A stretch of DNA of 62,445 nt, the filler included, from Bilabrum cf. latius (Eukaryota), in the NCBI GenBank assembly GCA_965178125.1. It is 4 parts of 4 records of this genome, joined end to end, with 100 filler letters (N's around TTAATTAATTAA, not from the genome) between each part and the next. Parts side by side here need not be neighbours in the genome. Positions count along the whole stretch, not along the records: positions 29,964 to 59,245 come from CBCXTV010000018.1; 3 more parts are not named here. One strand, 5' to 3'. Shown in pieces: positions 1-62,445 of the stretch. Positions within the stretch are counted from its first letter, which is position 1. Each line of letters begins with the position of its first letter. The position numbers and the translations under genes are program-made. A model generated the notes under the pieces. That model was given only the letters and a program-made list of their open reading frames with translations. It did not search any database and had not been told where the DNA came from.

Positions 1-885
1 CCACGCGGCTCCGACTGTCCCTTCGCTCATGACCCCAGCCAGCGTGGGTCGGGCAAGGGCAGCGGGAAGGGGAAGGGCAAACGAGACCGAAGTTCGAGCC
101 GGCCGAGCTCTCCGTCCCCTTCTCCCTCGGGCGACAAGAAGAAGGTGAAGTGTCCGTTCTTCGCCCGTGGCAAGTGCGTCAAAGGAAAGGACTGCGACAT
201 GACCCACGCCAAACCATGCCACGCCTTCCAAAAGGGCGAGTACACAAAAGGGGACGATTGCCAGTTTGCACACGTCCATGTCGCACGTGAACAGAGCGGG
301 GGGCGACCCCCGCGGGGAGGGTCACGCGGGCGCAGCCCGCCGAGACGGCCCAAGGCAAAGAGCGCCGGCGGTCCGGCTGCCATCGCCGTTGTGTGCCATG
401 ACTCACCTCGCTCACGTGTACGCTTCGACGATTCCCCCTCGGTGAGGAAGTTTAGCGTGGAGAACATGTCAACGAATACAGCCAAGCGTCAGAAGATGTG
501 GTCTGCTCGTGCATCTAAGCGGAGCACCAGTCCTCGCCGCACCAGTGATGCCGTCGCGGACAAGGCCCATCTTAAGGCAGTGCGTTGGTCCAAGGATCTT
601 GGTCTGAGCGCGGGGGGCGACCCCCGCTCGGACAACTCGGTTGCGAGGGCGGAGGGCGACCTCTGCATGCGCAGCGCGAGGAAATCCGCCGACGCACCGG
701 CGCGCGTCGACATTGATGCCAGGCCCACTCGACGATGGATCATCGACACAGGCTCTTGCATTGATATTGTGGATCAGAGAACGTTGACTCCGTACGAAAA
801 GACCCGGACTGAGAAGGTCGACGAGCCCATCGAGCTCGCGACGGCAAACGGTGTCACGCACGCGACGCAGCTGTTGAGCACGCGT
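1..885 (+). CDS. Partial LTR-retrotransposon polyprotein (Gag C-terminus with CCCH zinc fingers, then aspartic protease), truncated by an LTR insertion at 886
   Basis: Frame 1 is open from base 1 (PRGSDCPFAH...). CCCH-type fingers CPFFARGKCVKGKDCDMTH and CHAFQKGEYTKGDDCQFAH (degenerate). Protease motif WIIDTGSCIDIV followed by IELATANG. Confidence 0.8.
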
Positions 886-1568
886 TGTGTTCCTCGTGCG
901 CCCAAAGCGTCGCACCCAAAGCGTGCGCCATGCGCAGTCGCGTCAGTCGCGTCAAAGCGACAAAGAGCGAAACCGTGTGACGTACAATCTGCTGTTAGAG
1001 TCGTTGCGTCTCGTCGGACCCGCAGCACCTTGTGATGCACAGATGTTCAGTCCTTTTTGTCACACGCGCTCCGAACTTCGAGCAGTTCGTCGCCGCTCCG
1101 TGAGCACTTGCATGTCTGCATGTCATATCAATTCGAAGCCGTTGGGCTGAAGCGAGGCCGCAGTCTCGCTCTCAGGGCTTAGCGCTCAGGCTCAGAGTCG
1201 AGGGCAGACCTTGTCAGGATCGGCGGTGGATAGGCGGAGACGGCTGGAAGATCAGCCGACCGCGAAGGCACAAGGTTGCGACCGTGTGCCCCGCTTCTGC
1301 GTTAGCACTGATTCCCTGACACTGCGAAGCCCGCGCCCCCTCGCGTGCACAAAGAGCCCGTTCGCGTACGCTCGGCCATGGCGTCTTCGCAGAGTGATCA
1401 TGACACGGGTCAGCATGTTGATGGAGATGGTTCGAGCGGTGCGACATCGAAGGACGAAGAGATAGAAGTGATGGGAGACGAAAGTAGCGCTACTCAGGTG
1501 GACCCTACCATCTTGCCTCCGCAACCCGATGTAGACACGATCCCCACTTTTCGTATTGCCGGAGCACA
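886..1568 (+). repeat. 5' LTR
   Basis: Near-identical to 12801-13488. TG...CA ends with an 8-bp imperfect inverted repeat. Boundaries are uncertain by a few bases. Confidence 0.85.
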
Positions 1569-4500
1569 AACTGGTGGACACACTGGGGACGGTGGAGGCC
1601 AGCTCCGGCTCACCGACGGCCCACTAAACGCCGCGGCTTCACGGTCGTCAAATCTCACCCTTGCGCAGGGTCGCGGCTCGCCGCAGGCGCTCCACAACGG
1701 CCAAGCGACGCGGCAGCACGAGTTCCAAGACGCGTGTGCCGACGTCACCACGGAACTTGGAAGCGCGGTTTCGTTGGAGGTCGCCAGCCTCCAGCGCGGC
1801 GAGGGCCAAGCAGCCTCGGAGGTCGAGAACTTCCGTGCTGTCGAGAGCGCGGCTGTCCGTGCTCTCTCTCACGCGCCGTTTCCGGGTCGCCAGCATGCGG
1901 CAGTTGAGCGCTCCCACGACGAGTTAGCCCTCAGTCCCAACGGGACTCGTTCGAGACGCGCGTTTGTCAGTACAAGCCCGACGACGACGAATACACCGAC
2001 GCAGCCGTCGACACGACCCACGCTGATCCGACTTGCCGTCGGCGGGACGACTCCTTGGAGCCGCCCCCCTCGGCATCGCCCGACAAGCGGGGGCGCGGCG
2101 AGCGGAAAGCGTCCGTCCGCGGGACCTGAGATCCCGAACTCCATGACGCACTCCGGCGCTGACGGGCCCAGACCCGGACTCCGCGCCGCGATGGTGACAC
2201 CCCGTTCCGTTGTCTGTCAGTTGGTCGGAGACCTCGACAGGGAAACGTTCGACGCATTCAGCACGACTGACTTCGGCGGCAGGACCGCCGATGGCAAGGC
2301 GTTCAAAGCGCCCGACCATCCTGAACGGGAACGACGTAGGCATCTCCCCGAAGCGCGGCCGAAACATGCCGCTCGTCTTGACGACATTTCGGAGGTGAAC
2401 CACGCCATCCGCGAATGTGGGCGTCTGCAACCTGACCCCAATGCAACGGCCGATCTGGTCGAGACGTGTTTGGACGTCCGTGTGCAGGTGCATGCCCCGA
2501 CGCGTACTCATCATTCTTCGTCGGGCTCGGACCCGATGTGGGCACCGCGGGAAACTCAGGACTTCAAGGCGAAAACCGCCGAGAAGCAGCTCGCGATGTT
2601 TTTGGATGACCCACCGGACTATCCGTGGTTCTTTGACGACCCGGCCAAGTCTGGACATACCGCTGGAAGATGGGTGCGACAGCGGCCCCGGCCACGACGC
2701 AGGCTTGTACTTGCGCAGGTCGATGGTACCGACGCCGACGCCGCGTTGACGCCGGCTTGCCCATTCCTGCAGGGTTCCCTCGACATTCCGACAATACCCA
2801 CCAGTGGAGCGGCGGACGCCCGTCCTCTCACAGCCGACGGTTGCCAGACCGGCACCGCGAACTCGCGACGGCAACGGACCAGCGCAGCTTTGGGAGGCTG
2901 GACCTCCCGAGCGCGCGAGATGCCCTGCGGAGCAATGGCGAACGCCTCTAGTGCCTGCGAACGTGTGGGCCGCACGCTCCTCGGGGGCGCCACGTCGCCT
3001 ATTGTTGCTTTCCAGGATGTCGCGGCAGACCGCGCCCACGACGAGGGTCAGAAGGCCACGTCCTTCCGAAGCGTGCCTCGTGAGATCCATGCATCACAGC
3101 TGAAGCCGCATGCTTCGAATGAGGCTTGCTCGCAGACGCTCCGCCGAAGGGAACAGGCGCTAGTCGAGGTGTCAGGTTCAGAAAGATGCAGAGACGCACA
3201 TGCCGACGCCCAGCCGGTCAAGGCACGAGATCGCCTCGCATCCGAAACCGCTTCGTACCGACACGCACATGACGAGGCGACCGCACACCATGACGTAGCG
3301 ACCTTGTTACCGCCATCATGTAGAACAGTACCGCCGTCAGCGCTGCCGCACGGGACAGCGCTCGTGCTCGCCTTGAACGGTCCGACGGCCCTGCACTTCG
3401 TACCGCCACGCGCTTCGAGCAGCACCGCACCCGCGGGAGCGGGCGCTCCAGATGGCGCCAGGGGTAGGCTTTCGACCTGCCCGCTCGATTGCCCGGTGAG
3501 CAACCTTTCGATTGACTGCCGTCCGGTACATGGCAGCATGCCACTTCCCTGTGACGGCTCTGCGACAGCGCGTCTCGACTCCAAACGCTTCCGAGCCGTC
3601 CTGGCGCCAACGTCGTCGGTTGCAACGACAACGTGCGACCATGGCGAGTCTTCAGAGGCCGTCGTGTCGACACATAGACACGACGATCGGTTGCCGGCCG
3701 AAACGTGCACCGAAAGAGCCACGAAGGAGGACAACGACGTCGACGGCCACACTGGGACTTGCGACGCCAACGAGACCGAAAACAACCCCGAGGCCGCCAG
3801 GAGGGTCGCGGAGAGAGTCGCCACACGGGCCCGCGCTGTCGAGGCATTCAGCGCCGCCCCCGGCTTGGGAGCCGAGGGTCGCTACGGAGGTCTTGTCGAT
3901 GGCGCCCGCTCCGACGCCGCCGCCGACGCCGACGATGGTGACCCGACGATGGTGACACAACGGTTGGGTACGGCGGGTCCGTGTCCTCATGCTGGCCGAG
4001 AGCGCTTGAAGAACGAGCCGGGTAGGCGTATCCTGCCCGCGCAGCCAGCTCCGGGATGGGCGAAGGAATCGGGCAAGCGCATACCGCAAGTGCGACCGAT
4101 TCCTCCGCCGTGTTGTCTCGACGCGCCAAATACCGGTCCGACTTCGTTGTTGACCCAGACGCGAAATGGTAGCGCCCGCGACCTTGTAGGCAGGAGACCC
4201 GCGCCCGAGCGTGACCACGTGCTTCTCTCAAGGAGCGGGCTTGCCGTACGACCGATGCCGCATCACTTCCGTCCACTCCCCGTCACAAAAAGCAAGGTCA
4301 TCGCACGTAGCCGACCTCCCGGCCACTCCGTGCGAAGCTCCACGGACAACGTTTCGGATGCCGTGGGTGGCCGAAAGACGAAGCGGCAGACCCAACTCGC
4401 GGATATGCCTTCGACCTTCACGTCCATCGCAATTGCGCTTCTCGCATTGCTCGTCAGCCTGCTTGTGTTCAGGTCCACGGTCGTTCTCCCGGCTCGTTCG

Positions 4501-7500
4501 CGCGGGGGATGCCACGGCGCAAATTCCACCTGTGTCGTTCGGATTTCGTTGGAAACGTCCGAGGACCCGCGTGCTTTCGACCAGCGCCTCGCATGGGGCG
4601 CCCTCAAGCAGATTCGCACGGCAGCTACGTTGCCTTACGCTTCCCTCGATGAAGGGGCGAGCCCGTTCGTCCCGGCACGCACACGTGCCGAAATCGAGGT
4701 CGCCGACGCCGGCCACTCTTTTGACCGTCCGCCCGCGGACGACGACGGAGACGAACCTCAAGTCTCCGCGGGGGATATTTGCACGGCTATCCTCGCGGCG
4801 TTCGACGTTCCGCCGCCTCTAGCCGCTGCCGAGTTCGTTGCTGTAAATGACGTGGTGCGGGTGCCACCGCCAACCCTCATGGCAGTTGGCATCACGCGTC
4901 CACCTTTCGCGGTTTCGAGCGCCACGCGGCGCTCAGGAAGCACGCCAAAAGCCGCGACGTTCGAATCGTGCATGTTCGTGCACTCCGCCGCAGGATTTGC
5001 CGCAGCGGATGACGACGCATGCGTATGTAGTTACGTCAGCCGGCCCGGCTCGATGCCCGGCCACTCGGACCTTCTCTTGCACGCCGACGTGCCGAAGGAG
5101 GTCGAGGCCCCGGATGCCGCTCGCGAGGCTCCGACGGAGGCGTCCGCTCGTGGACACATGAGTTACTCCCTTGGCCCACGCGGGGGGTGCTCAACGATAA
5201 CCCTGCTCGCGTCGACGTGGTACCATTCCCGGGACGACCAGCGCGTACCGAGCAGGGGAGCCCTGCCCGCGTCGACGCTGTACCCACTGCGGGCAGACCA
5301 GCGCGTACCGCGCAGTGGCAAAAGGGTCCAGCCAGCGGTACGGCCAGCCGCCGCTAGGGCCGCCGCGAGCCCGTTCGCGGAGAAGGGGGCGAGCTCGTTC
5401 GTCCCGGCGCCCGTGCGCGTCGAACCATCGGGGGCGAGCTCGTTCGTCCCGGCGCCCTTGCGCGTCGAACCACCGGGGGCGAGCTCGTTCGTCCCGGCGC
5501 CCGTGCGCGTCGAACCACCGGGGGCGAGCTCGTTCGTCCCGGCGCCCGTGCGCGTCGAACCATCGGGGGCGAGCTCGTTCGTCGCGGCGCCCTTGCGCGT
5601 CGAACCACCGGGGGCGAGCTCGTTCGTCCCGGCGCCCGTGCGCGTCGAAACATCGGGGGCGAGCTCGTTCGTCCCGGCACGCGCAAGTGCCGAAGCCGAA
5701 GACGCGCGAGTCCACGTGGGGGACGACCTTATGCGCCTGCCAGAAGAGCGCATGATCCTTCCCGTTCGTCTCTCTCATCTCCACGATGGTCACAGCAATA
5801 ACTTCGTAGTGCAGCGCCCCGCCGTGGCGCTAGGCAGGGACGGACAGACGCGACAGTGGTCCCGTTGCAGCCGGCATGATGTCGCAGCTGGCTCCCTCGA
5901 GACCGCCGTAGGCCACGAACGCGTGCGCCGCCAGGCTTGGAGGCGCACGGAACGAGCCGTAGAGACCGGCGACTGCGGAGGCTTCGTAGTTCAGCGTCCT
6001 GGCGAGGGTCAATTCCTCGGCCGCGGCCGTTACCGCTTTCACGGGGATCCCGAATCCGACCACGTCTTTCGCATCCACCTGCGCAGGCTTGATCTGCGGG
6101 GACATGGAACCGTGTATTGGGCATCGTCCACCGACACGTGGGTCGGAACCCCGGGAGCGAGCTCGTTCGTCCCGGTGCGCGCACGAGCCGAACCGCCCCG
6201 CTCGAGACCGCTCCGTTTCCGTTCGGCCGACGACCTCTCGAACTTCGAGCACGGCGCGGAATACCAGCTCACTCCGGTCATCGTCTACCCCACCGCGTTG
6301 GATGGAACATGGCCGCGCCGACCGGTGGCCCAGTTCCTTTCTTTCGTCCACGCGGCCGCGGAGTTTGCAGCAGCGGACGACGAGGAACGTGAACGTCCGC
6401 TCGTGGACGACGCAGTGGAGCCGCGCGCGCTCGCTGAAGGCGCGCCCGCGGCCGTGCCTGCCGAGGCCGACGTCCCGCTGCCGCCTCCCGCCGTTGCGGA
6501 GGCCGCGGCCGTAGCCGACGACGGTGACGAGGGCATGCGCCTGCCCGTTGAGCGCACTGTCCTTCCCGTTAGACCTTCGCATGTCCGCGACGATCATGGA
6601 GAGAACTTTGTAGTCCGGCACGGACGACGCTTGTTAACGCCCCTCCGTTTTGGATCTCTAGCCGAATCCGGCCCGGAGCGACGTGCCGGCGACCAGCCGG
6701 TGCGGGGCGTCGTCGAAGCCACTCTTTCGGACGGGACGCGCCCGCGCCGTCCGGCAGTTCGATCTCTCCCACGTGTGCATTGTAGCGACAGCGGACCGTG
6801 TCAGCGGGCCGCTCCGGCTTTGAAGCCAGAGGAGGATCTCGACAGTCCGCTCGTGGACGAGGCCGCCGTAAGTCTCAGGAGAGACTGTCCGCGCGAAGAC
6901 GAAGAGGACGACGATGGCGACAGCACGCCGGGCTCGGACCCGCGCGACGAAGACGACGAGGACGAGGAGGGTGACTACGGCGGTGACGACGGGCCGTTGC
7001 TCTCGGAGGAGCAGGACGAGAACCGGGGAATGGCGACGAAGGAGGAGCCTAAGGCAGACGCGAAAGGGCAGCTGCAGGAGGAAGAGCTACTGCTCGCAGC
7101 CCGCGCGCACACAACGCCTGCGCTGCTCACCCCGAAGTATGAACACCACGATCCGTTGTCAGTAGGCCCCGTGCTACTTCGGTCGTTAGCTCTTGATCCG
7201 TCGGTTGCTTTGCCCGCTACTCACCAGCAGTGGCGGTCGCCAGCACTTCGCTCCGTCGCTGCATTTGCTTTTCGCGGACGCCGGCCGCCGACGCCGAGAG
7301 CCGCAACATGCGAGCAGGATCCCACCATCGGTTGTAGCACTCTTCGTCGCGCTCCGACACGCGGGCTGGGTCCCACGGATGGTTGTAGCACCGTCCGGCG
7401 CATACCGGCTGGTCTCAGGTCGGCTCCGTCTACACCGTTTCCGGATTGCTACTCGATCCCGCTTTCGTCAGGCACTGCCCCACAGGCTTGGGGGGCGACC

Positions 7501-10500
7501 CCTTGCCACGCGGCCGACGGGACCGAGCCGTGCACAGTGGCCGGCGCTTCACGTCGCCCGATCCGTGCGGGAAGCGCGACTAGCGTCGTCGGTACGGCGG
7601 CGTACTCCAAAGTTGTCTTGGAGGACGCGTGTCCCATCGGAGCCCGACGCGACACCGCAAACCATGTAGAAGTCGTCGACCGTCCGTCAGTCTTGCCCAA
7701 CGGTAGGGCCCGCCTTGACGTTTTCATGATAGGTACCATGCGGATTCGTCTGTCCGAAAAGCCCGACAGATCACCACAGATGACGAACACTCATCGCGCG
7801 CTTCTTATACTTTGTCCGCCCGTGGGCACGTCGGCCCGCGCCGACAGTTCCAACAGTCCGCCCGTGGACGCATTGGCCTTTGCCGACCGTTCCAACAGTC
7901 CGCCCGTGGACGCATTGGCCTGCGCCGACAGTTCCAACAGTCCGCCCGTGGACGCATTGGCCTTTGCCGACCGTTCCAACAGTCCGCCCGTGGACGCATT
8001 GGCCTGCGCCGACCGTTCCAACAGGCCGCCCGTGGACGCATTGGCTTGTGCCGACCGCTTCAACAGTCCGCCCGTGGGCGCATCGGCCCGAGCTTACAAC
8101 TTCGACAGTTCGCTCGTCGATGTGTCGATTTTCGCCGACTACACCGCCAGGCCGCCCGTGGACATTTCGGGTTGCGCCGGCGAGCCAGCCCGTCGGCCCA
8201 TGGACGATCCGAGGGACCCCGACAAGGTTCCAAGCGCAGACAATCTGCTGCGTCTGCATGTGGGAAGGCTCGACCATCCCGCGACGGACGTCCTCCCGGT
8301 AGCGTTCGCTAGCCAGGATGAACCTCGACCGCTGCCGGAGTTCGCAGACGTAGCGCGTGAGGCGGTGAATCTCGATGAAGTCTTTGCGGTCACGAAACCG
8401 ACAGGTCCGCCCATCGACGATTTCCCCGATCTCCTGGGAGATGCGCTCGAGGAAGTTTCGACAGACCGGGCTGAGTCCCAACTGCTCGCCGATCTGGTCG
8501 TGCGCCCCGCCGCCGTCGACGACGTCTCACGTGCGGACGGGACGCCAGGGTCGTTAGCGCATTCGGTCACCACGACTTCGGAGCGCCCAGCGGGAGACGA
8601 CGCGTCGGAGCCGGCGGTTGCTTCCAGCATCGCGGTTCCGCTACACTCATTTACGGCCCGCAGGCTACTTCCGATAGAGTATGCGCCCCTCAGAGTTCGC
8701 GTGGGGCTGGAGGCCGGACCTTCAGCTACAACGGCCGCCGATACGGCCGACGAGGAATGCGACGAGCACGTGGACGCCCAGGTTCCGCTTGAATTGTCCA
8801 CGTATGTAGATCTCGCGCCGCACCTTCGCCAAGGCGCGGGGTGGAGCCGACATCGACTGACGCTGAATCCATTGAGCACATTACTCACACCCTCACGCGG
8901 GCGCGCGACACTGGATACACGCAAACAGGATGTGTCGTCGGGTGCGCCTGTGCACCTTGCGCTCGTGGCCAGGGCTTTTCCTCCCCGCCTCGAGCGTGGC
9001 GTTTCCGTATTGTCATGTTTCCTTGCTGGATTCGGACGCTTCCAGGGCTCCACGACGGTGCACGTTGCTCGTCCTCCGCCGCCTCTTTGCCCATCGACAG
9101 CAACGCTCGACGCAGCGCCGTTGTGCTACATCGTGCGCACAGCGTGCGGTAGCGATTGTTCGGGTGGTGTGCAGATGCCGACCACAGACACACGTGACGA
9201 ACCAGACGACTCTCCGGTGGAGGCGTTCGCCCCACCGCCAGGCGTGGCCTTCTACGTAGCTGCCGTCGTCTGGCCACGCAACAAGCTTCTCCAAAGTTCC
9301 ATGGGGGATGCTCACAATCCTCCCGCTGCACGGCACGAGGCTATACCTCCCGCCGGTGCTGCTGTAGCCGCCCCGATCGGGACAGCCGGGGTGTTCGACG
9401 ACGCCCGAGCTTTGGGAGATGAAGCCGGGCGCCCGCTGCGCGCGACACACATCCATACTCCCAGTGGGAAGGACTCCGCCGCTAAGCGCAGCAGCGATGA
9501 CGGGCAACGCGGTCCCCCGCCGCCGCCAGCCGACGACGACGACCACGACGACCACTACGGCCACGACGACCATGACAACGACGACGACCACGACGGCCAT
9601 GACAGCCACGACGACCATGACAATCACGACGACCACGACGACCACGACGACCACAACGACCATGACGACCGCGACGATCGTGCGAGAAAGACCGACGGCC
9701 CTCCGGTCGACTCCACCGCATCACCGAGGACCGTCGCCGCAGACCGTCCCTTCGAGGACTGCGCTTGCGATCCGCCGGAGGTTCCTCGCGAAACAGTTCG
9801 GGATCGTTCCGCAAGGGACGATGTCCTCGAGCTGCCCGTGACGCTTGGCGTTGTAGTCTTGCCACATCCGTCCGAGCACGATCCCGTACATCCCATCAGG
9901 GATAGCCGCGCCGTCGACGCCGTGGCGCCGAGGGTTGGACCCGCGGTTGCCGCACCGGCAGTCGCCGCGATAGGCGGCAAACCGGAAAACTTCACGTATG
10001 ACCCGCTCGCGGGCCCAGGCACGACCATCCTCGAACGTCTATTTGAGGACGCCTTGCGTAGGCTGCCAGATGCCGTTTGCGTCGCCGCCTTCCTCCGTCC
10101 AGTTGGACGCGCCTGCGTCGCGTTCGGCAGCTTGGTCCCACACACCGTTAGACGGCATGGTCCCAGCCGGAGTGCACCGCACCGCGCAGCCCCGGATGTT
10201 GGCCACCCGGCCTCCGGTGCAATAGCAGGAGCCACCGGACGCAGGCATTTCCTCCGCTTTGCATTTTACCACGTCGGTCGTATCTCGCATCGCCAAGTGG
10301 ACTTGGGCTCTGCGGTCCCACGTTCCGTATTCGATTCAATCGCACACAGCACCGTGCCCGGTCGCGACAAGGATCCGGACGCCCACGTCTTCCGAGCTCC
10401 CCTGCGCAGGCTGGACTTGCGCAGTAATGGCCAGCACAACGCCGGGTACCGGGGAGCAGTTCACCTAGTACGGACCAATTCGACATGCTTCTGTCTGGAC

Positions 10501-12195
10501 GCCCACTCATGGCGGCGCCGCGCCGATCGAGTCGCGCCGCGACGAGGCCGAGGGCAGGACCCTCCGGATTGCAGGCCCGACGCAAGACATAGGAGCCCCG
10601 TTGGCTTGATACGGGACATCCATGCCGATGACGACCTCTCGCCCGTGGATGCCATCACACTATCAGGACGTTGGGAAATGTTGACGAGGCATCCGCCAAA
10701 CGTTCGGACAGAAACGGTCGCCGCCTGTAGTTTCGCGTCGAAATCCGGTCCAGATGGCTCCGTGGATCTCATAGCAATGGCCCACACTCGGTTGTACGAG
10801 CGCGCCTCCCTGAGCCACGCTACCAGAACGCGCAGACCGCACGTCATTGGGACGACACGCGTCGAAGCCAATCACACGGATCACGCTCGGACACGGCACA
10901 TGAAGATCCACTTCGCGACGGACGGCGCCGTGGCACCGTACACCAGCAGCGCCGGCACGCCAGACGGCATGAAACCTGAAAGGGTCGGGACTCAGACTTC
11001 GACGTCAGATCTTTGGAGTTCAGGCGAAGCGGGCCAGACCCGCTTAGCTTCGGAGCACCGCGCTTACGAAGGATGCGACAACTCGCAGGAGGCCAGCCGT
11101 TCCGCTCATGACTTCAACGCTCCTCTCCTCTGCCGGTCGTGTGTCGCCGCACGCCCCCACGATTCTACCGACGAGGGTGTACTCGCCTCCGCACCGGTGG
11201 GCGCCTCCGCCGATGTGTTTGCGAGGGCGTTCCCGGATCCCATGGCGAAGCAGATGACCGACTCGAACGCCGTTGCACCCGACAAAATTGACCCGGAGAC
11301 CGACGTCGCCAGCTCTTGGACGACACGCGCTTCCGGTTCGGCGCCGACCAGGCCGAAATGTGCGCCATCGCGTTGCAGGCGACGGAATCAGGCAGGCGCA
11401 TACCGCAAGTGCGACCGATTCCTTCGCAGCGGAAGCAGCGCTTTGCTTCCGCGTGCGCACGTGTCATGGAAGGAGACACAGGCCCACGTTTGCGGTAAGG
11501 CCTCCGTCTCCGACCTCAACAACGCCGGCATCACCGAAAGTATCACGAAATCCTGCGTTTGTCGTCACAGCGTATGCATGGTGTGTAGTTGCTTCAACGA
11601 AAATGCCCTATTTCGTTGTGTTCCGCGCAGCGCCCAGTCGAAGCACGCTTGTAGCATGCCCACGCCGGGGCAGCATCCGTGCACGTGTAGTATGAGCGAC
11701 CGCGGCAAGACCGCGCTCAACGATTCGACGATCTTAGTCAGCATCACTGTGCACAGTTCTTGTACGCTTCGCGATGCGTTCATCTACTCGCTCGATTCCG
11801 TCTGGACCTTGACTGTAGACATTGATACAGCCATGGCACGCCGCATTGACGATGTCTGCGCCAAGGGCGCCACGAGCTCATTGCTCGGGCGTCATGCCAA
11901 AGATCGCGGTAGACCGCAAACGAACTCCGAACCAGTTCCGATCGGTGAGGAAAGGCTCAGGACCTTATCCCGTGTCGTTCCCCACGACGCGCTACCAGCT
12001 TGCCTAGCCAACGGCTGCGGACGCCCCTGGAGCGAATCCAAGGCCGCCGGTTTAGGCCACATTGCGGGCACGTCCTCGCAGTTTGCCCGTCACCTTCGAT
12101 CTCCGCGGCGCACTTGGCGGCGATTCGCGCCCGGTCCGGGCGACTTCGAGCGGTCACCGGCGCCGAGCACTTTGACGACAGCCAAAGCTTCGTGA
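1378..12195 (+). CDS. Giant (~3,605 aa) low-complexity hypothetical protein inside the LTR element, starting within the 5' LTR
   Basis: 10.8 kb without a stop, while other frames give at most ~390 aa. Internal tandem repeats are all multiples of 3. No RT, RNase H or integrase motifs recognised. Confidence 0.6.
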   Translation: MASSQSDHDTGQHVDGDGSSGATSKDEEIEVMGDESSATQVDPTILPPQPDVDTIPTFRIAGAQTGGHTGDGGGQLRLTDGPLNAAASRSSNLTLAQGRGSPQALHNGQATRQHEFQDACADVTTELGSAVSLEVASLQRGEGQAASEVENFRAVESAAVRALSHAPFPGRQHAAVERSHDELALSPNGTRSRRAFVSTSPTTTNTPTQPSTRPTLIRLAVGGTTPWSRPPRHRPTSGGAASGKRPSAGPEIPNSMTHSGADGPRPGLRAAMVTPRSVVCQLVGDLDRETFDAFSTTDFGGRTADGKAFKAPDHPERERRRHLPEARPKHAARLDDISEVNHAIRECGRLQPDPNATADLVETCLDVRVQVHAPTRTHHSSSGSDPMWAPRETQDFKAKTAEKQLAMFLDDPPDYPWFFDDPAKSGHTAGRWVRQRPRPRRRLVLAQVDGTDADAALTPACPFLQGSLDIPTIPTSGAADARPLTADGCQTGTANSRRQRTSAALGGWTSRAREMPCGAMANASSACERVGRTLLGGATSPIVAFQDVAADRAHDEGQKATSFRSVPREIHASQLKPHASNEACSQTLRRREQALVEVSGSERCRDAHADAQPVKARDRLASETASYRHAHDEATAHHDVATLLPPSCRTVPPSALPHGTALVLALNGPTALHFVPPRASSSTAPAGAGAPDGARGRLSTCPLDCPVSNLSIDCRPVHGSMPLPCDGSATARLDSKRFRAVLAPTSSVATTTCDHGESSEAVVSTHRHDDRLPAETCTERATKEDNDVDGHTGTCDANETENNPEAARRVAERVATRARAVEAFSAAPGLGAEGRYGGLVDGARSDAAADADDGDPTMVTQRLGTAGPCPHAGRERLKNEPGRRILPAQPAPGWAKESGKRIPQVRPIPPPCCLDAPNTGPTSLLTQTRNGSARDLVGRRPAPERDHVLLSRSGLAVRPMPHHFRPLPVTKSKVIARSRPPGHSVRSSTDNVSDAVGGRKTKRQTQLADMPSTFTSIAIALLALLVSLLVFRSTVVLPARSRGGCHGANSTCVVRISLETSEDPRAFDQRLAWGALKQIRTAATLPYASLDEGASPFVPARTRAEIEVADAGHSFDRPPADDDGDEPQVSAGDICTAILAAFDVPPPLAAAEFVAVNDVVRVPPPTLMAVGITRPPFAVSSATRRSGSTPKAATFESCMFVHSAAGFAAADDDACVCSYVSRPGSMPGHSDLLLHADVPKEVEAPDAAREAPTEASARGHMSYSLGPRGGCSTITLLASTWYHSRDDQRVPSRGALPASTLYPLRADQRVPRSGKRVQPAVRPAAARAAASPFAEKGASSFVPAPVRVEPSGASSFVPAPLRVEPPGASSFVPAPVRVEPPGASSFVPAPVRVEPSGASSFVAAPLRVEPPGASSFVPAPVRVETSGASSFVPARASAEAEDARVHVGDDLMRLPEERMILPVRLSHLHDGHSNNFVVQRPAVALGRDGQTRQWSRCSRHDVAAGSLETAVGHERVRRQAWRRTERAVETGDCGGFVVQRPGEGQFLGRGRYRFHGDPESDHVFRIHLRRLDLRGHGTVYWASSTDTWVGTPGASSFVPVRARAEPPRSRPLRFRSADDLSNFEHGAEYQLTPVIVYPTALDGTWPRRPVAQFLSFVHAAAEFAAADDEERERPLVDDAVEPRALAEGAPAAVPAEADVPLPPPAVAEAAAVADDGDEGMRLPVERTVLPVRPSHVRDDHGENFVVRHGRRLLTPLRFGSLAESGPERRAGDQPVRGVVEATLSDGTRPRRPAVRSLPRVHCSDSGPCQRAAPALKPEEDLDSPLVDEAAVSLRRDCPREDEEDDDGDSTPGSDPRDEDDEDEEGDYGGDDGPLLSEEQDENRGMATKEEPKADAKGQLQEEELLLAARAHTTPALLTPKYEHHDPLSVGPVLLRSLALDPSVALPATHQQWRSPALRSVAAFAFRGRRPPTPRAATCEQDPTIGCSTLRRAPTRGLGPTDGCSTVRRIPAGLRSAPSTPFPDCYSIPLSSGTAPQAWGATPCHAADGTEPCTVAGASRRPIRAGSATSVVGTAAYSKVVLEDACPIGARRDTANHVEVVDRPSVLPNGRARLDVFMIGTMRIRLSEKPDRSPQMTNTHRALLILCPPVGTSARADSSNSPPVDALAFADRSNSPPVDALACADSSNSPPVDALAFADRSNSPPVDALACADRSNRPPVDALACADRFNSPPVGASARAYNFDSSLVDVSIFADYTARPPVDISGCAGEPARRPMDDPRDPDKVPSADNLLRLHVGRLDHPATDVLPVAFASQDEPRPLPEFADVAREAVNLDEVFAVTKPTGPPIDDFPDLLGDALEEVSTDRAESQLLADLVVRPAAVDDVSRADGTPGSLAHSVTTTSERPAGDDASEPAVASSIAVPLHSFTARRLLPIEYAPLRVRVGLEAGPSATTAADTADEECDEHVDAQVPLELSTYVDLAPHLRQGAGWSRHRLTLNPLSTLLTPSRGRATLDTRKQDVSSGAPVHLALVARAFPPRLERGVSVLSCFLAGFGRFQGSTTVHVARPPPPLCPSTATLDAAPLCYIVRTACGSDCSGGVQMPTTDTRDEPDDSPVEAFAPPPGVAFYVAAVVWPRNKLLQSSMGDAHNPPAARHEAIPPAGAAVAAPIGTAGVFDDARALGDEAGRPLRATHIHTPSGKDSAAKRSSDDGQRGPPPPPADDDDHDDHYGHDDHDNDDDHDGHDSHDDHDNHDDHDDHDDHNDHDDRDDRARKTDGPPVDSTASPRTVAADRPFEDCACDPPEVPRETVRDRSARDDVLELPVTLGVVVLPHPSEHDPVHPIRDSRAVDAVAPRVGPAVAAPAVAAIGGKPENFTYDPLAGPGTTILERLFEDALRRLPDAVCVAAFLRPVGRACVAFGSLVPHTVRRHGPSRSAPHRAAPDVGHPASGAIAGATGRRHFLRFAFYHVGRISHRQVDLGSAVPRSVFDSIAHSTVPGRDKDPDAHVFRAPLRRLDLRSNGQHNAGYRGAVHLVRTNSTCFCLDAHSWRRRADRVAPRRGRGQDPPDCRPDARHRSPVGLIRDIHADDDLSPVDAITLSGRWEMLTRHPPNVRTETVAACSFASKSGPDGSVDLIAMAHTRLYERASLSHATRTRRPHVIGTTRVEANHTDHARTRHMKIHFATDGAVAPYTSSAGTPDGMKPERVGTQTSTSDLWSSGEAGQTRLASEHRAYEGCDNSQEASRSAHDFNAPLLCRSCVAARPHDSTDEGVLASAPVGASADVFARAFPDPMAKQMTDSNAVAPDKIDPETDVASSWTTRASGSAPTRPKCAPSRCRRRNQAGAYRKCDRFLRSGSSALLPRAHVSWKETQAHVCGKASVSDLNNAGITESITKSCVCRHSVCMVCSCFNENALFRCVPRSAQSKHACSMPTPGQHPCTCSMSDRGKTALNDSTILVSITVHSSCTLRDAFIYSLDSVWTLTVDIDTAMARRIDDVCAKGATSSLLGRHAKDRGRPQTNSEPVPIGEERLRTLSRVVPHDALPACLANGCGRPWSESKAAGLGHIAGTSSQFARHLRSPRRTWRRFAPGPGDFERSPAPSTLTTAKAS
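1572..1589 (+). promoter_or_regulatory. Primer-binding site TGGTGGACACACTGGGGA (complement of a tRNA 3' end, possibly tRNA-Ala)
   Basis: Starts with TGG 3 nt after the LTR-terminal CA. Absent after the 3' LTR. Confidence 0.7.
5386..5678 (+). repeat. 45-bp coding minisatellite (GASSFVPAPVRVEPS/P), ~6.5 copies
   Basis: GGGGCGAGCTCGTTCGTCCCGGCGCCCGTGCGCGTCGAACCATCG repeated. Confidence 0.9.
7840..8090 (+). repeat. 42-bp coding minisatellite (ADS/RSNSPPVDALAF/C), ~6 copies
   Basis: GCCGACAGTTCCAACAGTCCGCCCGTGGACGCATTGGCCTTT repeated. Confidence 0.9.
9532..9678 (+). repeat. 9-bp GACGACCAC-type repeat encoding an Asp/His tract
   Basis: DDDDHDDHYGHDDHDNDDDHDGHDSHDDHDNHDDHDDHDDHNDHDD in the giant ORF. 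Confidence 0.85.
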
Positions 12196-12775
12196 TGCGC
12201 AGCGGGCAGCACGTTCCGACCCGCTTGCGAGTACTCCACGATTCGGCGTCGCGAACGTACGTGACTCGCGTAGCACTGCACCGCAGCTGTCCCCTTCCGA
12301 CGAGGGAAGCTTTGCAGTTGGGAAGACGACTTTTGCAGCGCGCTTGGAGAGGACCTTTCCTCGAGAACCGCACAGCCGACCCCATCGACAGACCGACCTG
12401 GAGAGCATCATTTTGAAAGAGCAGCTCGACCGCCTCGCAGGCCGCATCGGTCGCTTGCAGTTCCGCGGAAGAGACCCCATACCGCTTTTGATGAAGATCA
12501 GCCGCCACATCGTTGCGCTTTGTGACGCGTCGGCTTAGGACCAATGAAGGGTGAAGGCGACGAACAACGACGTGATGCTCGTTGACAGCGCCGAATATTG
12601 ATGCGTCGCACAGCGCCGTGCCGTTCACGGGCGCTCTGAGCAGCGACGCGATGAGCAATGACGTGACGTGCGATGACGCGACGGGTCCTCGACCCGCCGT
12701 ACTTCGACGACTGCGGCGTGATCCAGGCCGCGCCGCGCCCGCTTTGTTCGTATAGAGTGGCCCTCGCCCCGCGTC

Positions 12776-12797
12776 GAGGGGGCGACGGCCAGGGGGA
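12776..12797 (+). promoter_or_regulatory. Polypurine-tract-like sequence
   Basis: Purine-rich GAGGGGGCGACGGCCAGGGGGA just before the 3' LTR. Confidence 0.55.
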
Positions 12798-12800
12798 TGC

Positions 12801-13488
12801 TGTGTTCCTCGTGCGCCCAAAGCGTCGCACCCAAAGCGTGCGCCATGCGCAGTCGCGTCAGTCGCGTCAAAGCGACAAAGAGCGAAACCGTGTGACGTAC
12901 AATCTGCTGTTAGAGTCGTTGCGTCTCGTCGGACCCGCAGCACCTTGTGATGCACAGATGTTCAGTTCCTTTTTGTCACCACGCGCTCCGAACTTCGAGC
13001 AGTTCGTCGCCGCTCCGTGAGCACTTGCATGTCTGCATGTCATATCAATTCGAAGCCGTTGGGCTGAAGCGAGGCCGCAGTCTCGCTCTCAGGGCTCAGC
13101 GCTCAGGCTCAGAGTCGAGGGCAGACCTTGTCAGGATCGGTGGCGGATAGGCGAAGACGGCTGGAAGATCAGCCGACCGCGAAGGCACAAGGCTGCGACC
13201 GTGTGCCCCCGCTTCTGCGTTAGCACTGATTCCCTGACACTGCGAAGCCCGCGCCCCCTCGCGTGCACAAAGAGCCCGTTCGCGCACGCTCGGCCATGGC
13301 GTCTTCGCAGAGTGATCATGACACGGGTCAGCATGTTGATGGAGATGGTTCGAGTGGTGCGACATCGAAGGACGAAGAGATGGAAGTGATGGGAGACGAA
13401 AGTAAGCGCTACTCAGGTGGACCCTACCATCTTGCCTCCGCAAACCCGATGTAGACACGATCCCCACTTTTCGTATTGCCGGAGCACA
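12801..13488 (+). repeat. 3' LTR
   Basis: Copy of 886-1568 with a handful of substitutions and 1-bp indels. Confidence 0.85.
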
Positions 13489-13570
13489 AAAAATAGCACT
13501 CGCGCGATGTCCGCTCTCGCATGCATCATGCCGCAGGTACGGTAGTAGTAGCAAGAACACATGTATGACG

Positions 13571-13770
13571 ACACACACACACACAACCAAACACATGGAT
13601 GCGCGGCGCTTGTTTGCAGCAAGGTTGCAACGAGTCGCGCTGCGATCACACACACACACTCCACGCACGCACGCACCGCACCGCGCACAACACACACGCG
13701 CCGCACGCACGCACGCACGCACGCACGCGCGCACGCACGCACGCATGCACACACACACACACGCATGCAC
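13571..13770. repeat. (CA)n/(CACG)n microsatellite
   Basis: Direct reading. Confidence 0.9.
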
Positions 13771-13869
13771 GCGGCCCGACGCGACCGACATTGAAGACCC
13801 ATGGCGGGCGGGCGCGCCGGCAGGCTGCAACGGCGCGATCGGCGCGCCCAGAGCGGGGGCAAGCGGGCT

Positions 13870-14040
13870 TGGGCCCGGGCCCGGGCCCGGGCCCGGCCCG
13901 GGCCCGGGCCCGGGCCCGGGCCCGGGCCCGGGCCCGGGCCCGGGCCCGGGCCCGGCCCGGGGCCCGGGCTTGGGCCCGGGTTTGGGCCCGAACCCGGGCC
14001 CGGGCCCGGGCCCACGCTTGGGCCTTGGCCCGGGCCCCGG
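13870..14040. repeat. (CCCGGG)n simple repeat
   Basis: Direct reading. Confidence 0.9.
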
Positions 14041-14181
14041 CCAATTTGTCGTTGTCTCAAGCGGTCTTTCTCGAAATCTCTCTCTCTGGCCGGTTCTCTT
14101 GTCGGTGCGGGCATTCGTCGGTGGGGGTTCTTGTCGGTGCGGGCTATTGTCGGTGAGGAGCGTCGCATCCATTGCGCATTA

Positions 14182-14595
14182 CTCCAGGTTGGTGAATTCG
14201 GGGTAAGTCGCCCGTCCCGCCGGTCGGCCGGCCCAAAAGTTGGCCGAAGTTAGGCCGAACTTTGGCCGACTCGGGCCGATGTTTGGCCGGTTTGGGCCGA
14301 TTTTTTGGCCGATGCTCGCAAAATGCGGCGAAGATCTTCCAAATTGTCGCCCGAATCGGCCAAAATTTCGGCCAAACTCATTCCAAATCGGCCCCAGTCG
14401 CCCCACATCGGCCCAAATTTTGTGCAACTCGGCCAAAGTTCGGCCCAAATCGGCCAAAAATCGGCCAAATTTCGGCCCAGATCGCCCAAACCGGCCAACA
14501 TTCGGCTTAATTGGGCCCAAATTTGGCCAAATCTCGGGCCGGCCGGGCATGCGGAACGCCGACTTATCCCGGAACCCTTACGAGCCAACCTGGAG
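14182..14595. mobile_element. MITE family A, degenerate copy, filled with 10-11-bp GGCC-AAATT satellite
   Basis: TA|CTCCAGGTTGG...CCAACCTGGAG|TA termini. Homologous to 18905-19474. Confidence 0.7.
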
Positions 14596-14759
14596 TAAGC
14601 CGCCCCCAGGACGAGTCTTGTTGGGCGTCGCGAGCTTGAAGACTTTGAGGTGCACGGAACCTGGAGCAAGATGTGAAATACGGTGGGGGTCGGGGGGGGG
14701 TCCCCGGGATCGGGGGGCACCCGGGAGGCGGGGGGGGGGTTGGGCGGTTTTTGGGGGCA

Positions 14760-15044
14760 ACTTCGGCCGATTCTGGACGATTTCGGCCAATTCTGGGCGA
14801 TTTTGGCCGATTCTGGGGCGATGTTGGCCAATTCTGGGCGATTTTGGCCGATTCTGGGCGATTTCGGCCATATCTGGGCGATTTCGGCCAATTCAGGGCG
14901 ATTTGTGGCCGATTCTGGGCGATGTTGGCCGATTTTGGGCGATGTTGGCCGATTCTGGGCGATTTTGGGCCAATTCTGGGCGATTTGCGGCCTATTCTGG
15001 GCGATTTGGGCCAATTCTTGGCGATTTGGGCCAATTCTGGGCGA
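14760..15044. repeat. 10-11-bp periodic satellite (GGCCGATTCTGGGCGATTTT-like)
   Basis: Direct reading. A similar tract is at 18415-18585. Confidence 0.85.
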
Positions 15045-15046
15045 TA

Positions 15047-15410
15047 CGGTAGGTGGACGAAAAGGTGAAACCCACGGGTGATGCGAATGTCTTCACGGGA
15101 GTCAAGCGCGCAATGTCTCTGGTGTGCATACTTGAGAACCATGGATCTGGGTGGAAAACAGAAAATGGCCCTGAAATAGGTCGCCGTGGCTCGGATTTTG
15201 ATGTGGGTTTGTGCAACCTGCACTGTTTTTTGCGGAGAATCTCGCCACGGGGGTTTCGCCCCGATTCGGCGAAGCCAGACCCCCCCAAAATCCAAATCAC
15301 GTGTTTTTGCAAAACGGGGAGTTCCCCAAAAACCAACGGAATTCTCCAAACACCGGATATGATGAAAGCATCTAGTATCAACGGGTTTCACCTTTTCGTC
15401 CACCTACCCG
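15047..15410. mobile_element. MITE with 26-bp terminal inverted repeats
   Basis: GGTAGGTGGACGAAAAGGTGAAACCC at 15048 and its exact reverse complement at 15383-15408. TA on the left side. Confidence 0.75.
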
Positions 15411-15558
15411 CATCGAACATGGTTTTCCACGTGCTCTTTCACGGGAAGTGCAAGTTGAAACGTGACCCTTTGCAGTTTTCAGTGATGCCCTCAGACCCAG
15501 GCGCAGCCCAGCATTCCATTGGATTCCAGGAGGCCCTCCAATTCGGACAAGAATCATA

Positions 15559-15997
15559 AGGAGGTATTGGGGGTGGGTCATATTGGGGTGCACTGCGTGT
15601 AAGTTGCGGCTCGTGCTATTTGCCGAATGTTGCCGATTTATGCAGATTGTTGCTAACTTGTGCAGATTTTTTGCAAATTTGGGTAAACTGTTCGGGTTAA
15701 TTTTCCGGGGGTCGAACTTTTTGGGGCGGATTTTTTTCCAAATTCCCCCCGAAATTTCGAAAACTCGCCCCGGAGGCCGTTTTCGCCACCCCGGGAGTGT
15801 TTTTTTCGGATTCCTCGTGCTTTTCTCATTAATTTGGTCGGCTTTTCATCCATTTTCGCCCAATCTGGGCCCTGTTCGGCCTATTTCTTGTCTTTTTGGG
15901 GCATCGCTGTCCTATTTCCTAGACAAAAAGCACGAGATTCATGATTTGCAAAGCACGCACACTGCACCCTAATATGACTGAACACTAATACCTTCCG
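15559..15997. mobile_element. Degenerate MITE
   Basis: Left GGAGGTATT...GTCATATTGGGGTGCA matches the reverse complement of right TGCACCCTAATATGAC...AATACCTTCC. Confidence 0.5.
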
Positions 15998-16096
15998 ATG
16001 AAAGAACACGGTTTGGGGGCACCCATGGAGAACAGGCCAAAAGTGGTTCTAAAGGACCACCAGAGTTCTTAATGATAGGGCAGCTCGGGCACAATA

Positions 16097-16568
16097 CGGG
16101 CCCGGTTTCTTATGATAAAGACTTTTCTCTGGCGAGCCCCTGGCAATTTCTTATTCGGGGGCCCAGAATAGGAAATCTTTGGGCCGACCCAGGGGCCGGA
16201 TTTAAGAAGTTGCTCTTTTGACGGCCGCGTTGAACCCCGGAATTGACCACCCCCTCCGTCGCGGTTCCTATAGAATCTGGCCGATCAGACCCCTGGGCAG
16301 CCAGATGGCGCCGAGACCCCCAGAACCGGATTCCTTGCATCGCGGCATCACCAAAGATGGGACTTTCGTCGAAATCCGAGCCAGGAGGGCCGTGTTCAGA
16401 GCGATTTTCCCGAAAATCCATGGATTTTCGGAAAAATCGCTCTGAACACGGCCCTCTTGGCTCGGATTTCGACGAAAATCCCATCTTGGGCGCGAGGGTC
16501 GCTAAGAAATGGGACCGATCGAGGGTATGCTTTCTTAACGTATCATTTCTTGTATGAAACCGGCCCCG
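16097..16568. mobile_element. MITE family C copy 1, containing a ~137-bp palindrome
   Basis: TA|CGGGCCCGGTTTC...GAAACCGGCCCCG|TA. Subterminal regions are homologous to 16932-17619. Confidence 0.7.
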
Positions 16569-16931
16569 TAACCAGAGAGCGTTGCACCCATTGCGGGGAA
16601 CATTTTCCGCGATAGTTTCAAACCTTGCGTTTTCTTGGAAGAAACTCGTTTCCCTGAACATGGTCGAGCTCCAGAAAAAAAAAAAAGAAAAAAAAAGAAG
16701 AAAAAAAAAAGAAAAAAAAAAAGTACACCCACACGCACAAAAAGTGAGCTTGCAGAAGATGGTCGCGCCCAGCGAGTGCTTCCTTGATTCCTCGTGCTTT
16801 TCTTGATGACGTTGGCCGGATTCTCGTTCTGTTTGGTCAAGCCTGGGCCGGTTTCGGGCTTGTTTTGGATGATTTCGTAATTGTAAATTCCCTCTCATTG
16901 AGAGTTCCCTATCATTCCGGAATTTCAAGTA

Positions 16932-17619
16932 CGGGGTTGGTTTTCTATAAGATTTTTTTTTCCTGGCCAGCCCCTGGAAATTTCTTATTTAGGGGCCCAA
17001 AATAAGAAATTTTCGGGCCGTTCCAGGGGCCGAATTTAAGAAATTGCTGAACATATGTGGGATGGATGCAAAACCACCAGGGGGAAAAAAAACGAGGTTC
17101 TCTCGCAGGAGCCGCCCGCCCCAAAAAAAAACAAAAAAAAGAAGAAAACAACAGGGGGACAAAAAAAGAAAAAGAAAAAGAAAAAAGAAAAAAGAAAAAA
17201 GAAAAAAAGAAAAAAGAAAAAATAAAAAGAAAAAAGAAAAAAGAACAAAAAAAGAAGAAAAAAGAAAAAAGAAAAAAGAAAAAAGAAAAAAGAAAAAGAA
17301 AAAAGAAAAAAGAAAAAAGAAAAAAGAAAAAATAAAAAAGAAAAGAAGAAAAAAATAAAAAAGGAAAGGAAGGAAAAGAAAAAGAACAAGAGAAATAAAA
17401 AGAAAAAGAAAAAGAAAAAAAAAAGAAAAAAGAAGAAGAAGAAGGGAAACAAAAACGAAAAGAAAAAAGAAAGAAGAAGAAGAAGAAGAACAAAAAAAAG
17501 GAAAAAAAAGGAAACAACAAAAACATGGAAAAAACAGACGACCCAGGGTCGCTAAGAAATTTGGCCGATTCAGGGGTCTAATTTCTTAACGGGTAATTTC
17601 TTATCATAAACCGACCCCG
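16932..17619. mobile_element. MITE family C copy 2, filled with an A-rich polypurine tract (~17120-17520)
   Basis: TA|CGGGGTTGGTTT...AAACCGACCCCG|TA. Confidence 0.7.
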
Positions 17620-17744
17620 TAGGTCCGGCCGCCCAACTACCTGTGGAAGCGGGAGAAACTTGGCCAAACCCCGATTTGCGCCAGGGGGAGCCATGTTTTC
17701 GCCATCTTACGTTGGGGTGTGCAATCAAACTTCCGGCGCAATTC

Positions 17745-17820
17745 AACTTCCGGTGCAATTGAACTTCCCCGAGCCCGGGCCCGGGCCCGGGCCCGCGGAA
17801 GTTCAATTGCACCGAAAGTT
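17745..17820. repeat. 24-bp inverted repeat enclosing (CCCGGG)n
   Basis: AACTTCCGGTGCAATTGAACTTCC ... GGAAGTTCAATTGCACCGAAAGTT. Confidence 0.8.
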
Positions 17821-17944
17821 CACCAGATCCAGCGTTTGTTCGTGAAAGCACGGCCCGCATTCGGCCAAAGCAGCTCAACAACAGCGACTAAGATGGCTCA
17901 AACAGGTTCCCGGCCCAACTTGTGCACGAGCAGCGCAAAGCATC

Positions 17945-18300
17945 TCCCAACCCTCCCGGCAACCTTCCCGGCAACCATACCCCCCAACCCCCTCCCCTCG
18001 CTCTTGACAACCTTCCCAGCAACCCTCCCCAACTTTCTCCCAACCTCCCGGCCCGGGACTCCCGGCAACCCTCCCGGCAACCCTCCCGGCAAACCTCCCG
18101 GCAAACCTCCCCCAACCCTCTCCCAAACCCTCCGGCAACCCTCCCTGGCAACCCTCCCCCAACCCCCATCCAACCCTCTTGGCAACGCTGCCGGCAACCC
18201 TCCCCCAACCCTCTCCCAACCCTCCAGCAAACCTCCCCGCGGCCTCCGGCAGCCTCCCGGCAGCCCTCCCCGAACACTTTCCCAACCCCTCCTAGCAACC
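17945..18300. repeat. 12-bp CCCGGCAACCCT-like minisatellite (resumes ~18705-18775)
   Basis: Direct reading. Confidence 0.8.
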
Positions 18301-18314
18301 CTTGGGTACCGTCT

Positions 18315-18691
18315 GGGGGTCAGCTCTATAGAGGGGGGTGTAGAAGTCCCCGGTGAGGGGGGTCTGGGGGGTCCCCGGTGTCGGGGGGCGGGGTTTGGGG
18401 CGGTTTCGGGGCAACTTCGGCCGATTCTGGCGATTTCGGCCAGATCTGGGCGAGTTCGGCCAATTCTGGGCGATTTTTCGGCCAGTTCTGGGGCGATGTT
18501 GGCCGATTTTGGGCGATTTGGGGCCGATTCCGGGGCCAATTCTGGGCGATTTGGGCCACTTCTGGGCGATTTGGCAGATCCTGGGCAGTTGCCACAGGGG
18601 GCGGTCAAGGGGGACCCTCCGAGACTTTGTTGGAAACCCCCGCGACCCCCCCCATTCGACCTTCTATAGAGGGAGTCCGGAGCTGACCCCC
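18315..18691. mobile_element. Inverted-repeat-bounded insertion in the minisatellite
   Basis: GGGGGTCAGCTC / GAGCTGACCCCC ends. Internal satellite is related to 14690-15044. Confidence 0.5.
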
Positions 18692-18904
18692 CGCCGGCAC
18701 CCAAAGCAACGCTCCTGGCAACCCGCCCCCAACCCTCGCCCAACCCTCCTGGCAATCCTCCTGCCAGCCCTCGCGGCATCTCTCCCGAGCCGGGCCCCGG
18801 GGCACAGGGGCCCGTGCCCGGGCCGGGGGGGGAGAGGGGGCGGGGGGGTCCGAATGGATGGCAAAGTCCTCCGGAAGGGATGTCAGTCGAACCCACAGTG
18901 CGTA

Positions 18905-19474
18905 CGCTAGGTTGGTTAATAGAGGTTCCGGGGTAAGTTGGCGTTCCGCCGGCCCGGAATTTGGCCGAAATTCGGCCGTTTTGGGCCGATTTGGACCGAA
19001 TTTTGACCGTGTTGGGCCGAATTTTGACCGAGTTTGGCAAAATTTGGCAAAAAAAAATCGGCCAAACATCGGCCAAAATTCGGCCCAAATTCGGCCCAAA
19101 TCGGCCAAATTCGGCCCAAGTCGGCCAACATTTGGCCCAATTCGGCCAACATCGGCCAAAATGTGGCCCAAATCGGCCCAAATTCGGCCCAAATCGGCCC
19201 AAATCGGCCAAAATTCGGCCCAAATCGGCCCAAATTCGGCCCAACTCGGCCCAAATCGCCAAAATTCGGCTAAAATGGGCCCGAATTCGGCCCAACTCGG
19301 CCAACATCGGCCAAAATTCGGCCCAAATCGGCCCAAATCGGCCCCAAATCGGCCCAACATCCACCCAACTCGGCTAAAATCGCGCCGAAATCGGCCCAAA
19401 CTTGGCCAAATCTCGGGCCGGCCGGGCCAGCGGAACGCCGACTTACCCCGGAACCTCTATTAACCAACCTGGAG
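18905..19474. mobile_element. MITE family A with ~45-bp TIRs
   Basis: AGGTTGGTTAATAGAGGTTCCGGGGTAAGTTGGCGTTCCGC versus GCGGAACGCCGACTTACCCCGGAACCTCTATTAACCAACCT. TA on both sides. Confidence 0.85.
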
Positions 19475-19476
19475 TA

Positions 19477-19765
19477 CGCTAAGTTGCTCAATTATCGTTC
19501 CGGAACTTTCGTGGGTCCCCCCCGCCCGGCCCGGCCCGGGCCGGGCCCGGCCCGGGCCCGGGCTGGGGCCCGGGCCCCGCCCGGGCCCGGGCCCGGGCCC
19601 GGGCCCCGGCCCGGGCCCGGGCCCCGGCCCGGGCCCCCGGCCCGGGCCCGGGCCGGTCCCGGCCCCCGGCCCGGGCCCGGGTCCGGGCCGGGCCCGGGCC
19701 CGGGCCCGGGCCCGGGCGGGGCGGAACGATTATTATTCCGGAAACGATTATTGAGCAACCTTGCG
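19477..19765. mobile_element. MITE family B filled with (CCCGGG)n, sharing a TA with the preceding MITE
   Basis: TA|CGCTAAGTTGCTCAATTATCGTTCCGGAA ... TTCCGGAAACGATTATTGAGCAACCTTGCG|TA. Confidence 0.8.
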
Positions 19766-20164
19766 TAGCTTGTTCCAGGCTCAGGGTTGGCAGGCGGCAT
19801 GCCCTCCCCCGGAGGGTCGTAGCGGTCGCCAGGGCCCATGGGTCGCCCCGATGCGGCGCCTTCTCTTGGTCGTCGTCGCCGTCGCTTGGGCCGTCTGGCA
19901 CGCGGCCAGCGTCGCAGCTGCAGGTCCAGACGGCGCCAGCGGGTGGGCGGGCGGGCGGGCGAGCGGGCGGGCGGGGCGGGGCTCTTGGGCGCGCGCGCGC
20001 ACGGGCGCGCGGGCGCTACCAGTGCCGGCCGCGACGCCGACGTTGTGATCGCCGTGTTCTGGGAGGACACCCAGGAGTTCGGGGCCAGAGCCGGCAAAAG
20101 CGCGCGCTGCGCCACGCATCCGTGGACACCGGCGCCAGCTCCATCGGCGCGGACCAGCAGATCA

Positions 20165-20403
20165 CCCGGGCCCCGGCCCCGGCCCGGGCCCCGGGCCCGG
20201 GCCCGGGCCCCGGCCCGGGCCCGGGCCCTGGGCCGGGCCCGAGCCCGAGCCCGGGCCGGGGGCCGGGCCCGGCCCAGGCCCGGGCCCGCGCCCGGGCCGG
20301 GCCCGGGCCCGGGCCGGGCCCGGGCCCGGGCCCGGGCCCGGGCCCCCGGCCCCGGCCCCGGCCCCCGGCCCCGGCCCCGGCCCCGGCCCCGGGACCGGGC
20401 CCG
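20165..20403. repeat. (CCCGGG)/(CCCCGG)n simple repeat
   Basis: Direct reading. Confidence 0.9.
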
Positions 20404-20730
20404 GTGTGAGCGTCGGCGCGCTCTTGATGGCGCCGCAGATGTCGTCTGCGATCGCCCGCGTCGCAGCCATTTCAGAGTCGGATTGCGAACCCGAGAGCGG
20501 GCAGACGCTTCTCGGGCGAAAATGCAAGAGCCGGTTGCGAGCACACGCGCTCCTCACGGGCCGAGCGGGTCCCCGCTCCTTATCCCTGCGACAGCCAACC
20601 TTTTGTCCGCGATTCTCTAACGGCGCCGTCCCCCTCGCACCTCCCCCCCCGCTTCGCTCTCGCTGCGGGTGGCGCGACAGAGACGACGCCCGCAGCAGGA
20701 ATCATACCACTAGACCAGCGGGTAGGAGCA

Positions 20731-23322
20731 ATGGGCCCCACTCCGGAGGAGTTAGCTGAGTGGGAGGCGCAGGGCAGCTTCCAGGACGCGCTTTATGCGT
20801 GGGCAGCTGCGCGCCAGGAGCCCATGTTGTGGAATGATTGGCAGAGGGGGTTCTTCGCCATCCGCAATGTGCTGCCGGATGCGCCGGACTTGCCCGATGG
20901 AGGCCAGGCGAGGGGAACAGTCTCGGCCTTGCGCACCGAAGTCATGGAGGCCGTCCATGGCCCAGGCTGGAAGCAGCGGCTGGGCACGGGAGGGCGGGAT
21001 GGCGTCGGGCGTTTTCACCAGGGGGAAGGAACAAGCCCCAGCGTCCTCGGGAGGAGACGCAAATGCGGAGGCGCAGAGGCCCCAGGAGGCGCCAGCGCCG
21101 CGATCGGACCCGGGCGTCAAGAGCAGCGGACGTGCTGGAGGGGATTCGGGAGCAGCCAAAGGTCGGTCAGCGTCGGCGATCGGTGTGGAGGCGGGCAGAG
21201 GCAAGATGCTCGCTCTTCCGGCTCTGGAGCGAGGGGCCCGGGAGGAACACGCCCAGTGAGAGCGGGAGTGGTAGGCTGGCTGCCTACGAGCCCGCCCTGG
21301 GAGAGGCGACGCTGCAGATGTGGAGGCCTGCGACGACCCGTTCCCGAAGGCGAGGATCCCGCAGTCACGGCGAACCGGGAGGAAGTGCTCGAGGCAGACC
21401 TGTTGGCGGGTGAGACCGCCGAGGAAGAGGTCGAGAGCGCGCTGGTGATGCTGCATCACGTGCCGGTGCTGCACGAGGTGTGGCGTGAGTACCGGGAGCA
21501 GATTGGGGGGGAGCATGGCCCTGAGCGAGTGGGCGTCGAACCATCTGCTGACGGGCCGCCACCGAGAGCCGGGCGAGGAGTTCCGTGCCACTGAGCTCAA
21601 GCTGAGGGCTCTGGCGCGCGTTGCGGGCTTGACCCACGGCGGACGTGCACAGTATTCTCGTGCGCGAGTGGGACATGGCCCAGTACGAGTTGCACAAGTC
21701 CAGGAGCTCAGTGTATCGGAGCTCGGAACGGACTTCGCAGAGCCGACGGCGCTCGTCGGGCAGTACGCCGTTCGAGGAAGGGGCAGGCAGCCCCCGGCGA
21801 CCAGAACGAGTGGCGGCCCAAGAGTTTTTACATTGTGTCAGGGAGCCACGGGCGAGGAGCGGGCGAGCGGGTCTTGACGGGCGGCCCCCGCCGTCCGCGG
21901 AGGCAGCGGTGCGGCTTCGGGCGAGGGAGCGGCTCATGGCAGTGGAGAGGTCTCGGCAGGCAGTGCGCGACCTCGGGAAGGTGCCGGAGGAGCAGAGATC
22001 TTCGGGCGCTCGAAGGACGCCCGGCCCCCCGTTGCTCAAACCGATCCGGCCGAGCCTCGGGGAAGCCGGGCAGGAGCCCAGGGCCAAAACCGATTCGGCG
22101 GGCCTTGGAGCGAGTAAGCGCGAGGAGGCGCTCGTGCAAGCCCTGAGGAGTGTGGCCCAAGGGCTAGCGGATAAGGCGCGAAGAAGTCGAGGACGAGCGG
22201 ATGAGCGGTGGTGAGCGCATCAGCGCGTTGACCGGGCTGGAGCACAAGCAGCAGCTGCCCGTGATCAAGGATTCGAATCCCGACTTCGCGTCGCATTTGC
22301 TAGAGTTTGAGGGCATTCTCGAGTGCTTCAAGGCCAGAAAGGGTAAGGTTGCGGCCTTTGAGAAGCTCACGTTACTCAAGAGAACCCTCGCGCCGGGCGG
22401 CACCCGTTGTCGGGTGTACGAGACGTTCTACAAGACTGCCATGAAGGAACGCCGATTGCCTCAAGAGGCGGCCACTGTGTACGAAGAGGTGTGTCGCCGC
22501 TTGACGAATACGATCCGGGAGACATGGCTCCAGAAGCAGGCGAGGGTCGAGACCGAGTTCGAGCGCTTGAACATGGGAACGTTGCCGTTCTCAGCCTTCC
22601 GGGCGGAATGGGAGGCGAAATTGCTGGAGCTCGAGGAAGTGGACATCAGCTACTCGAAGAACATGATGTTCCGCAAGCTCTTGACCAAGCTGACTCCGCA
22701 GATCCGGACGGCCGTCCAGAACCGCGTGTGGGTCCTGAACGGCTCTGGCCCACCGCGAGGGCCGCAGACGTGGGAGGAGCTGGTGAAGTGCGTAGAGGAG
22801 CACCTCGACTCCGTCATCGATACGCGCCTACCAGCCACGGACGCCGTCCAGGTCGTTGGACCCGCGCCGGCGAGCAGGAGCCCCGAGCAGTGCTACCATT
22901 GCCAGCGCTTGGACCACCCAACGGGCCTCTGCCCGAAGAGAGCCGCAGACATGCGGGGCGATAGCGCGAAGTGCGTGGCGGATCACGCGCGTTCGGGCAC
23001 GAGTTGCGCGCACTGCGGCGCCATTGACCACGAGGCCCGCCATCATTCCCTCGCGGCTACAGATCTTCTCGCACAGTCGGGGCGCCGAGCGCCCCAGCCG
23101 TGTCCGCGGTGCCTTTGCATGGAGCGTTGGGCACCGGAGCTGTCTTCGCCGCCGCACACAGGGAGGGGCGGCGGTGGGAAGAGTGGGGGCAAAGGCGTTC
23201 GCGAGGGCCTCTCCAAGGAGGAGAAGGCGCTCCTCCCGTGCAAGTTCGGGGCGCAGTGTCGGGGCCTACCTGGAGGGCAGGTGCGAATTCCTTCACTCGG
23301 AGATCCCGAGCGGGCTGGGTAG
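20731..23322 (+). pseudogene. gag: gag-like region (frameshifted) with zinc knuckles
   Basis: ORF 22201-23322 is helical and Gag-like, with CYHCQRLDHPTGLC and CAHCGAIDHEARHH knuckles. Confidence 0.7.
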
Positions 23323-23789
23323 CACGGGAGGGCAGGTTGCGACCGCCGTGGGTGCGTCGGGGGCGTCGCCGAAGACGAAGGCGAGGAGTCGGAATTGGGA
23401 CCCGCTTTGCTTCAAGTGTCGCAGGCGCTTGTCAGAGCATCCGGAATGGACGGTTTTGCCCGAGAGTGGAGAGTGGGGCCGCAGCTGGCGCGATAGCTGT
23501 CCGCCTCCGTGGGGAAGGTGCCTTCCTCCGCCGGCGCCGAGCGTGGAGCCTCGGGCCCCCAAGGCCGCGCCAGCGGGAGTTCCGAGGGCTAAGATCACGG
23601 GGGCCCCAGCCGGGCGTGTGAGCGAGCGATGGTCTATGTGGAGGATCGTCGGTGCCTGGGCTTCGATGGAGTGCGGAGGTTGGCAAAGGCATGGACGTGC
23701 TGCGCTTCCTTGCATCGGGCGACCCCGGCCAAACCGATTCGGCGGGCCAGGGTCGACCCGTGCCGGCGAAGAGAGTTGAGGCGCAGCGA

Positions 23790-24400
23790 TGGAGTGCTCA
23801 GCCGCAGTCGATCGCGGAGTACCACGGCCGAGCGCTGTCGACCAAGGTTTGCACGTTGCAGAACCTCGCCGAAGTCGAGAAGGACTATCCGGACGAGATC
23901 ACGCACCATCGCGTCTCCAGGCCGCCGGGGTATTGCGCCGAGACGCTCTTGCACTTTGGTGGGCTGGGCGTAGTGAGCATTCTCGATTATGGCGCGACCT
24001 GTAGTGGCATGCCGGAGGAAGTCGCGATGGCCATCATCGAGCACGCCCAGTTGCAGGTGAGCAGGGGCGCGTACAAGGAGACGGACCAGGAGTACCCCGT
24101 CGCGGCGATCATCAAGTTTGCCGAGCCTCCCGAAGTTCGACGGGGTGGCGGCCGGAGCAGGGATCGAGATTCGCTACGGCATCGAGCTCCGCGCGGAGTT
24201 CGTCCCGTTGGGTAAGACGAGCGGCCCCTTTTCGGTCGCTGTACTTTAGGATCTTCCCGAAGGGGACGTGCAAACGTCGCCGGGTGCATCTTGGGCTTTC
24301 CCGTGCTCGATTCGGTGCCGAACGGTCTGGGCCATCATGTCTGTGAGGCGGCGCACGTGTTCGAAGGCTTGGGAGCTTCGCCTCCGCGGCTGGATCTCGC
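23790..24400 (+). pseudogene. Retropepsin-like aspartic protease region
   Basis: VVSILDYGATCSGM at ~23985 (variant of D[ST]GA). Confidence 0.6.
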
Positions 24401-26189
24401 CGGGCGCGATCGCTACACGAGGGCTCTGGAGTTGCATGCCAAGACGGGGGGCGCGACTTACCGGCTTCGCGAGAGGGACGCCTAACCGTTGGGAGCAGCT
24501 CGAAGAAGATGCGGATGGCGCGCCGCGAGGAAAGGGTTCCGTAGCCGTTTGCTCGTCACCGGGAGCGTCAAGGGGTCTGGAGCAAACCGATTCGGCGGCA
24601 CCGGCCCTTGGCGCCTCGCGGGGCGTTGCCGAGCTGTCTTGCGCGGGAAATCCCCTGCGGCGCAGCGCCCCGGCGGAGCCCGGCGTCCAGCTCTGCCCCG
24701 CGAGCCCTTGCGGTTCTGGGCGTTCCGAGGGTTCCCGTGGCGGAGTTTACGCCGTTGCGGACGCAGGCCCTTTGCTCTTGGCCGCAGGAAGCTCTGCCCC
24801 TGGTGCCAGCCGTCTGGAGTCCCGGGGTGCCCAAGAAGGACTTCTGGGCCGTGTCACTCTCCGACCCGCAGGCACGAGAAGGTCTCGAAGTAATGACGGG
24901 CATCTGTACCGGAGGCGAGGGAGAGGACGCTGTTGCACGTGACCAATACGTCAAAGATGGACGTGACGATCGAGATCGGGACTGCTCTCGCTCGGGTGGC
25001 CGAGCCCTCAGAGCCCGGAGCCCAGGAGCTTCTAAGCAAAGGGAGCGAGGCTGTGGGCCCGATGGCGCCCGACGAGCCCGGCGTGGTGGCGCTGCTGAAT
25101 GCCGGCGAGGAGCCGAGCGGAGCCCGGGTGTCGGCGAAGCGGGGCGACCTCGGGGAGCGCGCCTTCGAGATGTTGAACGAGACGAAGTATTCGGCGGACG
25201 ACGTGGGCAACGTCAGTTCGGGGTCCTTGGGCGTCTTGCGGAGGCGAGCCGAAGAAGTCTTGTCGAAGAAGAAGCGGTGCGTGTGGTATGGCCTCCAAGG
25301 CGAGGGCGGCTCCTTGTCGTTGCGTCTGCCCCCAACAGGGCATAAGGGGCTGTTCGCCGAGGCCAGCGATGCCGTCAAGGCCACCTTCAGTGCGGAACGT
25401 GTGGTGGACTGCGTTAGTGCTGGGAGAAAGTGAGGCCGTCAAGGCGGAGCTTGAATTTGCGGGGGACGCCGAGGCCACGGCGTACGCGATCCCGCTGTCG
25501 GAGGGGCTTGAGTCCGACCCTTTCCACGGGAGTGAAGGGGGCGGCGGTCTGCCCCGGAGAGTTCGTCGTGATGACTGCCGGCCAGTTCGCCAGGTCGAGT
25601 GGGAGCAGAGTTGTGGCCCTGGTCCTGGCGAGCGAGGGAGTGAAAGGGCTGTCGCCAAGGGAGCGCTCTTGATGCGGGACGAGGGTTTTGTCCCTCCGAG
25701 CTTTTCCTACGGTTGGGGCTTGGCGGATGTCATGTACGGAGAGCCGCGGGAGAGCGAGCGCTGTGGCACGGCCCGAAGGAAGGAGAGGCCGTGGGCGAAG
25801 GGGGGGCATGGACCTTGACGCGCTCGATGACTGTGTGCACGCCGTCTCGCGTGCGTTTGGGGCAGTCGGACGAGGAGGCGCGCGAGGAATCGGTGCAAGG
25901 AGTCTCACCTCTGGGCGTTGAGGGAAGTGGCGACTCAGGAGTGTGGCGAGTTGGTCCATCAAGGGTTCTACACTGGGCCCCTCGCGGAGGAGTCAGGTGA
26001 CAGGGCGTATCACTTGGTGCTGAGCAGGGAAGAGATCGAGGAGAGCGAGCAGCGCGAGCTTCCCCCTCAGGAGTATTACGAGCAGTTGGGGAAGGTGCTT
26101 GCGCAGAAGTTCCCCGGAGCGGATGCCGACTTGATTGAGCATGTGGTGCCGTTGGTGGCCGCGTTTGACACGGCGACGACCTATGCGTT

Positions 26190-26990
26190 GAGCTTCGGGA
26201 TCGCGAAGTTCCAGATCGCGCAGCACAAGGTGAAGCTTGTGGGGGAATATGTCGGGAGGAATGGCCGTTCGCCGAACCCCGAGACCGTGAGGGCGATTAA
26301 GAAATGGCCGCCCGTCAACAACCCTCAAGGATTTGCAGGCGTTCTTGGGCACCGCGAATTACATGAGGGCGCATGCGGGGCCCGCGTACGCGAGGGTGTC
26401 GACGCCGCTCAGGCCGCTCCTGAAGCTTGGGCGCGACCTTCCCGCCGAAGGAGGAGCAGCTCGCCGCGATCGAGGCGCTGAAGGAGTTGCTTGTAGACGA
26501 CCATACCTTGGCCGTGCCCGATGAAGCCGCGGCCCGTGCGGCGGCGGCGAATGCTTGGAATGCCGGGGAGCCGCCGAAGGGAAGGCCGTACGAGATGGGC
26601 GCGGACACGTCGGGCTACGCGATTGGGGCCGTTGACCGGCCAGTGCGACAGGAACGGGGGGCACGTTGCGCACCTTGTTGTATTTCTCGGCGCACTCGTC
26701 CGAGTGCCAGCAGAACTGGCACCCGTTCGAGCAGGAGTTGTGGGGGGCTGTTATGCGCGCGCGGGGACTGCGTCAAGCATTTGGGCCGGATCCCTGCGAT
26801 CTTGCACACGGACCATGCGAATATCACGCGCCTCGACTCGTTACCCCTATCGCGGGTAGAGCCGAAACACTTCCGATGGGTCGCGGAGCTCCTTCAATGG
26901 GGGTTCGAGGTTGCTCTTATCGCCCGGGAACGGGGGCCTTGCATAGTGGCCTTGACGCGATCAGTCGCCACCCGAGGGCCGCGACCAGCT
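26190..26990 (+). pseudogene. RT C-terminal/thumb region and RNase H (frameshifted)
   Basis: KVKLVGEYV, AIKKWPP, LQAFLGTANY, GADTSGYAIGAV, QQNWHPFEQEL, ILHTDHANI, YRPG..DAISR. Confidence 0.85.
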
Positions 26991-28124
26991 GATCTTGGCC
27001 AAGGCGGGCCAGTGGACGCAGCACCGTGCGACGATCAGGGAGTGCAGGCGGCGATTGACGGGGGAAATTTGATGACGACGAGCCGGTGATGATCGTTCCT
27101 GCCGACTTGCCCCCCGAGAAGTTGGAGCCCCTTTCCTACGAGAGCTTGGTGGAAGCCGGCGCGATCGCTCGGGAGTCCGAGACGCAGATCCAGGGGGTGC
27201 GCCGGAAGGCTCGGAAGAGGCTTCGAGAAGGGAGGGGAGGAGAGCGGATCGAGGATGGCCCGGAGGAGCCCGCTGGCCAAACCGATACGGCGGGCCGGCG
27301 GGCCCCCGACGAAACGGGTGAGGGCGCTGCCCCCGGACAAACCGATTCGGCCGTCCGGAGGGGTTCCAGAAGGTTGCCGGGTGCACGTGCTCCAGAACCC
27401 GTCGGGGGAAGACATCAACGTGAGCGTGAACCGACAGATCCGGGTGCTGGTCCTTGGGCCTTGGGACTGCCGGAGGAGGTTGAGAAGAAGGCGAAGGAGT
27501 TGGCCGTGCGGATTGGCCACGCCGCGGGGTGTCCGACGGAGTGTGTTCTGTTGGACGCTCCCTTCGCCGTCGACGGAGCGATCGATGGTACCCAGCATTG
27601 GATCCGGGTTGTGGCTCGCACGCAGGAGGAGCGGAGAAGTGCTTACGCCCGTCAAGGGTTCACGGGGTTGATCACACTCCACTCCGGAGCCGTGCAGTGG
27701 GGCCCGGACGTGATCGCGGGCATTGGCCAAGGAGGATTGACCGTGGCGTTAGGATCGCTGCCCTTGGTGGTGGAGGCCGCCTGCCGCTGGAGGATCGTCA
27801 CCCCGGAGGAGATGAGGGACTTTCGACGGGTCTGGGGGCGCATTCGCGCCCTGATCATCGTGGACCCCCTTGATCGTGCCTCAGAGGTCCCAGTGGCTGG
27901 ACGTGTTGGAAGCCTTCCCCGAGAGCGTGCGGGTCCAGCCGTCGGGGATCTATCGAGAGCTCTTGGTCACGCCCTCGGTATCAGCACATGAAGTTCGCGC
28001 GGCATTTTTTTGGGGGGGGGGGATCGCGGCCCCTCCCCACGCTGAAGTATTGGAAGGGGTGCTACGAGAGGCGCTTACGAAGAAGGTCCCCTTCTACTTC
28101 GAGGACGACCCCCTCGGCGTGGAG

Positions 28125-28250
28125 GCATGCGCGGTGTGCGGAAAGAAGAATGCGATGGGCCGGTGTCCACGCTGCGGGCTTTTGATGCACCTTGGGTGCG
28201 TCGCCCCGCCGACGCTAGGGGGGACCCGTTGTGCCCGCGATGCACTGCGG
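28125..28250 (+). other. PHD-type zinc finger within pol
   Basis: CAVCGKKNAMGRCPRCGLLMHLGC, then CPRC after a frameshift (C4HC3). Confidence 0.7.
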
Positions 28251-28896
28251 AGGAGCACGAGCGCAGCACGTCGGCGGGCGACGGGGGGGGCCTTGGGCGC
28301 GGAACCGGCGCTGGATGCAGCGGGGCTTTGGGCAAAACCGATTCGGCCGCCCTTTGCCCCTGGGGCGCGTGCCGTCCTGAATGATGCCGGGAGGATGGGT
28401 TCCGCTGCGGTGGACCCCCGTAGGACCCGTGCCGGAGGCGAGCTCCCAGGAGTGCTCGTTCAGCCCGCTGCAGGTCTTCGGGGCGGATCTGGGGGCGCAC
28501 TTGGAAGTCCCTTTCCGCGTGGGGCGCATGCCGTCGGGTGAGGAAGCGCGGGAGGCCGGCTACCAGGATGTGGCCACGTGGTTCCGGCGCGCGGGTGCGG
28601 CCAGGCTGGCCGCCCCCCACCTCGCCGACGTCGAGTTTCGGAGTCTTTCCCTACTGCGCGCGCGCCAGAGGAGGAGAGCGGAGCCGAAGTTCTGTGCGCA
28701 AAAGGAGACTGGGCATGGACAGATCGTACCTCCTTGTGGATGTCGAAGTTGGCCTCCGGGAGCGGCGTGAGTTGTGCGCGAACGCCAGGGAGGATCTCGC
28801 GAAGAAGGCGGAAGAGGAGTGGGCCGCGGCTTGGAGTTACGATAAAGCCAGTGCCCGAATTGCCCGTGCTTCTCGACGGTCGTATGCCAGATCGCC

Positions 28897-29863
28897 TTGG
28901 GGAGGGCCCAGAGGGAAGGGAAGGTGTGGGCCCCGATCATCGCGCTCAAGCAGGATGAGTTGTATTCGAAGGAGGGCGTTCCAGCGGCCGTTGGTGAAAG
29001 GAGGACGAATCGGCGCCGGCAGCTCGCCCCCGTGGAGTCGGAGCAGTACCGGCTGAACCCGATCGATGACTTGTTGGAAAGGGAAGTCGCGCTCGCCGAA
29101 TCCCGATGGGTGTACTACTTGCCCGTCATTCCGGAAGGATGTGTGCCCGCGGATCCGGGAGGGAGGACGTGGCGGAGGTGGCTCTTCGAGCATGCCCACG
29201 CCTCCATGCTCAACCCGCACAGGCCGCAGGGCGAGTCGTTCCAGATCCTCCGCCGGATGGGTTGGTGGCCGACGCTGTCGACGGATTTCAACGCGTGGTA
29301 CGGAAGTTGCCGTGTGTGCCAGCAGTACAGGGCGAAGCCGGTGCAAGGGCCTTTCCGGTCTACGCTTGCGGATGACACGCGCCGGGATGCCGTCCCTTGG
29401 ACGGACGTCATGGTCGACGTCCAGGGCCCCTACACCAAAGCCGAGGGGGGCGAAATGTACGTCCTCAGCTACTTCTGCACGGCGCTCAAAGTGCCCTTCA
29501 TGGAGCCTTTCCGATCGCTTCAGGCCGGCAGCTTTTCTCGAGCTTTTGTTGCCGCGGTCCTGAGGTCCAGGACGATCCCGGAGATTACGCAGGACAGACA
29601 GAGGAGCGGAGTTCACGTCGAGGGTGCATGAGGAGTTTCTCGCGCTGTGTGGGACGGTGCATCGCACAGGCAGTGCTTTCACGCCCCGTCATCAAGGATT
29701 GGTGGAGAGGAGCCATCAGGTGCAGTTGCAGCAGCACTTGATCTTGCTCAATGCCGTGTGCCAGGCGTTTCCGCAGGAGTGGCCAGCGTTGCTCCCTCTG
29801 CTGGAGTACTTGTATTTCACGGCGCCGCGCGGCGCCACCGGGTGAGTGCGCATGACGTGAGCA
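28897..29863 (+). pseudogene. Integrase (HHCC zinc-binding region plus DDE core), frameshifted and truncated
   Basis: EHAH..NPH...GWWP...CRVC, PWTDVMVDVQGPY, GSAFTPRHQGLVERSHQ. Confidence 0.9.
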
Positions 29864-29963
29864 NNNNNNNNNNNNNNNNNNNNNNNNNNNNNNNNNNNNN
29901 NNNNNNNTTAATTAATTAANNNNNNNNNNNNNNNNNNNNNNNNNNNNNNNNNNNNNNNNNNNN
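29864..29963. other. Artificial contig spacer
   Basis: 100 bp of N-run + TTAATTAATTAA + N-run. Same spacer at 59246-59345 and 61346-61445. Confidence 0.98.
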
Positions 29964-30815
29964 GGGCGCCTGGATACAATCGAATGGACGTTTCGTCCAT
30001 GTTGATCCTGACGACGGCGGAGCCCGGCGGCCTCTGGGCGGACAGGAACGCGTCCCACTGGAAGCACGCCATGGCCTGTCCATAAACGGCCCCCGGGCCG
30101 CCGCCCGGCCGCAAAACGGGGGACCGGAAATGGCCGCCAAATCGGGCCCGCCCTATTAAAACCCATACTAGGCGGCCGCCAAATGGCGGCAACGGCCTTC
30201 TCCCGCAACACGGTGGCGCCCAGAGCAGGCCCGGGACGGGCTGCTGCCCAGCGAATGCCCCAGCGCCGACGCCAGCGCCGCACCCACTGCCGCGCCCCTC
30301 TCGGGACTGTCGTCGCCGGCGCGGCCAACGCGGCATCGCCCCTCCAGGCCCCTGGCTCTGGATGCTTCCAGCGAGCCCACACCTGGCTGTAGCTCGGCGT
30401 CAACCCCTGGGCCCGGTTGACGTCCGCGACCCATGCCGTCAGTTTCCGCTGCTTTTGCGGCTGCGGCGTTCGCCTCTGCGGCGGCCAGATCTGCCGGCGG
30501 CGGCTTGAGGCTCGGGGCGCCCCCTTCGCTGGATGATGCCGCCGCCGCGTCGGCGACGGAGCGACCCCCTGCGAGATAGGCCGCCGCAGCCTTCTCGCCA
30601 TCCGCGCCGCCGACGCGGCGAGCAACGCAACTCGCCACTTCAGCCCGGCGCGGCTGCCTTTTCCGCTTGCCGGCCCCTCGACGGGCCTCGTCCGCCAACC
30701 GGCGGAGTTCTGACCGCACCGCCGCTGCATCAGCGGCGGCTTTCCGGCGCTGCTCTCGCAAGTGCGTCAGGCCGCCCGGCTTTGCCGGGCCAAGACGTGC
30801 AAGGTGGTCGGCCAT
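29964..30815 (-). CDS. DDE transposase, N-terminal part (cut by contig start)
   Basis: Copy of 44879-45872 with two internal deletions. Confidence 0.75.
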
Positions 30816-31973
30816 ATCCGAAAACGGGGTTCGAGGCAAGACGCCGGCGACTCAGTGGATGCCCTCGCCCGACCAGGGCCTGTCGAATGTAGTAGCCGGG
30901 ATGCTTCCTGCGCCCAACCCCCTTTACCTGCCAGACACCCTTGTCATGGCTCCCGCACTGTCCACGGAAATGGGGAGGGGGCTTATGACTGTACCAGTGT
31001 CGAACCCCTGCGAACAGGGTTCCGCCTTTGACCCGTCATGGGGCTTGGGCCCGAAAGGGTCCCGGTCCCCGGCCCGCTGGCCCTGGGATACCTGGAGCCC
31101 CTGAGCTGCCTGTGCCGAGGCCCCTGGCTCTCGGGCGCCCCGCTCGTAAGAAAAGTGCTGGCCATGGCTTACCTGATCACATGATCACTTGGGCTCGCAC
31201 AAGCTCGGGGGCAGGGGGCGGGCGGGGGGGGGGCATGACGGAGGCCTCGCGGCGAGTTGGGGGTGGGTCGGAAGGAGTCCATGCCATTGCGCGGTCCGCT
31301 CTCAGGGCTTTTCGCCGCCCGGGCGTTCCACGCAGAAGCGCCCTTCGGCGCGCAGGCGGAGTCTGCGGGGCGGGGCGGCGGCGGCCCGCCGAGCGGCGGC
31401 GCCTCCGCAGGCGGAGCCGCCGGGGTCGGCGGGCAAGGGGGCGCTCGGAAGCGTCGAGCGCCCCAAAGTTGCAGGAGCTCGCGGGCAACCGCGATGCTCG
31501 GTGTTGCCATGACTACTGTACCTGAGATGCGAGTGCCTGCGTTCCTGGGCTGCACCCCGGTGAACAGACCAGGCCCCTGGCTCTGGCGACCCCACCCCCT
31601 CCAGCCCCAAAACTTCTCGGCCATGGACTGCCCTCGTGCCCATGACCCTGACGCCCGCCAGCCCGGCCGACCACCCGTCCCGCCGTCCAGCCGGCCACAC
31701 CGCCACACCGGCCCCTCTGCCTGCCCGCCCGCCCGCTCTCCTGCCCGGCCGCCCAGCCACCCTCTCGCGTCCGACTCCCCTTTACCAGGAAAAAACGTCC
31801 CCGGAGCACGCTTGAGGGGCGACCCGGTTCCAAGGCCCAATGCTGACAGACAGGGTGCTGCTGATGCCTCCCTCGTGTTGCTGCTGGCGCTGGCCCCTGG
31901 CTCAGCCGCTCGCGGCAGCCCTCACGGAAGCTGCTGGCGCTGGCCCCTGGCTTCCCCTGCCCCGCGCCGGCCC

Positions 31974-34088
31974 TCAGTCGTCGGCGCCGTCGGCGTCGTC
32001 CACCACGCAGTTGTCGTACCAGTCGTCGCCAAGGAAGTGCGACCAAACTTCGTAGTTGAACATCTGGCGCAGGGCCAACGTCATGGGGGGGAAACTCAGG
32101 GAGGCACTCTGCTCCACCTCCACTGGTTTGTACCACGCTGTGTCCCAGTCCTTGGAGCTGTCTCGGGTGTGCGGGGGGGGGGGGGGGGGGGGGGGGATGC
32201 CGAGGGGGGCGATCTGGCCGGAAAGATCAACCTGATGAGCCCCGGGGCCTCGGGCCTTTTCCGGGTCTTTCCCTCTTTTTTTCGCCGCCGGTCCTTGGCG
32301 CCGGGGTCTTGCGAGAACCGCCGACGGCAGTACATCCGCACTGCCTGCCGTCGCTTCCGACGGGCCCCATCTGTCGCCCACCTGTCGCCCTCGGGCACGT
32401 CCTCCCAGAGCGGCGTGGTCGCGAAGACTTCTGCGAGGCGCGTGATGGGACACGGCCTGCAACCTCTCTGGAGCCTGAAACCGTCGGGGTCGAACCTAAC
32501 CCCCGCTAGCCCCGCCGCCGGATCCTCGTCGACGTCCCCCCTGTTTTTCTTCTTCCGGGGCCTCTGGCTCCCGGATCTCGAGGAGGCCGCTGCCTCAGCC
32601 CGAGGGGCCTGCCGCCAGTACGCGGCCTCCTGCTGCTGAGTAAGCTTCGGGCCTACCCACTGGCCCCAGTAGTCCAGCCACCAGCGGTTCCACAACCGCT
32701 GCTGCCACACTGGGTCATGCCAGTGTGTGGGGGGGGCGATTCGGTGACCCAATGGAGATTCGGCGCGTTCAAGTCGAGCTTGCAAATCCATTCGGGACCC
32801 CCTGAGGACCGGGGGAGGCCCAAATATCGGGCCCCCCTTCTCGTCGTGAAAGCCATTTCCCACCCACGGTTGCCCGAACGTGCTGCAACGCACTCCGATG
32901 CCCTTCTCGCAGCCGGAGACATGGCTCTCGAATGAGCCCAGCGACGGGTACAAGAAGCAACTGCCGACACTTTCGTCGGGCGTTTTGGCAGCGTCCATCA
33001 GGAACCATTGCCTCAACAAGAGGTCACAATGCTCCGGCTTCTGCCGCTGGAGCCACGGCAAGTACTCGCGGGCGAATGCTGGCGTGAACAGGACCATCAT
33101 GGATCCATGTGACGGCTGCTGCCTTCGGCCCTTGCCTGTGCGACCGTCCCAAGAGGCCCAAATCATGTTACCGCGGGCATGTCTGTCGGCCTCCGTGGCC
33201 ATGTGCACAAGGTCAATGAGCTCTGGGCTGGGACGAGTCTCCGGGAAATCGGGCGACCAACCGAAGAAAGTTCTCCCCTTCCCGCGGGTCTCCGGCCCCT
33301 GGCTCGAAGCACCGGACGCGGCAGTCTCCGGGGGGGTGGGCTTCCGGGGCTCGACAGAGGAGGAGCCCCGGGCTTCAGAGGCCCCGGCGGGCGGGGGGGG
33401 AGGGGCCGTTCCGGCCGGCGTAGGCTGGTGGGCCAAGAGCTTCTGCATGAGAGTCTTGGGGGGTCTGGACCCCTCGTCTTCCGCGTCGGGAATGCTTTCG
33501 ACTTCGTCGCACCAATCAGGGGGAGTCACTTCCCCCGGTTTTTTCTCGGGCTCCTCTTGCGGTGGCTCCTGGCTCTCCGTCGCGCCGGCTGCGGAGGCCC
33601 CTGGCTCTCCGTCCGCCAGCCCGGCCTTCTCCGCGGCCTCGGCGCGGATGAGGTCGAGGAAGGACTCGTAGCCCGCCTCCTGCCAGTTCGCGCCCTGCTT
33701 CGCGAAGCAGTCCCTTTCGTAGATGCGCATGTCCGCCTCGCAGAAGATGAAGAGCGTGTCACTTGGGTATCGCGGGTCGAGGACATACGGCAACATGACG
33801 TCCTGTGATGTGGGCGGGCGGCCGGGTGTGAGCGGGCATGTGTGGCGTGGGGGGACAGGCGGGCTGGCGGCTGGGAGCGGGCAAGAGGGTGTGGGCGGGG
33901 CGGGCTACGTTTTCGTCAATGGTCCCTCCAGAAGTAGAAGCCGGCTTCTCGCGGCTGGCACTTCGGCTCCCTCTTCGCGCACCTCCCCAGCATCTCCAAC
34001 GCCACGCACGGACGCAGTCGGATGCTGTGGTAGGGCAGCTGCGCCTCGGCCTGCTCGTCCTCGTGGGTGAGGACGATGACCTGATCAT
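31974..34088 (-). CDS. Spliced hypothetical protein with GT25/GT-A glycosyltransferase-like motifs (copy 1)
   Basis: ORF 32096-33796 has LFIFCEAD, HGSMMVLFTPAFAREYL, HCDLLL and YPSLG. Predicted intron 33803-33924 joins GFYFWR to DVMLPY. Some indels. Confidence 0.5.
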
Positions 34089-34113
34089 GGCCGAAATGGG
34101 GGAGGGGGTTGAG

Positions 34114-34680
34114 CTACACTGTGGGCTTTGGAGTCGCTCCGTCGCGACGCTCTTCGCGGAGGCCCCTGGCTCTCCGGCTCACTAGCGCCGCAAAGGCCCG
34201 GCATCCCCCTCCCGCGCCCGCCCCCCGACCCCACCGTTTTCCCCCCGACCCGCCCTCCCCAAAGCGGAGGCCCCTGGCTCTCCGGCTCCAAGCCTGAACT
34301 GAGGAGACCCCCGCCAGTGTTTGACACGAGCCAACCTGTACGGGTCGGCCCTCGATCACTCTCAATCCCTTGGGGCCGTCAAAGCGGATGGGCTTCGCAC
34401 TGAGGATCTCCCGAGCGTATTCGACAGCGGCCCGCTGGAACTCCCGCGCCCGGAGATCCCGCTTGTACTCCCGCTCGCGGACCGTCGGGCCCAAGTCGTC
34501 CGCTGTCGTCGCGAGCTGGGACCGGGCATCCGCGTCGCGCTCCGCCGCTGCCGCCACCCACCTCCCGAAGCTGTCACCTGTGTTCCCCGCGCGTCTCTCC
34601 TGGTGGCGCTCGTAGACGCCGGCGACCCAGGAGTCGCTCCCCCCCTTCGGCCCCCCTTTGCCGCGGCCCTTTCGCCCCAT
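34114..34680 (-). CDS. Hypothetical protein with basic N-terminus (MGRKGRGKGG...)
   Basis: Helical, protein-like ORF on the element coding strand. Second copy ~49148-49719. Confidence 0.55.
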   Translation of the reverse strand: MGRKGRGKGGPKGGSDSWVAGVYERHQERRAGNTGDSFGRWVAAAAERDADARSQLATTADDLGPTVREREYKRDLRAREFQRAAVEYAREILSAKPIRFDGPKGLRVIEGRPVQVGSCQTLAGVSSVQAWSRRARGLRFGEGGSGGKRWGRGAGAGGGCRAFAALVSRRARGLREERRDGATPKPTV

Positions 34681-34852
34681 CACAGCGGGCACGAGCGCGC
34701 TTGCACGAGTTCGCTGGGGGAAAAGCCTCGCGCACGTTTGAGGCTGGAGGCTGAGGTACGGGCTGCACCGCGCCTGTTTGGCGGAGCTCCTGGCTCCCCG
34801 GCAGCCAGGGCCCCTGGCTCCTGGCATGCCGGATGCTAGCCCATGCCCATCC

Positions 34853-35264
34853 TCACGCTGTGCGCGCACTTCGAGACAATTCAAGGCCCGAGAAGGCCGT
34901 TGTGGCGATTCTGCGATCGAAGCGTGGGCCGTGACTCAAACCGCTTCCCAACCACCATGACCGCCGGCAAAACTCCTGGGAATGCAACAAGCCAAGGGGA
35001 ACATCGGACATGTGGCGTTTGTGGTCCAAGCCACCCCTCCCCAACAATAAAAACAACTGGGTCCCGCCACCGGTCTCGGCTTTCCTCGTCCACTCAAACT
35101 GCCCCGACCCTCCCCCCCCCCCCCCGAAGCTGCGAATGGCTAGTCGGATGGTCTTGGTCGATCGGCGGTCGTGCGGGGCACGAACTCTTCCAGCCATCAT
35201 TCCACTGAGGAAGCCCCGCCCTGCTCAGGCGGAGGCAATGCTCCAAAGCACCGTTGTCCGACAT
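34853..35264 (-). CDS. Small family-Y paralog 1 (frameshift near poly-G)
   Basis: MSDNGALEHCLRLSRAG...VPLGLLHSQEFCRRSWWLG aligns with 38798-39178. Confidence 0.45.
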
Positions 35265-35604
35265 GTCTGGGGGCGCGCTGCAACCAACAACACCGGCATG
35301 GAATGACTCTGGCGTGCTCGCATGTTGGCAGAACTGCGACTGTTGCTAGTGGTGTGTCGCTCGCGCAGGCCTCCCGGGCCCCTGGCTCCGGGAGTGCCAG
35401 CGCCTAAAGTTACATACCAAGGTTGCTGTCCTCTGCGGCCCCTGGCGGATTCCCCGGCTCCCGGCCCTCGCGGCCGCTGGCCCTGCGCTCCTGGCTGGCC
35501 CCCGGGCCCCGGTCACTTCACCGCCCCGGCCCCGCAGGGACCGCCCCCATGCACCAGGCCCGGGCCTGGCCGCGGACCTGTTTAACCGGCCCGACAGCGG
35601 CAGA

Positions 35605-35669
35605 CGAACCAGCGGGCCAAAAGATGAATCCCAATAAGTCAGGTAAAACCTTTTGGTCCGCCGGCTTCG
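35605..35669. other. Stem-loop 1 of the repeated intergenic module
   Basis: GAACCAGCGGGCCAAAAG...CTTTTGGTCCGCCGGCTTC. Confidence 0.7.
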
Positions 35670-36377
35670 CGACCCCCTTCCGGCAAATTGGGCCCGGAAA
35701 AGAAGGGCATGGACCGGCCCAGAGCCGGAATCCCTCCCTCCCCCCCCCTTTTCGCCTCGGCCTGGACCCCGATTCGGAAAGCTCAAGCACGGACGGCTGG
35801 AAGCAAGCTGACGGAGATTTGATGCCCGGAAAGAGCGACCCCGACGCCGGGCCCGGGGCCCCGACCCCGGGGCCGGGACCCCGGGCCCGCTCCGCGTCGC
35901 CAGACAAGGCGCAACAGTGCTGAAATCCCCTCGCCTTCCGAGCCGAGCCCGTCCCTGGGGCAGCCCTCGGGTGAATCCGTCCGCCCCCCCGCGGCATGGA
36001 TACCGCATCTGGCAGGGCCATACGCCCCCTCCCCCCGACCGCTTGGAGCACGCGCGCGATCGCGCGAGGTGGACGGCTTTCCCGGTCGATGCTCTCCCCA
36101 ACATGGAACTCCCACATGCTGCTAAAAAAGGAAGCGCCAGCAAAAGAAACGGCTGTACAAGAAGTGCGCGAACCCATGGAACTGTACGAGTCCGCAACGC
36201 GACCGAGGCCCAGGCTCTCAAAAGCGGGCCCGTCGGTGAGATGTGGGCAGCGAGGACCCTGTCTCTCGCATCCAAACGCCGCCCATGCCTACAACCAACG
36301 ACCCGGCATGCCGCTACAAATCCGGGCCCCTGGCTCCGGAGAAAAAGGAAAGCTGTGCGGCGGGAAGCAAGCGCGCC

Positions 36378-36611
36378 TTAGGGAAGCGGGGCAACTTCCC
36401 TGGGATCCAAATCGATCGGCTGGCCGACGCTGACCACGATCACCTCAAAAATCCTGTCTTCCTCCGGGGCCCAAACATCAGGCACAATCCTGAGCTGCAT
36501 CGTCCAATGCCCCTCCTCGTAGTTCACGCGGAGCACTGTGACCGAGGCACGCTGCATGAGCTGTTCAATCAGCATAATGTCAGCCCTGGAATGAGGAGGC
36601 GGCCACGGCAT
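36378..36611 (-). CDS. Small family-Z paralog 1
   Basis: PPP..ADI..IEQL.Q...EEGHWTM aligns with 36937-37170 and 38323-38570. Confidence 0.5.
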   Translation of the reverse strand: MPWPPPHSRADIMLIEQLMQRASVTVLRVNYEEGHWTMQLRIVPDVWAPEEDRIFEVIVVSVGQPIDLDPREVAPLP

Positions 36612-36936
36612 GCTTGCGAGCGATCCGACTGCAAACGGGCACGGCGGGCACGAGCGCGCTGGCACGAAGTCGCTGGGGGAGGGCTCGAGGACACTTGAGG
36701 TAGGAGGCTGAGGTACGGGACATATGCACCGCCCCTGCTGTGCGGATAGGCGCGGCGCGGCCGAGGCCACTGTCGCTCACCTGCGGGACCCTCGGCGAGC
36801 TGCGAGCAGCGCGGACCCTGTCTCACGCATCCGAACGCCGCCCGCGGGCCCAACCACCGACCCGCCATGCCGCGACAAATCCGGGCCCCTGGCCCCGGAG
36901 ACCTAGGAAACCTGTGCGTCGGGAAGCAAGAGCGCC

Positions 36937-37170
36937 TCAGGGACGGGGCGAGTCCTCCCAGTCCGGCCCGTCGCTGTCGCCCCTTTGGTAGAGGCCCAGG
37001 AGGACAACTCCTATGACCCTTGCATTTCCCGGCCATTCGCCCGGGAAGCGCATCAGCACCTCCATACGCCAGTGCGGCTCATCCCAGGACAAGCGAGGCA
37101 CCTGCAGCGGGCGACCCTGAAACAACGACTCAAGAGCCCAAACATCGGCCGGCCGGGTCGGATCCCGCAC
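36937..37170 (-). CDS. Small family-Z paralog 2
   Basis: RPADVWALESLFQG...WDEPHWRMEVLMRF. Confidence 0.5.
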   Translation of the reverse strand: MRDPTRPADVWALESLFQGRPLQVPRLSWDEPHWRMEVLMRFPGEWPGNARVIGVVLLGLYQRGDSDGPDWEDSPRP

Positions 37171-37180
37171 TGGCGGTTTA

Positions 37181-37438
37181 TCATGCGCTGTGTGCTCGCC
37201 GCCCGGCGCTTGCCGCCTCCCTCACTCGTTCAACCACTCGCCGGAGCTTCATATCATCCCCTGAGACCGCTAGTACTGGCACTGGGCGCCCGCTCGCCGG
37301 CACTGCGCGGCGGCCACAGACGAAGCCCACAGCAAGCCCGCATGAGCAGAAGCACCATGCGAAGCAACAACACAACATCGCCAGGGCTGCGAGGAGCAAC
37401 ATGTCGCCCGGGGAAGCTTGGTGTGCGAGCTCTCCCAT
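37181..37438 (-). CDS. Small Cys-rich hydrophobic (possible membrane) protein
   Basis: MLLLAALAMLCCCFAWCFCSCGLAVGFVCG followed by basic residues. Confidence 0.4.
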   Translation of the reverse strand: MGELAHQASPGDMLLLAALAMLCCCFAWCFCSCGLAVGFVCGRRAVPASGRPVPVLAVSGDDMKLRRVVERVREAASAGRRAHSA

Positions 37439-37535
37439 GCTGGCGCCTCAGACGGGACGGAAGACCAGAACCAAAAATGGCTGGGGAGGTCCGCCCTCTG
37501 GTCCCGGCCCCGGGCCTGGCCGCGGGCCAGTTTTC

Positions 37536-37637
37536 GCGGCCGGAATCTGGCCGCGAAACCGGCGGACCAAAAGGTGAGACCCAACAGTCGGGTATCACCT
37601 TTTGGTCCGCCGGTTTGGCGGCCGTTTTCCGGCCGCC
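37536..37637. other. Stem-loop 2 of the repeated intergenic module (perfect 22-bp stem)
   Basis: AAACCGGCGGACCAAAAGGTGA / TCACCTTTTGGTCCGCCGGTTT. Confidence 0.85.
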
Positions 37638-38322
37638 AAATTGGGCCCAGAAACGGAGCCCATGGACCGGCCCAGTTCGGGACTCTTTTCCGGCCCCCGT
37701 TCTGGCCTCGGCCGCAACCCCGATGCGGAAAGCCGGGGTCCGCGACCCCGACACCGGGCCCGGGGCCCCGCCGCCGGGGTCCGCGACCCCGACACCGGGC
37801 CCGGGGCCCCGCCGCCGGGCCCAGACCCCGGCCCGGTTCCGCGCCGCCCCAGAAGGTGAGCCTGTGATGCATTCCCGTGGCTCTCCGAGCCGAGCCGGCC
37901 CTGGGGCCCTCATGTAGCAAGATTATCGACCATGGGCCCTTTGCTAATCATATGGCATGGCCATCCGCCCCCTCGCCTCGCCGCCTGGAGCACGACGCGC
38001 GCGCGGCTCGCCACATGGCGGTTTTCCCGTCGATGCGCTCCCCCACATCCAATTCCACATGCGGCGACATGCATGACACACAAACAAGAGAAGCTGCTAT
38101 ACACCGAGTATGCGTGCCGATGCTCCTGTACAGAGGCGCGGCGCGGCCGAGGCCACTGTCGCTCACCTCCGGGCCCCTCGGCGAGCTGCGAGCAGCGCGG
38201 ACCCTGTCTCACGCATCCGAACGCCGCCCGCGGCTCGAACCACCGACCCGCCATGCCGCGACAAATCCGGGCCCCTGGCACCGGAGACCAAGGAACCCTG
38301 TGCGTCGGGAAGCAAGAGCGCC

Positions 38323-38570
38323 TCAGGGACGAGGCGATTCCTCCCAGTCCGGCCCGTCGCTGTCGCCCCTTTGGTAGATGCCCAGAAGGACAACTCCAAT
38401 GACCCCTGCATTTCCCCGCCATTCGCCCAGGAAGCGCATCAGCACCTCCATACGCCAGTGCGGCTCATCCCAGGACGAGCGAGGCACCTGCAGCGGGCCA
38501 CCCTGAAACAACGACTCAAGAGCCCAAACATCCGCCGGCCGGGTCGGAGGCGGGAACGGCTTGGCTACGA
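38323..38570 (-). CDS. Small family-Z paralog 3 (start uncertain)
   Basis: Near-identical to 36937-37170, with the stop in the same position. Confidence 0.5.
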
Positions 38571-38683
38571 GCGCCCCGAACGCAAGGGGCACACCGGGCA
38601 CGCACGCGTTCCCAGGAGCTCGCCGGCGAGCTGTCAAAAGCACACTTGGGGCCGAAGGCTGCCGTACGGGACGCTGGTACCGC

Positions 38684-38775
38684 GCGTCCAGGGCCCCTGG
38701 CTCCTGGCTGGCCGTGCGTCCAGGGGCCCCTGGCTCCTGGCTGGCCGTGCGTCCAGGGCCCCTGGCTCCTGGCTG
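38684..38775. repeat. ~32-bp tandem repeat x3 built on GGCCCCTGGCTC
   Basis: GCGTCCAGGGCCCCTGGCTCCTGGCTGGCCGT repeated. Confidence 0.85.
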
Positions 38776-38797
38776 ATGCGACCCGCGCCGGGCCACA

Positions 38798-39178
38798 TCA
38801 GGGCCACTGGAGGCCGCTGCGGAGATTGTGCTCTCGGAGAGTCGCACCCTGCGTCAACGAGCAACCCAACCACCAGCAGCGCTGGCAAAACTCCAGGGAC
38901 TCGAGGACGCCTATGGGCACCTTGGCATTCGGGAACTGTCGATCCAGCCACAAAAAAACTCGGGCCCGCTGACGATCTGCGCTTTCCTCGTTCACACGCA
39001 GCTGCCCCGACCCCGCAGTAGCAGCGAACGGCATGGTCAAGAGGTCCGTCTTGATCGTTCCCGGCGGGCGCTGGCGCTTCCATTGCTCATACAACTGTAG
39101 ACCCCCCGCCCCGCTCAGGCGGAGGAAATGCTCAGATGCCTGCTTGTCCGCCATGCTGGGGCCCGCGCTGCGGACCAT
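38798..39178 (-). CDS. Small family-Y paralog 2
   Basis: MADKQASEHFLRLSGAG...VPIGVLESLEFCQRCWWLG. Confidence 0.5.
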   Translation of the reverse strand: MVRSAGPSMADKQASEHFLRLSGAGGLQLYEQWKRQRPPGTIKTDLLTMPFAATAGSGQLRVNEESADRQRARVFLWLDRQFPNAKVPIGVLESLEFCQRCWWLGCSLTQGATLREHNLRSGLQWP

Positions 39179-39502
39179 ACAATTTGCGACGAGGACAAAG
39201 CATGGCGCGCGCGCACGGTCGCACGAGTGCGACGCCAGGCAAGATTCTGAGGCGCGCGAGGAACTCCCGGGCCCCTGGCTCCGGGAGGGCCTGCGCCAAC
39301 CCCCCCTTCACACTGACATACAAACGTTGCTCTCCCCTGTGACACCTGGCGGATTCCCTAGCTCCGGGCCCTGGCGCCCGGCGGCCTTGTGCCCCTTGCT
39401 GCCCCCCCCGGCCCCGTTCACTCCAGCGCCCCGGCCCCGCCCGGCCCGCCCCACGCTCCGGCCCCGGGCCTGGCCGCGGGCCCGTTTAGGCAGCCGGTAA
39501 AC

Positions 39503-39578
39503 GGCCGCGAAACGGCCGGGCCAAAAGGTGAAACCCAGGTAATCGGGTATCGCCTTTCGGCCCGCCGGTTTCGCGGCC
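39503..39578. other. Stem-loop 3 of the repeated intergenic module
   Basis: GGCCGCGAAACGGCCGGGCCAAAAGGTGAAACCC...GGGTATCGCCTTTCGGCCCGCCGGTTTCGCGGCC. Confidence 0.8.
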
Positions 39579-40268
39579 ATTTTCCGGCAATATGGTCCCA
39601 GGTACTATAGTCATGAACAGGCCCGCTTGCGGACTCTCCTCCGCCCACCCATTCTTCGCCACGGCCTCGACTCCGATGCGAAAAGCCAATGCCGGGCCGG
39701 CTGGAAGCACTCCGTCGGGAACTCGACGCCCGCGTCCCGGACCCCGACGCCGGGCCCGAGCCCCGGACCCCAGGGCCGCGACCCCGAGCCCGCTCCGGAG
39801 TGTGCCCAAAAGTGCACCTGTGAGGAATTCCCGTCGTCATCCGAGCCAATCCCATCCCTGGGACACTCATGGGGCAAGCCGCTCGAGCATTAGACGCTTG
39901 GAAACCCATCTCACCGGCCATCCGCCCCCCATCCCCGCCGTCGTCTGGAGCACAACTCGCGCGACGCGCACGACAGCGCGCGCTTTCCCCCGTCGATGGG
40001 CTCCCCTACATCGAACTCCCCACATGCCGCCTTCTGAATGCGGCACGAACAAGAGAAACAGCTATACAGGAAAAAAAAAAAAGGTTCCCATGCAACTGTA
40101 CAGACCGGCTGCGGTACCGAGGACCCCGTCTCTCGGATGCTCGCCCCTCGGAGAGCTGCGGACGGCGAAGACCCTGTCTCTCGCATGCGGAAATCCGGGC
40201 CCCTGGCTCCGGCAAATGCCCGACAAAGCCGGGCCCCTGGCTCCGGAAACATTCGGGCAATGTCTTCT

Positions 40269-42144
40269 TCACCCCGACTGCGTCGGGAGATAGTCGACCG
40301 AGGCGGCCGTCCACATCGGTTCCAGGACATGGATGTAGAAGCTGTTGTATATCAGCCATTTCGCGTCCTCCCAAGCCAACTGGCAGAGGCGGACCCGCCA
40401 CACATTCGAGCACACAACGAACTTCTTGCCCGCCACACAAACCGCATAGCTGTAGCAATTCGTCATGCTCGTTTGCATGGATACCATTCCGGGGCCCGCT
40501 TGAAACAGCTTCTTCGCATCGACGATCTGCTGCGGGTCCGCCTCGTCGAACAGGAGCACTTCGTGCACCGAGGGATCGTAGGCCTTCATGTCGATGGTCG
40601 CTCCTCCCGCCAGGGAAATCTCCAGAGTCCTCTCGTCGCCCGCCAGGGCACGGCAGAACGCCGTTTTGCCCATACGGGAGGGTCCATCGAGGACGAGGAA
40701 GCTGTACCGGTCAAGAACCTGGCTATACTGTGCCTCCCAGAGGGAGACCGCGGCGTACTTCCGCCAGGGTCGTTTCACCTCGTCGCTGTTCCTTCGTCGC
40801 CAATCCCTGTAGGCAGCGACGCTGCTCTCGAGCTGCGCAGTCCGCCAGCTTTCCAGATTCTGCAAGTTCCGCACAATCCCGTTCGGGATCTTGCAGATCT
40901 CCGCGCGCGCCACATCATAGAGCATCTTGGATGCCTCAAGGCTCGAAAATATCCATGTCGCTCCAACGGGGTAGCCCTCGTGCGGGGGCGTCGTCGTGTC
41001 ACTGTACAGGCACGAGGCTTTCGAGCTGTGCAGGTAGTACAACACAGACCCCTGGCTCTTGCCCCGTCCGCCCTGGTTGCTTCGCACATGAGCTTGGACG
41101 TCCCCCCATTTCCAAGCGTCCGCTTCCGGCATGTAAAACTTGCGGTTGTGGGCGAGAGCCAAGTGACAGTGCACCCGGATGGTGCCGTCTGCCAGCCAGG
41201 ACTTGGAGCAGACCTCCATACACCAGGCGGCCTTGCCCATCTCCCCCACAATGCCCCGGACGCTCGCCGTGAATTCCGCGAATTCCGCCCACCGCGCCTG
41301 TACAACCGGGTGCGCGCGAACGCACCCCGCGAGTTCCGCAATTAACCGCGTCTCTTTTTCCCAATGGAAGTCCGCCATGGACAGCACCCTCCGCGGCGAG
41401 CCTGCAGCACCCTCCCAGCAGGGAGGACGGGGATACCCAGCCGGGTAATCCTGGAAGAGAGGACCGGGAGGAGGCTCCGGCCCCTCCACTGGCGCCATCT
41501 CGGAGGCCACTGGCTCTCCGACCCCTGCAGGAGGCCCCTGGCTCTCCTCCGTTGGGCGAGTACAGAACGCCCCAAGCCGGTAGCCATGTGCACAGGACCG
41601 ACGTCGTGCGGACCTTGTTCGAAGCGTCCCGCTGGTTTTTGGCGAGGTACCACACCGCGATCTGGGAATCCTGCGGGCAGTCGTGCACAAAAGCTTTCAC
41701 TAGTTCCTCCCTTTCCTCGAAGGGCCTCGTCTTTCGCAAGCTGTACTGACGGTGGAGTCTAAACTGTTGGGCCCTGCACTTCGTAGCATACCCAGTTCGG
41801 TGTTTCCACCAATATCCGTATTTGTTCAAGAAACGCTTCCCTAGCGCCGCCGGGTCCTCGGCCATGCCCATCAACCACGCCTGTTCTTCTTCACCGACGC
41901 CTTCTGACGGCGCGGACGCCGAAGAGACTGCCGCCACGGCACCTGGGTCGGGCTGCTTCCATCTCATACGTCGCCGCGCGCGGGGCGGTTCCTCCCACAG
42001 GACCACCGCAGCGTCATGCTCCATGGGCTCGCTGTCAGCCTCCATGCGGTTCCCACCCCCCCGCAACTCTATGACCGAAGCGACAACAATGGTATATGCA
42101 AAAGACCCCGGACCAAAACGGCTGCGAAGACATAAAAAACGCAC
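40269..42144 (-). CDS. rep: HUH endonuclease-SF3 helicase Rep, copy 1 (5-nt deletion at ~41530 shifts the frame)
   Basis: Same protein as 55347-57227, split over two ORFs. Confidence 0.85.
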
Positions 42145-42458
42145 CTCACCGCTGCCCGGCTCAAGGGGACTGGGATCACTCCCGCGGGGACCTTCAATCT
42201 CGGGCCTTCCGAACGGAAACCCCTTTCAGACATGTTCGGAAAAGGGCACCCCTCAATGGGCTTCTGGGTCATCGAACGGCAAGTCCGACCCGGGCTCGGA
42301 GACATGTTCCATGACTACGGCTTTCCCATGCTCGGAGACCGCTGAGGGGAGACGGAGGGCGGGGTGGCTGGGTCCCCTCCGAGGCGAAAAAGGCCAAAAA
42401 AAAAGCAAAAAAGCCAATAAGGCAAAAAAAAACCCCCAAAAAATGGGGAAAACGTGAA

Positions 42459-42613
42459 ATTCAGACGAAACGCGTTTTTATGGACAATATTAAGCGCCAG
42501 AATGGACAGTTTCGTCTGAATCGACCCTTTTTGCCCTTCACAATATGGGGGAACGGATTCAGACGTGGAGTTCACGAATTTTTCCGAATCGCTTCACAAT
42601 ATGGGGGAACGGA
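42459..42613. promoter_or_regulatory. Candidate rolling-circle origin/iteron region upstream of rep (copy 2 at ~57539-57693)
   Basis: 13-bp inverted repeat around TAATATT (minus strand) and two 22-bp direct repeats CTTCACAATATGGGGGAACGGA. Confidence 0.45.
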
Positions 42614-42824
42614 AAATCGCAAAAAGTGAGCAGTCTCATTTACCACGTTGTCAGGCGCTTTTTGGCTTTTTTCCCCTGATCTCGCGGGAGGGGGCGGGGG
42701 GGGGGGGGTCTGGGAGGGCCCCCGGGCCCGATTTGGCCGGAAATTGGCCGATTTATATAGGGCGCCTTATTAGGACCGCTAGGGGGAATTCGGAGGGGCC
42801 CAGAAACCCCGATTTTTGGGGCTG

Positions 42825-43140
42825 GCCCGGGCCCCGCCCGGGCCGGGGCCGGGGCCGGGCCGGGGCGGGCCGGGGCCCGGGCCGGGGCAGGGGCCGGGGG
42901 CCGGGGCCGGGGCCGGGGCCGGGGCCGGGGCCGGGCCGGGGCGGGCCGGGGGCCGCCGGGGGCCGGGGCCGGGGTCGGGGCCGGGGCCGGGGCCGGGGCC
43001 GGGCCGGGGCCGGGCCGGGGCCGGGGCCGGGGTCGGGGGCGGGCCGGGGCCGGGGCCGGGGCCGGGGCCGGGGCCGGGCCGGGGGCCGCGGGGCCGGGCC
43101 GGGGGCCGGGGCCGGGGCCGGGGCACGGGCCCGGGCCGGG
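42825..43140 (+). repeat. (GGGGCC)n G-rich tract (copy 2 at ~57905-58220)
   Basis: Direct reading. Confidence 0.9.
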
Positions 43141-43359
43141 GCTGGCCCAACCCATTCCGTCGGGCTTCCCCACTCGACCATTCTTGTCCGGCGTCAACAT
43201 GGCAACTTGGCTAAGCCCGCACTGCCCCCCCACATGCCTGAACGGAGGCCGCTGCGTCCTTTTCAAAGGCGCGCGAACGGCACGCCAACTCAGCCTGCGC
43301 GAGGCTAAATGCGGAAATCCCCCCAAAAAGCGCGGAACCGGCCGTCCCCTTCCTGTCGC

Positions 43360-43887
43360 CTACTCTTCGCGACGCTCGTCCTCCTGCAGTCCCATATCCA
43401 CATCCGCATCCGCGCGGCGCGCTTCCGAGGCTTCCGGCTCTGGGCTGTTCTCGCGCCGTTCCCCGTCCTCGGGCAAGTCGGCACGCCCTTCCGCGGGACG
43501 TTCCCTTTCGCCGGACGCACCGTCTGGCGCGGCTTTGGTCGCGGGCTCGGGCGCGGCCCCTGAGCTCTGGGACACGCTGCCTGGGGCAGCGTCGTCGTCG
43601 CCGGGGCCCCTGGCTCCCGAGGCGCTGCGCGCCGCTGCGTCTTTGCGCATAAGGAGGACCGCCACGAGATCCTCGGAGCTCATCAAGCGGGTGCGACGCC
43701 GCAGTCGCTGCTGCTTTTTCGTCGCGTTCCGAACGGCCCTGGAAAGTTCTTTCTTCTCCTGCCGCACGCGCGCTTGTTGCGCCCGCAAAGCCTCGATTTG
43801 CTCTTTCAAGGGATCCGAGGGCAGATGCTCAAAGACCGACGCTTTTGCCTCTTTCAAGGAGGCCGCGGCGGCGGGCGAGGACGCCAT
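43360..43887 (-). CDS. Basic coiled-coil hypothetical protein (175 aa; copy 2 ends at 58439)
   Basis: LKEQIEALRAQQARVRQEKKELSRAVRNATKKQQRLRRRTRLMSSEDLVAVLLMRK heptad pattern. Confidence 0.7.
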   Translation of the reverse strand: MASSPAAAASLKEAKASVFEHLPSDPLKEQIEALRAQQARVRQEKKELSRAVRNATKKQQRLRRRTRLMSSEDLVAVLLMRKDAAARSASGARGPGDDDAAPGSVSQSSGAAPEPATKAAPDGASGERERPAEGRADLPEDGERRENSPEPEASEARRADADVDMGLQEDERREE

Positions 43888-45872
43888 GGCCACAAGCGCA
43901 CGCCCACGGGGAAGGCAGGATGCCCGCGCGCACTCGGGGCGGGTCGAGCGACCGGGCCGGGCTCGGGGTCTGGCACAGCTGCATGCGAGGTGCTCCGGGT
44001 GCGGCCTCGCCAAGGCGCCGCGGCGGCGCTCGGCGCGACATCGCCGGGGCCCCTGGCTCCCGGTCGTGGCACCCGGGGGTGGCCGCCGACTGGAACATGC
44101 ACCAGCAGGCTTCGAAACAAGAGTTCGATGGGGATGTCCCTGCGGGCTGGGAATATGGCTTGCAGCTGCGCCAAGCTGGGAAGGCTTGCTGGTGCGGGCG
44201 CGAGGGGCGGAGACCCCAGGGCCGCGAGAAAGCGCCGCGAGGTGGGGGGCCCGTCGTGCAAGCCGCAGAGAGCGAAGGCCCTGGCCCAGGACCGAGAGCT
44301 GAGGACCCCGTTGAGGCTCATTCCCAGCACACCCAAAACGTCTCGCACCCCCAGCTCCGCCCGCCCCCTGCGCAACTGCAGCTCCACATACCGACCCCGA
44401 ATGTGCTGTTTCAAGGCCGCAAATACTGCGACATCCAAAGGCTGTAGCCATCGGGTCGCGGATGCTGGTATCAAATGGTAGCGCAAGCCTGCTGCAGCAA
44501 CGGTCTTCATGACCGCCGGTGCCGAGTGGACGGGGCATGCGTCAAGGCTGAAGATGAAGACCCTCCCATGGGCGACGGGTTTCAAACAGGCGGCCAGGAG
44601 CCGCACGATGTCGCAGAGCACAGCGGCATTTAGCCACGCCGACTTCCGGCGAATGAGGAAGACCCTGTCTTTCCGGCCGCGCACGAAGTCAGCCGCCACA
44701 CCCTGAGGCACAAGGCGGTCGTTGGCCACCAGAATCTGGGGGAGAAGAGGCTGTATTTCTGGAGTGTCGGTGACAAATGCGCAGAGGGAGAGACACCCAC
44801 GCTGAGCATTCAGGCTCACTTTCTGCTCCAACGCCGTTCCCCGGCCGCCGGGGCCGGGGAGCGCCACTGCGCCGCGAGGGGCGCCTGGATACAATCGAAT
44901 GGACGTTTCGTCCATGTTGATCCTGACGACGGCGGAGCCCGGCGGCCTCTGGGCGGACAGGAACGCGTCCCACTGGAAGCACGCCATGGCCTGTCCATAA
45001 ACGGCCCCCGGGCCGCCGCCCGGCCGCAAAACGGGGGACCGGAAATGGCCGCCAAATCGGGCCCGCCCTATTAAAACCCATACTAGGCGGCCGCCAAATG
45101 GCGGCCAGAATCGGGCCCCAGTTTTTTCCCGGGTCGGCCCCGGGGCCCGTTTCCAGGGACGCCCCCCCCGGGCCCCACGGAGCCCCCCCCGGGCCCTTTT
45201 GCATGGGCCGAGCCCTGGTGACACCGCAACGGCCTTCTCCCGCAACACGGTGGCGCCCAGAGCAGGCCCGGGACGGGCTGCTGCCCAGCGAATGCCCCAG
45301 CGCCGACGCCAGCGCCGCACCCACTGCCGCGCCCCTCTCGGGACTGTCGTCGCCGGCGCGGCCAACGCGGCATCGCCCCTCCAGGCCCCTGGCTCTGGAT
45401 GCTTCCAGCGAGCCCACACCTGGCTGTAGCTCGGCGTCAACCCCTGGGCCCGGTTGACGTCCGCGACCCATGCCGTCAGAGCCCGCTCGCGGCAATACTT
45501 TTCCGCTGCTTTTGCGGCTGCGGCGTTCGCCTCTGCGGCGGCCAGATCTGCCGGCGGCGGCTTGAGGCTCGGGGCGCCCCCTTCGCTGGATGATGCCGCC
45601 GCCGCGTCGGCGACGGAGCGACCCCCTGCGAGATAGGCCGCCGCAGCCTTCTCGCCATCCGCGCCGCCGACGCGGCGAGCAACGCAACTCGCCACTTCAG
45701 CCCGGCGCGGCTGCCTTTTCCGCTTGCCGGCCCCTCGACGGGCCTCGTCCGCCAACCGGCGGAGTTCTGACCGCACCGCCGCTGCATCAGCGGCGGCTTT
45801 CCGGCGCTGCTCTCGCAAGTGCGTCAGGCCGCCCGGCTTTGCCGGGCCAAGACGTGCAAGGTGGTCGGCCAT
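43854..45872 (-). CDS. Pogo/Fot-like DD35D (DDE_1) transposase with predicted GC-AG intron 44991-45233
   Basis: INMDETS, FSLDACPVH and IPASATRWLQPLDVAVFAALK, with 35 residues between the 2nd and 3rd Asp. Confidence 0.85.
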   Translation of the reverse strand: MADHLARLGPAKPGGLTHLREQRRKAAADAAAVRSELRRLADEARRGAGKRKRQPRRAEVASCVARRVGGADGEKAAAAYLAGGRSVADAAAASSSEGGAPSLKPPPADLAAAEANAAAAKAAEKYCRERALTAWVADVNRAQGLTPSYSQVWARWKHPEPGAWRGDAALAAPATTVPRGARQWVRRWRRRWGIRWAAARPGPALGATVLREKAVAVSPGLGPCKRARGGLRGARGGRPWKRAPGPTREKTGARFWPPFGGRLVWVLIGRARFGGHFRSPVLRPGGGPGAVYGQAMACFQWDAFLSAQRPPGSAVVRINMDETSIRLYPGAPRGAVALPGPGGRGTALEQKVSLNAQRGCLSLCAFVTDTPEIQPLLPQILVANDRLVPQGVAADFVRGRKDRVFLIRRKSAWLNAAVLCDIVRLLAACLKPVAHGRVFIFSLDACPVHSAPAVMKTVAAAGLRYHLIPASATRWLQPLDVAVFAALKQHIRGRYVELQLRRGRAELGVRDVLGVLGMSLNGVLSSRSWARAFALCGLHDGPPTSRRFLAALGSPPLAPAPASLPSLAQLQAIFPARRDIPIELLFRSLLVHVPVGGHPRVPRPGARGPGDVAPSAAAAPWRGRTRSTSHAAVPDPEPGPVARPAPSARGHPAFPVGVRLWPWRPRPPPRPP

Positions 45873-47049
45873 ATCCGAAAACGGGGTTCGAGGCAAGACG
45901 CCGGCGACTCAGTGGATGCCCTCGCCCGACCAGGGCCTGTCGAATGTAGTAGCCGGGATGCTTCCTGCGCCCAACCCCCTTTACCTGCCAGACACCCTTG
46001 TCATGGCTCCCGCACTGTCCACGGAAATGGGGAGGGGGCTTATGACTGTACCAGTGTCGAACCCCTGCGAACAGGGTTCCGCCTTTGACCCGTCATGGGG
46101 CTTGGGCCCGAAAGGGTCCCGGTCCCCGGCCCGCTGGCCCTGGGATACCTGGAGCCCCTGAGCTGCCTGTGCCGAGGCCCCTGGCTCTCGGGCGCCCCGC
46201 TCGTAAGAAAAGTGCTGGCCATGGCTTACCTGATCACATGATCACTTGGGCTCGCACAAGCTCGGGGGCAGGGGGCGGGCGGGGGGGGGGGCATGACGGA
46301 GGCCTCGCGGCGAGTTGGGGGTGGGTCGGAAGGAGTCCATGCCATTGCGCGGTCCGCTCTCAGGGCTTTTCGCCGCCCGGGCGTTCCACGCAGAAGCGCC
46401 CTTCGGCGCGCAGGCGGAGTCTGCGGGGCGGGGCGGCGGCGGCCCGCCGAGCGGCGGCGCCTCCGCAGGCGGAGCCGCCGGGGTCGGCGGGCAAGGGGGC
46501 GCTCGGAAGCGTCGAGCGCCCCAAAGTTGCAGGAGCTCGCGGGCAACCGCGATGCTCGGTGTTGCCATGACTACTGTACCTGAGATGCGAGTGCCTGCGT
46601 TCCTGGGCTGCACCCCGGTGAACAGACCAGGCCCCTGGCTCTGGCGACCCCACCCCCTCCAGCCCCAAAACTTCTCGGCCATGGACTGCCCTCGTGCCCA
46701 TGACCCTGACGCCCGCCAGCCCGGCCGACCACCCGTCCCGCCGTCCAGCCGGCCACACCGCCACACCGGCCCCTCTGCCTGCCCGCCCGCCCGCTCTCCT
46801 GCCCGGCCGCCCAGCCACCCTCTCGCGTCCGACTCCCTTTACCAGGACAAAACGTCCCCGGAGCACGCTTGAGGGGCGACCCGGTTCCAAGGCCCAATCC
46901 CGGTTCCAAGGCCCAATGCTGACAGACAGGGTGCTGCTGATGCCTCCCTCGTGTTGCTGCTGGCGCTGGCCCCTGGCTCAGCCGCTCGCGGCAGCCCTCG
47001 CGGAAGCTGCTGGCGCTGGCCCCTGGCTTCCCCTGCCCCGCGCCGGCCC

Positions 47050-49121
47050 TCAGTCGTCGGCGCCGTCGGCGTCGTCCACCACGCAGTTGTCGTACCAGTC
47101 GTCGCCAAGGAAGTGCGACCAAACTTCGTAGTTGAACATCTGGCGCAGGGCCAACGTCATGGGGGGGAAACTCAGGGAGGCACTCTGCTCCACCTCCACT
47201 GGTTTGTACCACGCTGTGTCCCAGTCCTTGGAGCTGTCTCGGGTGTGCGGGGGGGGGGGATGCCGAGGGGGGCGATCTGGCCGGAAAGATCAACCTGATG
47301 AGCCCCGGGGCCTCGGGCCTTTTCCGGGTCTTTCCCTCTTTTTTTCGCCGCCGGTCCTTGGCGCCGGGGTCTTGCGAGAACCGCCGACGGCAGTACATCC
47401 GCACTGCCTGCCGTCGCTTCCGACGGGCCCCATCTGTCGCCCACCTGTCGCCCTCGGGCACGTCCTCCCAGAGCGGCGTGGTCGCGAAGACTTCTGCGAG
47501 GCGCGTGATGGGACACGGCCTGCAACCTCTCTGGAGCCTGAAACCGTCGGGGTCGAACCTAACCCCCGCTAGCCCCGCCGCCGGATCCTCGTCGACGTCC
47601 CCCCTGTTTTTTCTTCTTCCGGGGCCTCTGGCTCCCGGATCTCGAGGAGGCCGCTGCCTCAGCCCGAGGGGCCTGCCGCCAGTACGCGGCCTCCTGCTGC
47701 TGGGTAAGCTTCGGGCCTACCCACTGGCCCCAGTAGTCCAGCCACCAGCGGTTCCACAACCGCTGCTGCCACACTGGGTCATGCCAGTGTGTGGGGGGCG
47801 ATTCGGTGACCCAATGGAGATTCGGCGCGTTCAAGTCGAGCTTGCAAATCCATTCGGGACCCCCTGAGGACCGGGGGAGGCCCAAATACGGTTGCCCGAA
47901 CGTGCTGCAACGCACTCCGATGCCCTTCTCGCAGCCGGAGACATGGGCTCTCGAATGAGCCCACCCAAGCGACGGGTACAAGAAGCAACTGCCGACACTT
48001 TCGTCGGGCGTTTTGGCAGCGTCCATCAGGAACCATTGCCTCAACAAGAGGTCACAATGCTCCGGCTTTCTGCCGCTGGAGCCACGGCAAGTACTCGCGG
48101 GCGAATGCTGGCGTGAACAGGACCATCATGGATCCATGTGGACGGCTGCTGCCTCTTCGGCCCTTGCCTGTGCGACCGTCCCAAGAGGCCCAAATCATGT
48201 TACCGCGGGCATGTCTGTCGGCCTCCGTGGCCATGTGCACAAGGTCAATGAGCTCTGGGCTGGGACGAGTCTCCGGGAAATCGGGCGACCAACCGAAGAA
48301 AGTTCTCCCCTTCCCGCGGGTCTCCGGCCCTGGCTCGAAGCACCGGACGCGGCAGTCTCCGGGGGGGTGGGGCTTCCGGGGCTCGACAGAGGAGGAGCCC
48401 CGGGCTTCAGAGGCCCCGGCGGGCGGGGGGGGAGGGGCCGTTCCGGCCGGCGTGGGCTGGTGGGCCAAGAGCTTCTGCATGAGAGTCTTGGGGGGTCTGG
48501 ACCCCTCGTCTTCCGCGTCGGGAATGCTTTCGACTTCGTCGCACCAATCAGGGGGAGTCACTTCCCCCGGTTTTTTCTCGGGCTCCTCTTGCGGTGGCTC
48601 CTGGCTCTCCGTCGCGCCGGCTGCGGAGGCCCCTGGCTCTCCGTCCGCCAGCCCGGCCTTCTCCGCGGCCTCGGCGCGGATGAGGTCGAGGAAGGACTCG
48701 TAGCCCGCCTCCTGCCAGTTCGCGCCCTGCTTCGCGAAGCAGTCCCTTTCGTAGATGCGCATGTCCGCCTCGCAGAAGATGAAGAGCGTGTCACTTGGGT
48801 ATCGCGGGTCGAGGACATACGGCAACATGACGTCCTGTGATGTGGGCGGGCGGCCGGGTGTGAGCGGGCATGTGTGGCGTGGGGGGACAGGCGGGCTGGC
48901 GGCTGGGAGCGGGCAAGAGGGTGTGGGCGGGGCGGGCTACGTTTTCGTCAATGGTCCCTCCAGAAGTAGAAGCCGGCTTCTCGCGGCTGGCACTTCGGCT
49001 CCCTCTTCGCGCACCTCCCCAGCATCTCCAACGCCACGCACGGACGCAGTCGGATGCTGTGGTAGGGCAGCTGCGCCTCGGCCTGCTCGTCCTCGTTGGG
49101 TGAGGACGATGACCTGATCAT
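47050..49121 (-). CDS. GT25-like spliced protein, copy 2 (several indels)
   Basis: Copy of 31974-34088. Confidence 0.45.
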
Positions 49122-52100
49122 GGCCGAAATGGGGGAGGGGGGTTGAGCTACACTGTGGGCTTTGGAGTCGCTCCGTCGCGACGCTCTTCGCGGAGGCCCC
49201 TGGCTCTCCGGCTCACTAGCGCCGCAAAGGCCCGGCATCCCCCTCCCGCGCCCGCCCCCCCGACCCCACCGTTTTCCCCCCCGACCCGCCCTCCCCAAAG
49301 CGGAGGCCCCTGGCTCTCCGGCTCCAAGCCTGAACTGAGGAGACCCCCGCCAGTGTTTGACACGAGCCAACCTGTACGGGTCGGCCCTCGATCACTCTCA
49401 ATCCCTTGGGGCCGTCAAAGCGGATGGGCTTCGCACTGAGGATCTCCCGAGCGTATTCGACAGCGGCCCGCTGGAACTCCCGCGCCCGGAGATCCCGCTT
49501 GTACTCCCGCTCGCGGACCGTCGGGCCCAAGTCGTCCGCTGTCGTCGCGAGCTGGGACCGGGCATCCGCGTCGCGCTCCGCCGCTGCCGCCACCCACCTC
49601 CCGAAGCTGTCACCTGTGTTCCCCCGCGCGTCTCCTCCTGGTGGCGCTCGTAGACGCCGGCGACCCAGGAGTCGCTCCCCCCCTTCGGGCCCCCCTTTGC
49701 CGCGGCCCTTTCGCCCCATCACAGCGGGCACGAGCGCGCTTGCACGAGTTCGCTGGGGGAAAAGCCTCGCGCACGTTTGAGGCTGGAGGCTGAGGTACGG
49801 GATGTCTGCACCGCGCCTGTTTGGCGGAGCTCCTGGCTCCCCCGGCAGCCAGGGCCCCTGGCTCCTGGCATGCCGGATGCTAGCCCATGCCCATCCTCAC
49901 GCTGTGCGCGCACTTCGAGACAATTCAAGGCCCGAGAAGGCCGTTGTGGCGATTCTGCGATCGAAGCGTGGGCCGTGACTCAAACCGCTTCCCAACCACC
50001 ATGACCGCCGGCAAAACTCCTGGGAATGCAACAAGCCAAGGGGAACATCGGACATGTGGCGTTTGTGGTCCAAGCCACCCCTCCCCAACAATAAAAACAA
50101 CTGGGTCCCGCCACCGGTCTCGGCTTTCCTCGTCCACTCAAACTGCCCCGACCCTCCCCCCCCCCCCCCCCCCCCCCGAAGCTGCGAATGGCTAGTCGGA
50201 TGGTCTTGGTCGATCGGCGGTCGTGCGGGGCACGAACTCTTCCAGCCATCATTCCACTGAGGAAGCCCCGCCCTGCTCAGGCGGAGGCAAATGCTCCAAA
50301 GCACCGTTGTCCGACATGTCTGGGGGCGCGCTGCAACCAACAACACCGGCATGGAATGACTCTGGCGTGCTCGCATGTTGGCAGAACTGCGACTGTTGCT
50401 AGTGGTGTGTCGCTCGCGCAGGCCTCCCGGGCCCCTGGCTCCGGGTAGTGCCAGCGCCTAAAGTTACATACCAAGGTTGCTGTCCTCTGCGGCCCCTGGC
50501 GGATTCCCCGGCTCCCGGCCCTCGCGGCCGCTGGCCCTGCGCTCCTGGCTGGCCCCCGGGCCCCGGTCACTTCACCGCCCCCCGGCCCCCGCAGGGACCG
50601 CCCCCATGCACCACCACCCAGGCCCGGGCCTGGCCGCGGACCTGTTTAACCGGCCCGACAGCGGCAGACGAACCAGCGGGCCAAAAGATGAATCCAATAA
50701 GTCAGGTAAAACCTTTTGGTCCGCCGGCTTCGCGACCCCCTTCCGGCAAATTGGGCCCGGAAAAGAAGGGCATGGACCGGCCCAGAGCCGGAATCCCTCC
50801 CTCCCCCCCCCCCCCCCCTTTTCGCCTCGGCCCTGGACCCCGATTCGGAAAGCTCAAGCACGGACGGCTGGAAGCAAGCTGACGGAGATTTGATGCCCGG
50901 AAAGAGCGACCCCGACGCCGGGCCCGGGGCCCCGACCCCGGGGCCGGGACCCCGGGCCCGCTCCGCGTCGCCAGACAAGGCGCAAACAGTGCTGAAATCC
51001 CTCGCCTTCCGAGCCGAGCCCGCCCCTGGGGCAGCCCTCGGGTGAATCCGTCCGCCCCCCCGCGGCATGGATACCGCATCTGGCAGGGCCATACGCCCCC
51101 TCCCCCCGACCGCTTGGAGCACGCGCGCGATCGCGCGAGGTGGACGGCTTTCCCGGTCGATGCTCTCCCCAACATGGAACTCCCACATGCTGCTAAAAAA
51201 GGAAGCGCCAGCAAAAGAAACGGCTGTACAAGAAGTGCGCGAACCCATGGAACTGTACGAGTCGCAACGCGACCGAGGCCCAGGCTCTCAAAAGCGGGCC
51301 CGTCGGTGAGATGTGGGCAGCGAGGACCCTGTCTCTCGCATCCAAACGCCGCCCATGCCTACAACCAACGACCCGGCATGCCGCTACAAATCCGGGCCCC
51401 TGGCTCCGGAGAAAAAGGAAAGCTGTGCGGCGGGAAGCAAGCGCGCCTTAGGGAAGCGGGGCAACTTCCCTGGGATCCAAATCGATCGGCTGGCCGACGC
51501 TGACCACGATCACCTCAAAAATCCTGTCTTCCTCCGGGGCCCAAACATCAGGCACAATCCTGAGCTGCATCGTCCAATGCCCCTCCTCGTAGTTCACGTG
51601 GAGCACTGTGACCGAGGCACGCTGCATGAGCTGTTCAATCAGCATAATGTCAGCCCTGGAATGAGGAGGCGGCCACGGCATGCTTGCGAGCGATCCGACT
51701 GCAAACGGGCACGGCGGGCACGAGCGCGCTGGCACGAAGTCGCTGGGGGAGGGCTCGAGGACACTTGAGGTAGGAGGCTGAGGTACGGGACATATGCACC
51801 GCCCCTGCTGTGCGGATAGGCGCGGCGCGGCCGAGGCCACTGTCGCTCACCTGCGGGACCCTCGGCGAGCTGCGAGCAGCGCGGACCCTGTCTCACGCAT
51901 CCGAACGCCGCCCGCGGGCCCAACCACCGACCCCGCCATGCCGCGACAAATCCGGGCCCCTGGCCCCGGAGACCTAGGAAACCTGTGCGTCGGGAAGCAA
52001 GAGCGCCTCAGGGACGGGGCGAGTCCTCCCAGTCCGGCCCGTCGCTGTCGCCCCTTTGGTAGAGGCCCAGGAGGACAACTCCTATGACCCTTGCATTTCC

Positions 52101-55100
52101 CGGCCATTCGCCCGGGAAGCGCATCAGCACCTCCATACGCCAGTGCGGCTCATCCCAGGACAAGCGAGGCACCTGCAGCGGGCGACCCTGAAACAACGAC
52201 TCAAGAGCCCAAACATCGGCCGGCCGGGTCGGATCCCGCACTGGCGGTTTATCATGCGCTGTGTGCTCGCCGCCCGGCGCTTGCCGCCTCCCTCACTCGT
52301 TCAACCACTCGCCGGAGCTTCATATCATCCCTGAGACCGCTAGTACTGGCACTGGCGCCCGCTCGCCGGCACTGCGCGGCGGCCACAGACGAAGCCCACA
52401 GCAAGCCCGCATGAGCAGAAGCACCATGCGAAGCAACAACACAACATCGCCAGGGCTGCGAGGAGCAACATGTCGCCCGGGGAAGCTTGGTGTGCGAGCT
52501 CTCCCATGCTGGCGCCTCAGACGGGACGGAAGACCAGAACCAAAAATGGCTGGGAGGTCCGCCCTCTGGTCCGGCCCCGGGCCTGGCCGCGGGCCAGTTT
52601 TCGCGGCCGGAATCTGGCCGCGAAACCGGCGGACCAAAAGGTGAGACCCAACAGTCGGGTATCACCTTTTGGTCCGCCGGTTTGGCGGCCGTTTTCCGGC
52701 CGCCAAATTGGGCCCAGAAACGGAGCCCATGGACCGGCCCAGTTCGGGACTCTTTTCCGGCCCCCGTTCTGGCCTCGGCCGCAACCCCGATGCGGAAAGC
52801 CGGGGTCCGCGACCCCGACACCGGGCCCGGGGCCCCGCCGCCGGGGTCCGCGACCCCGACACCGGGCCCGGGGCCCCGCCGCCGGGCCCCAGACCCCGGC
52901 CCGGTTCCGCGCCGCCCCAGAAGGTGAGCCTGTGATGCATTCCCGTGGCTCTCCGAGCCGAGCCGGCCCTGGGGCCCCTCATGTAGCAAGATTATCGACC
53001 ATGGGCCCTTTGCTAATCATATGGCATGGCCATCCCGCCCCCTCGCCTCGCCGCCTGGAGCACGACGCGCGCGCGGCTCGCCACATGGCGGTTTTCCCGT
53101 CGATGCGCTCCCCCACATCCAATTCCACATGCGGCGACATGCATGACACACAAACAAGAGAAGCTGCTATACACCGAGTATGCGTGCCGATGCTCCTGTA
53201 CAGAGGCGCGGCGCGGCCGAGGCCACTGTCGCTCACCTCCGGGCCCCTCGGCGAGCTGCGAGCAGCGCGGACCCTGTCTCACGCATCCGAACGCCGCCCG
53301 CGGCTCGAACCACCGACCCGCCATGCCGCGACAAATCCGGGCCCCTGGCACCGGAGACCAAGGAACCCTGTGCGTCGGGAAGCAAGAGCGCCTCAGGGAC
53401 GAGGCGATTCCTCCCAGTCCGGCCCGTCGCTGTCGCCCCTTTGGTAGATGCCCAGAAGGACAACTCCAATGACCCCTGCATTTCCCCGCCATTCGCCCAG
53501 GAAGCGCATCAGCACCTCCATACGCCAGTGCGGCTCATCCCAGGACGAGCGAGGCACCTGCAGCGGGCCACCCTGAAACAACGACTCAAGAGCCCAAACA
53601 TCCGCCGGCCGGGTCGGAGGCGGGAACGGCTTGGCTACGAGCGCCCCGAACGCAAGGGGCACACCGGGCCACGCACGCGTTCCCAGGGAGCTCGCCGGCG
53701 AGCTGTCAAAAGCACACTTGGGGCCGAAGGCTGCCGTACGGGACGCTGGTACCCGCGCGTCCAGGGCCCCTGGCTCCTGGCTGGCCGTGCGTCCAGGGGC
53801 CCCTGGCTCCTGGCTGGCCGTGCGTCCAGGGCCCCTGGCTCCTGGCTGATGCGACCCGCGCCGGGCCACATCAGGGCCACTGGAGGCCGCTGCGGAGATT
53901 GTGCTCTCGGAGAGTCGCACCCTGCGTCAACGAGCAACCCCAACCACCACAGCAAGCGCTGGCAAAACTCCAGGGACTCGAGGACGCCTATGGGCACCTT
54001 GGCATTCGGGAACTGTCGATCCAGCCACAAAAAAACTCGGGCCCGCTGACGATCTGCGCTTTCCTCGTTCACACGCAGCTGCCCCGACCCCCGCAGTAGC
54101 AGCGAACGGCATGGTCAAGAGGTCCGTCTTGATCGTTCCCGGCGGGCGCTGGCGCTTCCATTGCTCATACAACTGTAGACCCCCCGCCCCGCTCAGGCGG
54201 AGGAAATGCTCAGATGCCTGCTTGTCCGCCATGCTGGGGCCCGCGCTGCGGACCATACAATTTGCGACGAGGACAAAGCATGGCGCGCGCGCACGGTCGC
54301 ACGAGTGCGACGCCAGGCAAGATTCTGAGGCGCGCGAGGAACTCCCGGGCCCCTGGCTCCGGGAGGGCCTGCGCCAACCCCCCCTTCACACTGACATACA
54401 AACGTTGCTCTCCCCTGTGACACCTGGCGGATTCCCTAGCTCCGGGCCCTGGCGCCCGGCGGCCTTGTGCCCCTTGCTGCCCCCCCCGGCCCCGTTCACT
54501 CCAGCGCCCCGGCCCCGCCCGGCCCGCCCCACGCTCCGGCCCCGGGCCTGGCCGCGGGCCCGTTTAGGCAGCCGGTAAACGGCCGCGAAACGGCCGGGCC
54601 AAAAGGTGAAACCCAGGTAATCGGGTATCGCCTTTCGGCCCGCCGGTTTCGCGGCCATTTTCCGGCAATATGGTCCCAGGTACTATAGTCATGAACAGGC
54701 CCGCTTGCGGACTCTCCTCCGCCCACCCATTCTTCGCCACGGCCTCGACTCCGATGCGAAAAGCCAATGCCGGGCCGGCTGGAAGCACTCCGTCGGGAAC
54801 TCGACGCCCGCGTCCCGGACCCCGACGCCGGGCCCGAGCCCCGGACCCCAGGGCCGCGACCCCGAGCCCGCTCCGGAGTGTGCCCAAAAGTGCACCTGTG
54901 AGGAATTCCCGTCGTCATCCGAGCCAATCCCATCCCTGGGACACTCATGGGGCAAGCCGCTCGAGCATTAGACGCTTGGAAACCCATCTCACCGGCCATC
55001 CGCCCCCCATCCCCGCCGTCGTCTGGAGCACAACTCGCGCGACGCGCACGACAGCGCGCGCTTTCCCCCGTCGATGGGCTCCCCTACATCGAACTCCCCA

Positions 55101-55346
55101 CATGCCGCCTTCTGAATGCGGCACGAACAAGAGAAACAGCTATACAGGAAAAAAAAAAAAGGTTCCCATGCAACTGTACAGACCGGCTGCGGTACCGAGG
55201 ACCCCGTCTCTCGGATGCTCGCCCCTCGGAGAGCTGCGGACGGCGAAGACCCTGTCTCTCGCATGCGGAAATCCGGGCCCCTGGCTCCGGCAAATGCCCG
55301 ACAAAGCCGGGCCCCTGGCTCCGGAAACATTCGGGCAATGTCTTCT

Positions 55347-57227
55347 TCACCCCGACTGCGTCGGGAGATAGTCGACCGAGGCGGCCGTCCACATCGGTTC
55401 CAGGACATGGATGTAGAAGCTGTTGTATATCAGCCATTTCGCGTCCTCCCAAGCCAACTGGCAGAGGCGGACCCGCCACACATTCGAGCACACAACGAAC
55501 TTCTTGCCCGCCACACAAACCGCATAGCTGTAGCAATTCGTCATGCTCGTTTGCATGGATACCATTCCGGGGCCCGCTTGAAACAGCTTCTTCGCATCGA
55601 CGATCTGCTGCGGGTCCGCCTCGTCGAACAGGAGCACTTCGTGCACCGAGGGATCGTAGGCCTTCATGTCGATGGTCGCTCCTCCCGCCAGGGAAATCTC
55701 CAGAGTCCTCTCGTCGCCCGCCAGGGCACGGCAGAACGCCGTTTTGCCCATACGGGAGGGTCCATCGAGGACGAGGAAGCTGTACCGGTCAAGAACCTGG
55801 CTATACTGTGCCTCCCAGAGGGAGACCGCGGCGTACTTCCGCCAGGGTCGTTTCACCTCGTCGCTGTTCCTTCGTCGCCAATCCCTGTAGGCAGCGACGC
55901 TGCTCTCGAGCTGCGCAGTCCGCCAGCTTTCCAGATTCTGCAAGTTCCGCACAATCCCGTTCGGGATCTTGCAGATCTCCGCGCGCGCCACATCATAGAG
56001 CATCTTGGATGCCTCAAGGCTCGAAAATATCCATGTCGCTCCAACGGGGTAGCCCTCGTGCGGGGGCGTCGTCGTGTCACTGTACAGGCACGAGGCTTTC
56101 GAGCTGTGCAGGTAGTACAACACAGACCCCTGGCTCTTGCCCCGTCCGCCCTGGTTGCTTCGCACATGAGCTTGGACGTCCCCCCATTTCCAAGCGTCCG
56201 CTTCCGGCATGTAAAACTTGCGGTTGTGGGCGAGAGCCAAGTGACAGTGCACCCGGATGGTGCCGTCTGCCAGCCAGGACTTGGAGCAGACCTCCATACA
56301 CCAGGCGGCCTTGCCCATCTCCCCCACAATGCCCCGGACGCTCGCCGTGAATTCCGCGAATTCCGCCCACCGCGCCTGTACAACCGGGTGCGCGCGAACG
56401 CACCCCGCGAGTTCCGCAATTAACCGCGTCTCTTTTTCCCAATGGAAGTCCGCCATGGACAGCACCCTCCGCGGCGAGCCTGCAGCACCCTCCCAGCAGG
56501 GAGGACGGGGATACCCAGCCGGGTAATCCTGGAAGAGAGGACCGGGAGGAGGCTCCGGCCCCTCCACTGGCGCCATCTCGGAGGCCACTGGCTCTCCGAC
56601 CCCTGCAGCGTTGGAGGCCCCTGGCTCTCCTCCGTTGGGCGAGTACAGAACGCCCCAAGCCGGTAGCCATGTGCACAGGACCGACGTCGTGCGGACCTTG
56701 TTCGAAGCGTCCCGCTGGTTTTTGGCGAGGTACCACACCGCGATCTGGGAATCCTGCGGGCAGTCGTGCACAAAAGCTTTCACTAGTTCCTCCCTTTCCT
56801 CGAAGGGCCTCGTCTTTCGCAAGCTGTACTGACGGTGGAGTCTAAACTGTTGGGCCCTGCACTTCGTAGCATACCCAGTTCGGTGTTTCCACCAATATCC
56901 GTATTTGTTCAAGAAACGCTTCCCTAGCGCCGCCGGGTCCTCGGCCATGCCCATCAACCACGCCTGTTCTTCTTCACCGACGCCTTCTGACGGCGCGGAC
57001 GCCGAAGAGACTGCCGCCACGGCACCTGGGTCGGGCTGCTTCCATCTCATACGTCGCCGCGCGCGGGGCGGTTCCTCCCACAGGACCACCGCAGCGTCAT
57101 GCTCCATGGGCTCGCTGTCAGCCTCCATGCGGTTCCCACCCCCCCGCAACTCTATGACCGAAGCGACAACAATGGTATATGCAAAAGACCCCGGACCAAA
57201 ACGGCTGCGAAGACATAAAAAACGCAC
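55347..57227 (-). CDS. rep: Intact HUH endonuclease-SF3 helicase Rep (gemini/genomovirus-like), copy 2
   Basis: Motif I SVLCTW, motif II RVHCHL, motif III YYLHSSK, Walker A GPSRMGKT, Walker B LLFDE, motif C VVCSN. The true start may be the internal MEADSEP. Confidence 0.9.
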   Translation of the reverse strand: MRFLCLRSRFGPGSFAYTIVVASVIELRGGGNRMEADSEPMEHDAAVVLWEEPPRARRRMRWKQPDPGAVAAVSSASAPSEGVGEEEQAWLMGMAEDPAALGKRFLNKYGYWWKHRTGYATKCRAQQFRLHRQYSLRKTRPFEEREELVKAFVHDCPQDSQIAVWYLAKNQRDASNKVRTTSVLCTWLPAWGVLYSPNGGEPGASNAAGVGEPVASEMAPVEGPEPPPGPLFQDYPAGYPRPPCWEGAAGSPRRVLSMADFHWEKETRLIAELAGCVRAHPVVQARWAEFAEFTASVRGIVGEMGKAAWCMEVCSKSWLADGTIRVHCHLALAHNRKFYMPEADAWKWGDVQAHVRSNQGGRGKSQGSVLYYLHSSKASCLYSDTTTPPHEGYPVGATWIFSSLEASKMLYDVARAEICKIPNGIVRNLQNLESWRTAQLESSVAAYRDWRRRNSDEVKRPWRKYAAVSLWEAQYSQVLDRYSFLVLDGPSRMGKTAFCRALAGDERTLEISLAGGATIDMKAYDPSVHEVLLFDEADPQQIVDAKKLFQAGPGMVSMQTSMTNCYSYAVCVAGKKFVVCSNVWRVRLCQLAWEDAKWLIYNSFYIHVLEPMWTAASVDYLPTQSG

Positions 57228-58932
57228 CTCACCGCTGCCCGGCTCAAGGGGACTGGGATCACTCCCGCGGGGACCTTCAATCTCGGGCCTTCCGAACGGA
57301 AACCCCTTTCAGACATGTTCGGAAAAGGGCACCCCTCAATGGGCTTCTGGGTCATCGAACGGCAAGTCCGACCCGGGCTCGGAGACATGTTCCATGACTA
57401 CGGCTTTCCCATGCTCGGAGACCGCTGAGGGGAGACGGAGGGCGGGGTGGCTGGGTCCCCTCCGAGGCGAAAAAGGCCAAAAAAAAAGCAAAAAAGCCAA
57501 TAAGGCAAAAAAAACCCAAAAAATGGGGAAAACGTGAAATTCAGACGAAACGCGTTTTTATGGACAATATTAAGCGCCAGAATGGACAGTTTCGTCTGAA
57601 TCGACCCTTTTTGCCCTTCACAATATGGGGGAACGGATTCAGACGTGGAGTTCACGAATTTTTCCGAATCGCTTCACAATATGGGGGAACGGAAAATCGC
57701 AAAAAGTGAGCAGTCTCATTTACCACGTTGTCAGGCGCTTTTTGGCTTTTTTCCCCTGATCTCGCGGGAGGGGGCGGGGGGGGGGGTCTGGGAGGGCCCC
57801 CGGGCCCGATTTGGCCGGAAATTGGCCGATTTATATAGGGCGCCTTATTAGGACCGCTAGGGGAAATTCGGAGGGGCCCAGAAACCCCGATTTTTGGGGC
57901 TGGCCCGGGCCCCGCCCGGGCCGGGGCCGGGGCCGGGCCGGGGCGGGCCGGGGCCCGGGCCGGGGCAGGGGCCGGGGGCCGGGGCCGGGGCCGGGGCCGG
58001 GGCCGGGGCCGGGCCGGGGCGGGCCGGGGGCCGCCGGGGGCCGGGGCCGGGGTCGGGGCCGGGGCCGGGGCCGGGGCCGGGCCGGGGCCGGGGCCGGGGC
58101 CGGGGCCGGGGTCGGGGGCGGGCCGGGGCCGGGGCCGGGGCCGGGGCCGGGGCCGGGCCGGGGGCCGCGGGGCCGGGCCGGGGGCCGGGGCCGGGGCCGG
58201 GGCACGGGCCCGGGCCGGGGCTGGCCCAACCCATTCCGTCGGGCTTCCCCACTCGACCATTCTTGTCCGGCGTCAACATGGCAACTTGGCTAAGCCCGCA
58301 CTGCCCCCCCACATGCCTGAACGGAGGCCGCTGCGTCCTTTTCAAAGGCGCGCGAACGGCACGCCAACTCAGCCTGCGCGAGGCTAAATGCGGAAATCCC
58401 CCCAAAAAGCGCGGAACCGGCCGTCCCCTTCCTGTCGCCTACTCTTCGCGACGCTCGTCCTCCTGCAGTCCCATATCCACATCCGCATCCGCGCGGCGCG
58501 CTTCCGAGGCTTCCGGCTCTGGGCTGTTCTCGCGCCGTTCCCCGTCCTCGGGCAAGTCGGCACGCCCTTCCGCGGGACGTTCCCTTTCGCCGGACGCACC
58601 GTCTGGCGCGGCTTTGGTCGCGGGCTCGGGCGCGGCCCCTGAGCTCTGGGACACGCTGCCTGGGGCAGCGTCGTCGTCGCCGGGGCCCCTGGCTCCCGAG
58701 GCGCTGCGCGCCGCTGCGTCTTTGCGCATAAGGAGGACCGCCACGAGATCCTCGGAGCTCATCAAGCGGGTGCGACGCCGCAGTCGCTGCTGCTTTTTCG
58801 TCGCGTTCCGAACGGCCCTGGAAAGTTCTTTCTTCTCCTGCCGCACGCGCGCTTGTTGCGCCCGCAAAGCCTCGATTTGCTCTTTCAAGGGATCCGAGGG
58901 CAGATGCTCAAAGACCGACGCTTTTGCCTCTT

Positions 58933-59245
58933 TCAAGGAGGCCGCGGCGGCGGGCGAGGACGCCATGGCCACAAGCGCACGCCCACGGGGAAGGCAGGAT
59001 GCCCGCGCGCACTCGGGGCGGGTCGAGCGACCGGGCCGGGCTCGGGGTCTGGCACAGCTGCATGCGAGGTGCTCCGGGTGCGGCCTCGCCAAGGCGCCGC
59101 GGCGGCGCTCGGCGCGACATCGCCGGGGCCCCTGGCTCCCGGTCGTGGCACCCGGGGGTGGCCGCCGACTGGAACATGCACCAGCAGGCTTCGAAACAAG
59201 AGTTCGATGGGGATGTCCCTGCGGGCTGGGAATATGGCTTGCAGC
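58933..59245 (-). CDS. DDE transposase C-terminal fragment (cut by contig end)
   Basis: Copy of 43854-44166. Confidence 0.7.
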
Positions 59246-59378
59246 NNNNNNNNNNNNNNNNNNNNNNNNNNNNNNNNNNNNNNNNNNNNTTAATTAATTA
59301 ANNNNNNNNNNNNNNNNNNNNNNNNNNNNNNNNNNNNNNNNNNNNGCCCTGCCCAACGGAGGGGGTGACGACGCCCAC

Positions 59379-61345
59379 ATGGTTCCGGCCTTGCCGGTGA
59401 TGGGCCATTATGGCCCGGTGGTTCCCCTGCGGTCTGGGGCAGGAGCCCCCAGAATGAATCCGCACTATGCAGCACCTCAGACGGACGAGATTTCCCGTCT
59501 ACGCAATGAGCTTGCAGAGGTCCATGTTGCCGCCGCCGTGTTGGCGCTGAGACGACGCACCAGGCAAGGAGCGCAGTGAGACAAGAGGGTGAGATTGCCG
59601 CGGAGGCCGTCCGTGAGATGCAGTCCGAGGGTCGTCAGATGTTCCTGTTGCAACGTGAGCACTTGGCGGATACCGAAAGGAACGCCGTCGAGGTCCACGA
59701 GGCGCAGATGTCCGCGGCAGAGAGCTGCATGACACAGCAGTTGGCCCGCTTTGAGGAAGCTGGCCAGCAGCAGCCCGCTTTGGTCGAGCAGCAAAGCCGC
59801 CAGAGGATGGCGGATGAGCGCAGCGCGATGGATCGCGCCGTGCACGAGGCTCAGCGTTCCGCGATTCGCGGGCGGGACGCCTTCGAGTCGCGGCTCGCTC
59901 AGAGGTGGGATGAGGAGCGCACTGCCATGGAGGGATTCATACAGCAGGCTCGCCAATCTGCAGCCGAAGACCGGCGCTCTTCGGAGGAGCTTGTTGCGGC
60001 CATGCAGCGCGAATGCCATCATCACCACCTCCTCGAGCAGCAAAATCAAAGCTTGAGAGCTGAGGAACAGCGAATCGTTGAGCTTCGGGATCGCGAATCG
60101 GAGGCCCAGTTGGCCAACGTCGCGACCATGAGGGGCCTGGTCGAACGACTTCACTCTGAGAACCAGCTCCTCCGAATGGGCACTGGCCTGATCGCCGCCG
60201 CACCTCATGTTGACGTCCGCCGCGAGAGCGAGCATCGGGCGACCGATGCGGGCGCCACTGAGGAGCGATGGGCGACCGTCGCGGGGCGGGGGGCGACCCC
60301 TGCAGCTGCGACCACAGGGTCGGAGCGTCGGGCGACCGACGCGCAGCCCGGGGCTATTGTGCAACTGCCTCAGGCGGGCGGCCTTCCTAGTGTGCCGCCG
60401 TCTGAGGTACCGTCGGCATGGTCGAGGGGTGACCCCCCGCCAGAGCCGTCACCACCTCCGTCTGATTTTGGCGGCGGCGGTGGAGATGGAGGCAGAGGTC
60501 CGCCGTCGAGCCATGGTCCTGGCTCGCCCCTTGGGGGGCAACCCCTCGGGGGCTACCCGCGCGATGCGGAGCGGACCGAAACCACTCGCAAGAGGAAGGA
60601 GGCTGATGTGGTGAAGGTTAAGGATCTTCCCACTCCTCCTCAGTTTCGCTCGTGGAAGTTGGCGCTGCGCGACGAGATCGCTGGCGCATCGGGTGCCCCG
60701 GACTTGGCCTTCAAATGGCTCATGGCCGTGGAAAAGCCGGGCATCGCCATCGACGAGCTTGATGATTCCGGAGAGTTCGCATCGTTGGATGCCAAGTTGG
60801 CAGCGGGTCTGAGCAAGGTGCTCACAGGCGAGCTCTTGCGGCACGTGAACGTGCAGAAGGAGAAGATGGCCACCGAAATGAAGTACATGAAGGGCCGTCA
60901 GATTCTGCACGTCGTGTATCAGCACTACCGGATCAGCGAGACGGAAGGGCCGATCATGGAAGTTCAGGACTTGTTGGCCGTGCGCCTGCGCAACGACAAT
61001 CTGCGAGCCCTCATTAACGACTGGAACGGGGTCCTGGCTGCCATGAAGGTGCCCGAGGAATCCATCCTCGAGACGTTGTTCCGCATCCAGTTGCAGGGCA
61101 GCGTATCGTTGCGCGACCAGGTGTCCTACTATGAGCGGTTGGACATTGGCCACGAGGACAAGAGCTACAAGTTCCTGTTGTCCGCCGTGCGAAAGCACAT
61201 CGAATTGAAGCGCCGCAATGCCACGAGAGAGGCAATGGGCCGCGCCGGTAGTGTCACCCCGGCGGCAAAAGCCCTCCCCGCTGGGTCCAGCGGGGGAGGC
61301 GGTGCGAAAGGAGCTTGCCGTTCGTGGGTGTCGAAGGGCTCGTGC
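59379..61345 (+). CDS. gag: Retrotransposon Gag-like protein (frameshift ~59545), continuing at position 1
   Basis: Coiled-coil N-terminus, KEADVVKVKDLPTPPQFRSWK..., MKGRQILHVVYQHY. Ends in the first half of a CCCH finger (CRSWVSKGSC). Confidence 0.75.
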
Positions 61346-62445
61346 NNNNNNNNNNNNNNNNNNNNNNNNNNNNNNNNNNNNNNNNNNNNTTAATTAATTA
61401 ANNNNNNNNNNNNNNNNNNNNNNNNNNNNNNNNNNNNNNNNNNNNCGATGGGTCGAGAAGAATGGCACCCGGCGCCGAGTGGTCGGATCCCGCAGGAGCG
61501 CTGTCGAAGGCCTGAGACCCGCGGGGGGGGGACTCCCTGCTAGGTCGAGGAGAAGGACCCGCTGGGTCGCGATCAAAATGGCTGCGGCGGCGGGGTCGAG
61601 GCCGCGCGTCACTGCGGCCGACGGCAGAGGGCTTGCCGCGCACGGCGACAACCGAGCGACCCGAAGGCACGAAGTGGGACCGAGCGCAACCGATCGCGGA
61701 CGACGCAAGGGGCCAAGGAGGGCAATGGGCGGCGTCGACTCGCGACAAGACCGCCGCGAGGGCGCGGTCGCGTGGCCGCCGCTCCGGGCCGGCGGTCGTG
61801 CCCATGGGCGGCCCGGCGGCGAGGGCGTCGAGCCGGCGGCGTGCCCGGGACGGGCTGCGGCATGCCGCAGGGCGGCGGGGCCCGCGGCAGCGCGGGCTCG
61901 GGGAGCGTCCCGCGGCGCGCCCGGAGCGAACACCGGCGCCGCAGCGGCGCAGAGGCGGCACCCAACGGCCGACGGAGGCGAGGGGCGCCTCGAGGAGCGG
62001 GCGGGGCTGCGCGCGGCCGAACGCCGCGCGCGAGGAGGTCGGAGGATGCGGATGGCGCGAGGTTGGGCCGACTGGCGTGGCGAGCGCTGCCGGGCGCGGG
62101 CATTGCGGAGCAGTGGAGGATGACGCGCGTGGGCGGCGCCGACGCGCTGCAAGGCCGCCGCGAGGGCGCGACCCGCTGGCCTCCGGTGTGTGCCGGCGGC
62201 GAGCACAACGACGCGGGCAGCAAGCCGGCGGCGCGCGGGGGGGCCGGGCTGCGACCGGGCGCAACGCGGTGTCCACCGCAGCACGTGCCCTGTGAGGTAC
62301 CACGGCGCGCGGAGGGGGGCACAAGTGCCGCACCGGCGCGATGGTGGCACCCAACGAAGGTCGCATGACGGCCGGGGGGGCGCCGCACGGCCGACTGCCG
62401 CGCGACGACGGGAGGAGTGGGCGGTGCGAGGGGGGGGACAGGCTG

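Follow-up and report, generated by a model that had tools for sequence, protein, structure and literature searches.

A unit with LTR-type ends that looks like a retrotransposon shell carrying, or turned into, a fast-evolving orphan protein gene

Introduction

LTR retroelements without pol are usually either non-coding, as in LARDs (large retrotransposon derivatives) and TRIMs, or equipped with a recognisable gag. LARDs and TRIMs are bounded by LTRs, lack pol, and are mobilised in trans, and their interiors do not code for protein. Ty1, which encodes Gag and Pol, has its first ORF (gag) starting in the 5´ LTR, with the primer site (PBS) inside the coding sequence. The unit described here lies at positions 886-13488 of the window, by which we mean the whole 62,445-nucleotide stretch of DNA that was analysed. 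It is like LARDs and TRIMs in being bounded by LTRs and lacking pol; unlike them, it has a coding interior, a 3,605-codon open frame that appears to be under selection. With Ty1 it shares an ORF start inside the LTR and a PBS-like site inside the ORF, a likeness of layout.

TRIMs are named in PMC6934838. The wheat elements RLG_Quinta, which combines a GAG with a domain of unknown function, and RLG_Sabrina/WHAM belong to the non-autonomous, or 'semi-autonomous', LTR retrotransposons in which an ORF is retained. Quinta possesses a clear GAG, and its LTR termini and PBS are identical to those of its known partner, Cereba (PMC11302176). Our unit is like Quinta-type elements in that LTRs and a PBS and purine tract (PPT), here PBS-like and PPT-like, accompany an intact ORF with an extra coding part and with no RT or integrase, and also in its reliance on an autonomous partner, which in our case we infer (PMC11302176). 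Unlike Quinta, the unit has no recognisable GAG, no partner was found in the window, and an ORF of ~3,600 codons fills the whole interior.

Two further comparisons concern coding sequence that is neither gag nor pol. Additional ORFs (aORFs) carried by LTR retrotransposons of plants and bdelloid rotifers are non-gag, non-pol coding sequences of unknown function between LTRs, as is the ORF described here, but they stand beside gag-pol in otherwise autonomous elements, whereas here the ORF is the only one (PMC7264820, PMC5408684). Genes captured by LTR retrotransposons and domesticated retroelement genes resemble our unit in that coding sequence of host type, or in use by the host, is framed by an LTR element or descends from one (PMC3726574, PMC10516033). 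Captured fragments are usually short and have recognisable host parents, and domesticated gag genes keep their capsid homology and have lost their LTRs; our unit, in contrast, has no parent gene, shows no capsid homology and keeps both LTRs (PMC3726574, PMC10516033).

Results

Terminal repeats and insertion site

A blastn self-comparison of the window revealed direct repeats at 886-1570 and 12801-13490 (690 columns, 98.1% identity) with sharp boundaries. Like the LTRs of retrotransposons, these are two long direct repeats of high identity with TG...CA ends and short inverted termini: each copy starts with TGTG and ends with CACA, at 1568 and 13488, respectively, and the 8-nt ends are inverted-complementary at 7 of 8 positions (chance ~6e-4, by our estimate). 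In a MAFFT alignment of the pair, the 8 substitutions are all transitions, and the 5 one-base indels all fall within short homopolymers, with the 3´ copy the longer one each time. Two of these five indels fall in the 3´ LTR's version of the ORF start and break it; the 5´ LTR version is intact. The features of the unit and its left flank are collected in Table 1.

Table 1. Positions of features in and beside the unit, counted from the first letter of the window
Feature	Coordinates	Strand	Remarks
Left flank	1..885	+	Outside the unit; its open frame encodes three CCCH zinc fingers and, at nt 745-753, a protease-like Asp-Thr-Gly motif
5´ LTR	886..1568	+	683 nt; TG start, CA end; first ATG of the ORF at LTR nt 493
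Giant ORF	1378..12195	+	3,605 codons from the first ATG; stop codon 12193-12195
PBS-like stretch	1572..1589	+	TGG-led, 3 nt inside from the 5´ LTR; within the ORF
Segment with outside homologue	2350..2604	+	aa 336-420 counted from GTG; sole such segment found
Hairpin-forming 50-nt repeat, copy 1	4059..4108	+	Partner copy at 11378-11427
Hydrophobic, membrane-span-like segment	4405..4488	+	Single; Kyte-Doolittle window mean 1.94
Old diverged module duplications	4654..6864	+	All in the same reading frame; 38-73% amino-acid identity
60-nt tandem array	5201-5315	+	3% indels; inside the 4654..6864 zone
45-nt tandem array	5385-5678	+	0% indels; inside the 4654..6864 zone
42-nt (14-aa) tandem array	7772..8233	+	Period 42/126; 0% indels
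9-nt array	9531..9677	+	~16 units, Asp/His-rich run; period 9/45; 0% indels
Hairpin-forming 50-nt repeat, copy 2	11378..11427	+	92% identical to copy 1; different codon phase
3´ spacer	12196..12800	+	Non-coding, stop codon to 3´ LTR; 3-base periodicity 1.0
3´ LTR	12801..13488	+	688 nt; 8 transitions and 5 one-base insertions relative to the 5´ copy

The LTRs, PBS and PPT-like tract named in the initial annotation are all present, the second as a PBS-like site. This site opens with TGG at 1572, and the complement of 1572-1589 would fit positions 59-76 of a canonical tRNA (C61, C72 and CCA). A 17-mer at the site occurs once in the window, and the three tRNAs predicted there by ARAGORN all lie inside a GGGCCC satellite. 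The 3´ spacer closes with two 7-nt, G-rich purine runs (12776-12782 and 12791-12797), the second of which is 3 nt before the 3´ LTR; short and interrupted by C, they make up a tract that is PPT-like only.

A target-site duplication (TSD) of 4-6 nt, of which the initial annotation makes no mention, is absent, and the sequences flanking 886 and 13488 are unrelated. Elsewhere in the window there is no second copy, no other match to the LTR, the PBS or the LTR ends, and no autonomous partner with the same LTR ends or PBS; a tblastx comparison of the unit with the rest of the window gave only ~30-bit scores. Sister loci were likewise missing from the results of a metagenome protein scan, a metagenome scan for the exact LTR/PBS junction and two scans of viral collections. 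A joint in run X1 that connects 681 to 13934 was considered as an empty site and rejected, because one of its sides comprises no more than 20 nt and the joint falls in satellite. The initial proposal of a non-autonomous retroelement as carrier finds support in the LTR-type ends and falls short on mobility, given the absent TSD, the one copy in the window and the lack of a partner there.

The open frame in the left flank is cut exactly where the LTR begins. It may represent the nucleocapsid and protease portion of a different retroelement; blastp found no match between it and either the N-terminus of the giant ORF product or P0002, a protein fragment described below. Broken gypsy-type RNase H and integrase relics, detected by Pfam at 26.4-29.8 kb, indicate that retroelements are present in this genome.

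A giant open frame with a coding signal

As had been noted at the outset, the interior is one 10.8-kb ORF that begins inside the LTR and reads through the PBS. The stop-to-stop frame at 1312-12195 (3,627 codons) contains 0 internal stops, compared with 89 expected from base composition and, for the five remaining frames, counts of 72, 90, 55, 49 and 68. Translation from the ATG at 1378 would give 3,605 aa, and a GTG at 1345 is an alternative start that would give 3,616 aa. The first 63 codons are encoded by the LTR, and the frame continues across the PBS-like site. GC content at codon positions 1, 2 and 3 is 0.69, 0.57 and 0.68. Three-base periodicity, measured against background, reaches 13.4, 21.0, 29.0 and 10.2 in four sections of the ORF; it is 0.4-1.7 in three of the four stretches tested downstream of the unit (4.6 in the remaining one, 20000-24000) and 5.5 in the coding-like left flank. 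Together with the LTR indels, the in-frame duplications and the diverged versions described below, these properties support a genuine ORF that selection keeps open.

A predicted orphan protein

The ORF product is compositionally biased, being rich in Ala, Arg, Pro, Ser and Asp, with an amino-acid make-up near that expected from 65% GC DNA. Pfam returned no match for the whole protein at E<=0.01 and no RT, RNase H, integrase, protease or gag for 12 overlapping 450-aa windows of it at E<=5, nor did any of the unit's ORFs of at least 120 aa on both strands (among 150 ORFs scanned) contain a pol or gag domain. Low-E matches of the 450-aa windows to PhiKZ_gp35, DUF7285, CdAMP_rec, Nop14 and CDC45 were all far below the cut-offs and were set aside as noise, and matches to Collagen, PARP and CFAP143 were rejected as off-frame or satellite translations. 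Apart from two F-x-D-D strings, the motifs YxDD, CCHC, D[ST]G and HHCC do not occur in the product. The absence of pol motifs first remarked on extends to whole-protein, window and all-ORF Pfam scans as well as to the motif search. The protease, RT, RNase H and integrase of an autonomous element have no counterpart here by Pfam, motif, PDB or language-model atlas, and the GAG or capsid by which a gag-only element is recognised is missing at E<=5.

Searched exhaustively with phmmer against 1.84 billion representatives, aa 1-1200 had a single match (E 1.5e-4). The outside homologue, P0002, is an unnamed 86-aa environmental protein fragment with 41% identity over 85 aa (pairwise E 1e-15). Gag families were found neither in the conserved segment (aa 336-420) nor in P0002, a profile built from the two had no match among longer proteins, and nothing meaningful came from a phmmer search of PDB with the whole protein or a profile search of PDB. 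Homologues of the whole protein were absent among the near-length or shorter candidates listed, a set in which low-complexity words may swamp candidates. The language-model atlas yielded no usable match for either half of the protein, with recognition scores within the range of shuffled sequences. Single-sequence AlphaFold2 models had pLDDT values of 40.8 (aa 251-510) and 30.8 (aa 2830-3130), too low for a fold search with either model. The predicted product is an orphan protein, built partly from internal duplications and probably largely disordered. From the selected, giant disordered protein of the initial annotation there survives a selected open frame, whose biased product goes unrecognised by family, fold and language-model searches and has no confident structure.

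Internal repeats and duplications

The repeats of 45, 42 and 9 bp that had been described as frame-preserving are indeed arrays free of indels, and the 60-nt array comes in addition. Tandem arrays outside the ORF have periods of 4, 6, 11, 16, 17, 20, 21, 25 and others. Both dispersed peptide duplications noticed earlier are recovered, aa 1433-1490 with 1694-1758 (E 3.5e-11) and aa 1568-1588 with 3010-3029 (E 3e-4). For 311 codons of internal duplicates, dN was 0.47 and dS 1.36; we rejected these values as evidence of residue constraint, because protein-guided alignments lower dN and DNA-guided comparisons lack a third-position excess (codon-position counts in the DNA-level repeat comparisons were, for example, 40:35:40).

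Diverged versions in other sequencing runs

The unit was compared with contigs from 4 sequencing runs belonging to 4 studies; one of the runs is possibly the window's own source. Counts of contig pieces refer throughout to the 32 matches listed, beside which there are 7,127 others; the contigs do not separate alleles, orthologues and paralogous copies, and read depth in the runs is not copy number. Wholly inside the ORF lie 27 of the 32 listed pieces, 24 of them gapless, two with a 12-nt gap and one with 13 gap letters, and the frame is kept in 26 of these 27, an outcome that bears indirectly on the question, raised at the outset, of whether sister copies are full of stops. Twelve listed pieces are 4-14% diverged and carry 635 substitutions over 5,938 nt, with gaps in only three; the LTR pair, by contrast, has 5 indels per 8 substitutions. 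Across the four runs, the versions are mosaic-like: some stretches are near-identical, others 8-14% diverged, and gaps are few. Run X1 holds two versions at 5132-5327.

Among the 12 rows of indels listed (there are 36 others), those in the ORF are -3, -12, a +1/-1 pair 6 nt apart, and a -2 in a single contig, and those in the 3´ spacer are +1 and -1. One version in run X1 has a +1 but not the compensating -1 that is listed, and at least one diverged contig, with 13 gap letters, has a net length change of -11. The variants among those listed comprise 6 synonymous and 16 non-synonymous changes, and codon-position counts of 9:6:7, like the repeat counts above, are without third-position excess. 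Since the diverged versions are nearly gap-free and third positions show no excess, the frame is under selection, with residues that seem barely constrained; openness of the frame, more than residue identity, appears to be what selection maintains.

Discussion

We suggest, with about an even chance of being right, that the unit carries a real giant orphan ORF and is either an LTR retroelement of the non-autonomous kind or something derived directly from such an element. Because LTR-type ends enclose an intact gene without RT, integrase or known domain, the unit looks, on its sequence, like a retrotransposon shell that carries, or became, a fast-evolving protein gene. In this model, transcription would start in the 5´ LTR and produce an mRNA with its ATG at LTR nt 493, in the fashion of Ty1; translation would proceed through the PBS-like site as far as 12195, and the RNA would end in the 3´ LTR. 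Reverse transcription and integration, if any, would depend on enzymes provided in trans by an autonomous element. What is selected would chiefly be the open frame and its length, not the exact residues. If real, a 10.8-kb interior made of one selected orphan ORF started in an LTR would be an extreme form of retroelement cargo. It could show how a giant, fast-evolving gene rides on, arises in, or is promoted by an LTR or, alternatively, how selection for an open frame can act almost without residue constraint. The locus offers a concrete, checkable case for the evolution of de novo and orphan genes.

It is possible, if rather unlikely, that we are looking at a host gene that either arose by exaptation of an LTR element or was captured by one, and that now occupies a fixed locus and is kept open by organism-level selection; the LTR frame would be a relic that supplies only the promoter, the start codon and the first 63 codons. 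The distribution of indels favours such a gene. From the 5 indels in 683 nt of LTR, ~39 are predicted for the 10.6-kb interior (lower bound ~15), and no frame-breaking one is seen there; homopolymer targets occur equally often in ORF and LTR, and the ORF start is broken, by two of the five indels, only in the unused 3´ LTR copy. If the LTRs and the interior have decayed since one insertion, this deficit has a probability of P<3e-7, and the absence of interior indels would imply that selection acts at this very locus, through the host, a protection that a merely parasitic copy would lack. Versions with few gaps in the four runs compared, of which one may be the source, the missing TSD and the lack of another copy in the window point the same way. 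The argument from the indel deficit presumes, however, that the LTRs were identical at insertion. It is weakened, and the dating fails, should the two LTRs stem from different copies through recombination, a history compatible with the missing TSD, or should the homopolymer differences be errors of the assembly, introduced by polishing in a repeat. Residues that look unconstrained are also unusual, though not unheard of, for a selected host protein, and the contigs in which the versions were found do not separate alleles or orthologues from paralogous copies.

Unlikely, in our judgement, is an explanation without any retroelement, by which a large, fast-evolving host gene had its 5´ region, with the promoter and the first 63 codons, copied downstream by a partial tandem duplication and the LTR-like features are coincidental. 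In its favour are the absence of a TSD and of gag and pol, the single copy in the window, a PBS and PPT that are only 'like', and a repeat that includes the gene's own start codon. Against it stand the sharp boundaries, the TG...CA ends inverted at 7 of 8 positions (chance ~6e-4), the TGG 3 nt past the left repeat, and the purine run located 3 nt ahead of the right one. A second event would be needed to remove the rest of the second copy at exactly these points, and the left repeat cleanly cuts another retroelement-like frame, with its CCCH fingers and D-T-G.

For the retroelement itself, a rather improbable variant is that translation itself, and not the protein, is what the frame is kept open for. 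The residues, by the synonymous and codon-position counts given above, drift freely, and stops and frameshifts are purged throughout the 10.8 kb and in versions 4-14% apart. The 12-kb RNA might then need uninterrupted translation from the LTR-borne ATG to its 3´ end, perhaps for escape from nonsense-mediated decay or for loading of the nascent product in cis. Were this true, the 'gene' of the retroelement would in essence be a spacer that is translated, and a nursery in which protein sequence arises de novo.

That the open frame codes for nothing and arose by chance, through youth or base composition, is very improbable. An amino-acid make-up close to that of 65% GC DNA, atlas scores in the shuffled range, the lack of a predicted fold (pLDDT 40.8 and 30.8) and of a third-position excess speak for such an accident. 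Against it stand a frame without stops where 89 are expected and 49-90 occur in the others, codon periodicity that is strong only inside the ORF, duplications diverged to 38-73% identity and still in frame, nearly gapless versions at 4-14% divergence, and an outside homologue. An ordinary, extremely diverged gag-pol polyprotein, suggested only by the position of a single long ORF between LTRs with an LTR-internal start, is close to refuted, since Pfam windows at E<=5, motifs, PDB, the language-model atlas and phmmer of aa 1-1200 give no signal of it and the broken gypsy relics of the same window are still detectable by Pfam.

As minor observations on the window, Rfam at gathering thresholds found 0 families, and a scan for bacterial promoters and terminators, irrelevant to this sequence, was empty. 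Pointing to a GC-rich eukaryote are the CCCH, gypsy-integrase and pogo-type DDE matches, the satellites and the low number of Pfam domains in the 62-kb window.

Architecture of the unit

A pair of long direct repeats, at 886-1570 and 12801-13490, emerged from self-comparison of the window; the two are 98.1% identical over 690 columns. The closely similar LTRs described in the initial annotation are borne out by the repeat alignment, and candidates for its PBS and PPT-like tract are a TGG-led stretch and purine runs (see the table). Between the two LTRs there are 8 substitutions, every one a transition, and 5 single-base indels, each of which falls in a short homopolymer and leaves the 3´ copy longer. 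Both LTRs start with TGTG and end with CACA (at 1568 and 13488), and the first 8 nt match the reverse complement of the last 8 nt at seven of eight positions (estimated chance about 6e-4). Inverted termini of this type are recognised by integrases. A target-site duplication is absent, the bases adjoining 886 and 13488 being unrelated.

We give about an even chance to the reading that the unit is a non-autonomous LTR retroelement, or an immediate derivative of one, whose whole interior is a selected orphan ORF of 3,605 codons that opens inside the LTR (here, the giant ORF). Less probable, at perhaps half that weight, is a host gene exapted within an LTR relic. If both LTRs started out identical at a single insertion, the density of indels between them would imply about 39 across the 10.6-kb interior of this copy, or about 15 at the lower 95% limit of that rate (P(0) ~2e-7), yet the frame is intact; homopolymer targets in the giant ORF are at least as frequent as in the LTR. 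Of the five LTR indels, two hit the stretch that codes for the start of the ORF, and each of them lies in the 3´ copy, which is not used and whose frame they break. Taken at face value, the deficit in the interior therefore points to selection on the organism, acting at this locus. The LTR differences would not date one insertion, however, if the unit, which has no target-site duplication, is a recombinant of two copies, as it may be, and the homopolymer differences in the repeat may be assembly errors. A third reading, in which the direct repeats would be a partial tandem duplication of a host gene, we regard as improbable.

A giant coding frame

The giant ORF is a real coding frame. Its frame has no stop over 1312-12195, where composition predicts 89, and the five other frames have 72, 90, 55, 49 and 68. 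The first ATG, at 1378 (context GCC-ATG-G), is LTR nt 493, so the first 63 codons are LTR-encoded; from there the ORF runs on across the PBS-like site and encodes a product of 3,605 aa, the single ORF across LTR and PBS that had been noted initially. GC at codon positions 1, 2 and 3 is 0.69, 0.57 and 0.68. Even where large tandem arrays are lacking (1569-4000 and 10000-12195), the three-base periodicity is 13.4 and 10.2 times background. That the frame is meaningless is very hard to reconcile with zero stops against 89 and a periodicity of 10.2-29.0 against 1.0 in the spacer.

Tandem arrays in the giant ORF have periods of 60, 45, 42/126 and 9/45 nt, with 3% indels in the first and 0% in the others, in agreement with the frame-preserving 45-, 42- and 9-bp repeats claimed earlier. 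The sole period inside it that is not a multiple of three is a trivial 14-nt unit present twice; arrays outside it have periods of 4, 6, 11, 16, 17, 20, 21, 25 and others. Self-comparison of the product recovered both of the dispersed peptide duplications previously reported, and old duplicated modules at aa 1104-1840, now 38-73% identical, are all in the same frame. The composition of the product (Ala 13%, Arg 10%, Pro 10%, Ser 8.5%, Asp 8%, Lys 1.7%) resembles that of translated GC-rich DNA, save for the excess of Asp, and one membrane-span-like segment is encoded at nt 4405-4488. A 50-nt repeat, at 4059-4108 and 11378-11427, is 92% identical between copies, with a 27-nt core that is the same in both and absent elsewhere in the window. 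Because the copies occupy different codon phases, what is conserved in this repeat is the DNA or RNA, not the peptide; the repeat forms a predicted hairpin (-32.7 kcal/mol, z -2.9 for copy 1; z -1.6 for copy 2).

Features of the unit and its surroundings (periodicity is three-base periodicity relative to background)
Feature	Position (nt)	Strand	Details
Left-flank open frame	1-885	+	three tandem CCCH fingers; Pfam zf_CCCH_4 1e-7; PDB 2cqe 5.9e-5
Left flank, coding-like			periodicity 5.5x
5´ LTR	886-1568	+	
Giant ORF	1378-12195	+	
PBS-like stretch	1572-1589	+	TGG-led; 3 nt past 5´ LTR
Giant ORF section	1569-4000		periodicity 13.4x
Giant ORF section	4000-7000		periodicity 21.0x
Giant ORF section	7000-10000		periodicity 29.0x
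Giant ORF section	10000-12195		periodicity 10.2x
Spacer	12196-12800		periodicity 1.0x
Purine run, 7 nt			3 nt upstream of 3´ LTR; second G-rich run 9 nt farther upstream
3´ LTR	12801-13488	+	
(CACG)n satellite	13662-13772		
(GGGCCC)n satellite	13871-14042, 19524-19717, 20165-20404		
GGCC-A/T-rich units	14240-15045, 19055-19412		10/20/21 nt
A-rich (AAAAAG)n tract	17126-17536		400 nt
Downstream, 3 of 4 stretches tested			periodicity 0.4-1.7x
Downstream, fourth stretch	20000-24000		periodicity 4.6x
Gypsy-type pol relics, broken	26424-29842	+	three separate frames; end at N run (29864)

Selection on the frame and versions in other sequencing runs

Part of the window is present in 7 of 9 listed public runs (four studies); the best-matching run is possibly the window's own source, and no run is recorded as RNA. 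Each of the four studies supplied one run, whose contigs were compared with 1-15000 of the window, and the counts given here cover 32 of 7,159 pieces, 40 of 1,145 letter differences and 12 of 48 indel rows. Among the pieces listed, 27 lie wholly inside the giant ORF: 24 have no gap, two have one 12-nt gap and one has 13 gap letters (net -11). Twelve of these 27 pieces are 4-14% diverged; together they span 5,938 nt and hold 635 substitutions, with gaps in three, in contrast to 5 indels for 8 substitutions in the LTR pair. Listed for the giant ORF are indels of -3, -12 and, in one contig, -2, together with a +1 and a -1 separated by 6 nt; those listed for the 3´ spacer are +1 and -1. Some versions may be broken, for example the net -11 piece, and so may the frame of a version in X1, one of the public runs, that has the insertion (+1) at 5222 but lacks the -1 listed with it; X1 has two versions at 5132-5327, for which alleles, paralogues or different cells are all possible.

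The 22 giant-ORF variants among the 40 listed of 1,145 differences fall at codon positions 1, 2 and 3 in 9, 6 and 7 cases; 6 are synonymous and 16 non-synonymous. Differences between array units are distributed 40:35:40 (42-nt array) and 13:5:10 (9-nt array), and those between dispersed repeats, in DNA-guided alignments, 6:5:3, 9:6:8, 7:5:6 and 3:5:4. Stops and frameshifts are thus purged, whereas residues appear to change almost freely, as judged from small, non-random samples. The selection proposed by the initial annotation holds for the open frame, but the residues seem nearly unconstrained. An estimate of dN (0.47) below dS (1.36), suggestive of residue constraint, was set aside, since the choice of a blastp-guided alignment biases it.

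The run versions form a mosaic, nearly identical to the window in some stretches (in three runs at 9853-11747, for example) and 8-14% different in others. At 9161-9595, just upstream of the Asp/His repeat, the window is 8-9% off the contigs of all four runs, which share the alternative letters at 9 of 10 positions listed (X7, another run, agrees with the window at 9497); in the adjoining stretches, three runs match the window almost exactly. Gene conversion could account for this divergence, as could a separate haplotype in the assembly of the window.

Search for pol and relatives

Pfam had no match to the whole product (E<=0.01) or to ORFs of at least 120 aa on both strands across the unit, and the matches listed for 12 overlapping 450-aa windows of the product (E<=5) were all far below their cut-offs. 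A motif scan of the product (YxDD, CCHC, D[ST]G[AS], HHCC, CCCH, P-loop, DEAD) found only two F-x-D-D strings. With neither RT nor integrase in these scans, the lack of pol motifs first remarked on is upheld. Outside the unit, the window has broken gypsy relics that Pfam can still detect (Integrase_H2C2, E 1.9e-8; weakly, RT_RNaseH, E 1.4e-3, and rve, E 8e-3), and therefore a pol of ordinary divergence in the unit would have shown; a diverged gag-pol is scarcely credible when Pfam sees even such relics, yet nothing in the unit.

Word-indexed searches of 5.8 billion proteins gave no homologue of the product among the candidates listed, a PDB sequence search gave no match, and scans of metagenome and viral contigs found no relative of the unit. 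A language-model atlas had no usable match to the product, with recognition scores of 1173 and 999 (2300 is reached by 91 in 100 proteins of known families). With aa 1-1200 as query, an exhaustive phmmer search of 1.84 billion representatives had a single hit, P0002, an unnamed 86-aa fragment from a 559-nt environmental contig that is 41% identical to product aa 336-420 (library-wide E 1.5e-4). Because P0002 matches that stretch, the alignment suggests that at least aa 336-420 are a conserved protein element. Pfam families and solved structures yielded no match to the segment or to P0002, and a search with a profile built from the pair brought up no longer relatives. Two single-sequence AlphaFold2 models of product segments were not confident (pLDDT 40.8 and 30.8).

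The nearest known systems are RLG_Quinta and other pol-less LTR elements that retain an ORF with an unknown domain (PMC11302176), and the additional ORFs carried by LTR retrotransposons (PMC7264820, PMC5408684). Unlike these, the unit has no recognisable gag and no known partner, and its ORF is unusually large, filling the whole interior. A limited, keyword-bound literature search found no description of such a unit.

Flanks and the rest of the window

The window has a GC content of 65%, many satellites and, across 62 kb, very sparse Pfam domains (CCCH zinc fingers, gypsy-type integrase zinc-binding and pogo-type DDE), features that indicate a GC-rich eukaryote. The left-flank frame enters from the window start and ends exactly at nt 886, where the LTR starts; it has an Asp-Thr-Gly motif at nt 745-753 and a weak gag-asp_proteas match (E 0.17). 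Judged by these motifs, the left flank could represent the nucleocapsid-protease region of a second retroelement, one that hosts the LTR unit. No continuation of the frame was found beyond 13488, which suggests a later rearrangement. Contigs of all four compared runs cover 1-885, and in two runs 290 nt (316-605) are swapped for 15 other letters.

A satellite field (13490-20404) lies directly 3´ of the 3´ LTR; tRNA-Pro calls by ARAGORN were rejected as miscalled GGGCCC arrays. GC skew is strongly positive at 22-30 kb. The stretches 29964-44166 and 44879-59245 form a ~15-kb tandem duplication of 97.7-100% identity with N runs at its bounds; it may be either a genuine segmental duplication or an error of assembly. 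Within it are an ORF (43857-45908, minus strand) with a weak pogo-type DDE_1 match (E 3.7e-5), and internal repeats that are 72-95% alike.

Follow-up and report, generated by a model that had tools for sequence, protein, structure and literature searches.

AAV Rep binds GAGC repeats (RBE) in a hairpinned stem, and the ACCA motifs of MVM NS1 are scattered over the whole genome. In rolling-circle replicons, single-strand origins (sso) are orientation-specific stem-loops that start second-strand synthesis and convert the displaced strand to duplex, as described in the part of PMC4595007 available to us. Among HUH systems, the accessible portion of PMC10288648 mentions IS200/IS605 and distinguishes Replitron transposases, which have no helicase, from Helitrons, in which a Y2 Rep is fused to an SF1B helicase.

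The window, i.e. the whole stretch of 62,445 nt analysed here, consists of four contigs joined via N-TTAATTAATTAA-N linkers. Contig 2 holds tandem units of about 15.04–15.08 kb each that are 97.7–99.2% alike, and no host DNA flanks them within this contig (29964–59245). The joint 45225->30189 is present in contigs of all four public runs (4/4) and fits a tandem array or a circle alike. Each 15-kb unit encodes a Rep, a pogo-type DDE protein and a 600-aa protein, all on one strand (window -). The main features are:

29964..59245, no strand assigned: contig 2, two head-to-tail element units (unit 1, 30189-45225; unit 2, 45226-59245, incomplete)
32096..33904, - strand: conserved 600-aa gene, function unassigned, with homologues in 8 related loci and P0001
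40269..42045, - strand: Rep gene, unit-1 copy, frameshifted, with a 5-bp gap near 41529
55347..57128, - strand: Rep gene, unit-2 copy, intact, 593 aa
43854..45908, - strand: pogo-type DDE_1 transposase-like gene, conserved in relatives L003, L011 and L015
42459..42521, - strand: origin-like stem-loop some 415 nt upstream of the Rep ATG; stem 13 bp, loop 37 nt, AT-rich and including TAATATTGT
42536..42612, - strand: pair of iteron-like 21-nt direct repeats next to the origin-like stem-loop (copies 42536-42556 and 42592-42612)

Unit 2 and other runs carry GCGTT in place of the gap near 41529. Motifs of the intact unit-2 copy (RVHCHLAL for HUH, YYLHSSK as the Tyr motif, GPSRMGKT for Walker A, LFDEAD for Walker B and VVCSN for motif C) and the fold of the predicted model both mark Rep as an HUH nuclease with an SF3 helicase. 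The model has a pLDDT of 83.6 and its best folds are AAV2 Rep68, CRESS-virus Rep and papillomavirus E1; the best structural match, AAV2 Rep68 on the AAVS1 site, shares only about 11% sequence identity. For the 600-aa protein we obtained weak leads only, to GT25/GT-A glycosyltransferase. The origin-like stem-loop at 42459–42521 is a feature separate from the 12-mer hairpins described below. Stem-loops of the same type occur in L039 and twice in L044, where the loops carry AAnTATTA words on the Rep-sense strand. As the nonamer of the window is nearly palindromic (TAATATTGT versus CAATATTAA), the strand call rests mainly on L044.

The initial annotation described a 12-mer, GGCCCCTGGCTC, present in about 20 exact copies per unit and only on the + strand, and proposed a cis signal analogous to Chi/KOPS or serving second-strand priming, packaging or protein coating. 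We found 39 exact matches, all 39 on the + strand and all inside contig 2, against 0.07 expected and a largest value of 1 in 100 dinucleotide-preserving shuffles. Unit 1 contains 20 copies and unit 2 contains 19; the counterpart missing from the exact set lies at about 48326 and has lost one C from its C-run. Since the two units are near-identical, these copies represent about 20 sites, not 39. All 18 positions named at first were recovered, and 38725 and 38757 were additional in unit 1. Matches with one mismatch in contig 2 number 14 on + and none on -, and those with two mismatches 25 on + and 20 on -. The GC-rich first contig (29.9 kb, GC 0.634), from which the motif had been said to be absent, indeed has no exact copy; it has two one-mismatch matches, both on -, and two-mismatch matches at 8 on + and 9 on -. 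Internal duplication, which the initial annotation had itself raised as a possible full explanation, does not account for the copies, whose flanks are dissimilar. Over 40 nt on either side, comparison of the 20 copies in unit 1 gave a median identity of 0.30, with a value above 0.5 for just one of 190 pairs. Once the 33-bp tandem triple at 38692/38725/38757 and two pairs of paralogues are allowed for, about 16 independent sites are left in unit 1.

Rather than a linear word, the 12-mer forms the constant upper part of a small stem-loop. Perfectly complementary arms of 3–6 bp, differing in sequence from copy to copy, enclose 17 of the 20 exact unit-1 copies. On the gene-sense (window -) strand, where the 12-mer reads GAGCCAGGGGCC, the hairpin has the form 5'-(3-6 variable nt)-G-A-G-C-[C-A-G-G-G]-G-C-C-(complement of the variable nt)-3'. 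It measures 18–24 nt. Above a lower stem of variable sequence come a G:C pair, the bulged A, one G:C and one C:G pair, and finally the five-base loop. The sites are:

30347..30358, + strand: exact core, arms 4 bp (tcca/tgga); - strand reads GAGCCAGGGGCC; loop C>T at 30351 in runs X3, X7 and X10
31119..31130, + strand: exact core, arms 4 bp (ccga/tcgg)
31572..31583, + strand: exact core, arms 3 bp (cca/tgg)
31892..31903, + strand: exact core, arms 3 bp (gct/agc)
32559..32570, + strand: variant core GGCCTCTGGCTC with a single change in the loop, arms 5 bp, within the 600-aa gene
33294..33305, + strand: exact core, arm 1 bp only, within the 600-aa gene, in the alignment column of a hairpin of relative L003
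33596..33607, + strand: exact core, arms 4 bp (cgga/tccg), within the 600-aa gene, translated EPGA
34161..34172, + strand: exact core, arms 4 bp
34269..34280, + strand: exact core, arms 4 bp
34809..34820, + strand: exact core, arms 5 bp
35377..35388, + strand: exact core, arms 6 bp, paralogue of the 39270 copy
36254..36265, + strand: variant core GGACCCTGTCTC (sense GAGACAGGGTCC), arms 4 bp; core pair C4:G10 replaced by A:T, both sides changed and pairing kept; paralogues at 36813 and 38199 without arms
36325..36336, + strand: exact core, arms 4 bp; one-mismatch paralogues at 36884 and 38270, arms 4 bp each
38692..38703, + strand: exact core, arms 4 bp, first of the 33-bp tandem triple
38725..38736, + strand: exact core, arms shifted by one extra G, second of the triple
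38757..38768, + strand: exact core, arms 4 bp, third of the triple
39270..39281, + strand: exact core, arms 6 bp
40198..40209, + strand: exact core, arms 3 bp, some 60 nt past the Rep stop codon
40232..40243, + strand: exact core, arms 3 bp, some 26 nt past the Rep stop codon, with a hairpin at the equivalent place in many relatives
41505..41516, + strand: variant core GGCCACTGGCTC with a single change in the loop, arms 5 bp, in the Rep variable linker, translated EPVA
41533..41544, + strand: exact core, arms 4 bp, in the Rep variable linker, EPGA in the intact unit-2 frame
43605..43616, + strand: exact core, arms 3 bp
44048..44059, + strand: exact core, arms 4 bp, within the DDE gene
45384..59138, + strand: 19 exact unit-2 copies, 12 nt each, counterparts of unit-1 copies, starting at 45384, 46176, 46630, 46968, 48628, 49195, 49305, 49853, 50430, 51395, 53765, 53798, 53830, 54348, 55276, 55310, 56616, 58684 and 59127

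To compare the hairpin across its family we used 60 related Rep loci from metagenomes. In the 61 sequences (248.6 kb, near-duplicate loci included), the pattern GAGCC-N4-GCC was counted 193 times in Rep-sense and 8 times in antisense orientation, bearing out the idea that the signal would be present in homologous Rep elements. By strand, contig 2 has 49 and 0 matches; contig 1 has 4 and 0, none with arms. Complementary arms of at least 3 bp flank 40 of the 49 matches in the whole of contig 2 and 120 of 165 unique hairpins family-wide, compared with 310 of 5000 random positions. When 150 of 164 unique hairpins were aligned by the core alone, the arms covaried with a score of 0.395 versus 0.146 in shuffles (0 of 500 as high), and slid controls reached a maximum of 0.199. 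The core pairs form in the MFE fold of 123 of these 150 hairpins with RNA parameters and of 116 with DNA parameters; with the latter, stability is only modest (mean -5.1 kcal/mol in 28-nt windows versus -3.6 for shuffles).

On the Rep tree, each clade has its own four letters in the loop (AGGG, AGGC, CCTC, TGTC, TCTC and CACC; clade support 97–100). Placement is blind to coding: 100 of 192 copies lie in conserved ORFs, which make up 51% of bases, and all three frames are used (55/35/10), in agreement with the original view of a motif that occurs in coding and intergenic DNA alike. Density is even, with a mean spacing of 494–571 nt in five elements ranging in GC from 0.50 to 0.67. The CV of spacing is 0.63–0.76 in four of the five versus about 0.9 for random placement; that of the window itself is 1.01, no more even than random. 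Several Rep clades have no such hairpin, including L014, L016/17, L020 and L027, and it is therefore not essential to this Rep family.

Taken together, the notion of a polar cis signal of the Rep element is strongly supported, whereas that of a linear 12-mer is not, given a hairpin top with covarying arms. For the same reason the Chi/KOPS analogy, i.e. words read on duplex by a translocase, is the least fitting of the functions first proposed; second-strand priming, packaging and protein coating, all signals read on single-stranded nucleic acid, remain live.

We tentatively favour a reading in which the stem-loop is recognised, on the single strand displaced by rolling-circle replication, by an element-encoded protein that handles or re-primes this strand. 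About 20 hairpins on one strand of a 15-kb Rep element, every ~0.5 kb and in genes as well as between them, would fold on the Rep-sense (window -) strand once it is displaced and single-stranded. Their reader would be a protein of the element with lineage-dependent specificity, for which the origin-binding domain of Rep is the prime candidate. With so many copies, the long displaced strand could be bound and made duplex from many places, as if by miniature single-strand origins. A rolling-circle replicon is supported by the motifs and fold of Rep and by the separate TAATATT origin-like stem-loop upstream of rep. Moreover, G exceeds C on the Rep-sense strand in 23 of 25 loci and T exceeds A in 22 of 25, a pattern expected where a strand is more often single-stranded. 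That the strand read is DNA rather than RNA is an inference, as are the binding protein and the priming or handling role. Against this reading, known single-strand origins are larger and come one or two to a replicon, instead of as 20 small structures. Polarity, base skews and hairpins would also look alike if the signal acted in sense RNA, as all genes lie on one strand.

An RNA-level element, in which hairpins in sense transcripts bind an RNA-binding protein (for stability, export, translation or RNA packaging), is the strongest alternative, though we consider it unlikely. The architecture, with a bulged base, a defined loop and a free stem sequence, resembles that of IRE- or MS2-operator-type hairpins, folding is stronger with RNA (mean -9.7 kcal/mol), and in the window as in relatives all hairpins are on the same strand as the three conserved genes. 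A hairpin also lies -23 to +79 nt from the Rep stop in the window, L002-L007, L010-L013, L015, L021/22 and L052, a possible place for a 3'-end signal. However, stable hairpins within ORFs hinder translation, so that a density equal in and outside ORFs, in all frames, is unusual for an mRNA regulatory element. Internal arm mismatches show no excess of G:U over A:C (6 G:T versus 5 A:C), and the 50 versus 17 at positions 1–4 is inflated by register-shifted rows; these mismatches separate neither RNA from DNA nor strand from strand. Somewhat less probable again is a virus-like genome whose stem-loops are coat or nucleoprotein contacts on an encapsidated single strand. The dispersed signals of ssRNA viruses and HBV have the same architecture, as far as the available parts of PMC6281560 and PMC7612645 describe them; the ~0.5 kb spacing is conserved across elements, the loop changes with lineage, and in run X3 the element has a very high summed depth and many variants. 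Yet we recognised no capsid-like gene with Pfam or PHROGs (only DDE_1 among 122 window ORFs and 150 ORFs of relatives with Pfam; no match with PHROGs), a viral contig collection yielded no relative, and known packaging signals are degenerate whereas these hairpins are nearly invariant.

We regard it as improbable that the hairpins are weak origin copies, secondary sites at which Rep can nick or rejoin the displaced strand for initiation or termination. HUH nucleases do recognise hairpins, according to the accessible portion of PMC10288648, and the loop is specific to each Rep clade, but a separate AT-rich TAATATT origin-like stem-loop lies upstream of rep, also in distant relatives, and the GC-rich hairpin loops are unlike its loop. 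Twenty active nicks would cut the unit into subgenomic circles, and 5 of 44 end points of the listed X3 joints lie within 20 nt of a hairpin, no enrichment over the expected 7–9%. More doubtful still is a functionless by-product, whether selfish or mutational, with the 12-mer written into ssDNA either enzymatically, by the element's own HUH or DDE protein, or through template switching at short palindromes. Insertion into the displaced single strand gives IS200/IS605-type elements one orientation, and the same would follow here from insertion solely into that strand; the exact cores with unrelated arms fit, and a 12-nt insert preserves the reading frame. Nevertheless, several copies lie in homologous genes of equal length without a gap and so arose in place, density is similar across lineages, and 7 pairs of related loci showed no presence/absence polymorphism with an empty site. 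L044 and L053, at 79% DNA identity, have retained sites in common, and some sites are orthologous between lineages whose proteins are 31–38% identical. Least probable of all is a word read on the duplex, either a Chi/KOPS-like translocase guide or a pogo/CENP-B-like array of DDE binding sites. It would account for the extreme polarity, CENP-B boxes recur in one orientation in satellite arrays, and DDE proteins of the pogo type, one of which the element encodes, have sequence-specific DNA-binding domains. However, a flanking inverted repeat would be superfluous for a duplex word, and the arms covary strongly; Pfam found no RecBCD- or FtsK-like gene in the window or among the ORFs of relatives, and the DDE gene was detected in only 4 of the loci, many contigs being partial.

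Comparing the element with known systems, parvovirus Rep is close in that AAV2 Rep68 is the best fold match and the hairpin core also begins with GAGC. Parvovirus Rep/NS1 sites, however, are repeats in duplex DNA that lack both the bulge-and-loop hairpin and a strict polarity. Chi and KOPS octamers share the short length and the strong strand bias across a whole replicon, but they are linear words of bacterial chromosomes without flanking symmetry, read by RecBCD or FtsK, whereas here the arms covary and no such enzyme is encoded. REP/BIME with RAYT and the end hairpins of IS200/IS605 are likewise short and HUH-linked and owe their orientation to ssDNA. Whereas those are copied from a master sequence, have conserved stems, are located outside genes and accompany Y1 transposases without a helicase, the stems described here all differ, half of the copies are in genes and Rep has an SF3 helicase. 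Replitrons and Helitrons are also eukaryote-associated elements with a Rep-class HUH nuclease; the Rep of our element instead combines one Tyr motif with an SF3 helicase, and a DDE gene is also carried.

The sso of rolling-circle plasmids and ICEs resembles the hairpins in acting in cis in a Rep-driven replicon, in one orientation and as stem-loops when single-stranded, as the available part of PMC4595007 relates. There are one or two sso per replicon, of several stem-loops each, read by host RNA polymerase or primase, in contrast to about 20 tiny hairpins per 15 kb that also lie in genes and whose loop follows the Rep clade. Packaging signals of ssRNA viruses and of HBV pregenomic RNA are genome-wide stem-loops with a common loop motif and variable stems in the accessible text of PMC6281560 and PMC7612645. 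They differ in being RNA, degenerate and bound by a known coat protein, whereas the element is a DNA replicon with a nearly invariant motif and no recognised coat gene. Finally, the origin of CRESS-DNA viruses, with its nonanucleotide NANTATTAC, is a stem-loop used by an HUH-SF3 Rep, and its counterpart here is the stem-loop at 42459–42521 with TAATATTGT. That feature is AT-rich and present once, upstream of rep, whereas about 20 GC-rich 12-mer hairpins are spread all over the element. These form a second signal, distinct from the CRESS-type origin feature, and have the look of a genuine control signal of the Rep element that had not been described before.

The 12-mer GGCCCCTGGCTC is present in 39 exact copies in the window against an expectation of 0.07, all of them on the plus strand and all in the second contig. 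The initial annotation had described this word as repeated on one strand only and missing from the first contig, and both observations hold: the minus strand carries none, and contig 1 contains no exact copy. Copies with one mismatch share this polarity, with 14 on the plus strand of the second contig and none on the minus strand. Internal duplication, which had been named as a possible explanation, accounts for few copies. The flanks of the 20 copies in unit 1 (the first of two copies of a repeat filling this contig) are unrelated, with a median identity of 0.30 and values above 0.5 in 1 of 190 pairs, and duplicated copies are limited to a 33-bp tandem triple and two paralogous pairs.

As all three genes of the unit lie on the minus strand, the 12-mer in its originally described orientation is antisense to the genes. 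Each copy is flanked by a pair of short inverted arms whose sequence varies among the copies (for example tcca/tgga, cgga/tccg, ccag/ctgg and ctcccg/cgggag), with at least three perfectly complementary bases per side in 17 of the 20 unit-1 copies. On the gene-sense (window minus) strand the core reads G1 A2 G3 C4 C5 A6 G7 G8 G9 G10 C11 C12 and forms the top of a small stem-loop, in which G1 pairs with C12, G3 with C11 and C4 with G10, A2 is bulged and positions 5-9 constitute the loop. In the window version of the core, C5:G9 pairing is also possible. A variant at 36254 (sense strand GAGACAGGGTCC) carries A:T in place of C4:G10, both sides having changed.

The four contigs of the window (1-29863, 29964-59245, 59346-61345 and 61446-62445) are separated by linkers of the form N44-TTAATTAATTAA-N44. 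The whole of the second contig consists of two head-to-tail copies of a unit of ~15.04-15.08 kb (unit 1, 30189-45225; unit 2, 45226-59245, incomplete) with a mutual identity of 97.7-99.2%. Part of the differences between the two are single-base gaps within homopolymer runs, which could be assembly noise or genuine. When contigs of four public sequencing runs were compared with one unit, the joint from unit end to unit start was present in all four; thus the element is tandem or circular wherever it was seen. The stretch occurs in public runs of at least six coded organisms from 10 studies. In one of these runs, X3 (2.9 billion letters), the summed contig depth over 30189-45225 ranges from 8,000 to 277,000 and 18,239 contigs match the unit, many only 85-95% alike, which points to a highly abundant and varied population of related units within this sample. 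An Rfam scan of the window gave no family match, a tRNA scan gave three tRNA-like calls, all in contig 1 and apparently spurious, and codon-position GC in contig 2 did not mark the genes.

Features of the 15-kb unit (window coordinates)
32096-33904, minus strand: conserved 600-aa gene; one database homologue (33% identity) and homologues in eight related loci
35214-36384, 37488-38329 and 39104-40186: three paralogous non-coding modules, ~1.1 kb each, ~72% alike, without a conserved ORF
37556-37616 (also 52623-52683): second family-wide hairpin, its long stem perfectly paired over 22 bp in the window; one per paralogous module
42459-42521: origin-like stem-loop, 13-bp stem and 37-nt loop with TAATATTGT, in an AT-rich region ~415 nt upstream of the Rep ATG
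43854-45908, minus strand: pogo-type DDE gene, placed by the protein atlas among pogo/Tigger-like clusters, mostly eukaryotic
55347-57128, minus strand: intact Rep gene of unit 2, 593 aa

The ORF at 40269-41696 on the minus strand has 40 homologues in metagenomes. Their alignment reveals an HUH motif, a YYxxxK motif and the Walker A, Walker B and motif C of an SF3 helicase, with H294/H296, Y339/K344, G461-K462(-T463), D502-E503 and S548-N549 invariant in 31 sequences. A 5-bp gap near 41529 shifts the reading frame of the unit-1 gene. At this site, whose unit-2 counterpart is the stretch 56600-56616, unit 2, contigs of the runs X1, X7 and X10 and part of those of X3 carry GCGTT and encode an intact 593-aa protein. 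Searches against Pfam, PHROGs and PDB sequences, including a profile search, returned no match. The AlphaFold model (pLDDT 83.6) had its best Foldseek matches in AAV2 Rep68 (E 5.7e-6), Vientovirus Rep (a CRESS-virus Rep, as a double hexamer), papillomavirus E1 and B19V NS1; the multidomain nature of the model keeps the TM-scores low (0.15-0.38). Motifs and structural matches together identify the protein as a Rep, and its catalytic motifs and Rep/SF3 fold match those of HUH-SF3 Rep replicons.

Upstream of rep, the AT-rich region contains a TATA-like box near 42760 and an origin-like region (42459-42612, also 57539-57692) in which two 21-nt direct repeats lie beside the stem-loop. This region resembles a classical Rep origin. 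Like stem-loops, with ...ACGAAA... in the stem and TAATATTAA or AAnTATTA in the loop, occur in the distant relatives L039 (at 121) and L044 (at 1102 and 1721), and in L044 the origin words are on the hairpin-bearing strand. Between the DDE gene and the origin-like region lies a (GCCGGG)n microsatellite of ~52 copies (42836-43142, GC ~0.88), which has almost no contig cover in the public runs. On the Rep-sense strand, G exceeds C in 23 of 25 loci and T exceeds A in 22 of 25, skews that would be predicted for a strand spending more of its time single-stranded, either in replication or as the non-template strand in transcription. The head-to-tail joint, the origin-like stem-loop and the skews are indirect signs, read from sequence, that the element may replicate by a rolling circle with a single-stranded intermediate.

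Among 122 ORFs of the unit and 150 ORFs of its relatives, Pfam recognised only DDE_1 (pogo-type). Three distant relatives (L003:10200-11750, L011:8372-9685 and L015:5796-7094) carry homologues of the DDE gene, at 31-39% identity, on the strand that encodes Rep, which makes this gene a core gene of the larger elements and rules out a stray transposon inside the element. The 600-aa protein matched nothing in Pfam or PHROGs. Its model is poor (pLDDT 47), the best Foldseek matches are GT25/GT-A glycosyltransferases at E 0.13 or worse, and the protein atlas scored below 0.9, with a Glyco_transf_25 cluster at rank 20. As weak leads, motifs, fold and atlas point to a possible GT25/GT-A glycosyltransferase; if so, the Rep element would, unusually, carry an enzyme that transfers sugars. 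Of the nine loci that carry the 600-aa gene, six have at least five canonical hairpins, one (L014) has a single hairpin and the other two have variant motifs; five longer loci lack both gene and hairpins, many of these contigs being partial. The peptide PSPSPA occurs six times in variable regions of P0001, a 600-aa-protein homologue encoded on a 5.7-kb contig; this suggests that the element of P0001 bears another repeated nucleotide motif read through in frame.

All three paralogous modules carry a canonical 12-mer hairpin as well as the long second hairpin and a GAGACAGGGTCC variant. One 415-bp part occurs at both 36748-37162 and 38134-38548, with 95% identity between the two. The second hairpin, whose loop contains GAC(A/T)GTC, recurs in relatives at L053:5704-5766 (28-bp stem), L044:6602, L037:7370, L009:1701, L027:4971 and L018:2829.

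Several features indirectly suggest a eukaryotic host. In contig 1, the ORF at 1-1035 encodes CCCH zinc fingers, and the plus-strand ORF at 1345-12195 encodes 3616 aa in which A, R, P, S and D abound. This long ORF matches no Pfam domain and shows no GC bias by codon position; the contig resembles a GC-rich eukaryote and not a bacterium. The pogo-type DDE gene, the aquatic origin of the metagenome relatives and the lack of Rep relatives in one genome each of 185,579 prokaryote species point the same way.

Scanning metagenome contigs with the Rep alignment yielded 60 related loci, each set with Rep on the plus strand, from marine and freshwater metagenomes; viral contigs contained no Rep relatives. 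K-mer counts and flanks revealed in many of these loci a strand-exclusive 12-mer of the form GAGCC-N4-GCC, confined to the Rep-sense strand and set between variable inverted arms. The recurrence in homologous Rep elements that the initial annotation had proposed to look for is therefore borne out, with 193 sense and 8 antisense occurrences over 61 sequences (248.6 kb, near-duplicates counted). The loop letters follow well-supported clades on the Rep tree.

Hairpin cores in related Rep loci (Rep-sense strand)
L003: core GAGCCAGGCGCC; sense 19-21, antisense 0, in 11.7 kb
L011: core GAGCCTGTCGCC; sense 18, antisense 0
L015: core GAGCCTGTCGCC with one extra 5' T; sense 16, antisense 0
L018: core GAGCCTCTCGCC; sense 11, antisense 0
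L053 and L044: core GAGCCCACCGCC; sense 7, antisense 0 (L053)

Loop letters by Rep clade
AGGG: window
AGGC: L002/L003
CCTC: L004
TGTC: L011-13, L015, L019
TCTC: L018, L021/22
CACC: L037, L040-44, L053

No such hairpin was found in several Rep clades (L014, L016/17, L020/23/24, L026/31 and L027), and a de novo search of hairpin-less clades for a substitute dispersed loop motif returned local tandem repeats only. Other repeats on the Rep-sense strand include 55-bp spaced repeats with CGGCCTGACGG in L016 (150-1378) and L017, 24-nt tandem repeats in L010 (16-566) and eight copies of GAGCGTTCCGCC, without clear arms, in L032.

Across the family, arms of at least 3 bp flank 120 of 165 unique hairpins versus 310 of 5000 random positions (6%). 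For covariation, 150 of 164 unique hairpins were aligned by the core alone, the 14 left out being the last in sort order (L052-L058). The named structure scored 0.395, versus 0.146 for shuffles (0 of 500 as high) and at most 0.199 for slid registers, and double changes number 56-67 at each of the three variable pairs nearest the core. Throughout the family the bulged A and the three top pairs are kept, and the five-base loop varies. Of 150 hairpins, 123 have the core pairs in their MFE fold under RNA parameters (mean -9.7 kcal/mol) and 116 under DNA parameters (mean -5.1 kcal/mol). The hairpin is thus predicted to fold as a stem-loop in single-stranded DNA.

Placement shows little regard for coding. 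ORFs conserved between loci make up 51% of bases and contain 100 of 192 copies, and the in-ORF copies use all three reading frames (55/35/10), in line with the frame independence that the initial annotation had put up for testing. In proteins, the copies fall mostly within variable linkers; those in Rep, for instance, are translated as EPGA and EPVA in the stretch from motif I to the HUH motif. Hairpin density is conserved among elements, with a mean spacing of 571 nt in the window, 551 in L003, 538 in L011, 494 in L015 and 518 in L018. The coefficient of variation is 0.63-0.76 in four of these five elements versus ~0.9 for random placement (individual P 0.03-0.16) and 1.01 in the window itself. 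Relative to the Rep stop codon, a hairpin falls in the interval from -23 to +79 nt in the window, L002-L007, L010-L013, L015, L021/22 and L052, and none lies in this interval in L018, L025, L044 and L053.

Some sites are old. L044 and L053 (79% DNA identity) have hairpin positions in common, and at a protein identity of 31-38% the window and L003 agree in at least one position, within the 600-aa gene. Elsewhere in the comparison of the window with L003, one lineage has a hairpin and the other a degenerate copy or unrelated sequence of the same length. Such same-length counterparts indicate that copies can arise or decay in place, with no indel.

The covarying arms imply that the signal is read on a single strand, and this argues against a duplex word of the Chi/KOPS type, the analogy drawn in the initial annotation; of all readings we give this one the least credence. 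The invariant bulge and top pairs, a loop that follows the Rep clade, long-kept sites and an even, coding-blind density point to a reader encoded by the element and to a role for the molecule as a whole and not for single genes. The helicase-bearing Rep, a separate origin-like region and the presence of the origin words on the hairpin strand of L044 favour a displaced-strand signal, and the nonamer orientation in L044, together with the skews, hints that the hairpin strand may be the displaced one. The reading we prefer, somewhat short of an even chance in our judgement, is that the hairpin is a putative signal on the strand displaced during rolling-circle replication. There it could be bound by an element protein, candidates being the origin-binding domain of Rep (residues ~140-360 of 593) or another product of the element, and the bound hairpins would be used for handling or re-priming the long displaced strand. 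The hairpins may in this way act as many miniature single-strand origins.

Because every gene lies on one strand, a role at the RNA level is conceivable, though we consider it unlikely. Counts of G:T versus A:C mismatches in the arms separate neither RNA from DNA nor one strand from the other. Dispersed packaging signals, as portrayed in PMC6281560 and PMC7612645, are the nearest match in architecture, a reading we consider distinctly unlikely. Pfam and PHROGs recognised no capsid family, although a coat gene may be among the many ORFs that belong to no known family, and viral contigs contain no relatives. Secondary nick sites fit less well and seem improbable, as 5 of 44 end points of the joints listed for X3 lie within 20 nt of a hairpin, which is near chance. 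More improbable still is a selfish origin of the copies: seven alignments of related loci offered a counterpart for every hairpin and no clean presence/absence case, that is, no clean empty site.

Rolling-circle replicons are usually small, one stated reason being that the displaced strand is fragile and returns to duplex from a single site. The 10-16 kb Rep elements described here answer some problem by the same small hairpin about every 500 bases on one strand, a hairpin that overrides coding constraints and whose loop differs between clades. Should the hairpins serve for priming or loading, they would show a route for rolling-circle replicons to grow large; if they are packaging or coating signals, the dispersed-signal idea would be carried from RNA viruses to DNA elements. 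Either way, a cis code and its putative reader protein form a testable pair, and GAGCC-N4-GCC with flanking inverted arms on one strand only is a signature for finding such elements in metagenomes.

To our knowledge, DNA replicons have not been reported to bear a structural code that co-evolves and extends over the whole genome. The literature searched held no account of such hairpins or of the combination of an HUH-SF3 Rep, a pogo-type DDE gene and a conserved 600-aa gene, although an earlier account may exist. It is possible, if doubtful, that the elements form an undescribed class of 10-16 kb Rep/SF3 replicons, probably eukaryote-associated, with pogo-type DDE and 600-aa genes. In such a class, ~20 identical protein-recognition hairpins on one strand, with a five-base loop varying by lineage, would serve as an element-specific 'address code' on the displaced strand by which the element's own machinery, to the exclusion of that of others, finds, primes or packages it.

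Among known systems, REP/RAYT or IS200/IS605-type hairpins are copies of a master hairpin with a conserved stem and depend on a Y1 HUH transposase without a helicase, whereas here the arms differ, the flanks are dissimilar and the Rep has an SF3 helicase. The same helicase led us to reject the element as a Replitron, which, as characterised in PMC10288648, has a Rep Y1 transposase without a helicase and terminal direct repeats. A CRESS-type origin consists of one stem-loop close to rep, its loop containing NANTATTAC, whereas the 12-mer hairpin has the loop C-A-G-G-G and ~20 copies; the separate stem-loop at 42459-42521 partly fits this type.

Like Chi and KOPS, the 12-mer is a strand-skewed oligomer spread over a replicon. 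However, those are linear words that need no flanking symmetry and have a cognate RecBCD or FtsK, whereas the hairpins have covarying arms and Pfam found neither protein among the 122 window ORFs and 150 ORFs of relatives. With dispersed packaging signals, the hairpins share many stem-loops with a common loop motif and variable stems. The nearest known orientation-specific stem-loop signals of rolling-circle replicons are single-strand origins (PMC4595007). These act in one orientation on the displaced strand and promote second-strand synthesis; the hairpins are polar (39:0 in the window, 193:8 in the family) and may lie on the displaced strand. Single-strand origins form stem-loops as single-stranded DNA, as covariation and DNA-parameter prediction suggest for the hairpins. 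Whereas single-strand origins are one or few large structured regions per replicon, the element has ~20 hairpins of 18-24 nt per 15 kb. We rate the signal as belonging among the orientation-specific stem-loop signals of single-stranded replicons.

Follow-up and report, generated by a model that had tools for sequence, protein, structure and literature searches.

Replitrons and Helitrons are eukaryote-associated mobile elements that encode a Rep-class HUH nuclease; the Replitron transposase is described as a Y1 Rep without a helicase, and the Helitron protein as a fusion in which a Y2 Rep is linked to a Pif1-type helicase (PMC10288648). The ~14.9-kb element considered here, from an assembly of Bilabrum cf. 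latius (GCA_965178125.1), shares this general character. On those descriptions, it is ruled out as a Replitron by the SF3 helicase carried by its Rep, and as a Helitron by a helicase half that resembles SF3/AAA+ proteins and by the finding of no Helitron family in a Pfam scan.

CRESS-DNA viruses and pCRESS plasmids resemble the element in the HUH, putative catalytic-tyrosine and Walker A and B motifs and the fold of Rep, and in having a hairpin with a conserved apex near rep; the combination of a conserved loop with a free stem is the pattern of CRESS origins across different viruses. However, CRESS genomes are of 1–6 kb, compared with 14.9 kb for the unit of the element, which, unlike them, has no recognised capsid gene, no match to a Pfam Rep family, a palindrome of 100–140 nt, a DDE_1 gene as constant partner, and about 20 extra hairpins per genome, all on one strand. 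The CRESS nonanucleotide NANTATTAC is absent from the element (the window has a single match, at 26072 in a different contig). With a 14,915-bp unit, no recognised capsid and no NANTATTAC, the element does not qualify as a virus of the Cressdnaviricota.

In the common regions of multipartite nanoviruses and bipartite begomoviruses (CR-SL and CR-M), as in the element, different coding segments are each adjoined by one and the same non-coding block, which includes an origin-like stem-loop, but the blocks of the element are in tandem on one molecule and resemble each other only to ~70%, paralogues make up three of the four ORFs adjoining them, and no separate circles were seen in contigs. Parvoviruses provide the best full-length solved-structure match to the Rep of the element (AAV2 Rep68), and its long perfect palindrome matches a parvoviral telomere or dimer junction in size; on the other hand, its topology appears to be circular or tandem, its unit is of 15 kb, its palindromes are all of one kind, and sequence identity is only ~11%. 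Bacterial REP/RAYT systems likewise combine an HUH (Y1) enzyme with many short dispersed hairpins that have a short motif in common. Here, though, the hairpins are restricted to the element, lie on one strand and arose in place. A REP/RAYT system is ruled out by this restriction, by the helicase of the Rep and by the lack of relatives in 185,579 prokaryote species genomes. An integron cassette array with attC sites was also rejected, as the ORFs scanned yielded no integrase family and the hairpins also occur inside genes.

A further comparison is with the dispersed packaging-signal stem-loops described for ssRNA viruses and HBV pgRNA (MS2, STNV, picornaviruses: PMC6281560, PMC4751978, PMC7612645). 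In the accounts given there, one common loop motif on differing stems recurs within the coding regions of the packaged strand, much as in the element, but there the genomes are of RNA, the coat proteins are known and the 4-nt motifs are degenerate, whereas the element has an exact 10-mer loop, about one hairpin per 500–700 nt and no recognised coat protein.

The Rep element, its unit and its genes

The window (the whole stretch analysed, 62,445 nt) is made up of four joined parts, one of which is the contig bearing the Rep element (CBCXTV010000018.1), bounded at 29864–29963 and 59246–59345 by linkers that join contigs (44 N + TTAATTAATTAA + 44 N). The contig has no host flank and consists of tandem copies of a 14,915-bp unit (n = 1.96 by self-megablast): copy 1 at 29964–44878 (minus strand), and copy 2 at 44879–59245, cut off by the contig end. 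The whole region occurs twice in the window (29964–44166 matching 44879–59245 at 98–99%), with 13 mismatches and 54 indels between the copies; 38 of the indels are of single bases, and their abundance makes the small ORFs uncertain. The end of the unit is joined to its start in contigs of runs X2, X7 and X9, most convincingly in X7 (247 and 195 nt either side, no mismatches), the joints in X2 and X9 being weaker. As it closes on itself, the unit shows no element ends, and the element is apparently circular or tandemly repeated.

Rep, a conserved ~600-aa protein and a DDE_1 endonuclease are encoded by the unit, all on the same strand. Neither Pfam nor PHROGs revealed a capsid or other virion gene in it, although a divergent capsid may have escaped. 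Copy 1 of rep (40269–42225, minus strand, stop at 40269; delimited by tblastn of homologues) lacks 5 bases that copy 2 has near 41530 and so falls into two reading frames, and the uninterrupted copy 2 (55350–57308, minus strand) has 653 codons from stop to stop. None of 24 Rep homologues matched a Pfam family. The HUH motif (H174 and H176) is invariant in 21 of 21 aligned Rep sequences, as are, in the Rep alignment, Walker A (G336-x4-G341-K342-T343) and Walker B (D382-E383). Y219, the putative catalytic tyrosine, and K224 are also invariant, with the spacing Y-x4-K (YYLxxPK) rather than YxxK. A structure model (pLDDT 78) was matched by Foldseek to full-length AAV2 Rep68 (E 5e-6), to a Genomoviridae Rep (E 3.6e-12) and, in BFVD, to at least 500 entries at E ≤ 1e-3 (500 of the 500 matches counted). 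The fold also matches CRESS Reps, and the helicase half resembles papillomavirus E1, AAV Rep40/68 and Vientovirus Rep, all SF3/AAA+ structures. TM-scores are low (0.24–0.34), as expected for a protein with two mobile domains. The model thus predicts a Rep of the HUH nuclease plus SF3 helicase class, with the fold of ssDNA-virus Reps.

Relatives of Rep are encoded by 74 metagenome contigs (loci; 272,632 nt), which were surveyed as a family. The DDE_1 gene of the window (43857–45908, minus strand) spans the boundary between copies 1 and 2, and has the DDE_1 catalytic domain of pogo- or Tigger-type DDE transposons (PF03184; E 3.6e-5, 23.8 bits against a curated cut-off of 22); the domain is also found in L012 (E 1.1e-10) and L018 (E 1.2e-7), and the gene partners rep in L012, L018 and L002. 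The ~600-aa gene, P600 (32099–34113, minus strand; placed from tblastn matches and alignment), has tblastn matches in 7 of the 74 loci and belongs to no Pfam or PHROG family. Its N-terminal part is probably encoded in another frame, at 33919–34113.

Tandem modules downstream of rep

An earlier note on this DNA had reported that four homologous blocks follow minus-strand stops, and both blastn and a joint alignment agree. Module M4 (39345–40260) lies directly after the rep stop, M3 (37505–38322) after that of Z3, a partial module M2 (36750–36936) after that of Z2, and M1 (35440–36377) after that of Z1, all on the minus strand, and the four can be aligned as one family. By blastn, M1 and M3 are 72% identical over 861 columns (35538–36384 and 37488–38329, E 7e-112), M3 and M4 70% (37504–38288 and 39458–40250, E 5e-88), and M1 and M2 82% (36198–36392 and 36756–36949, E 8e-48); a match of 68% over 1723 columns connects 34681–36340 with 38590–40247 (E 4e-140). 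The stop codons are less varied than had been supposed: Z1, Z2 and Z3, in which homology continues past the stop into the coding end, are paralogues (32% protein identity between Z1 and Z3, E 1e-12), and the module has only two independent stop contexts, that of rep and that of the Z family. It stands behind several stop codons because module and Z ORF were duplicated together in tandem.

Judging from these alignments, the blocks are a diverged tandem array, in three-and-a-bit copies, of a ~1.95-kb unit comprising module and small ORF (period ~1950 bp, starting at the rep stop). A three-way alignment of these units shows 65–85% identity across all of them in the first ~840 columns, beyond which units a and c are still homologous and unit b is replaced, so the module is better conserved, at 65–85% in DNA, than the adjacent ORFs, at 32% in protein. 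M2 is part of a 415-bp duplicate (36748–37162 matching 38134–38548, 95%), and a recent secondary duplication of this length is, on the same evidence, the source of both Z2 and M2. Z3 (38323–38847, minus strand, stop at 38323) has an uncertain N-terminal frame, one base at 38723 being absent in runs X7 and X9. Z2 (36937–37170, minus strand, stop at 36937) is a copy of the Z3 C-terminal part, its region being a 95% DNA copy of the end of Z3; the two differ by 4 synonymous and 7 non-synonymous codon changes, a comparison that gives no sign of purifying selection. Z1 occupies 36378–36770 (minus strand, stop at 36378), and Z0 (34117–34935, minus strand) has a 5′ region homologous to that of Z3, a different 3′ part, and a weak match in L002. 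A ~1.95-kb unit of module plus small Z-family ORF was thus duplicated in tandem just downstream of rep, giving the order rep, M4–Z3, M3–(Z2 fragment, partial M2)–Z1, M1–Z0.

Long palindromes and short hairpins

The stem-loop ascribed to each of the three long blocks corresponds to a long palindrome, decayed in M1. That of M3 (37524–37648) has 62-nt arms and the apex ..GGTGATACCC GACTGTT GGGT.., and folds at −66.5 kcal/mol (37515–37660, z −12.3); that of M4 (39493–39588) folds at −45.7 kcal/mol (39480–39600, z −7.2), and the M1 palindrome (35587–35684) has a z of −1.2 (35575–35700). Apices are 1,954 nt (37586 to 39540) and ~1,950 nt apart. L005 carries a conserved counterpart of the palindrome sequence of the window, and a similar apex is present in L003/4/6, L005, L027/L060, L045, L056, L058 and L067, making at least eight lineages in which it is conserved. 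Relatives usually have one palindrome per contig, 0.6–2.8 kb downstream of rep, and in L006 and a second L045 copy homology ends exactly at the apex. The closest long relative, L002 (11.7 kb), has no internal repeats and, by the criteria used, no long palindrome. The long palindrome, that of M3 in particular, is the best candidate for an origin. The proposed likeness to the common regions of multipartite ssDNA viruses is therefore real to the extent that the module is conserved, adjoins the Rep gene and holds a stem-loop kept in Rep-encoding relatives, but it does not extend to separate components: the modules follow one another head to tail within a single 14.9-kb unit, and contigs of four public runs, from which rare circles could escape, showed no sub-unit circles and no well-supported joint between modules.

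Two motifs had also been described as common to the blocks, and both are loops of short hairpins, which have an invariant G–C closing pair, a 10-nt loop (AGYCNNNNRC) and a free, covarying stem. A cluster of three of them, with loops AGCCAGGGGC or the variant AGACAGGGTC, marks the start of the module, the first beginning 22 nt past the rep stop and 37 nt past every Z stop. Canonical hairpins follow rep in M4 at 40229–40246 and 40195–40212 (sense-strand loop AGCCAGGGGC), with a variant at 40117–40136 (loop AGACGGGGTC); those 37 nt after the Z3, Z2 and Z1 stops are at 38266–38285 (M3), 36880–36899 (M2) and 36321–36340 (M1, canonical), and a variant in M1 at 36250–36269, gcgag AGACAGGGTC ctcgc, is the motif previously given as ACCCTGTCTC(A/T)CGCAT (all on the minus strand). 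GGGCCCCTGGC occurs 26 times in the window, on the plus strand only, against 0.31 expected. The unit has 20 gene-sense hairpins and no antisense ones (0.13 expected by first-order Markov simulation), and contig A (29.9 kb) has none.

Covariation was assessed in 92 occurrences (86 distinct) picked by loop sequence alone. The closing G–C pair is present in 84 of the 86, and the four inner stem pairs are Watson–Crick in 78–84; the stem covariation score of 0.757, compared with 0.188 when shuffled, was reached by none of 500 shuffles. G.T pairs fill only 6 of 344 inner stem cells, the stems being almost purely Watson–Crick, and among mismatches in the inner five pairs G.T outnumbers A.C by 14 to 5. 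The same type of hairpin occurs within conserved coding sequence (e.g. that for the helicase core of Rep and, in L012, for the DDE_1 domain), and hairpins in long conserved ORFs are found in all three frames. Since they lie in coding sequence without indels, they arose in place rather than by copying, and their presence there disfavours a simple terminator role.

Across the 74 loci, 137 hairpins are sense and 8 antisense. At least one sense hairpin is present in 35 loci; no AGYCNNNNRC hairpin was seen in the other 39, where short contigs are frequent and the loop of some clades may be a different one. In a quick tree, the loop core tracks Rep clades. In L002 a stem of at least 4 accompanies 18 of 19 motif copies, and L012 has 24 copies; in neither is there any on the other strand. 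The first hairpin lies −27 to +82 nt from the rep stop in nine lineages, and within the CACC clade its position is constant (+286/+287) in L045, L049 and L067 and is +383 in L056. Repeated hairpin-bearing intergenic modules recur in L045 (2166–2649 and 4905–5391), L067 (several) and L012, which has a ~115-nt repeat with an AGTC-type hairpin ahead of three ORFs.

Interpretation of the modules

We think it reasonably probable that the blocks are copies of the non-coding control module of the Rep element, combining a palindrome origin with hairpin recognition sites. Its two cis elements, the cluster of short hairpins and a palindrome of 100–125 nt with a conserved apex, characterise the family as a whole. 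The palindrome would be extruded as a hairpin to form a Rep-dependent origin, probably nicked at or near the apex GAC(T/A)GT, and replication would proceed by a rolling-circle or rolling-hairpin route. The short hairpins would act while the gene-sense strand is single-stranded, each being a site at which a protein encoded by the element recognises it, and one of them regularly marks the end of rep. Against this reading stand the absence of the CRESS nonanucleotide and of any recognised virion gene, the lack of internal repeats and of a long palindrome in L002, and the 39 loci without an AGYCNNNNRC hairpin.

Tandem two-origin constructs of geminiviruses or nanoviruses release unit circles. With this precedent, the regular apex spacing, the good preservation of the M3 and M4 palindromes, the repeated modules of L045, L067 and L012, and the breaks of homology at the apex in L006 and L045 would all suit an array in which these two palindromes (and formerly that of M1) are active, Rep starting at one and ending at the next. 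We consider this unlikely: the M1 palindrome is decayed, the Z ORFs are without sign of selection (Z2 against Z3), and contigs of X1, X2, X7 and X9 hold no well-supported palindrome–palindrome joint, although rare circles could be missed in this way. Such inter-module joints as X2 has are of depth 6–74 against sums of 35,000–280,000, with sides under 30 nt and at non-homologous positions. Transcripts of giant viruses end at hairpins, and it is conceivable, though again doubtful, that the module acts at the RNA level, as a reusable 3′-end and promoter cassette in a unit transcribed in one direction, its hairpins serving in transcripts for 3′-end formation, stability, export, binding of an element protein or possibly packaging. 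The common strand of all recognised genes and hairpins, the hairpin positions relative to the rep stop in the nine lineages and the CACC clade, the L012 repeat ahead of three ORFs and, as a weak hint of sense-strand folding, the excess of G.T over A.C mismatches are in keeping with this; but terminators in long conserved ORFs, where many of the hairpins lie, would truncate messages, and G.T pairs are rare in the inner stems.

It is far less probable that the modules are functionless, the repeats being a decaying duplication or an artefact of noisy long-read assembly. Most differences between the 15-kb copies are indeed one-base indels such as read errors typically produce, a contig of about twice the unit length is a common assembler outcome for circles, and the M1 palindrome and Z2 are decaying. 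However, the three modules are ~30% different, far above read error, in other runs they are covered at ≥99% by contigs derived from short reads, and module elements are kept in distant relatives from other samples, so that this explanation is largely refuted.

We found no description of this Rep element family in the literature searched, and Rep elements with hairpins of one loop on one strand apparently constitute an undescribed family. If several palindromes of the array did act as origins, ~1.95-kb circles, each with one module and one Z ORF, would be formed beside a ~13-kb remainder, and the array would be the master copy of satellite-like minicircles. A point against the control-module interpretation that we prefer is that rolling-circle replication of unit length should be disturbed if a single replicon has three origin-like palindromes in direct order; taken with the decay of the M1 palindrome, this suggests that the extra modules may be decaying duplicates rather than working parts.

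The element, its replication protein and its partner genes

The four contigs concatenated in the window are separated by blocks of 44 N, TTAATTAATTAA and another 44 N (29864–29963, 59246–59345 and 61346–61445); these are contig-joining linkers with stops in all six frames, so adjacency across them tells nothing of linkage, and the contigs possibly come from different organisms. The second contig (29,282 bp) comprises 1.96 tandem copies of a 14,915-bp unit, with no flanking host sequence. Copy 2 (44879–59245) is 98–99% identical to 29964–44166, with 13 mismatches and 54 indels between the copies, 38 of the indels being single-base, an indel-rich pattern typical of noisy long-read assembly. How is the unit arranged elsewhere? 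Comparison was made with contigs, not reads, of four public sequencing runs (X1, X2, X7 and X9), a few sediment metagenomes with small shares being left out. A 442-nt contig of X7 (sides of 247 and 195 nt, zero mismatches) runs from the end of the unit directly into the start, as do contigs of X2 and X9 with weaker support, so the element is either circular or a head-to-tail array.

Half or part of the element's words are present in 15 runs from ten studies, with several coded organism labels and none recorded as RNA. X2, a 2.9-Gb run, has 15,635 contigs matching the unit (29964–44878) at summed depths of 35,000–280,000: 7,225 at 99% identity or more, 4,105 at 95–99% and 4,305 at 90–95%. Such abundance means that the element either is present at an extreme copy number or forms a diverse population in the sample. 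Contigs of X1, X7 and X9 leave the element for at least 250 nt of unrelated sequence at, for example, 30273, 30332, 31214, 35109, 35836, 38003, 38782 and 44021; such points may mark integration junctions, or the contigs may stem from rearranged copies or diverged relatives.

Contig A (1–29863) carries an uninterrupted ORF of 3,627 codons (1312–12192, plus strand) that belongs to no Pfam family and is flanked by near-identical 690-bp repeats (886–1570 and 12801–13490, 98%), together with a zf-CCCH ORF (1–1032) and a low-GC island (15001–18000, 41–50%) with an AT skew of 0.61 at 17–18 kb and tandem repeats at 17123–17538.

In copy 2 of the element, rep (55350–57308) is an uninterrupted frame of 653 codons. 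A hairpin insertion was considered for the broken frame of copy 1 and rejected, as copy 1 merely lacks five bases present in copy 2, whose form X1, X7 and X9 also carry. Its motifs and predicted fold place Rep in the established HUH + SF3 class: the residues H-x-H, Y219...K224, Walker A and D-E are invariant in the alignment, and among solved structures the AlphaFold model (pLDDT 78) has matches to full-length AAV2 Rep68, Vientovirus Rep and papillomavirus E1, with CRESS-virus Reps and parvovirus NS1 as its matches among predicted viral ones. A sequence search of the PDB gave only a chance match (E 0.41). The family is large (1,137 clusters at 50% identity in the full scan at E ≤ 1e-3, 685 at ≤ 1e-10 and 213 at ≤ 1e-30), and relatives were found in marine and freshwater metagenomes. 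None of the 24 word-indexed homologues has a Pfam family or a name, and cluster look-up of seven relatives returned only 'hypothetical protein'. A pattern scan of IMG/VR viral contigs gave 71 pattern matches and zero relatives, tblastn against PLSDB plasmids gave no match, and among 185,579 prokaryote species (one genome each) there was a single 27-residue P-loop match.

The recurring gene order is rep, a conserved protein of about 600 aa (32099–34113, minus strand), a pogo-type DDE_1 endonuclease (43857–45908, minus strand) and rep again, all on the same strand. The 400–600-aa protein is present in seven of 74 related loci; its predicted structure has a pLDDT of 38, and an Atlas search gave chance-level leads (0.83–0.86), with one cluster having Glyco_transf_25 on 15% of its members. 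The endonuclease occurs in the window and in three metagenome contigs encoding Rep relatives (L002, L012 and L018). No capsid or integrase family was found by Pfam or PHROGs among ORFs of the element and its relatives, and the 11 proteins submitted to PHROGs had no matches. Between the DDE_1 gene and rep lies a G+C-rich (GGGGCC)n-like simple repeat (42565–43308 and 57640–58390) that encodes Gly-Pro and Arg-Gly runs in several frames; similar repeats occur on contig A at 19.5–20.4 kb.

Duplicated modules and the long palindrome

The four blocks described in the earlier note (at about 35440–36377, 36750–36936, 37505–38322 and 39345–40260; here M1 to M4) are indeed homologous, far beyond chance (E 8e-48 to 4e-140), and every one begins directly after a minus-strand stop. 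The observation that one module follows four different stop codons needs amending: of the four contexts, only rep and the Z family of small downstream ORFs are independent, Z1 and Z3 being paralogues (32% identity over 117 residues, E 1e-12) and the Z2 fragment a copy. The region has a periodicity of about 1,950 bp, and its order on the coding strand is rep / M4, Z3 / M3, Z2 fragment, partial M2, Z1 / M1, Z0. Within it, 36748–37162 is a 95% copy of 38134–38548, with four synonymous and seven non-synonymous codon differences. In a three-way alignment of the repeat units, the module (the first ~840 columns) is 65–85% identical across all three; beyond it units a and c remain homologous and the middle of unit b is replaced, and similarity among the units resumes briefly at the 5′ end of the Z ORFs. 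The module thus follows several stops because a unit of module plus Z ORF was tandemly duplicated behind rep. Upstream of Z3 and Z0 are two further small ORFs, paralogous to each other (38798–39178 and 34853–35200, both minus strand; ..VPIGVLESLEFCQRCWWLG.. and ..VPLGLLHSQEFCRRSWWLG..), so the duplicated unit may carry two small genes.

A stem-loop had been claimed for all three long blocks. It is evident in M3 as a palindrome with 62-nt arms (dG −66.5 kcal/mol, z −12.3) and in M4 as a shorter one (z −7.2), but that of M1 has decayed; there are three in the window because the module was triplicated, with apexes at 37586 (M3), 39540 (M4) and about 35636 (M1). Against Rfam, the long hairpin gave only sub-threshold matches to miRNA precursors (53.6 bits, the gathering score being 100). 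The palindrome sequence is conserved in the relative L005, and apexes that fit the pattern ..AAAGTGAAG(G)CC(C) GAC(T/A)GT.. are shared by L003/4/6, L005, L027/L060, L045, L056, L058 and L067, with arms of up to 69 nt; there is usually one palindrome per contig, 0.6–2.8 kb downstream of rep. Homology stops exactly at the apex in L006 and in a second L045 copy. Rolling-circle replicons break homology at the nick site, and this parallel makes the palindrome the best candidate for a replication origin.

Short sense-strand hairpins across the family

The two motifs that had first drawn attention to the modules, GGGCCCCTGGC and ACCCTGTCTC(A/T)CGCAT, do recur in them, and both are loops of short hairpins, three of which cluster at each module start. 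The first reads GCCCCTGGCT on the plus strand and AGCCAGGGGC on the gene-sense strand, with stems that vary between copies; the second belongs to a variant form of this hairpin (gcgag AGACAGGGTC ctcgc). When hairpins were defined by an AGYCNNNNRC loop and a perfect stem of at least four pairs, the unit contained 20, all of them in sense orientation (0.13 expected from first-order Markov simulation), and there were none in the 29.9 kb of contig A.

The same bias extends to 74 fetched metagenome contigs with Rep relatives (GC 47–71%; terminal-overlap circularity in none of the 74): 35 have such hairpins, 137 in Rep sense and eight antisense in 272,632 nt. L002 has 19 copies of AGCCAGGCGC, 18 with a stem of at least four, L012 has 24 of AG(C/T)CTGTCGC and L018 has 16 of its own motif, in each case with none on the other strand. 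The central four loop letters track Rep clades as drawn in a quick tree: AGGG in the window, AGGC in L001/2, TGTC in L012–14, TCTC in L021/22/32 and CACC in L045–L067. The idea that GCCCCTGGC in L001–L006 was the window's loop in opposite orientation was ruled out: in L003/L004/L006 it is that lineage's own sense-strand loop AGCCCCTGGC, and in L001/L002, where the family hairpins have AGCCAGGCGC as their sense-strand loop, it belongs to a separate single hairpin (ttgccg TGCCCCTGG cggcaa) outside AGYCNNNNRC.

Stem pairing was assessed in 92 occurrences (86 distinct) picked solely on their loop sequence. Of the 86, 84 have a G-C closing pair, and the next three pairs are Watson–Crick in 78–82, with all four pair types represented; the covariation score was 0.757, compared with 0.188 in shuffles and matched by none of 500. 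Among the inner five pairs, G.T mismatches outnumber A.C (14 to five), which weakly suggests that folding takes place in the sense strand. In the relatives, AGCC-type loops have free stems and lie mostly within ORFs, and AGTC-type loops have fixed stems and lie in intergenic modules that recur where genes start or end (as in the repeats of L012 at 2376–2490, 5799–5880 and 7370–7483, and likewise those of L067 and L045); these two classes suggest a division of labour among loop variants.

Within Rep, hairpins occupy gap-free conserved columns in all three frames, which indicates that they arose in situ by point mutation and rules out 15-nt in-frame insertions. Distant Rep lineages (L002, L009, L032 and L056) have one at the same site, directly after the Walker A codons (..GKT..AR / SLSP/SQAP..), where the loop fixes the peptide S-L/Q-S/A-P. 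In nine lineages a hairpin starts between −27 and +82 nt from the stop codon of rep. Members of the CACC clade have it at +286/+287 (L045, L049 and L067) or +383 (L056), and in the remaining lineages it is distant or absent.

What the module and its hairpins may do

We consider it reasonably probable that the module is the element's control region, in which the palindrome would serve as a Rep-dependent origin beside gene-end hairpins, the tandem duplication would have copied the whole, and a protein encoded by the element would read the dispersed short hairpins in single-stranded form; such reading is proposed because the loop core co-varies with element lineage. For the short hairpins themselves, there is about an even chance of a role at the DNA level (complementary-strand priming, packaging or Rep loading); an RNA-level role has a lesser but appreciable chance, and some other role a small one.

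Several active origins could instead shed circles of about 1.95 kb. Sub-unit circles and inter-module recombinants, which the earlier note had proposed searching for, gave no supported joint in the contigs of X1, X2, X7 and X9, though contigs drop rare forms; inter-module joints of any kind appeared in X2 alone, at depths of 6–74 and with sides below 30 nt, and we regard this alternative as unlikely. An RNA-level terminator or promoter cassette is equally improbable in our estimation. A scan for bacterial promoters and terminators showed no enrichment, with four terminator-like sites compared with 7.4 in shuffles. That the duplication has no function, or is an artefact, seems very improbable. 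The module is better conserved than the adjacent ORFs, which argues that it holds working cis elements.

As the control region of a Rep replicon, the module belongs to an established type, and what may be fundamentally new is the family-wide hairpin code. The element differs from CRESS viruses in size, nonanucleotide and capsid, their defining features, and is neither a REP/RAYT system nor an integron; nor is it a Replitron or Helitron, by the definitions in PMC10288648. Passages of a 2026 preprint on small eukaryotic DNA viruses (10.64898/2026.10.13.758929) mention Rep-like nickases in one virophage family and no comparable gene set. Literature searches (supplements being outside their scope) found no description of the element family or the loop motifs, 10-mer matches being primers or chance. 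The nearest functional analogy to the short hairpins, going by partial accounts of them, is the dispersed packaging stem-loops of ssRNA viruses.

Eukaryotic Rep-encoding replicons are regarded as tiny (1–6 kb) viruses or plasmids with one origin hairpin. The present element is two to ten times larger, and the pairing of its Rep with a DDE endonuclease suggests a lifestyle intermediate between those of an episome and an integrated copy. Tentatively, we propose a lineage of ~15-kb eukaryote-associated replicons, unnamed as yet, with a HUH + SF3 Rep, a pogo-type DDE and the conserved 400–600-aa protein, and with a strand-specific 'hairpin code' (about 20 per genome, with an exact 10-nt AGYC-N4-RC loop whose core co-evolves with Rep clade, point-mutated even into conserved coding sequence) that would be a new genome-wide cis signal, acting on the single strand in priming, packaging or Rep loading; multi-origin arrays could shed minicircles. 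We know of no comparable genome-wide hairpin signal in DNA elements. The family, which has neither a Pfam model nor a name, is abundant in aquatic metagenomes. In coding sequence its hairpins cost 18–24 constrained bases every ~500–700 nt, even in the Rep helicase core, and selection writing them this densely suggests that the single strand is read repeatedly at some stage of the life cycle.
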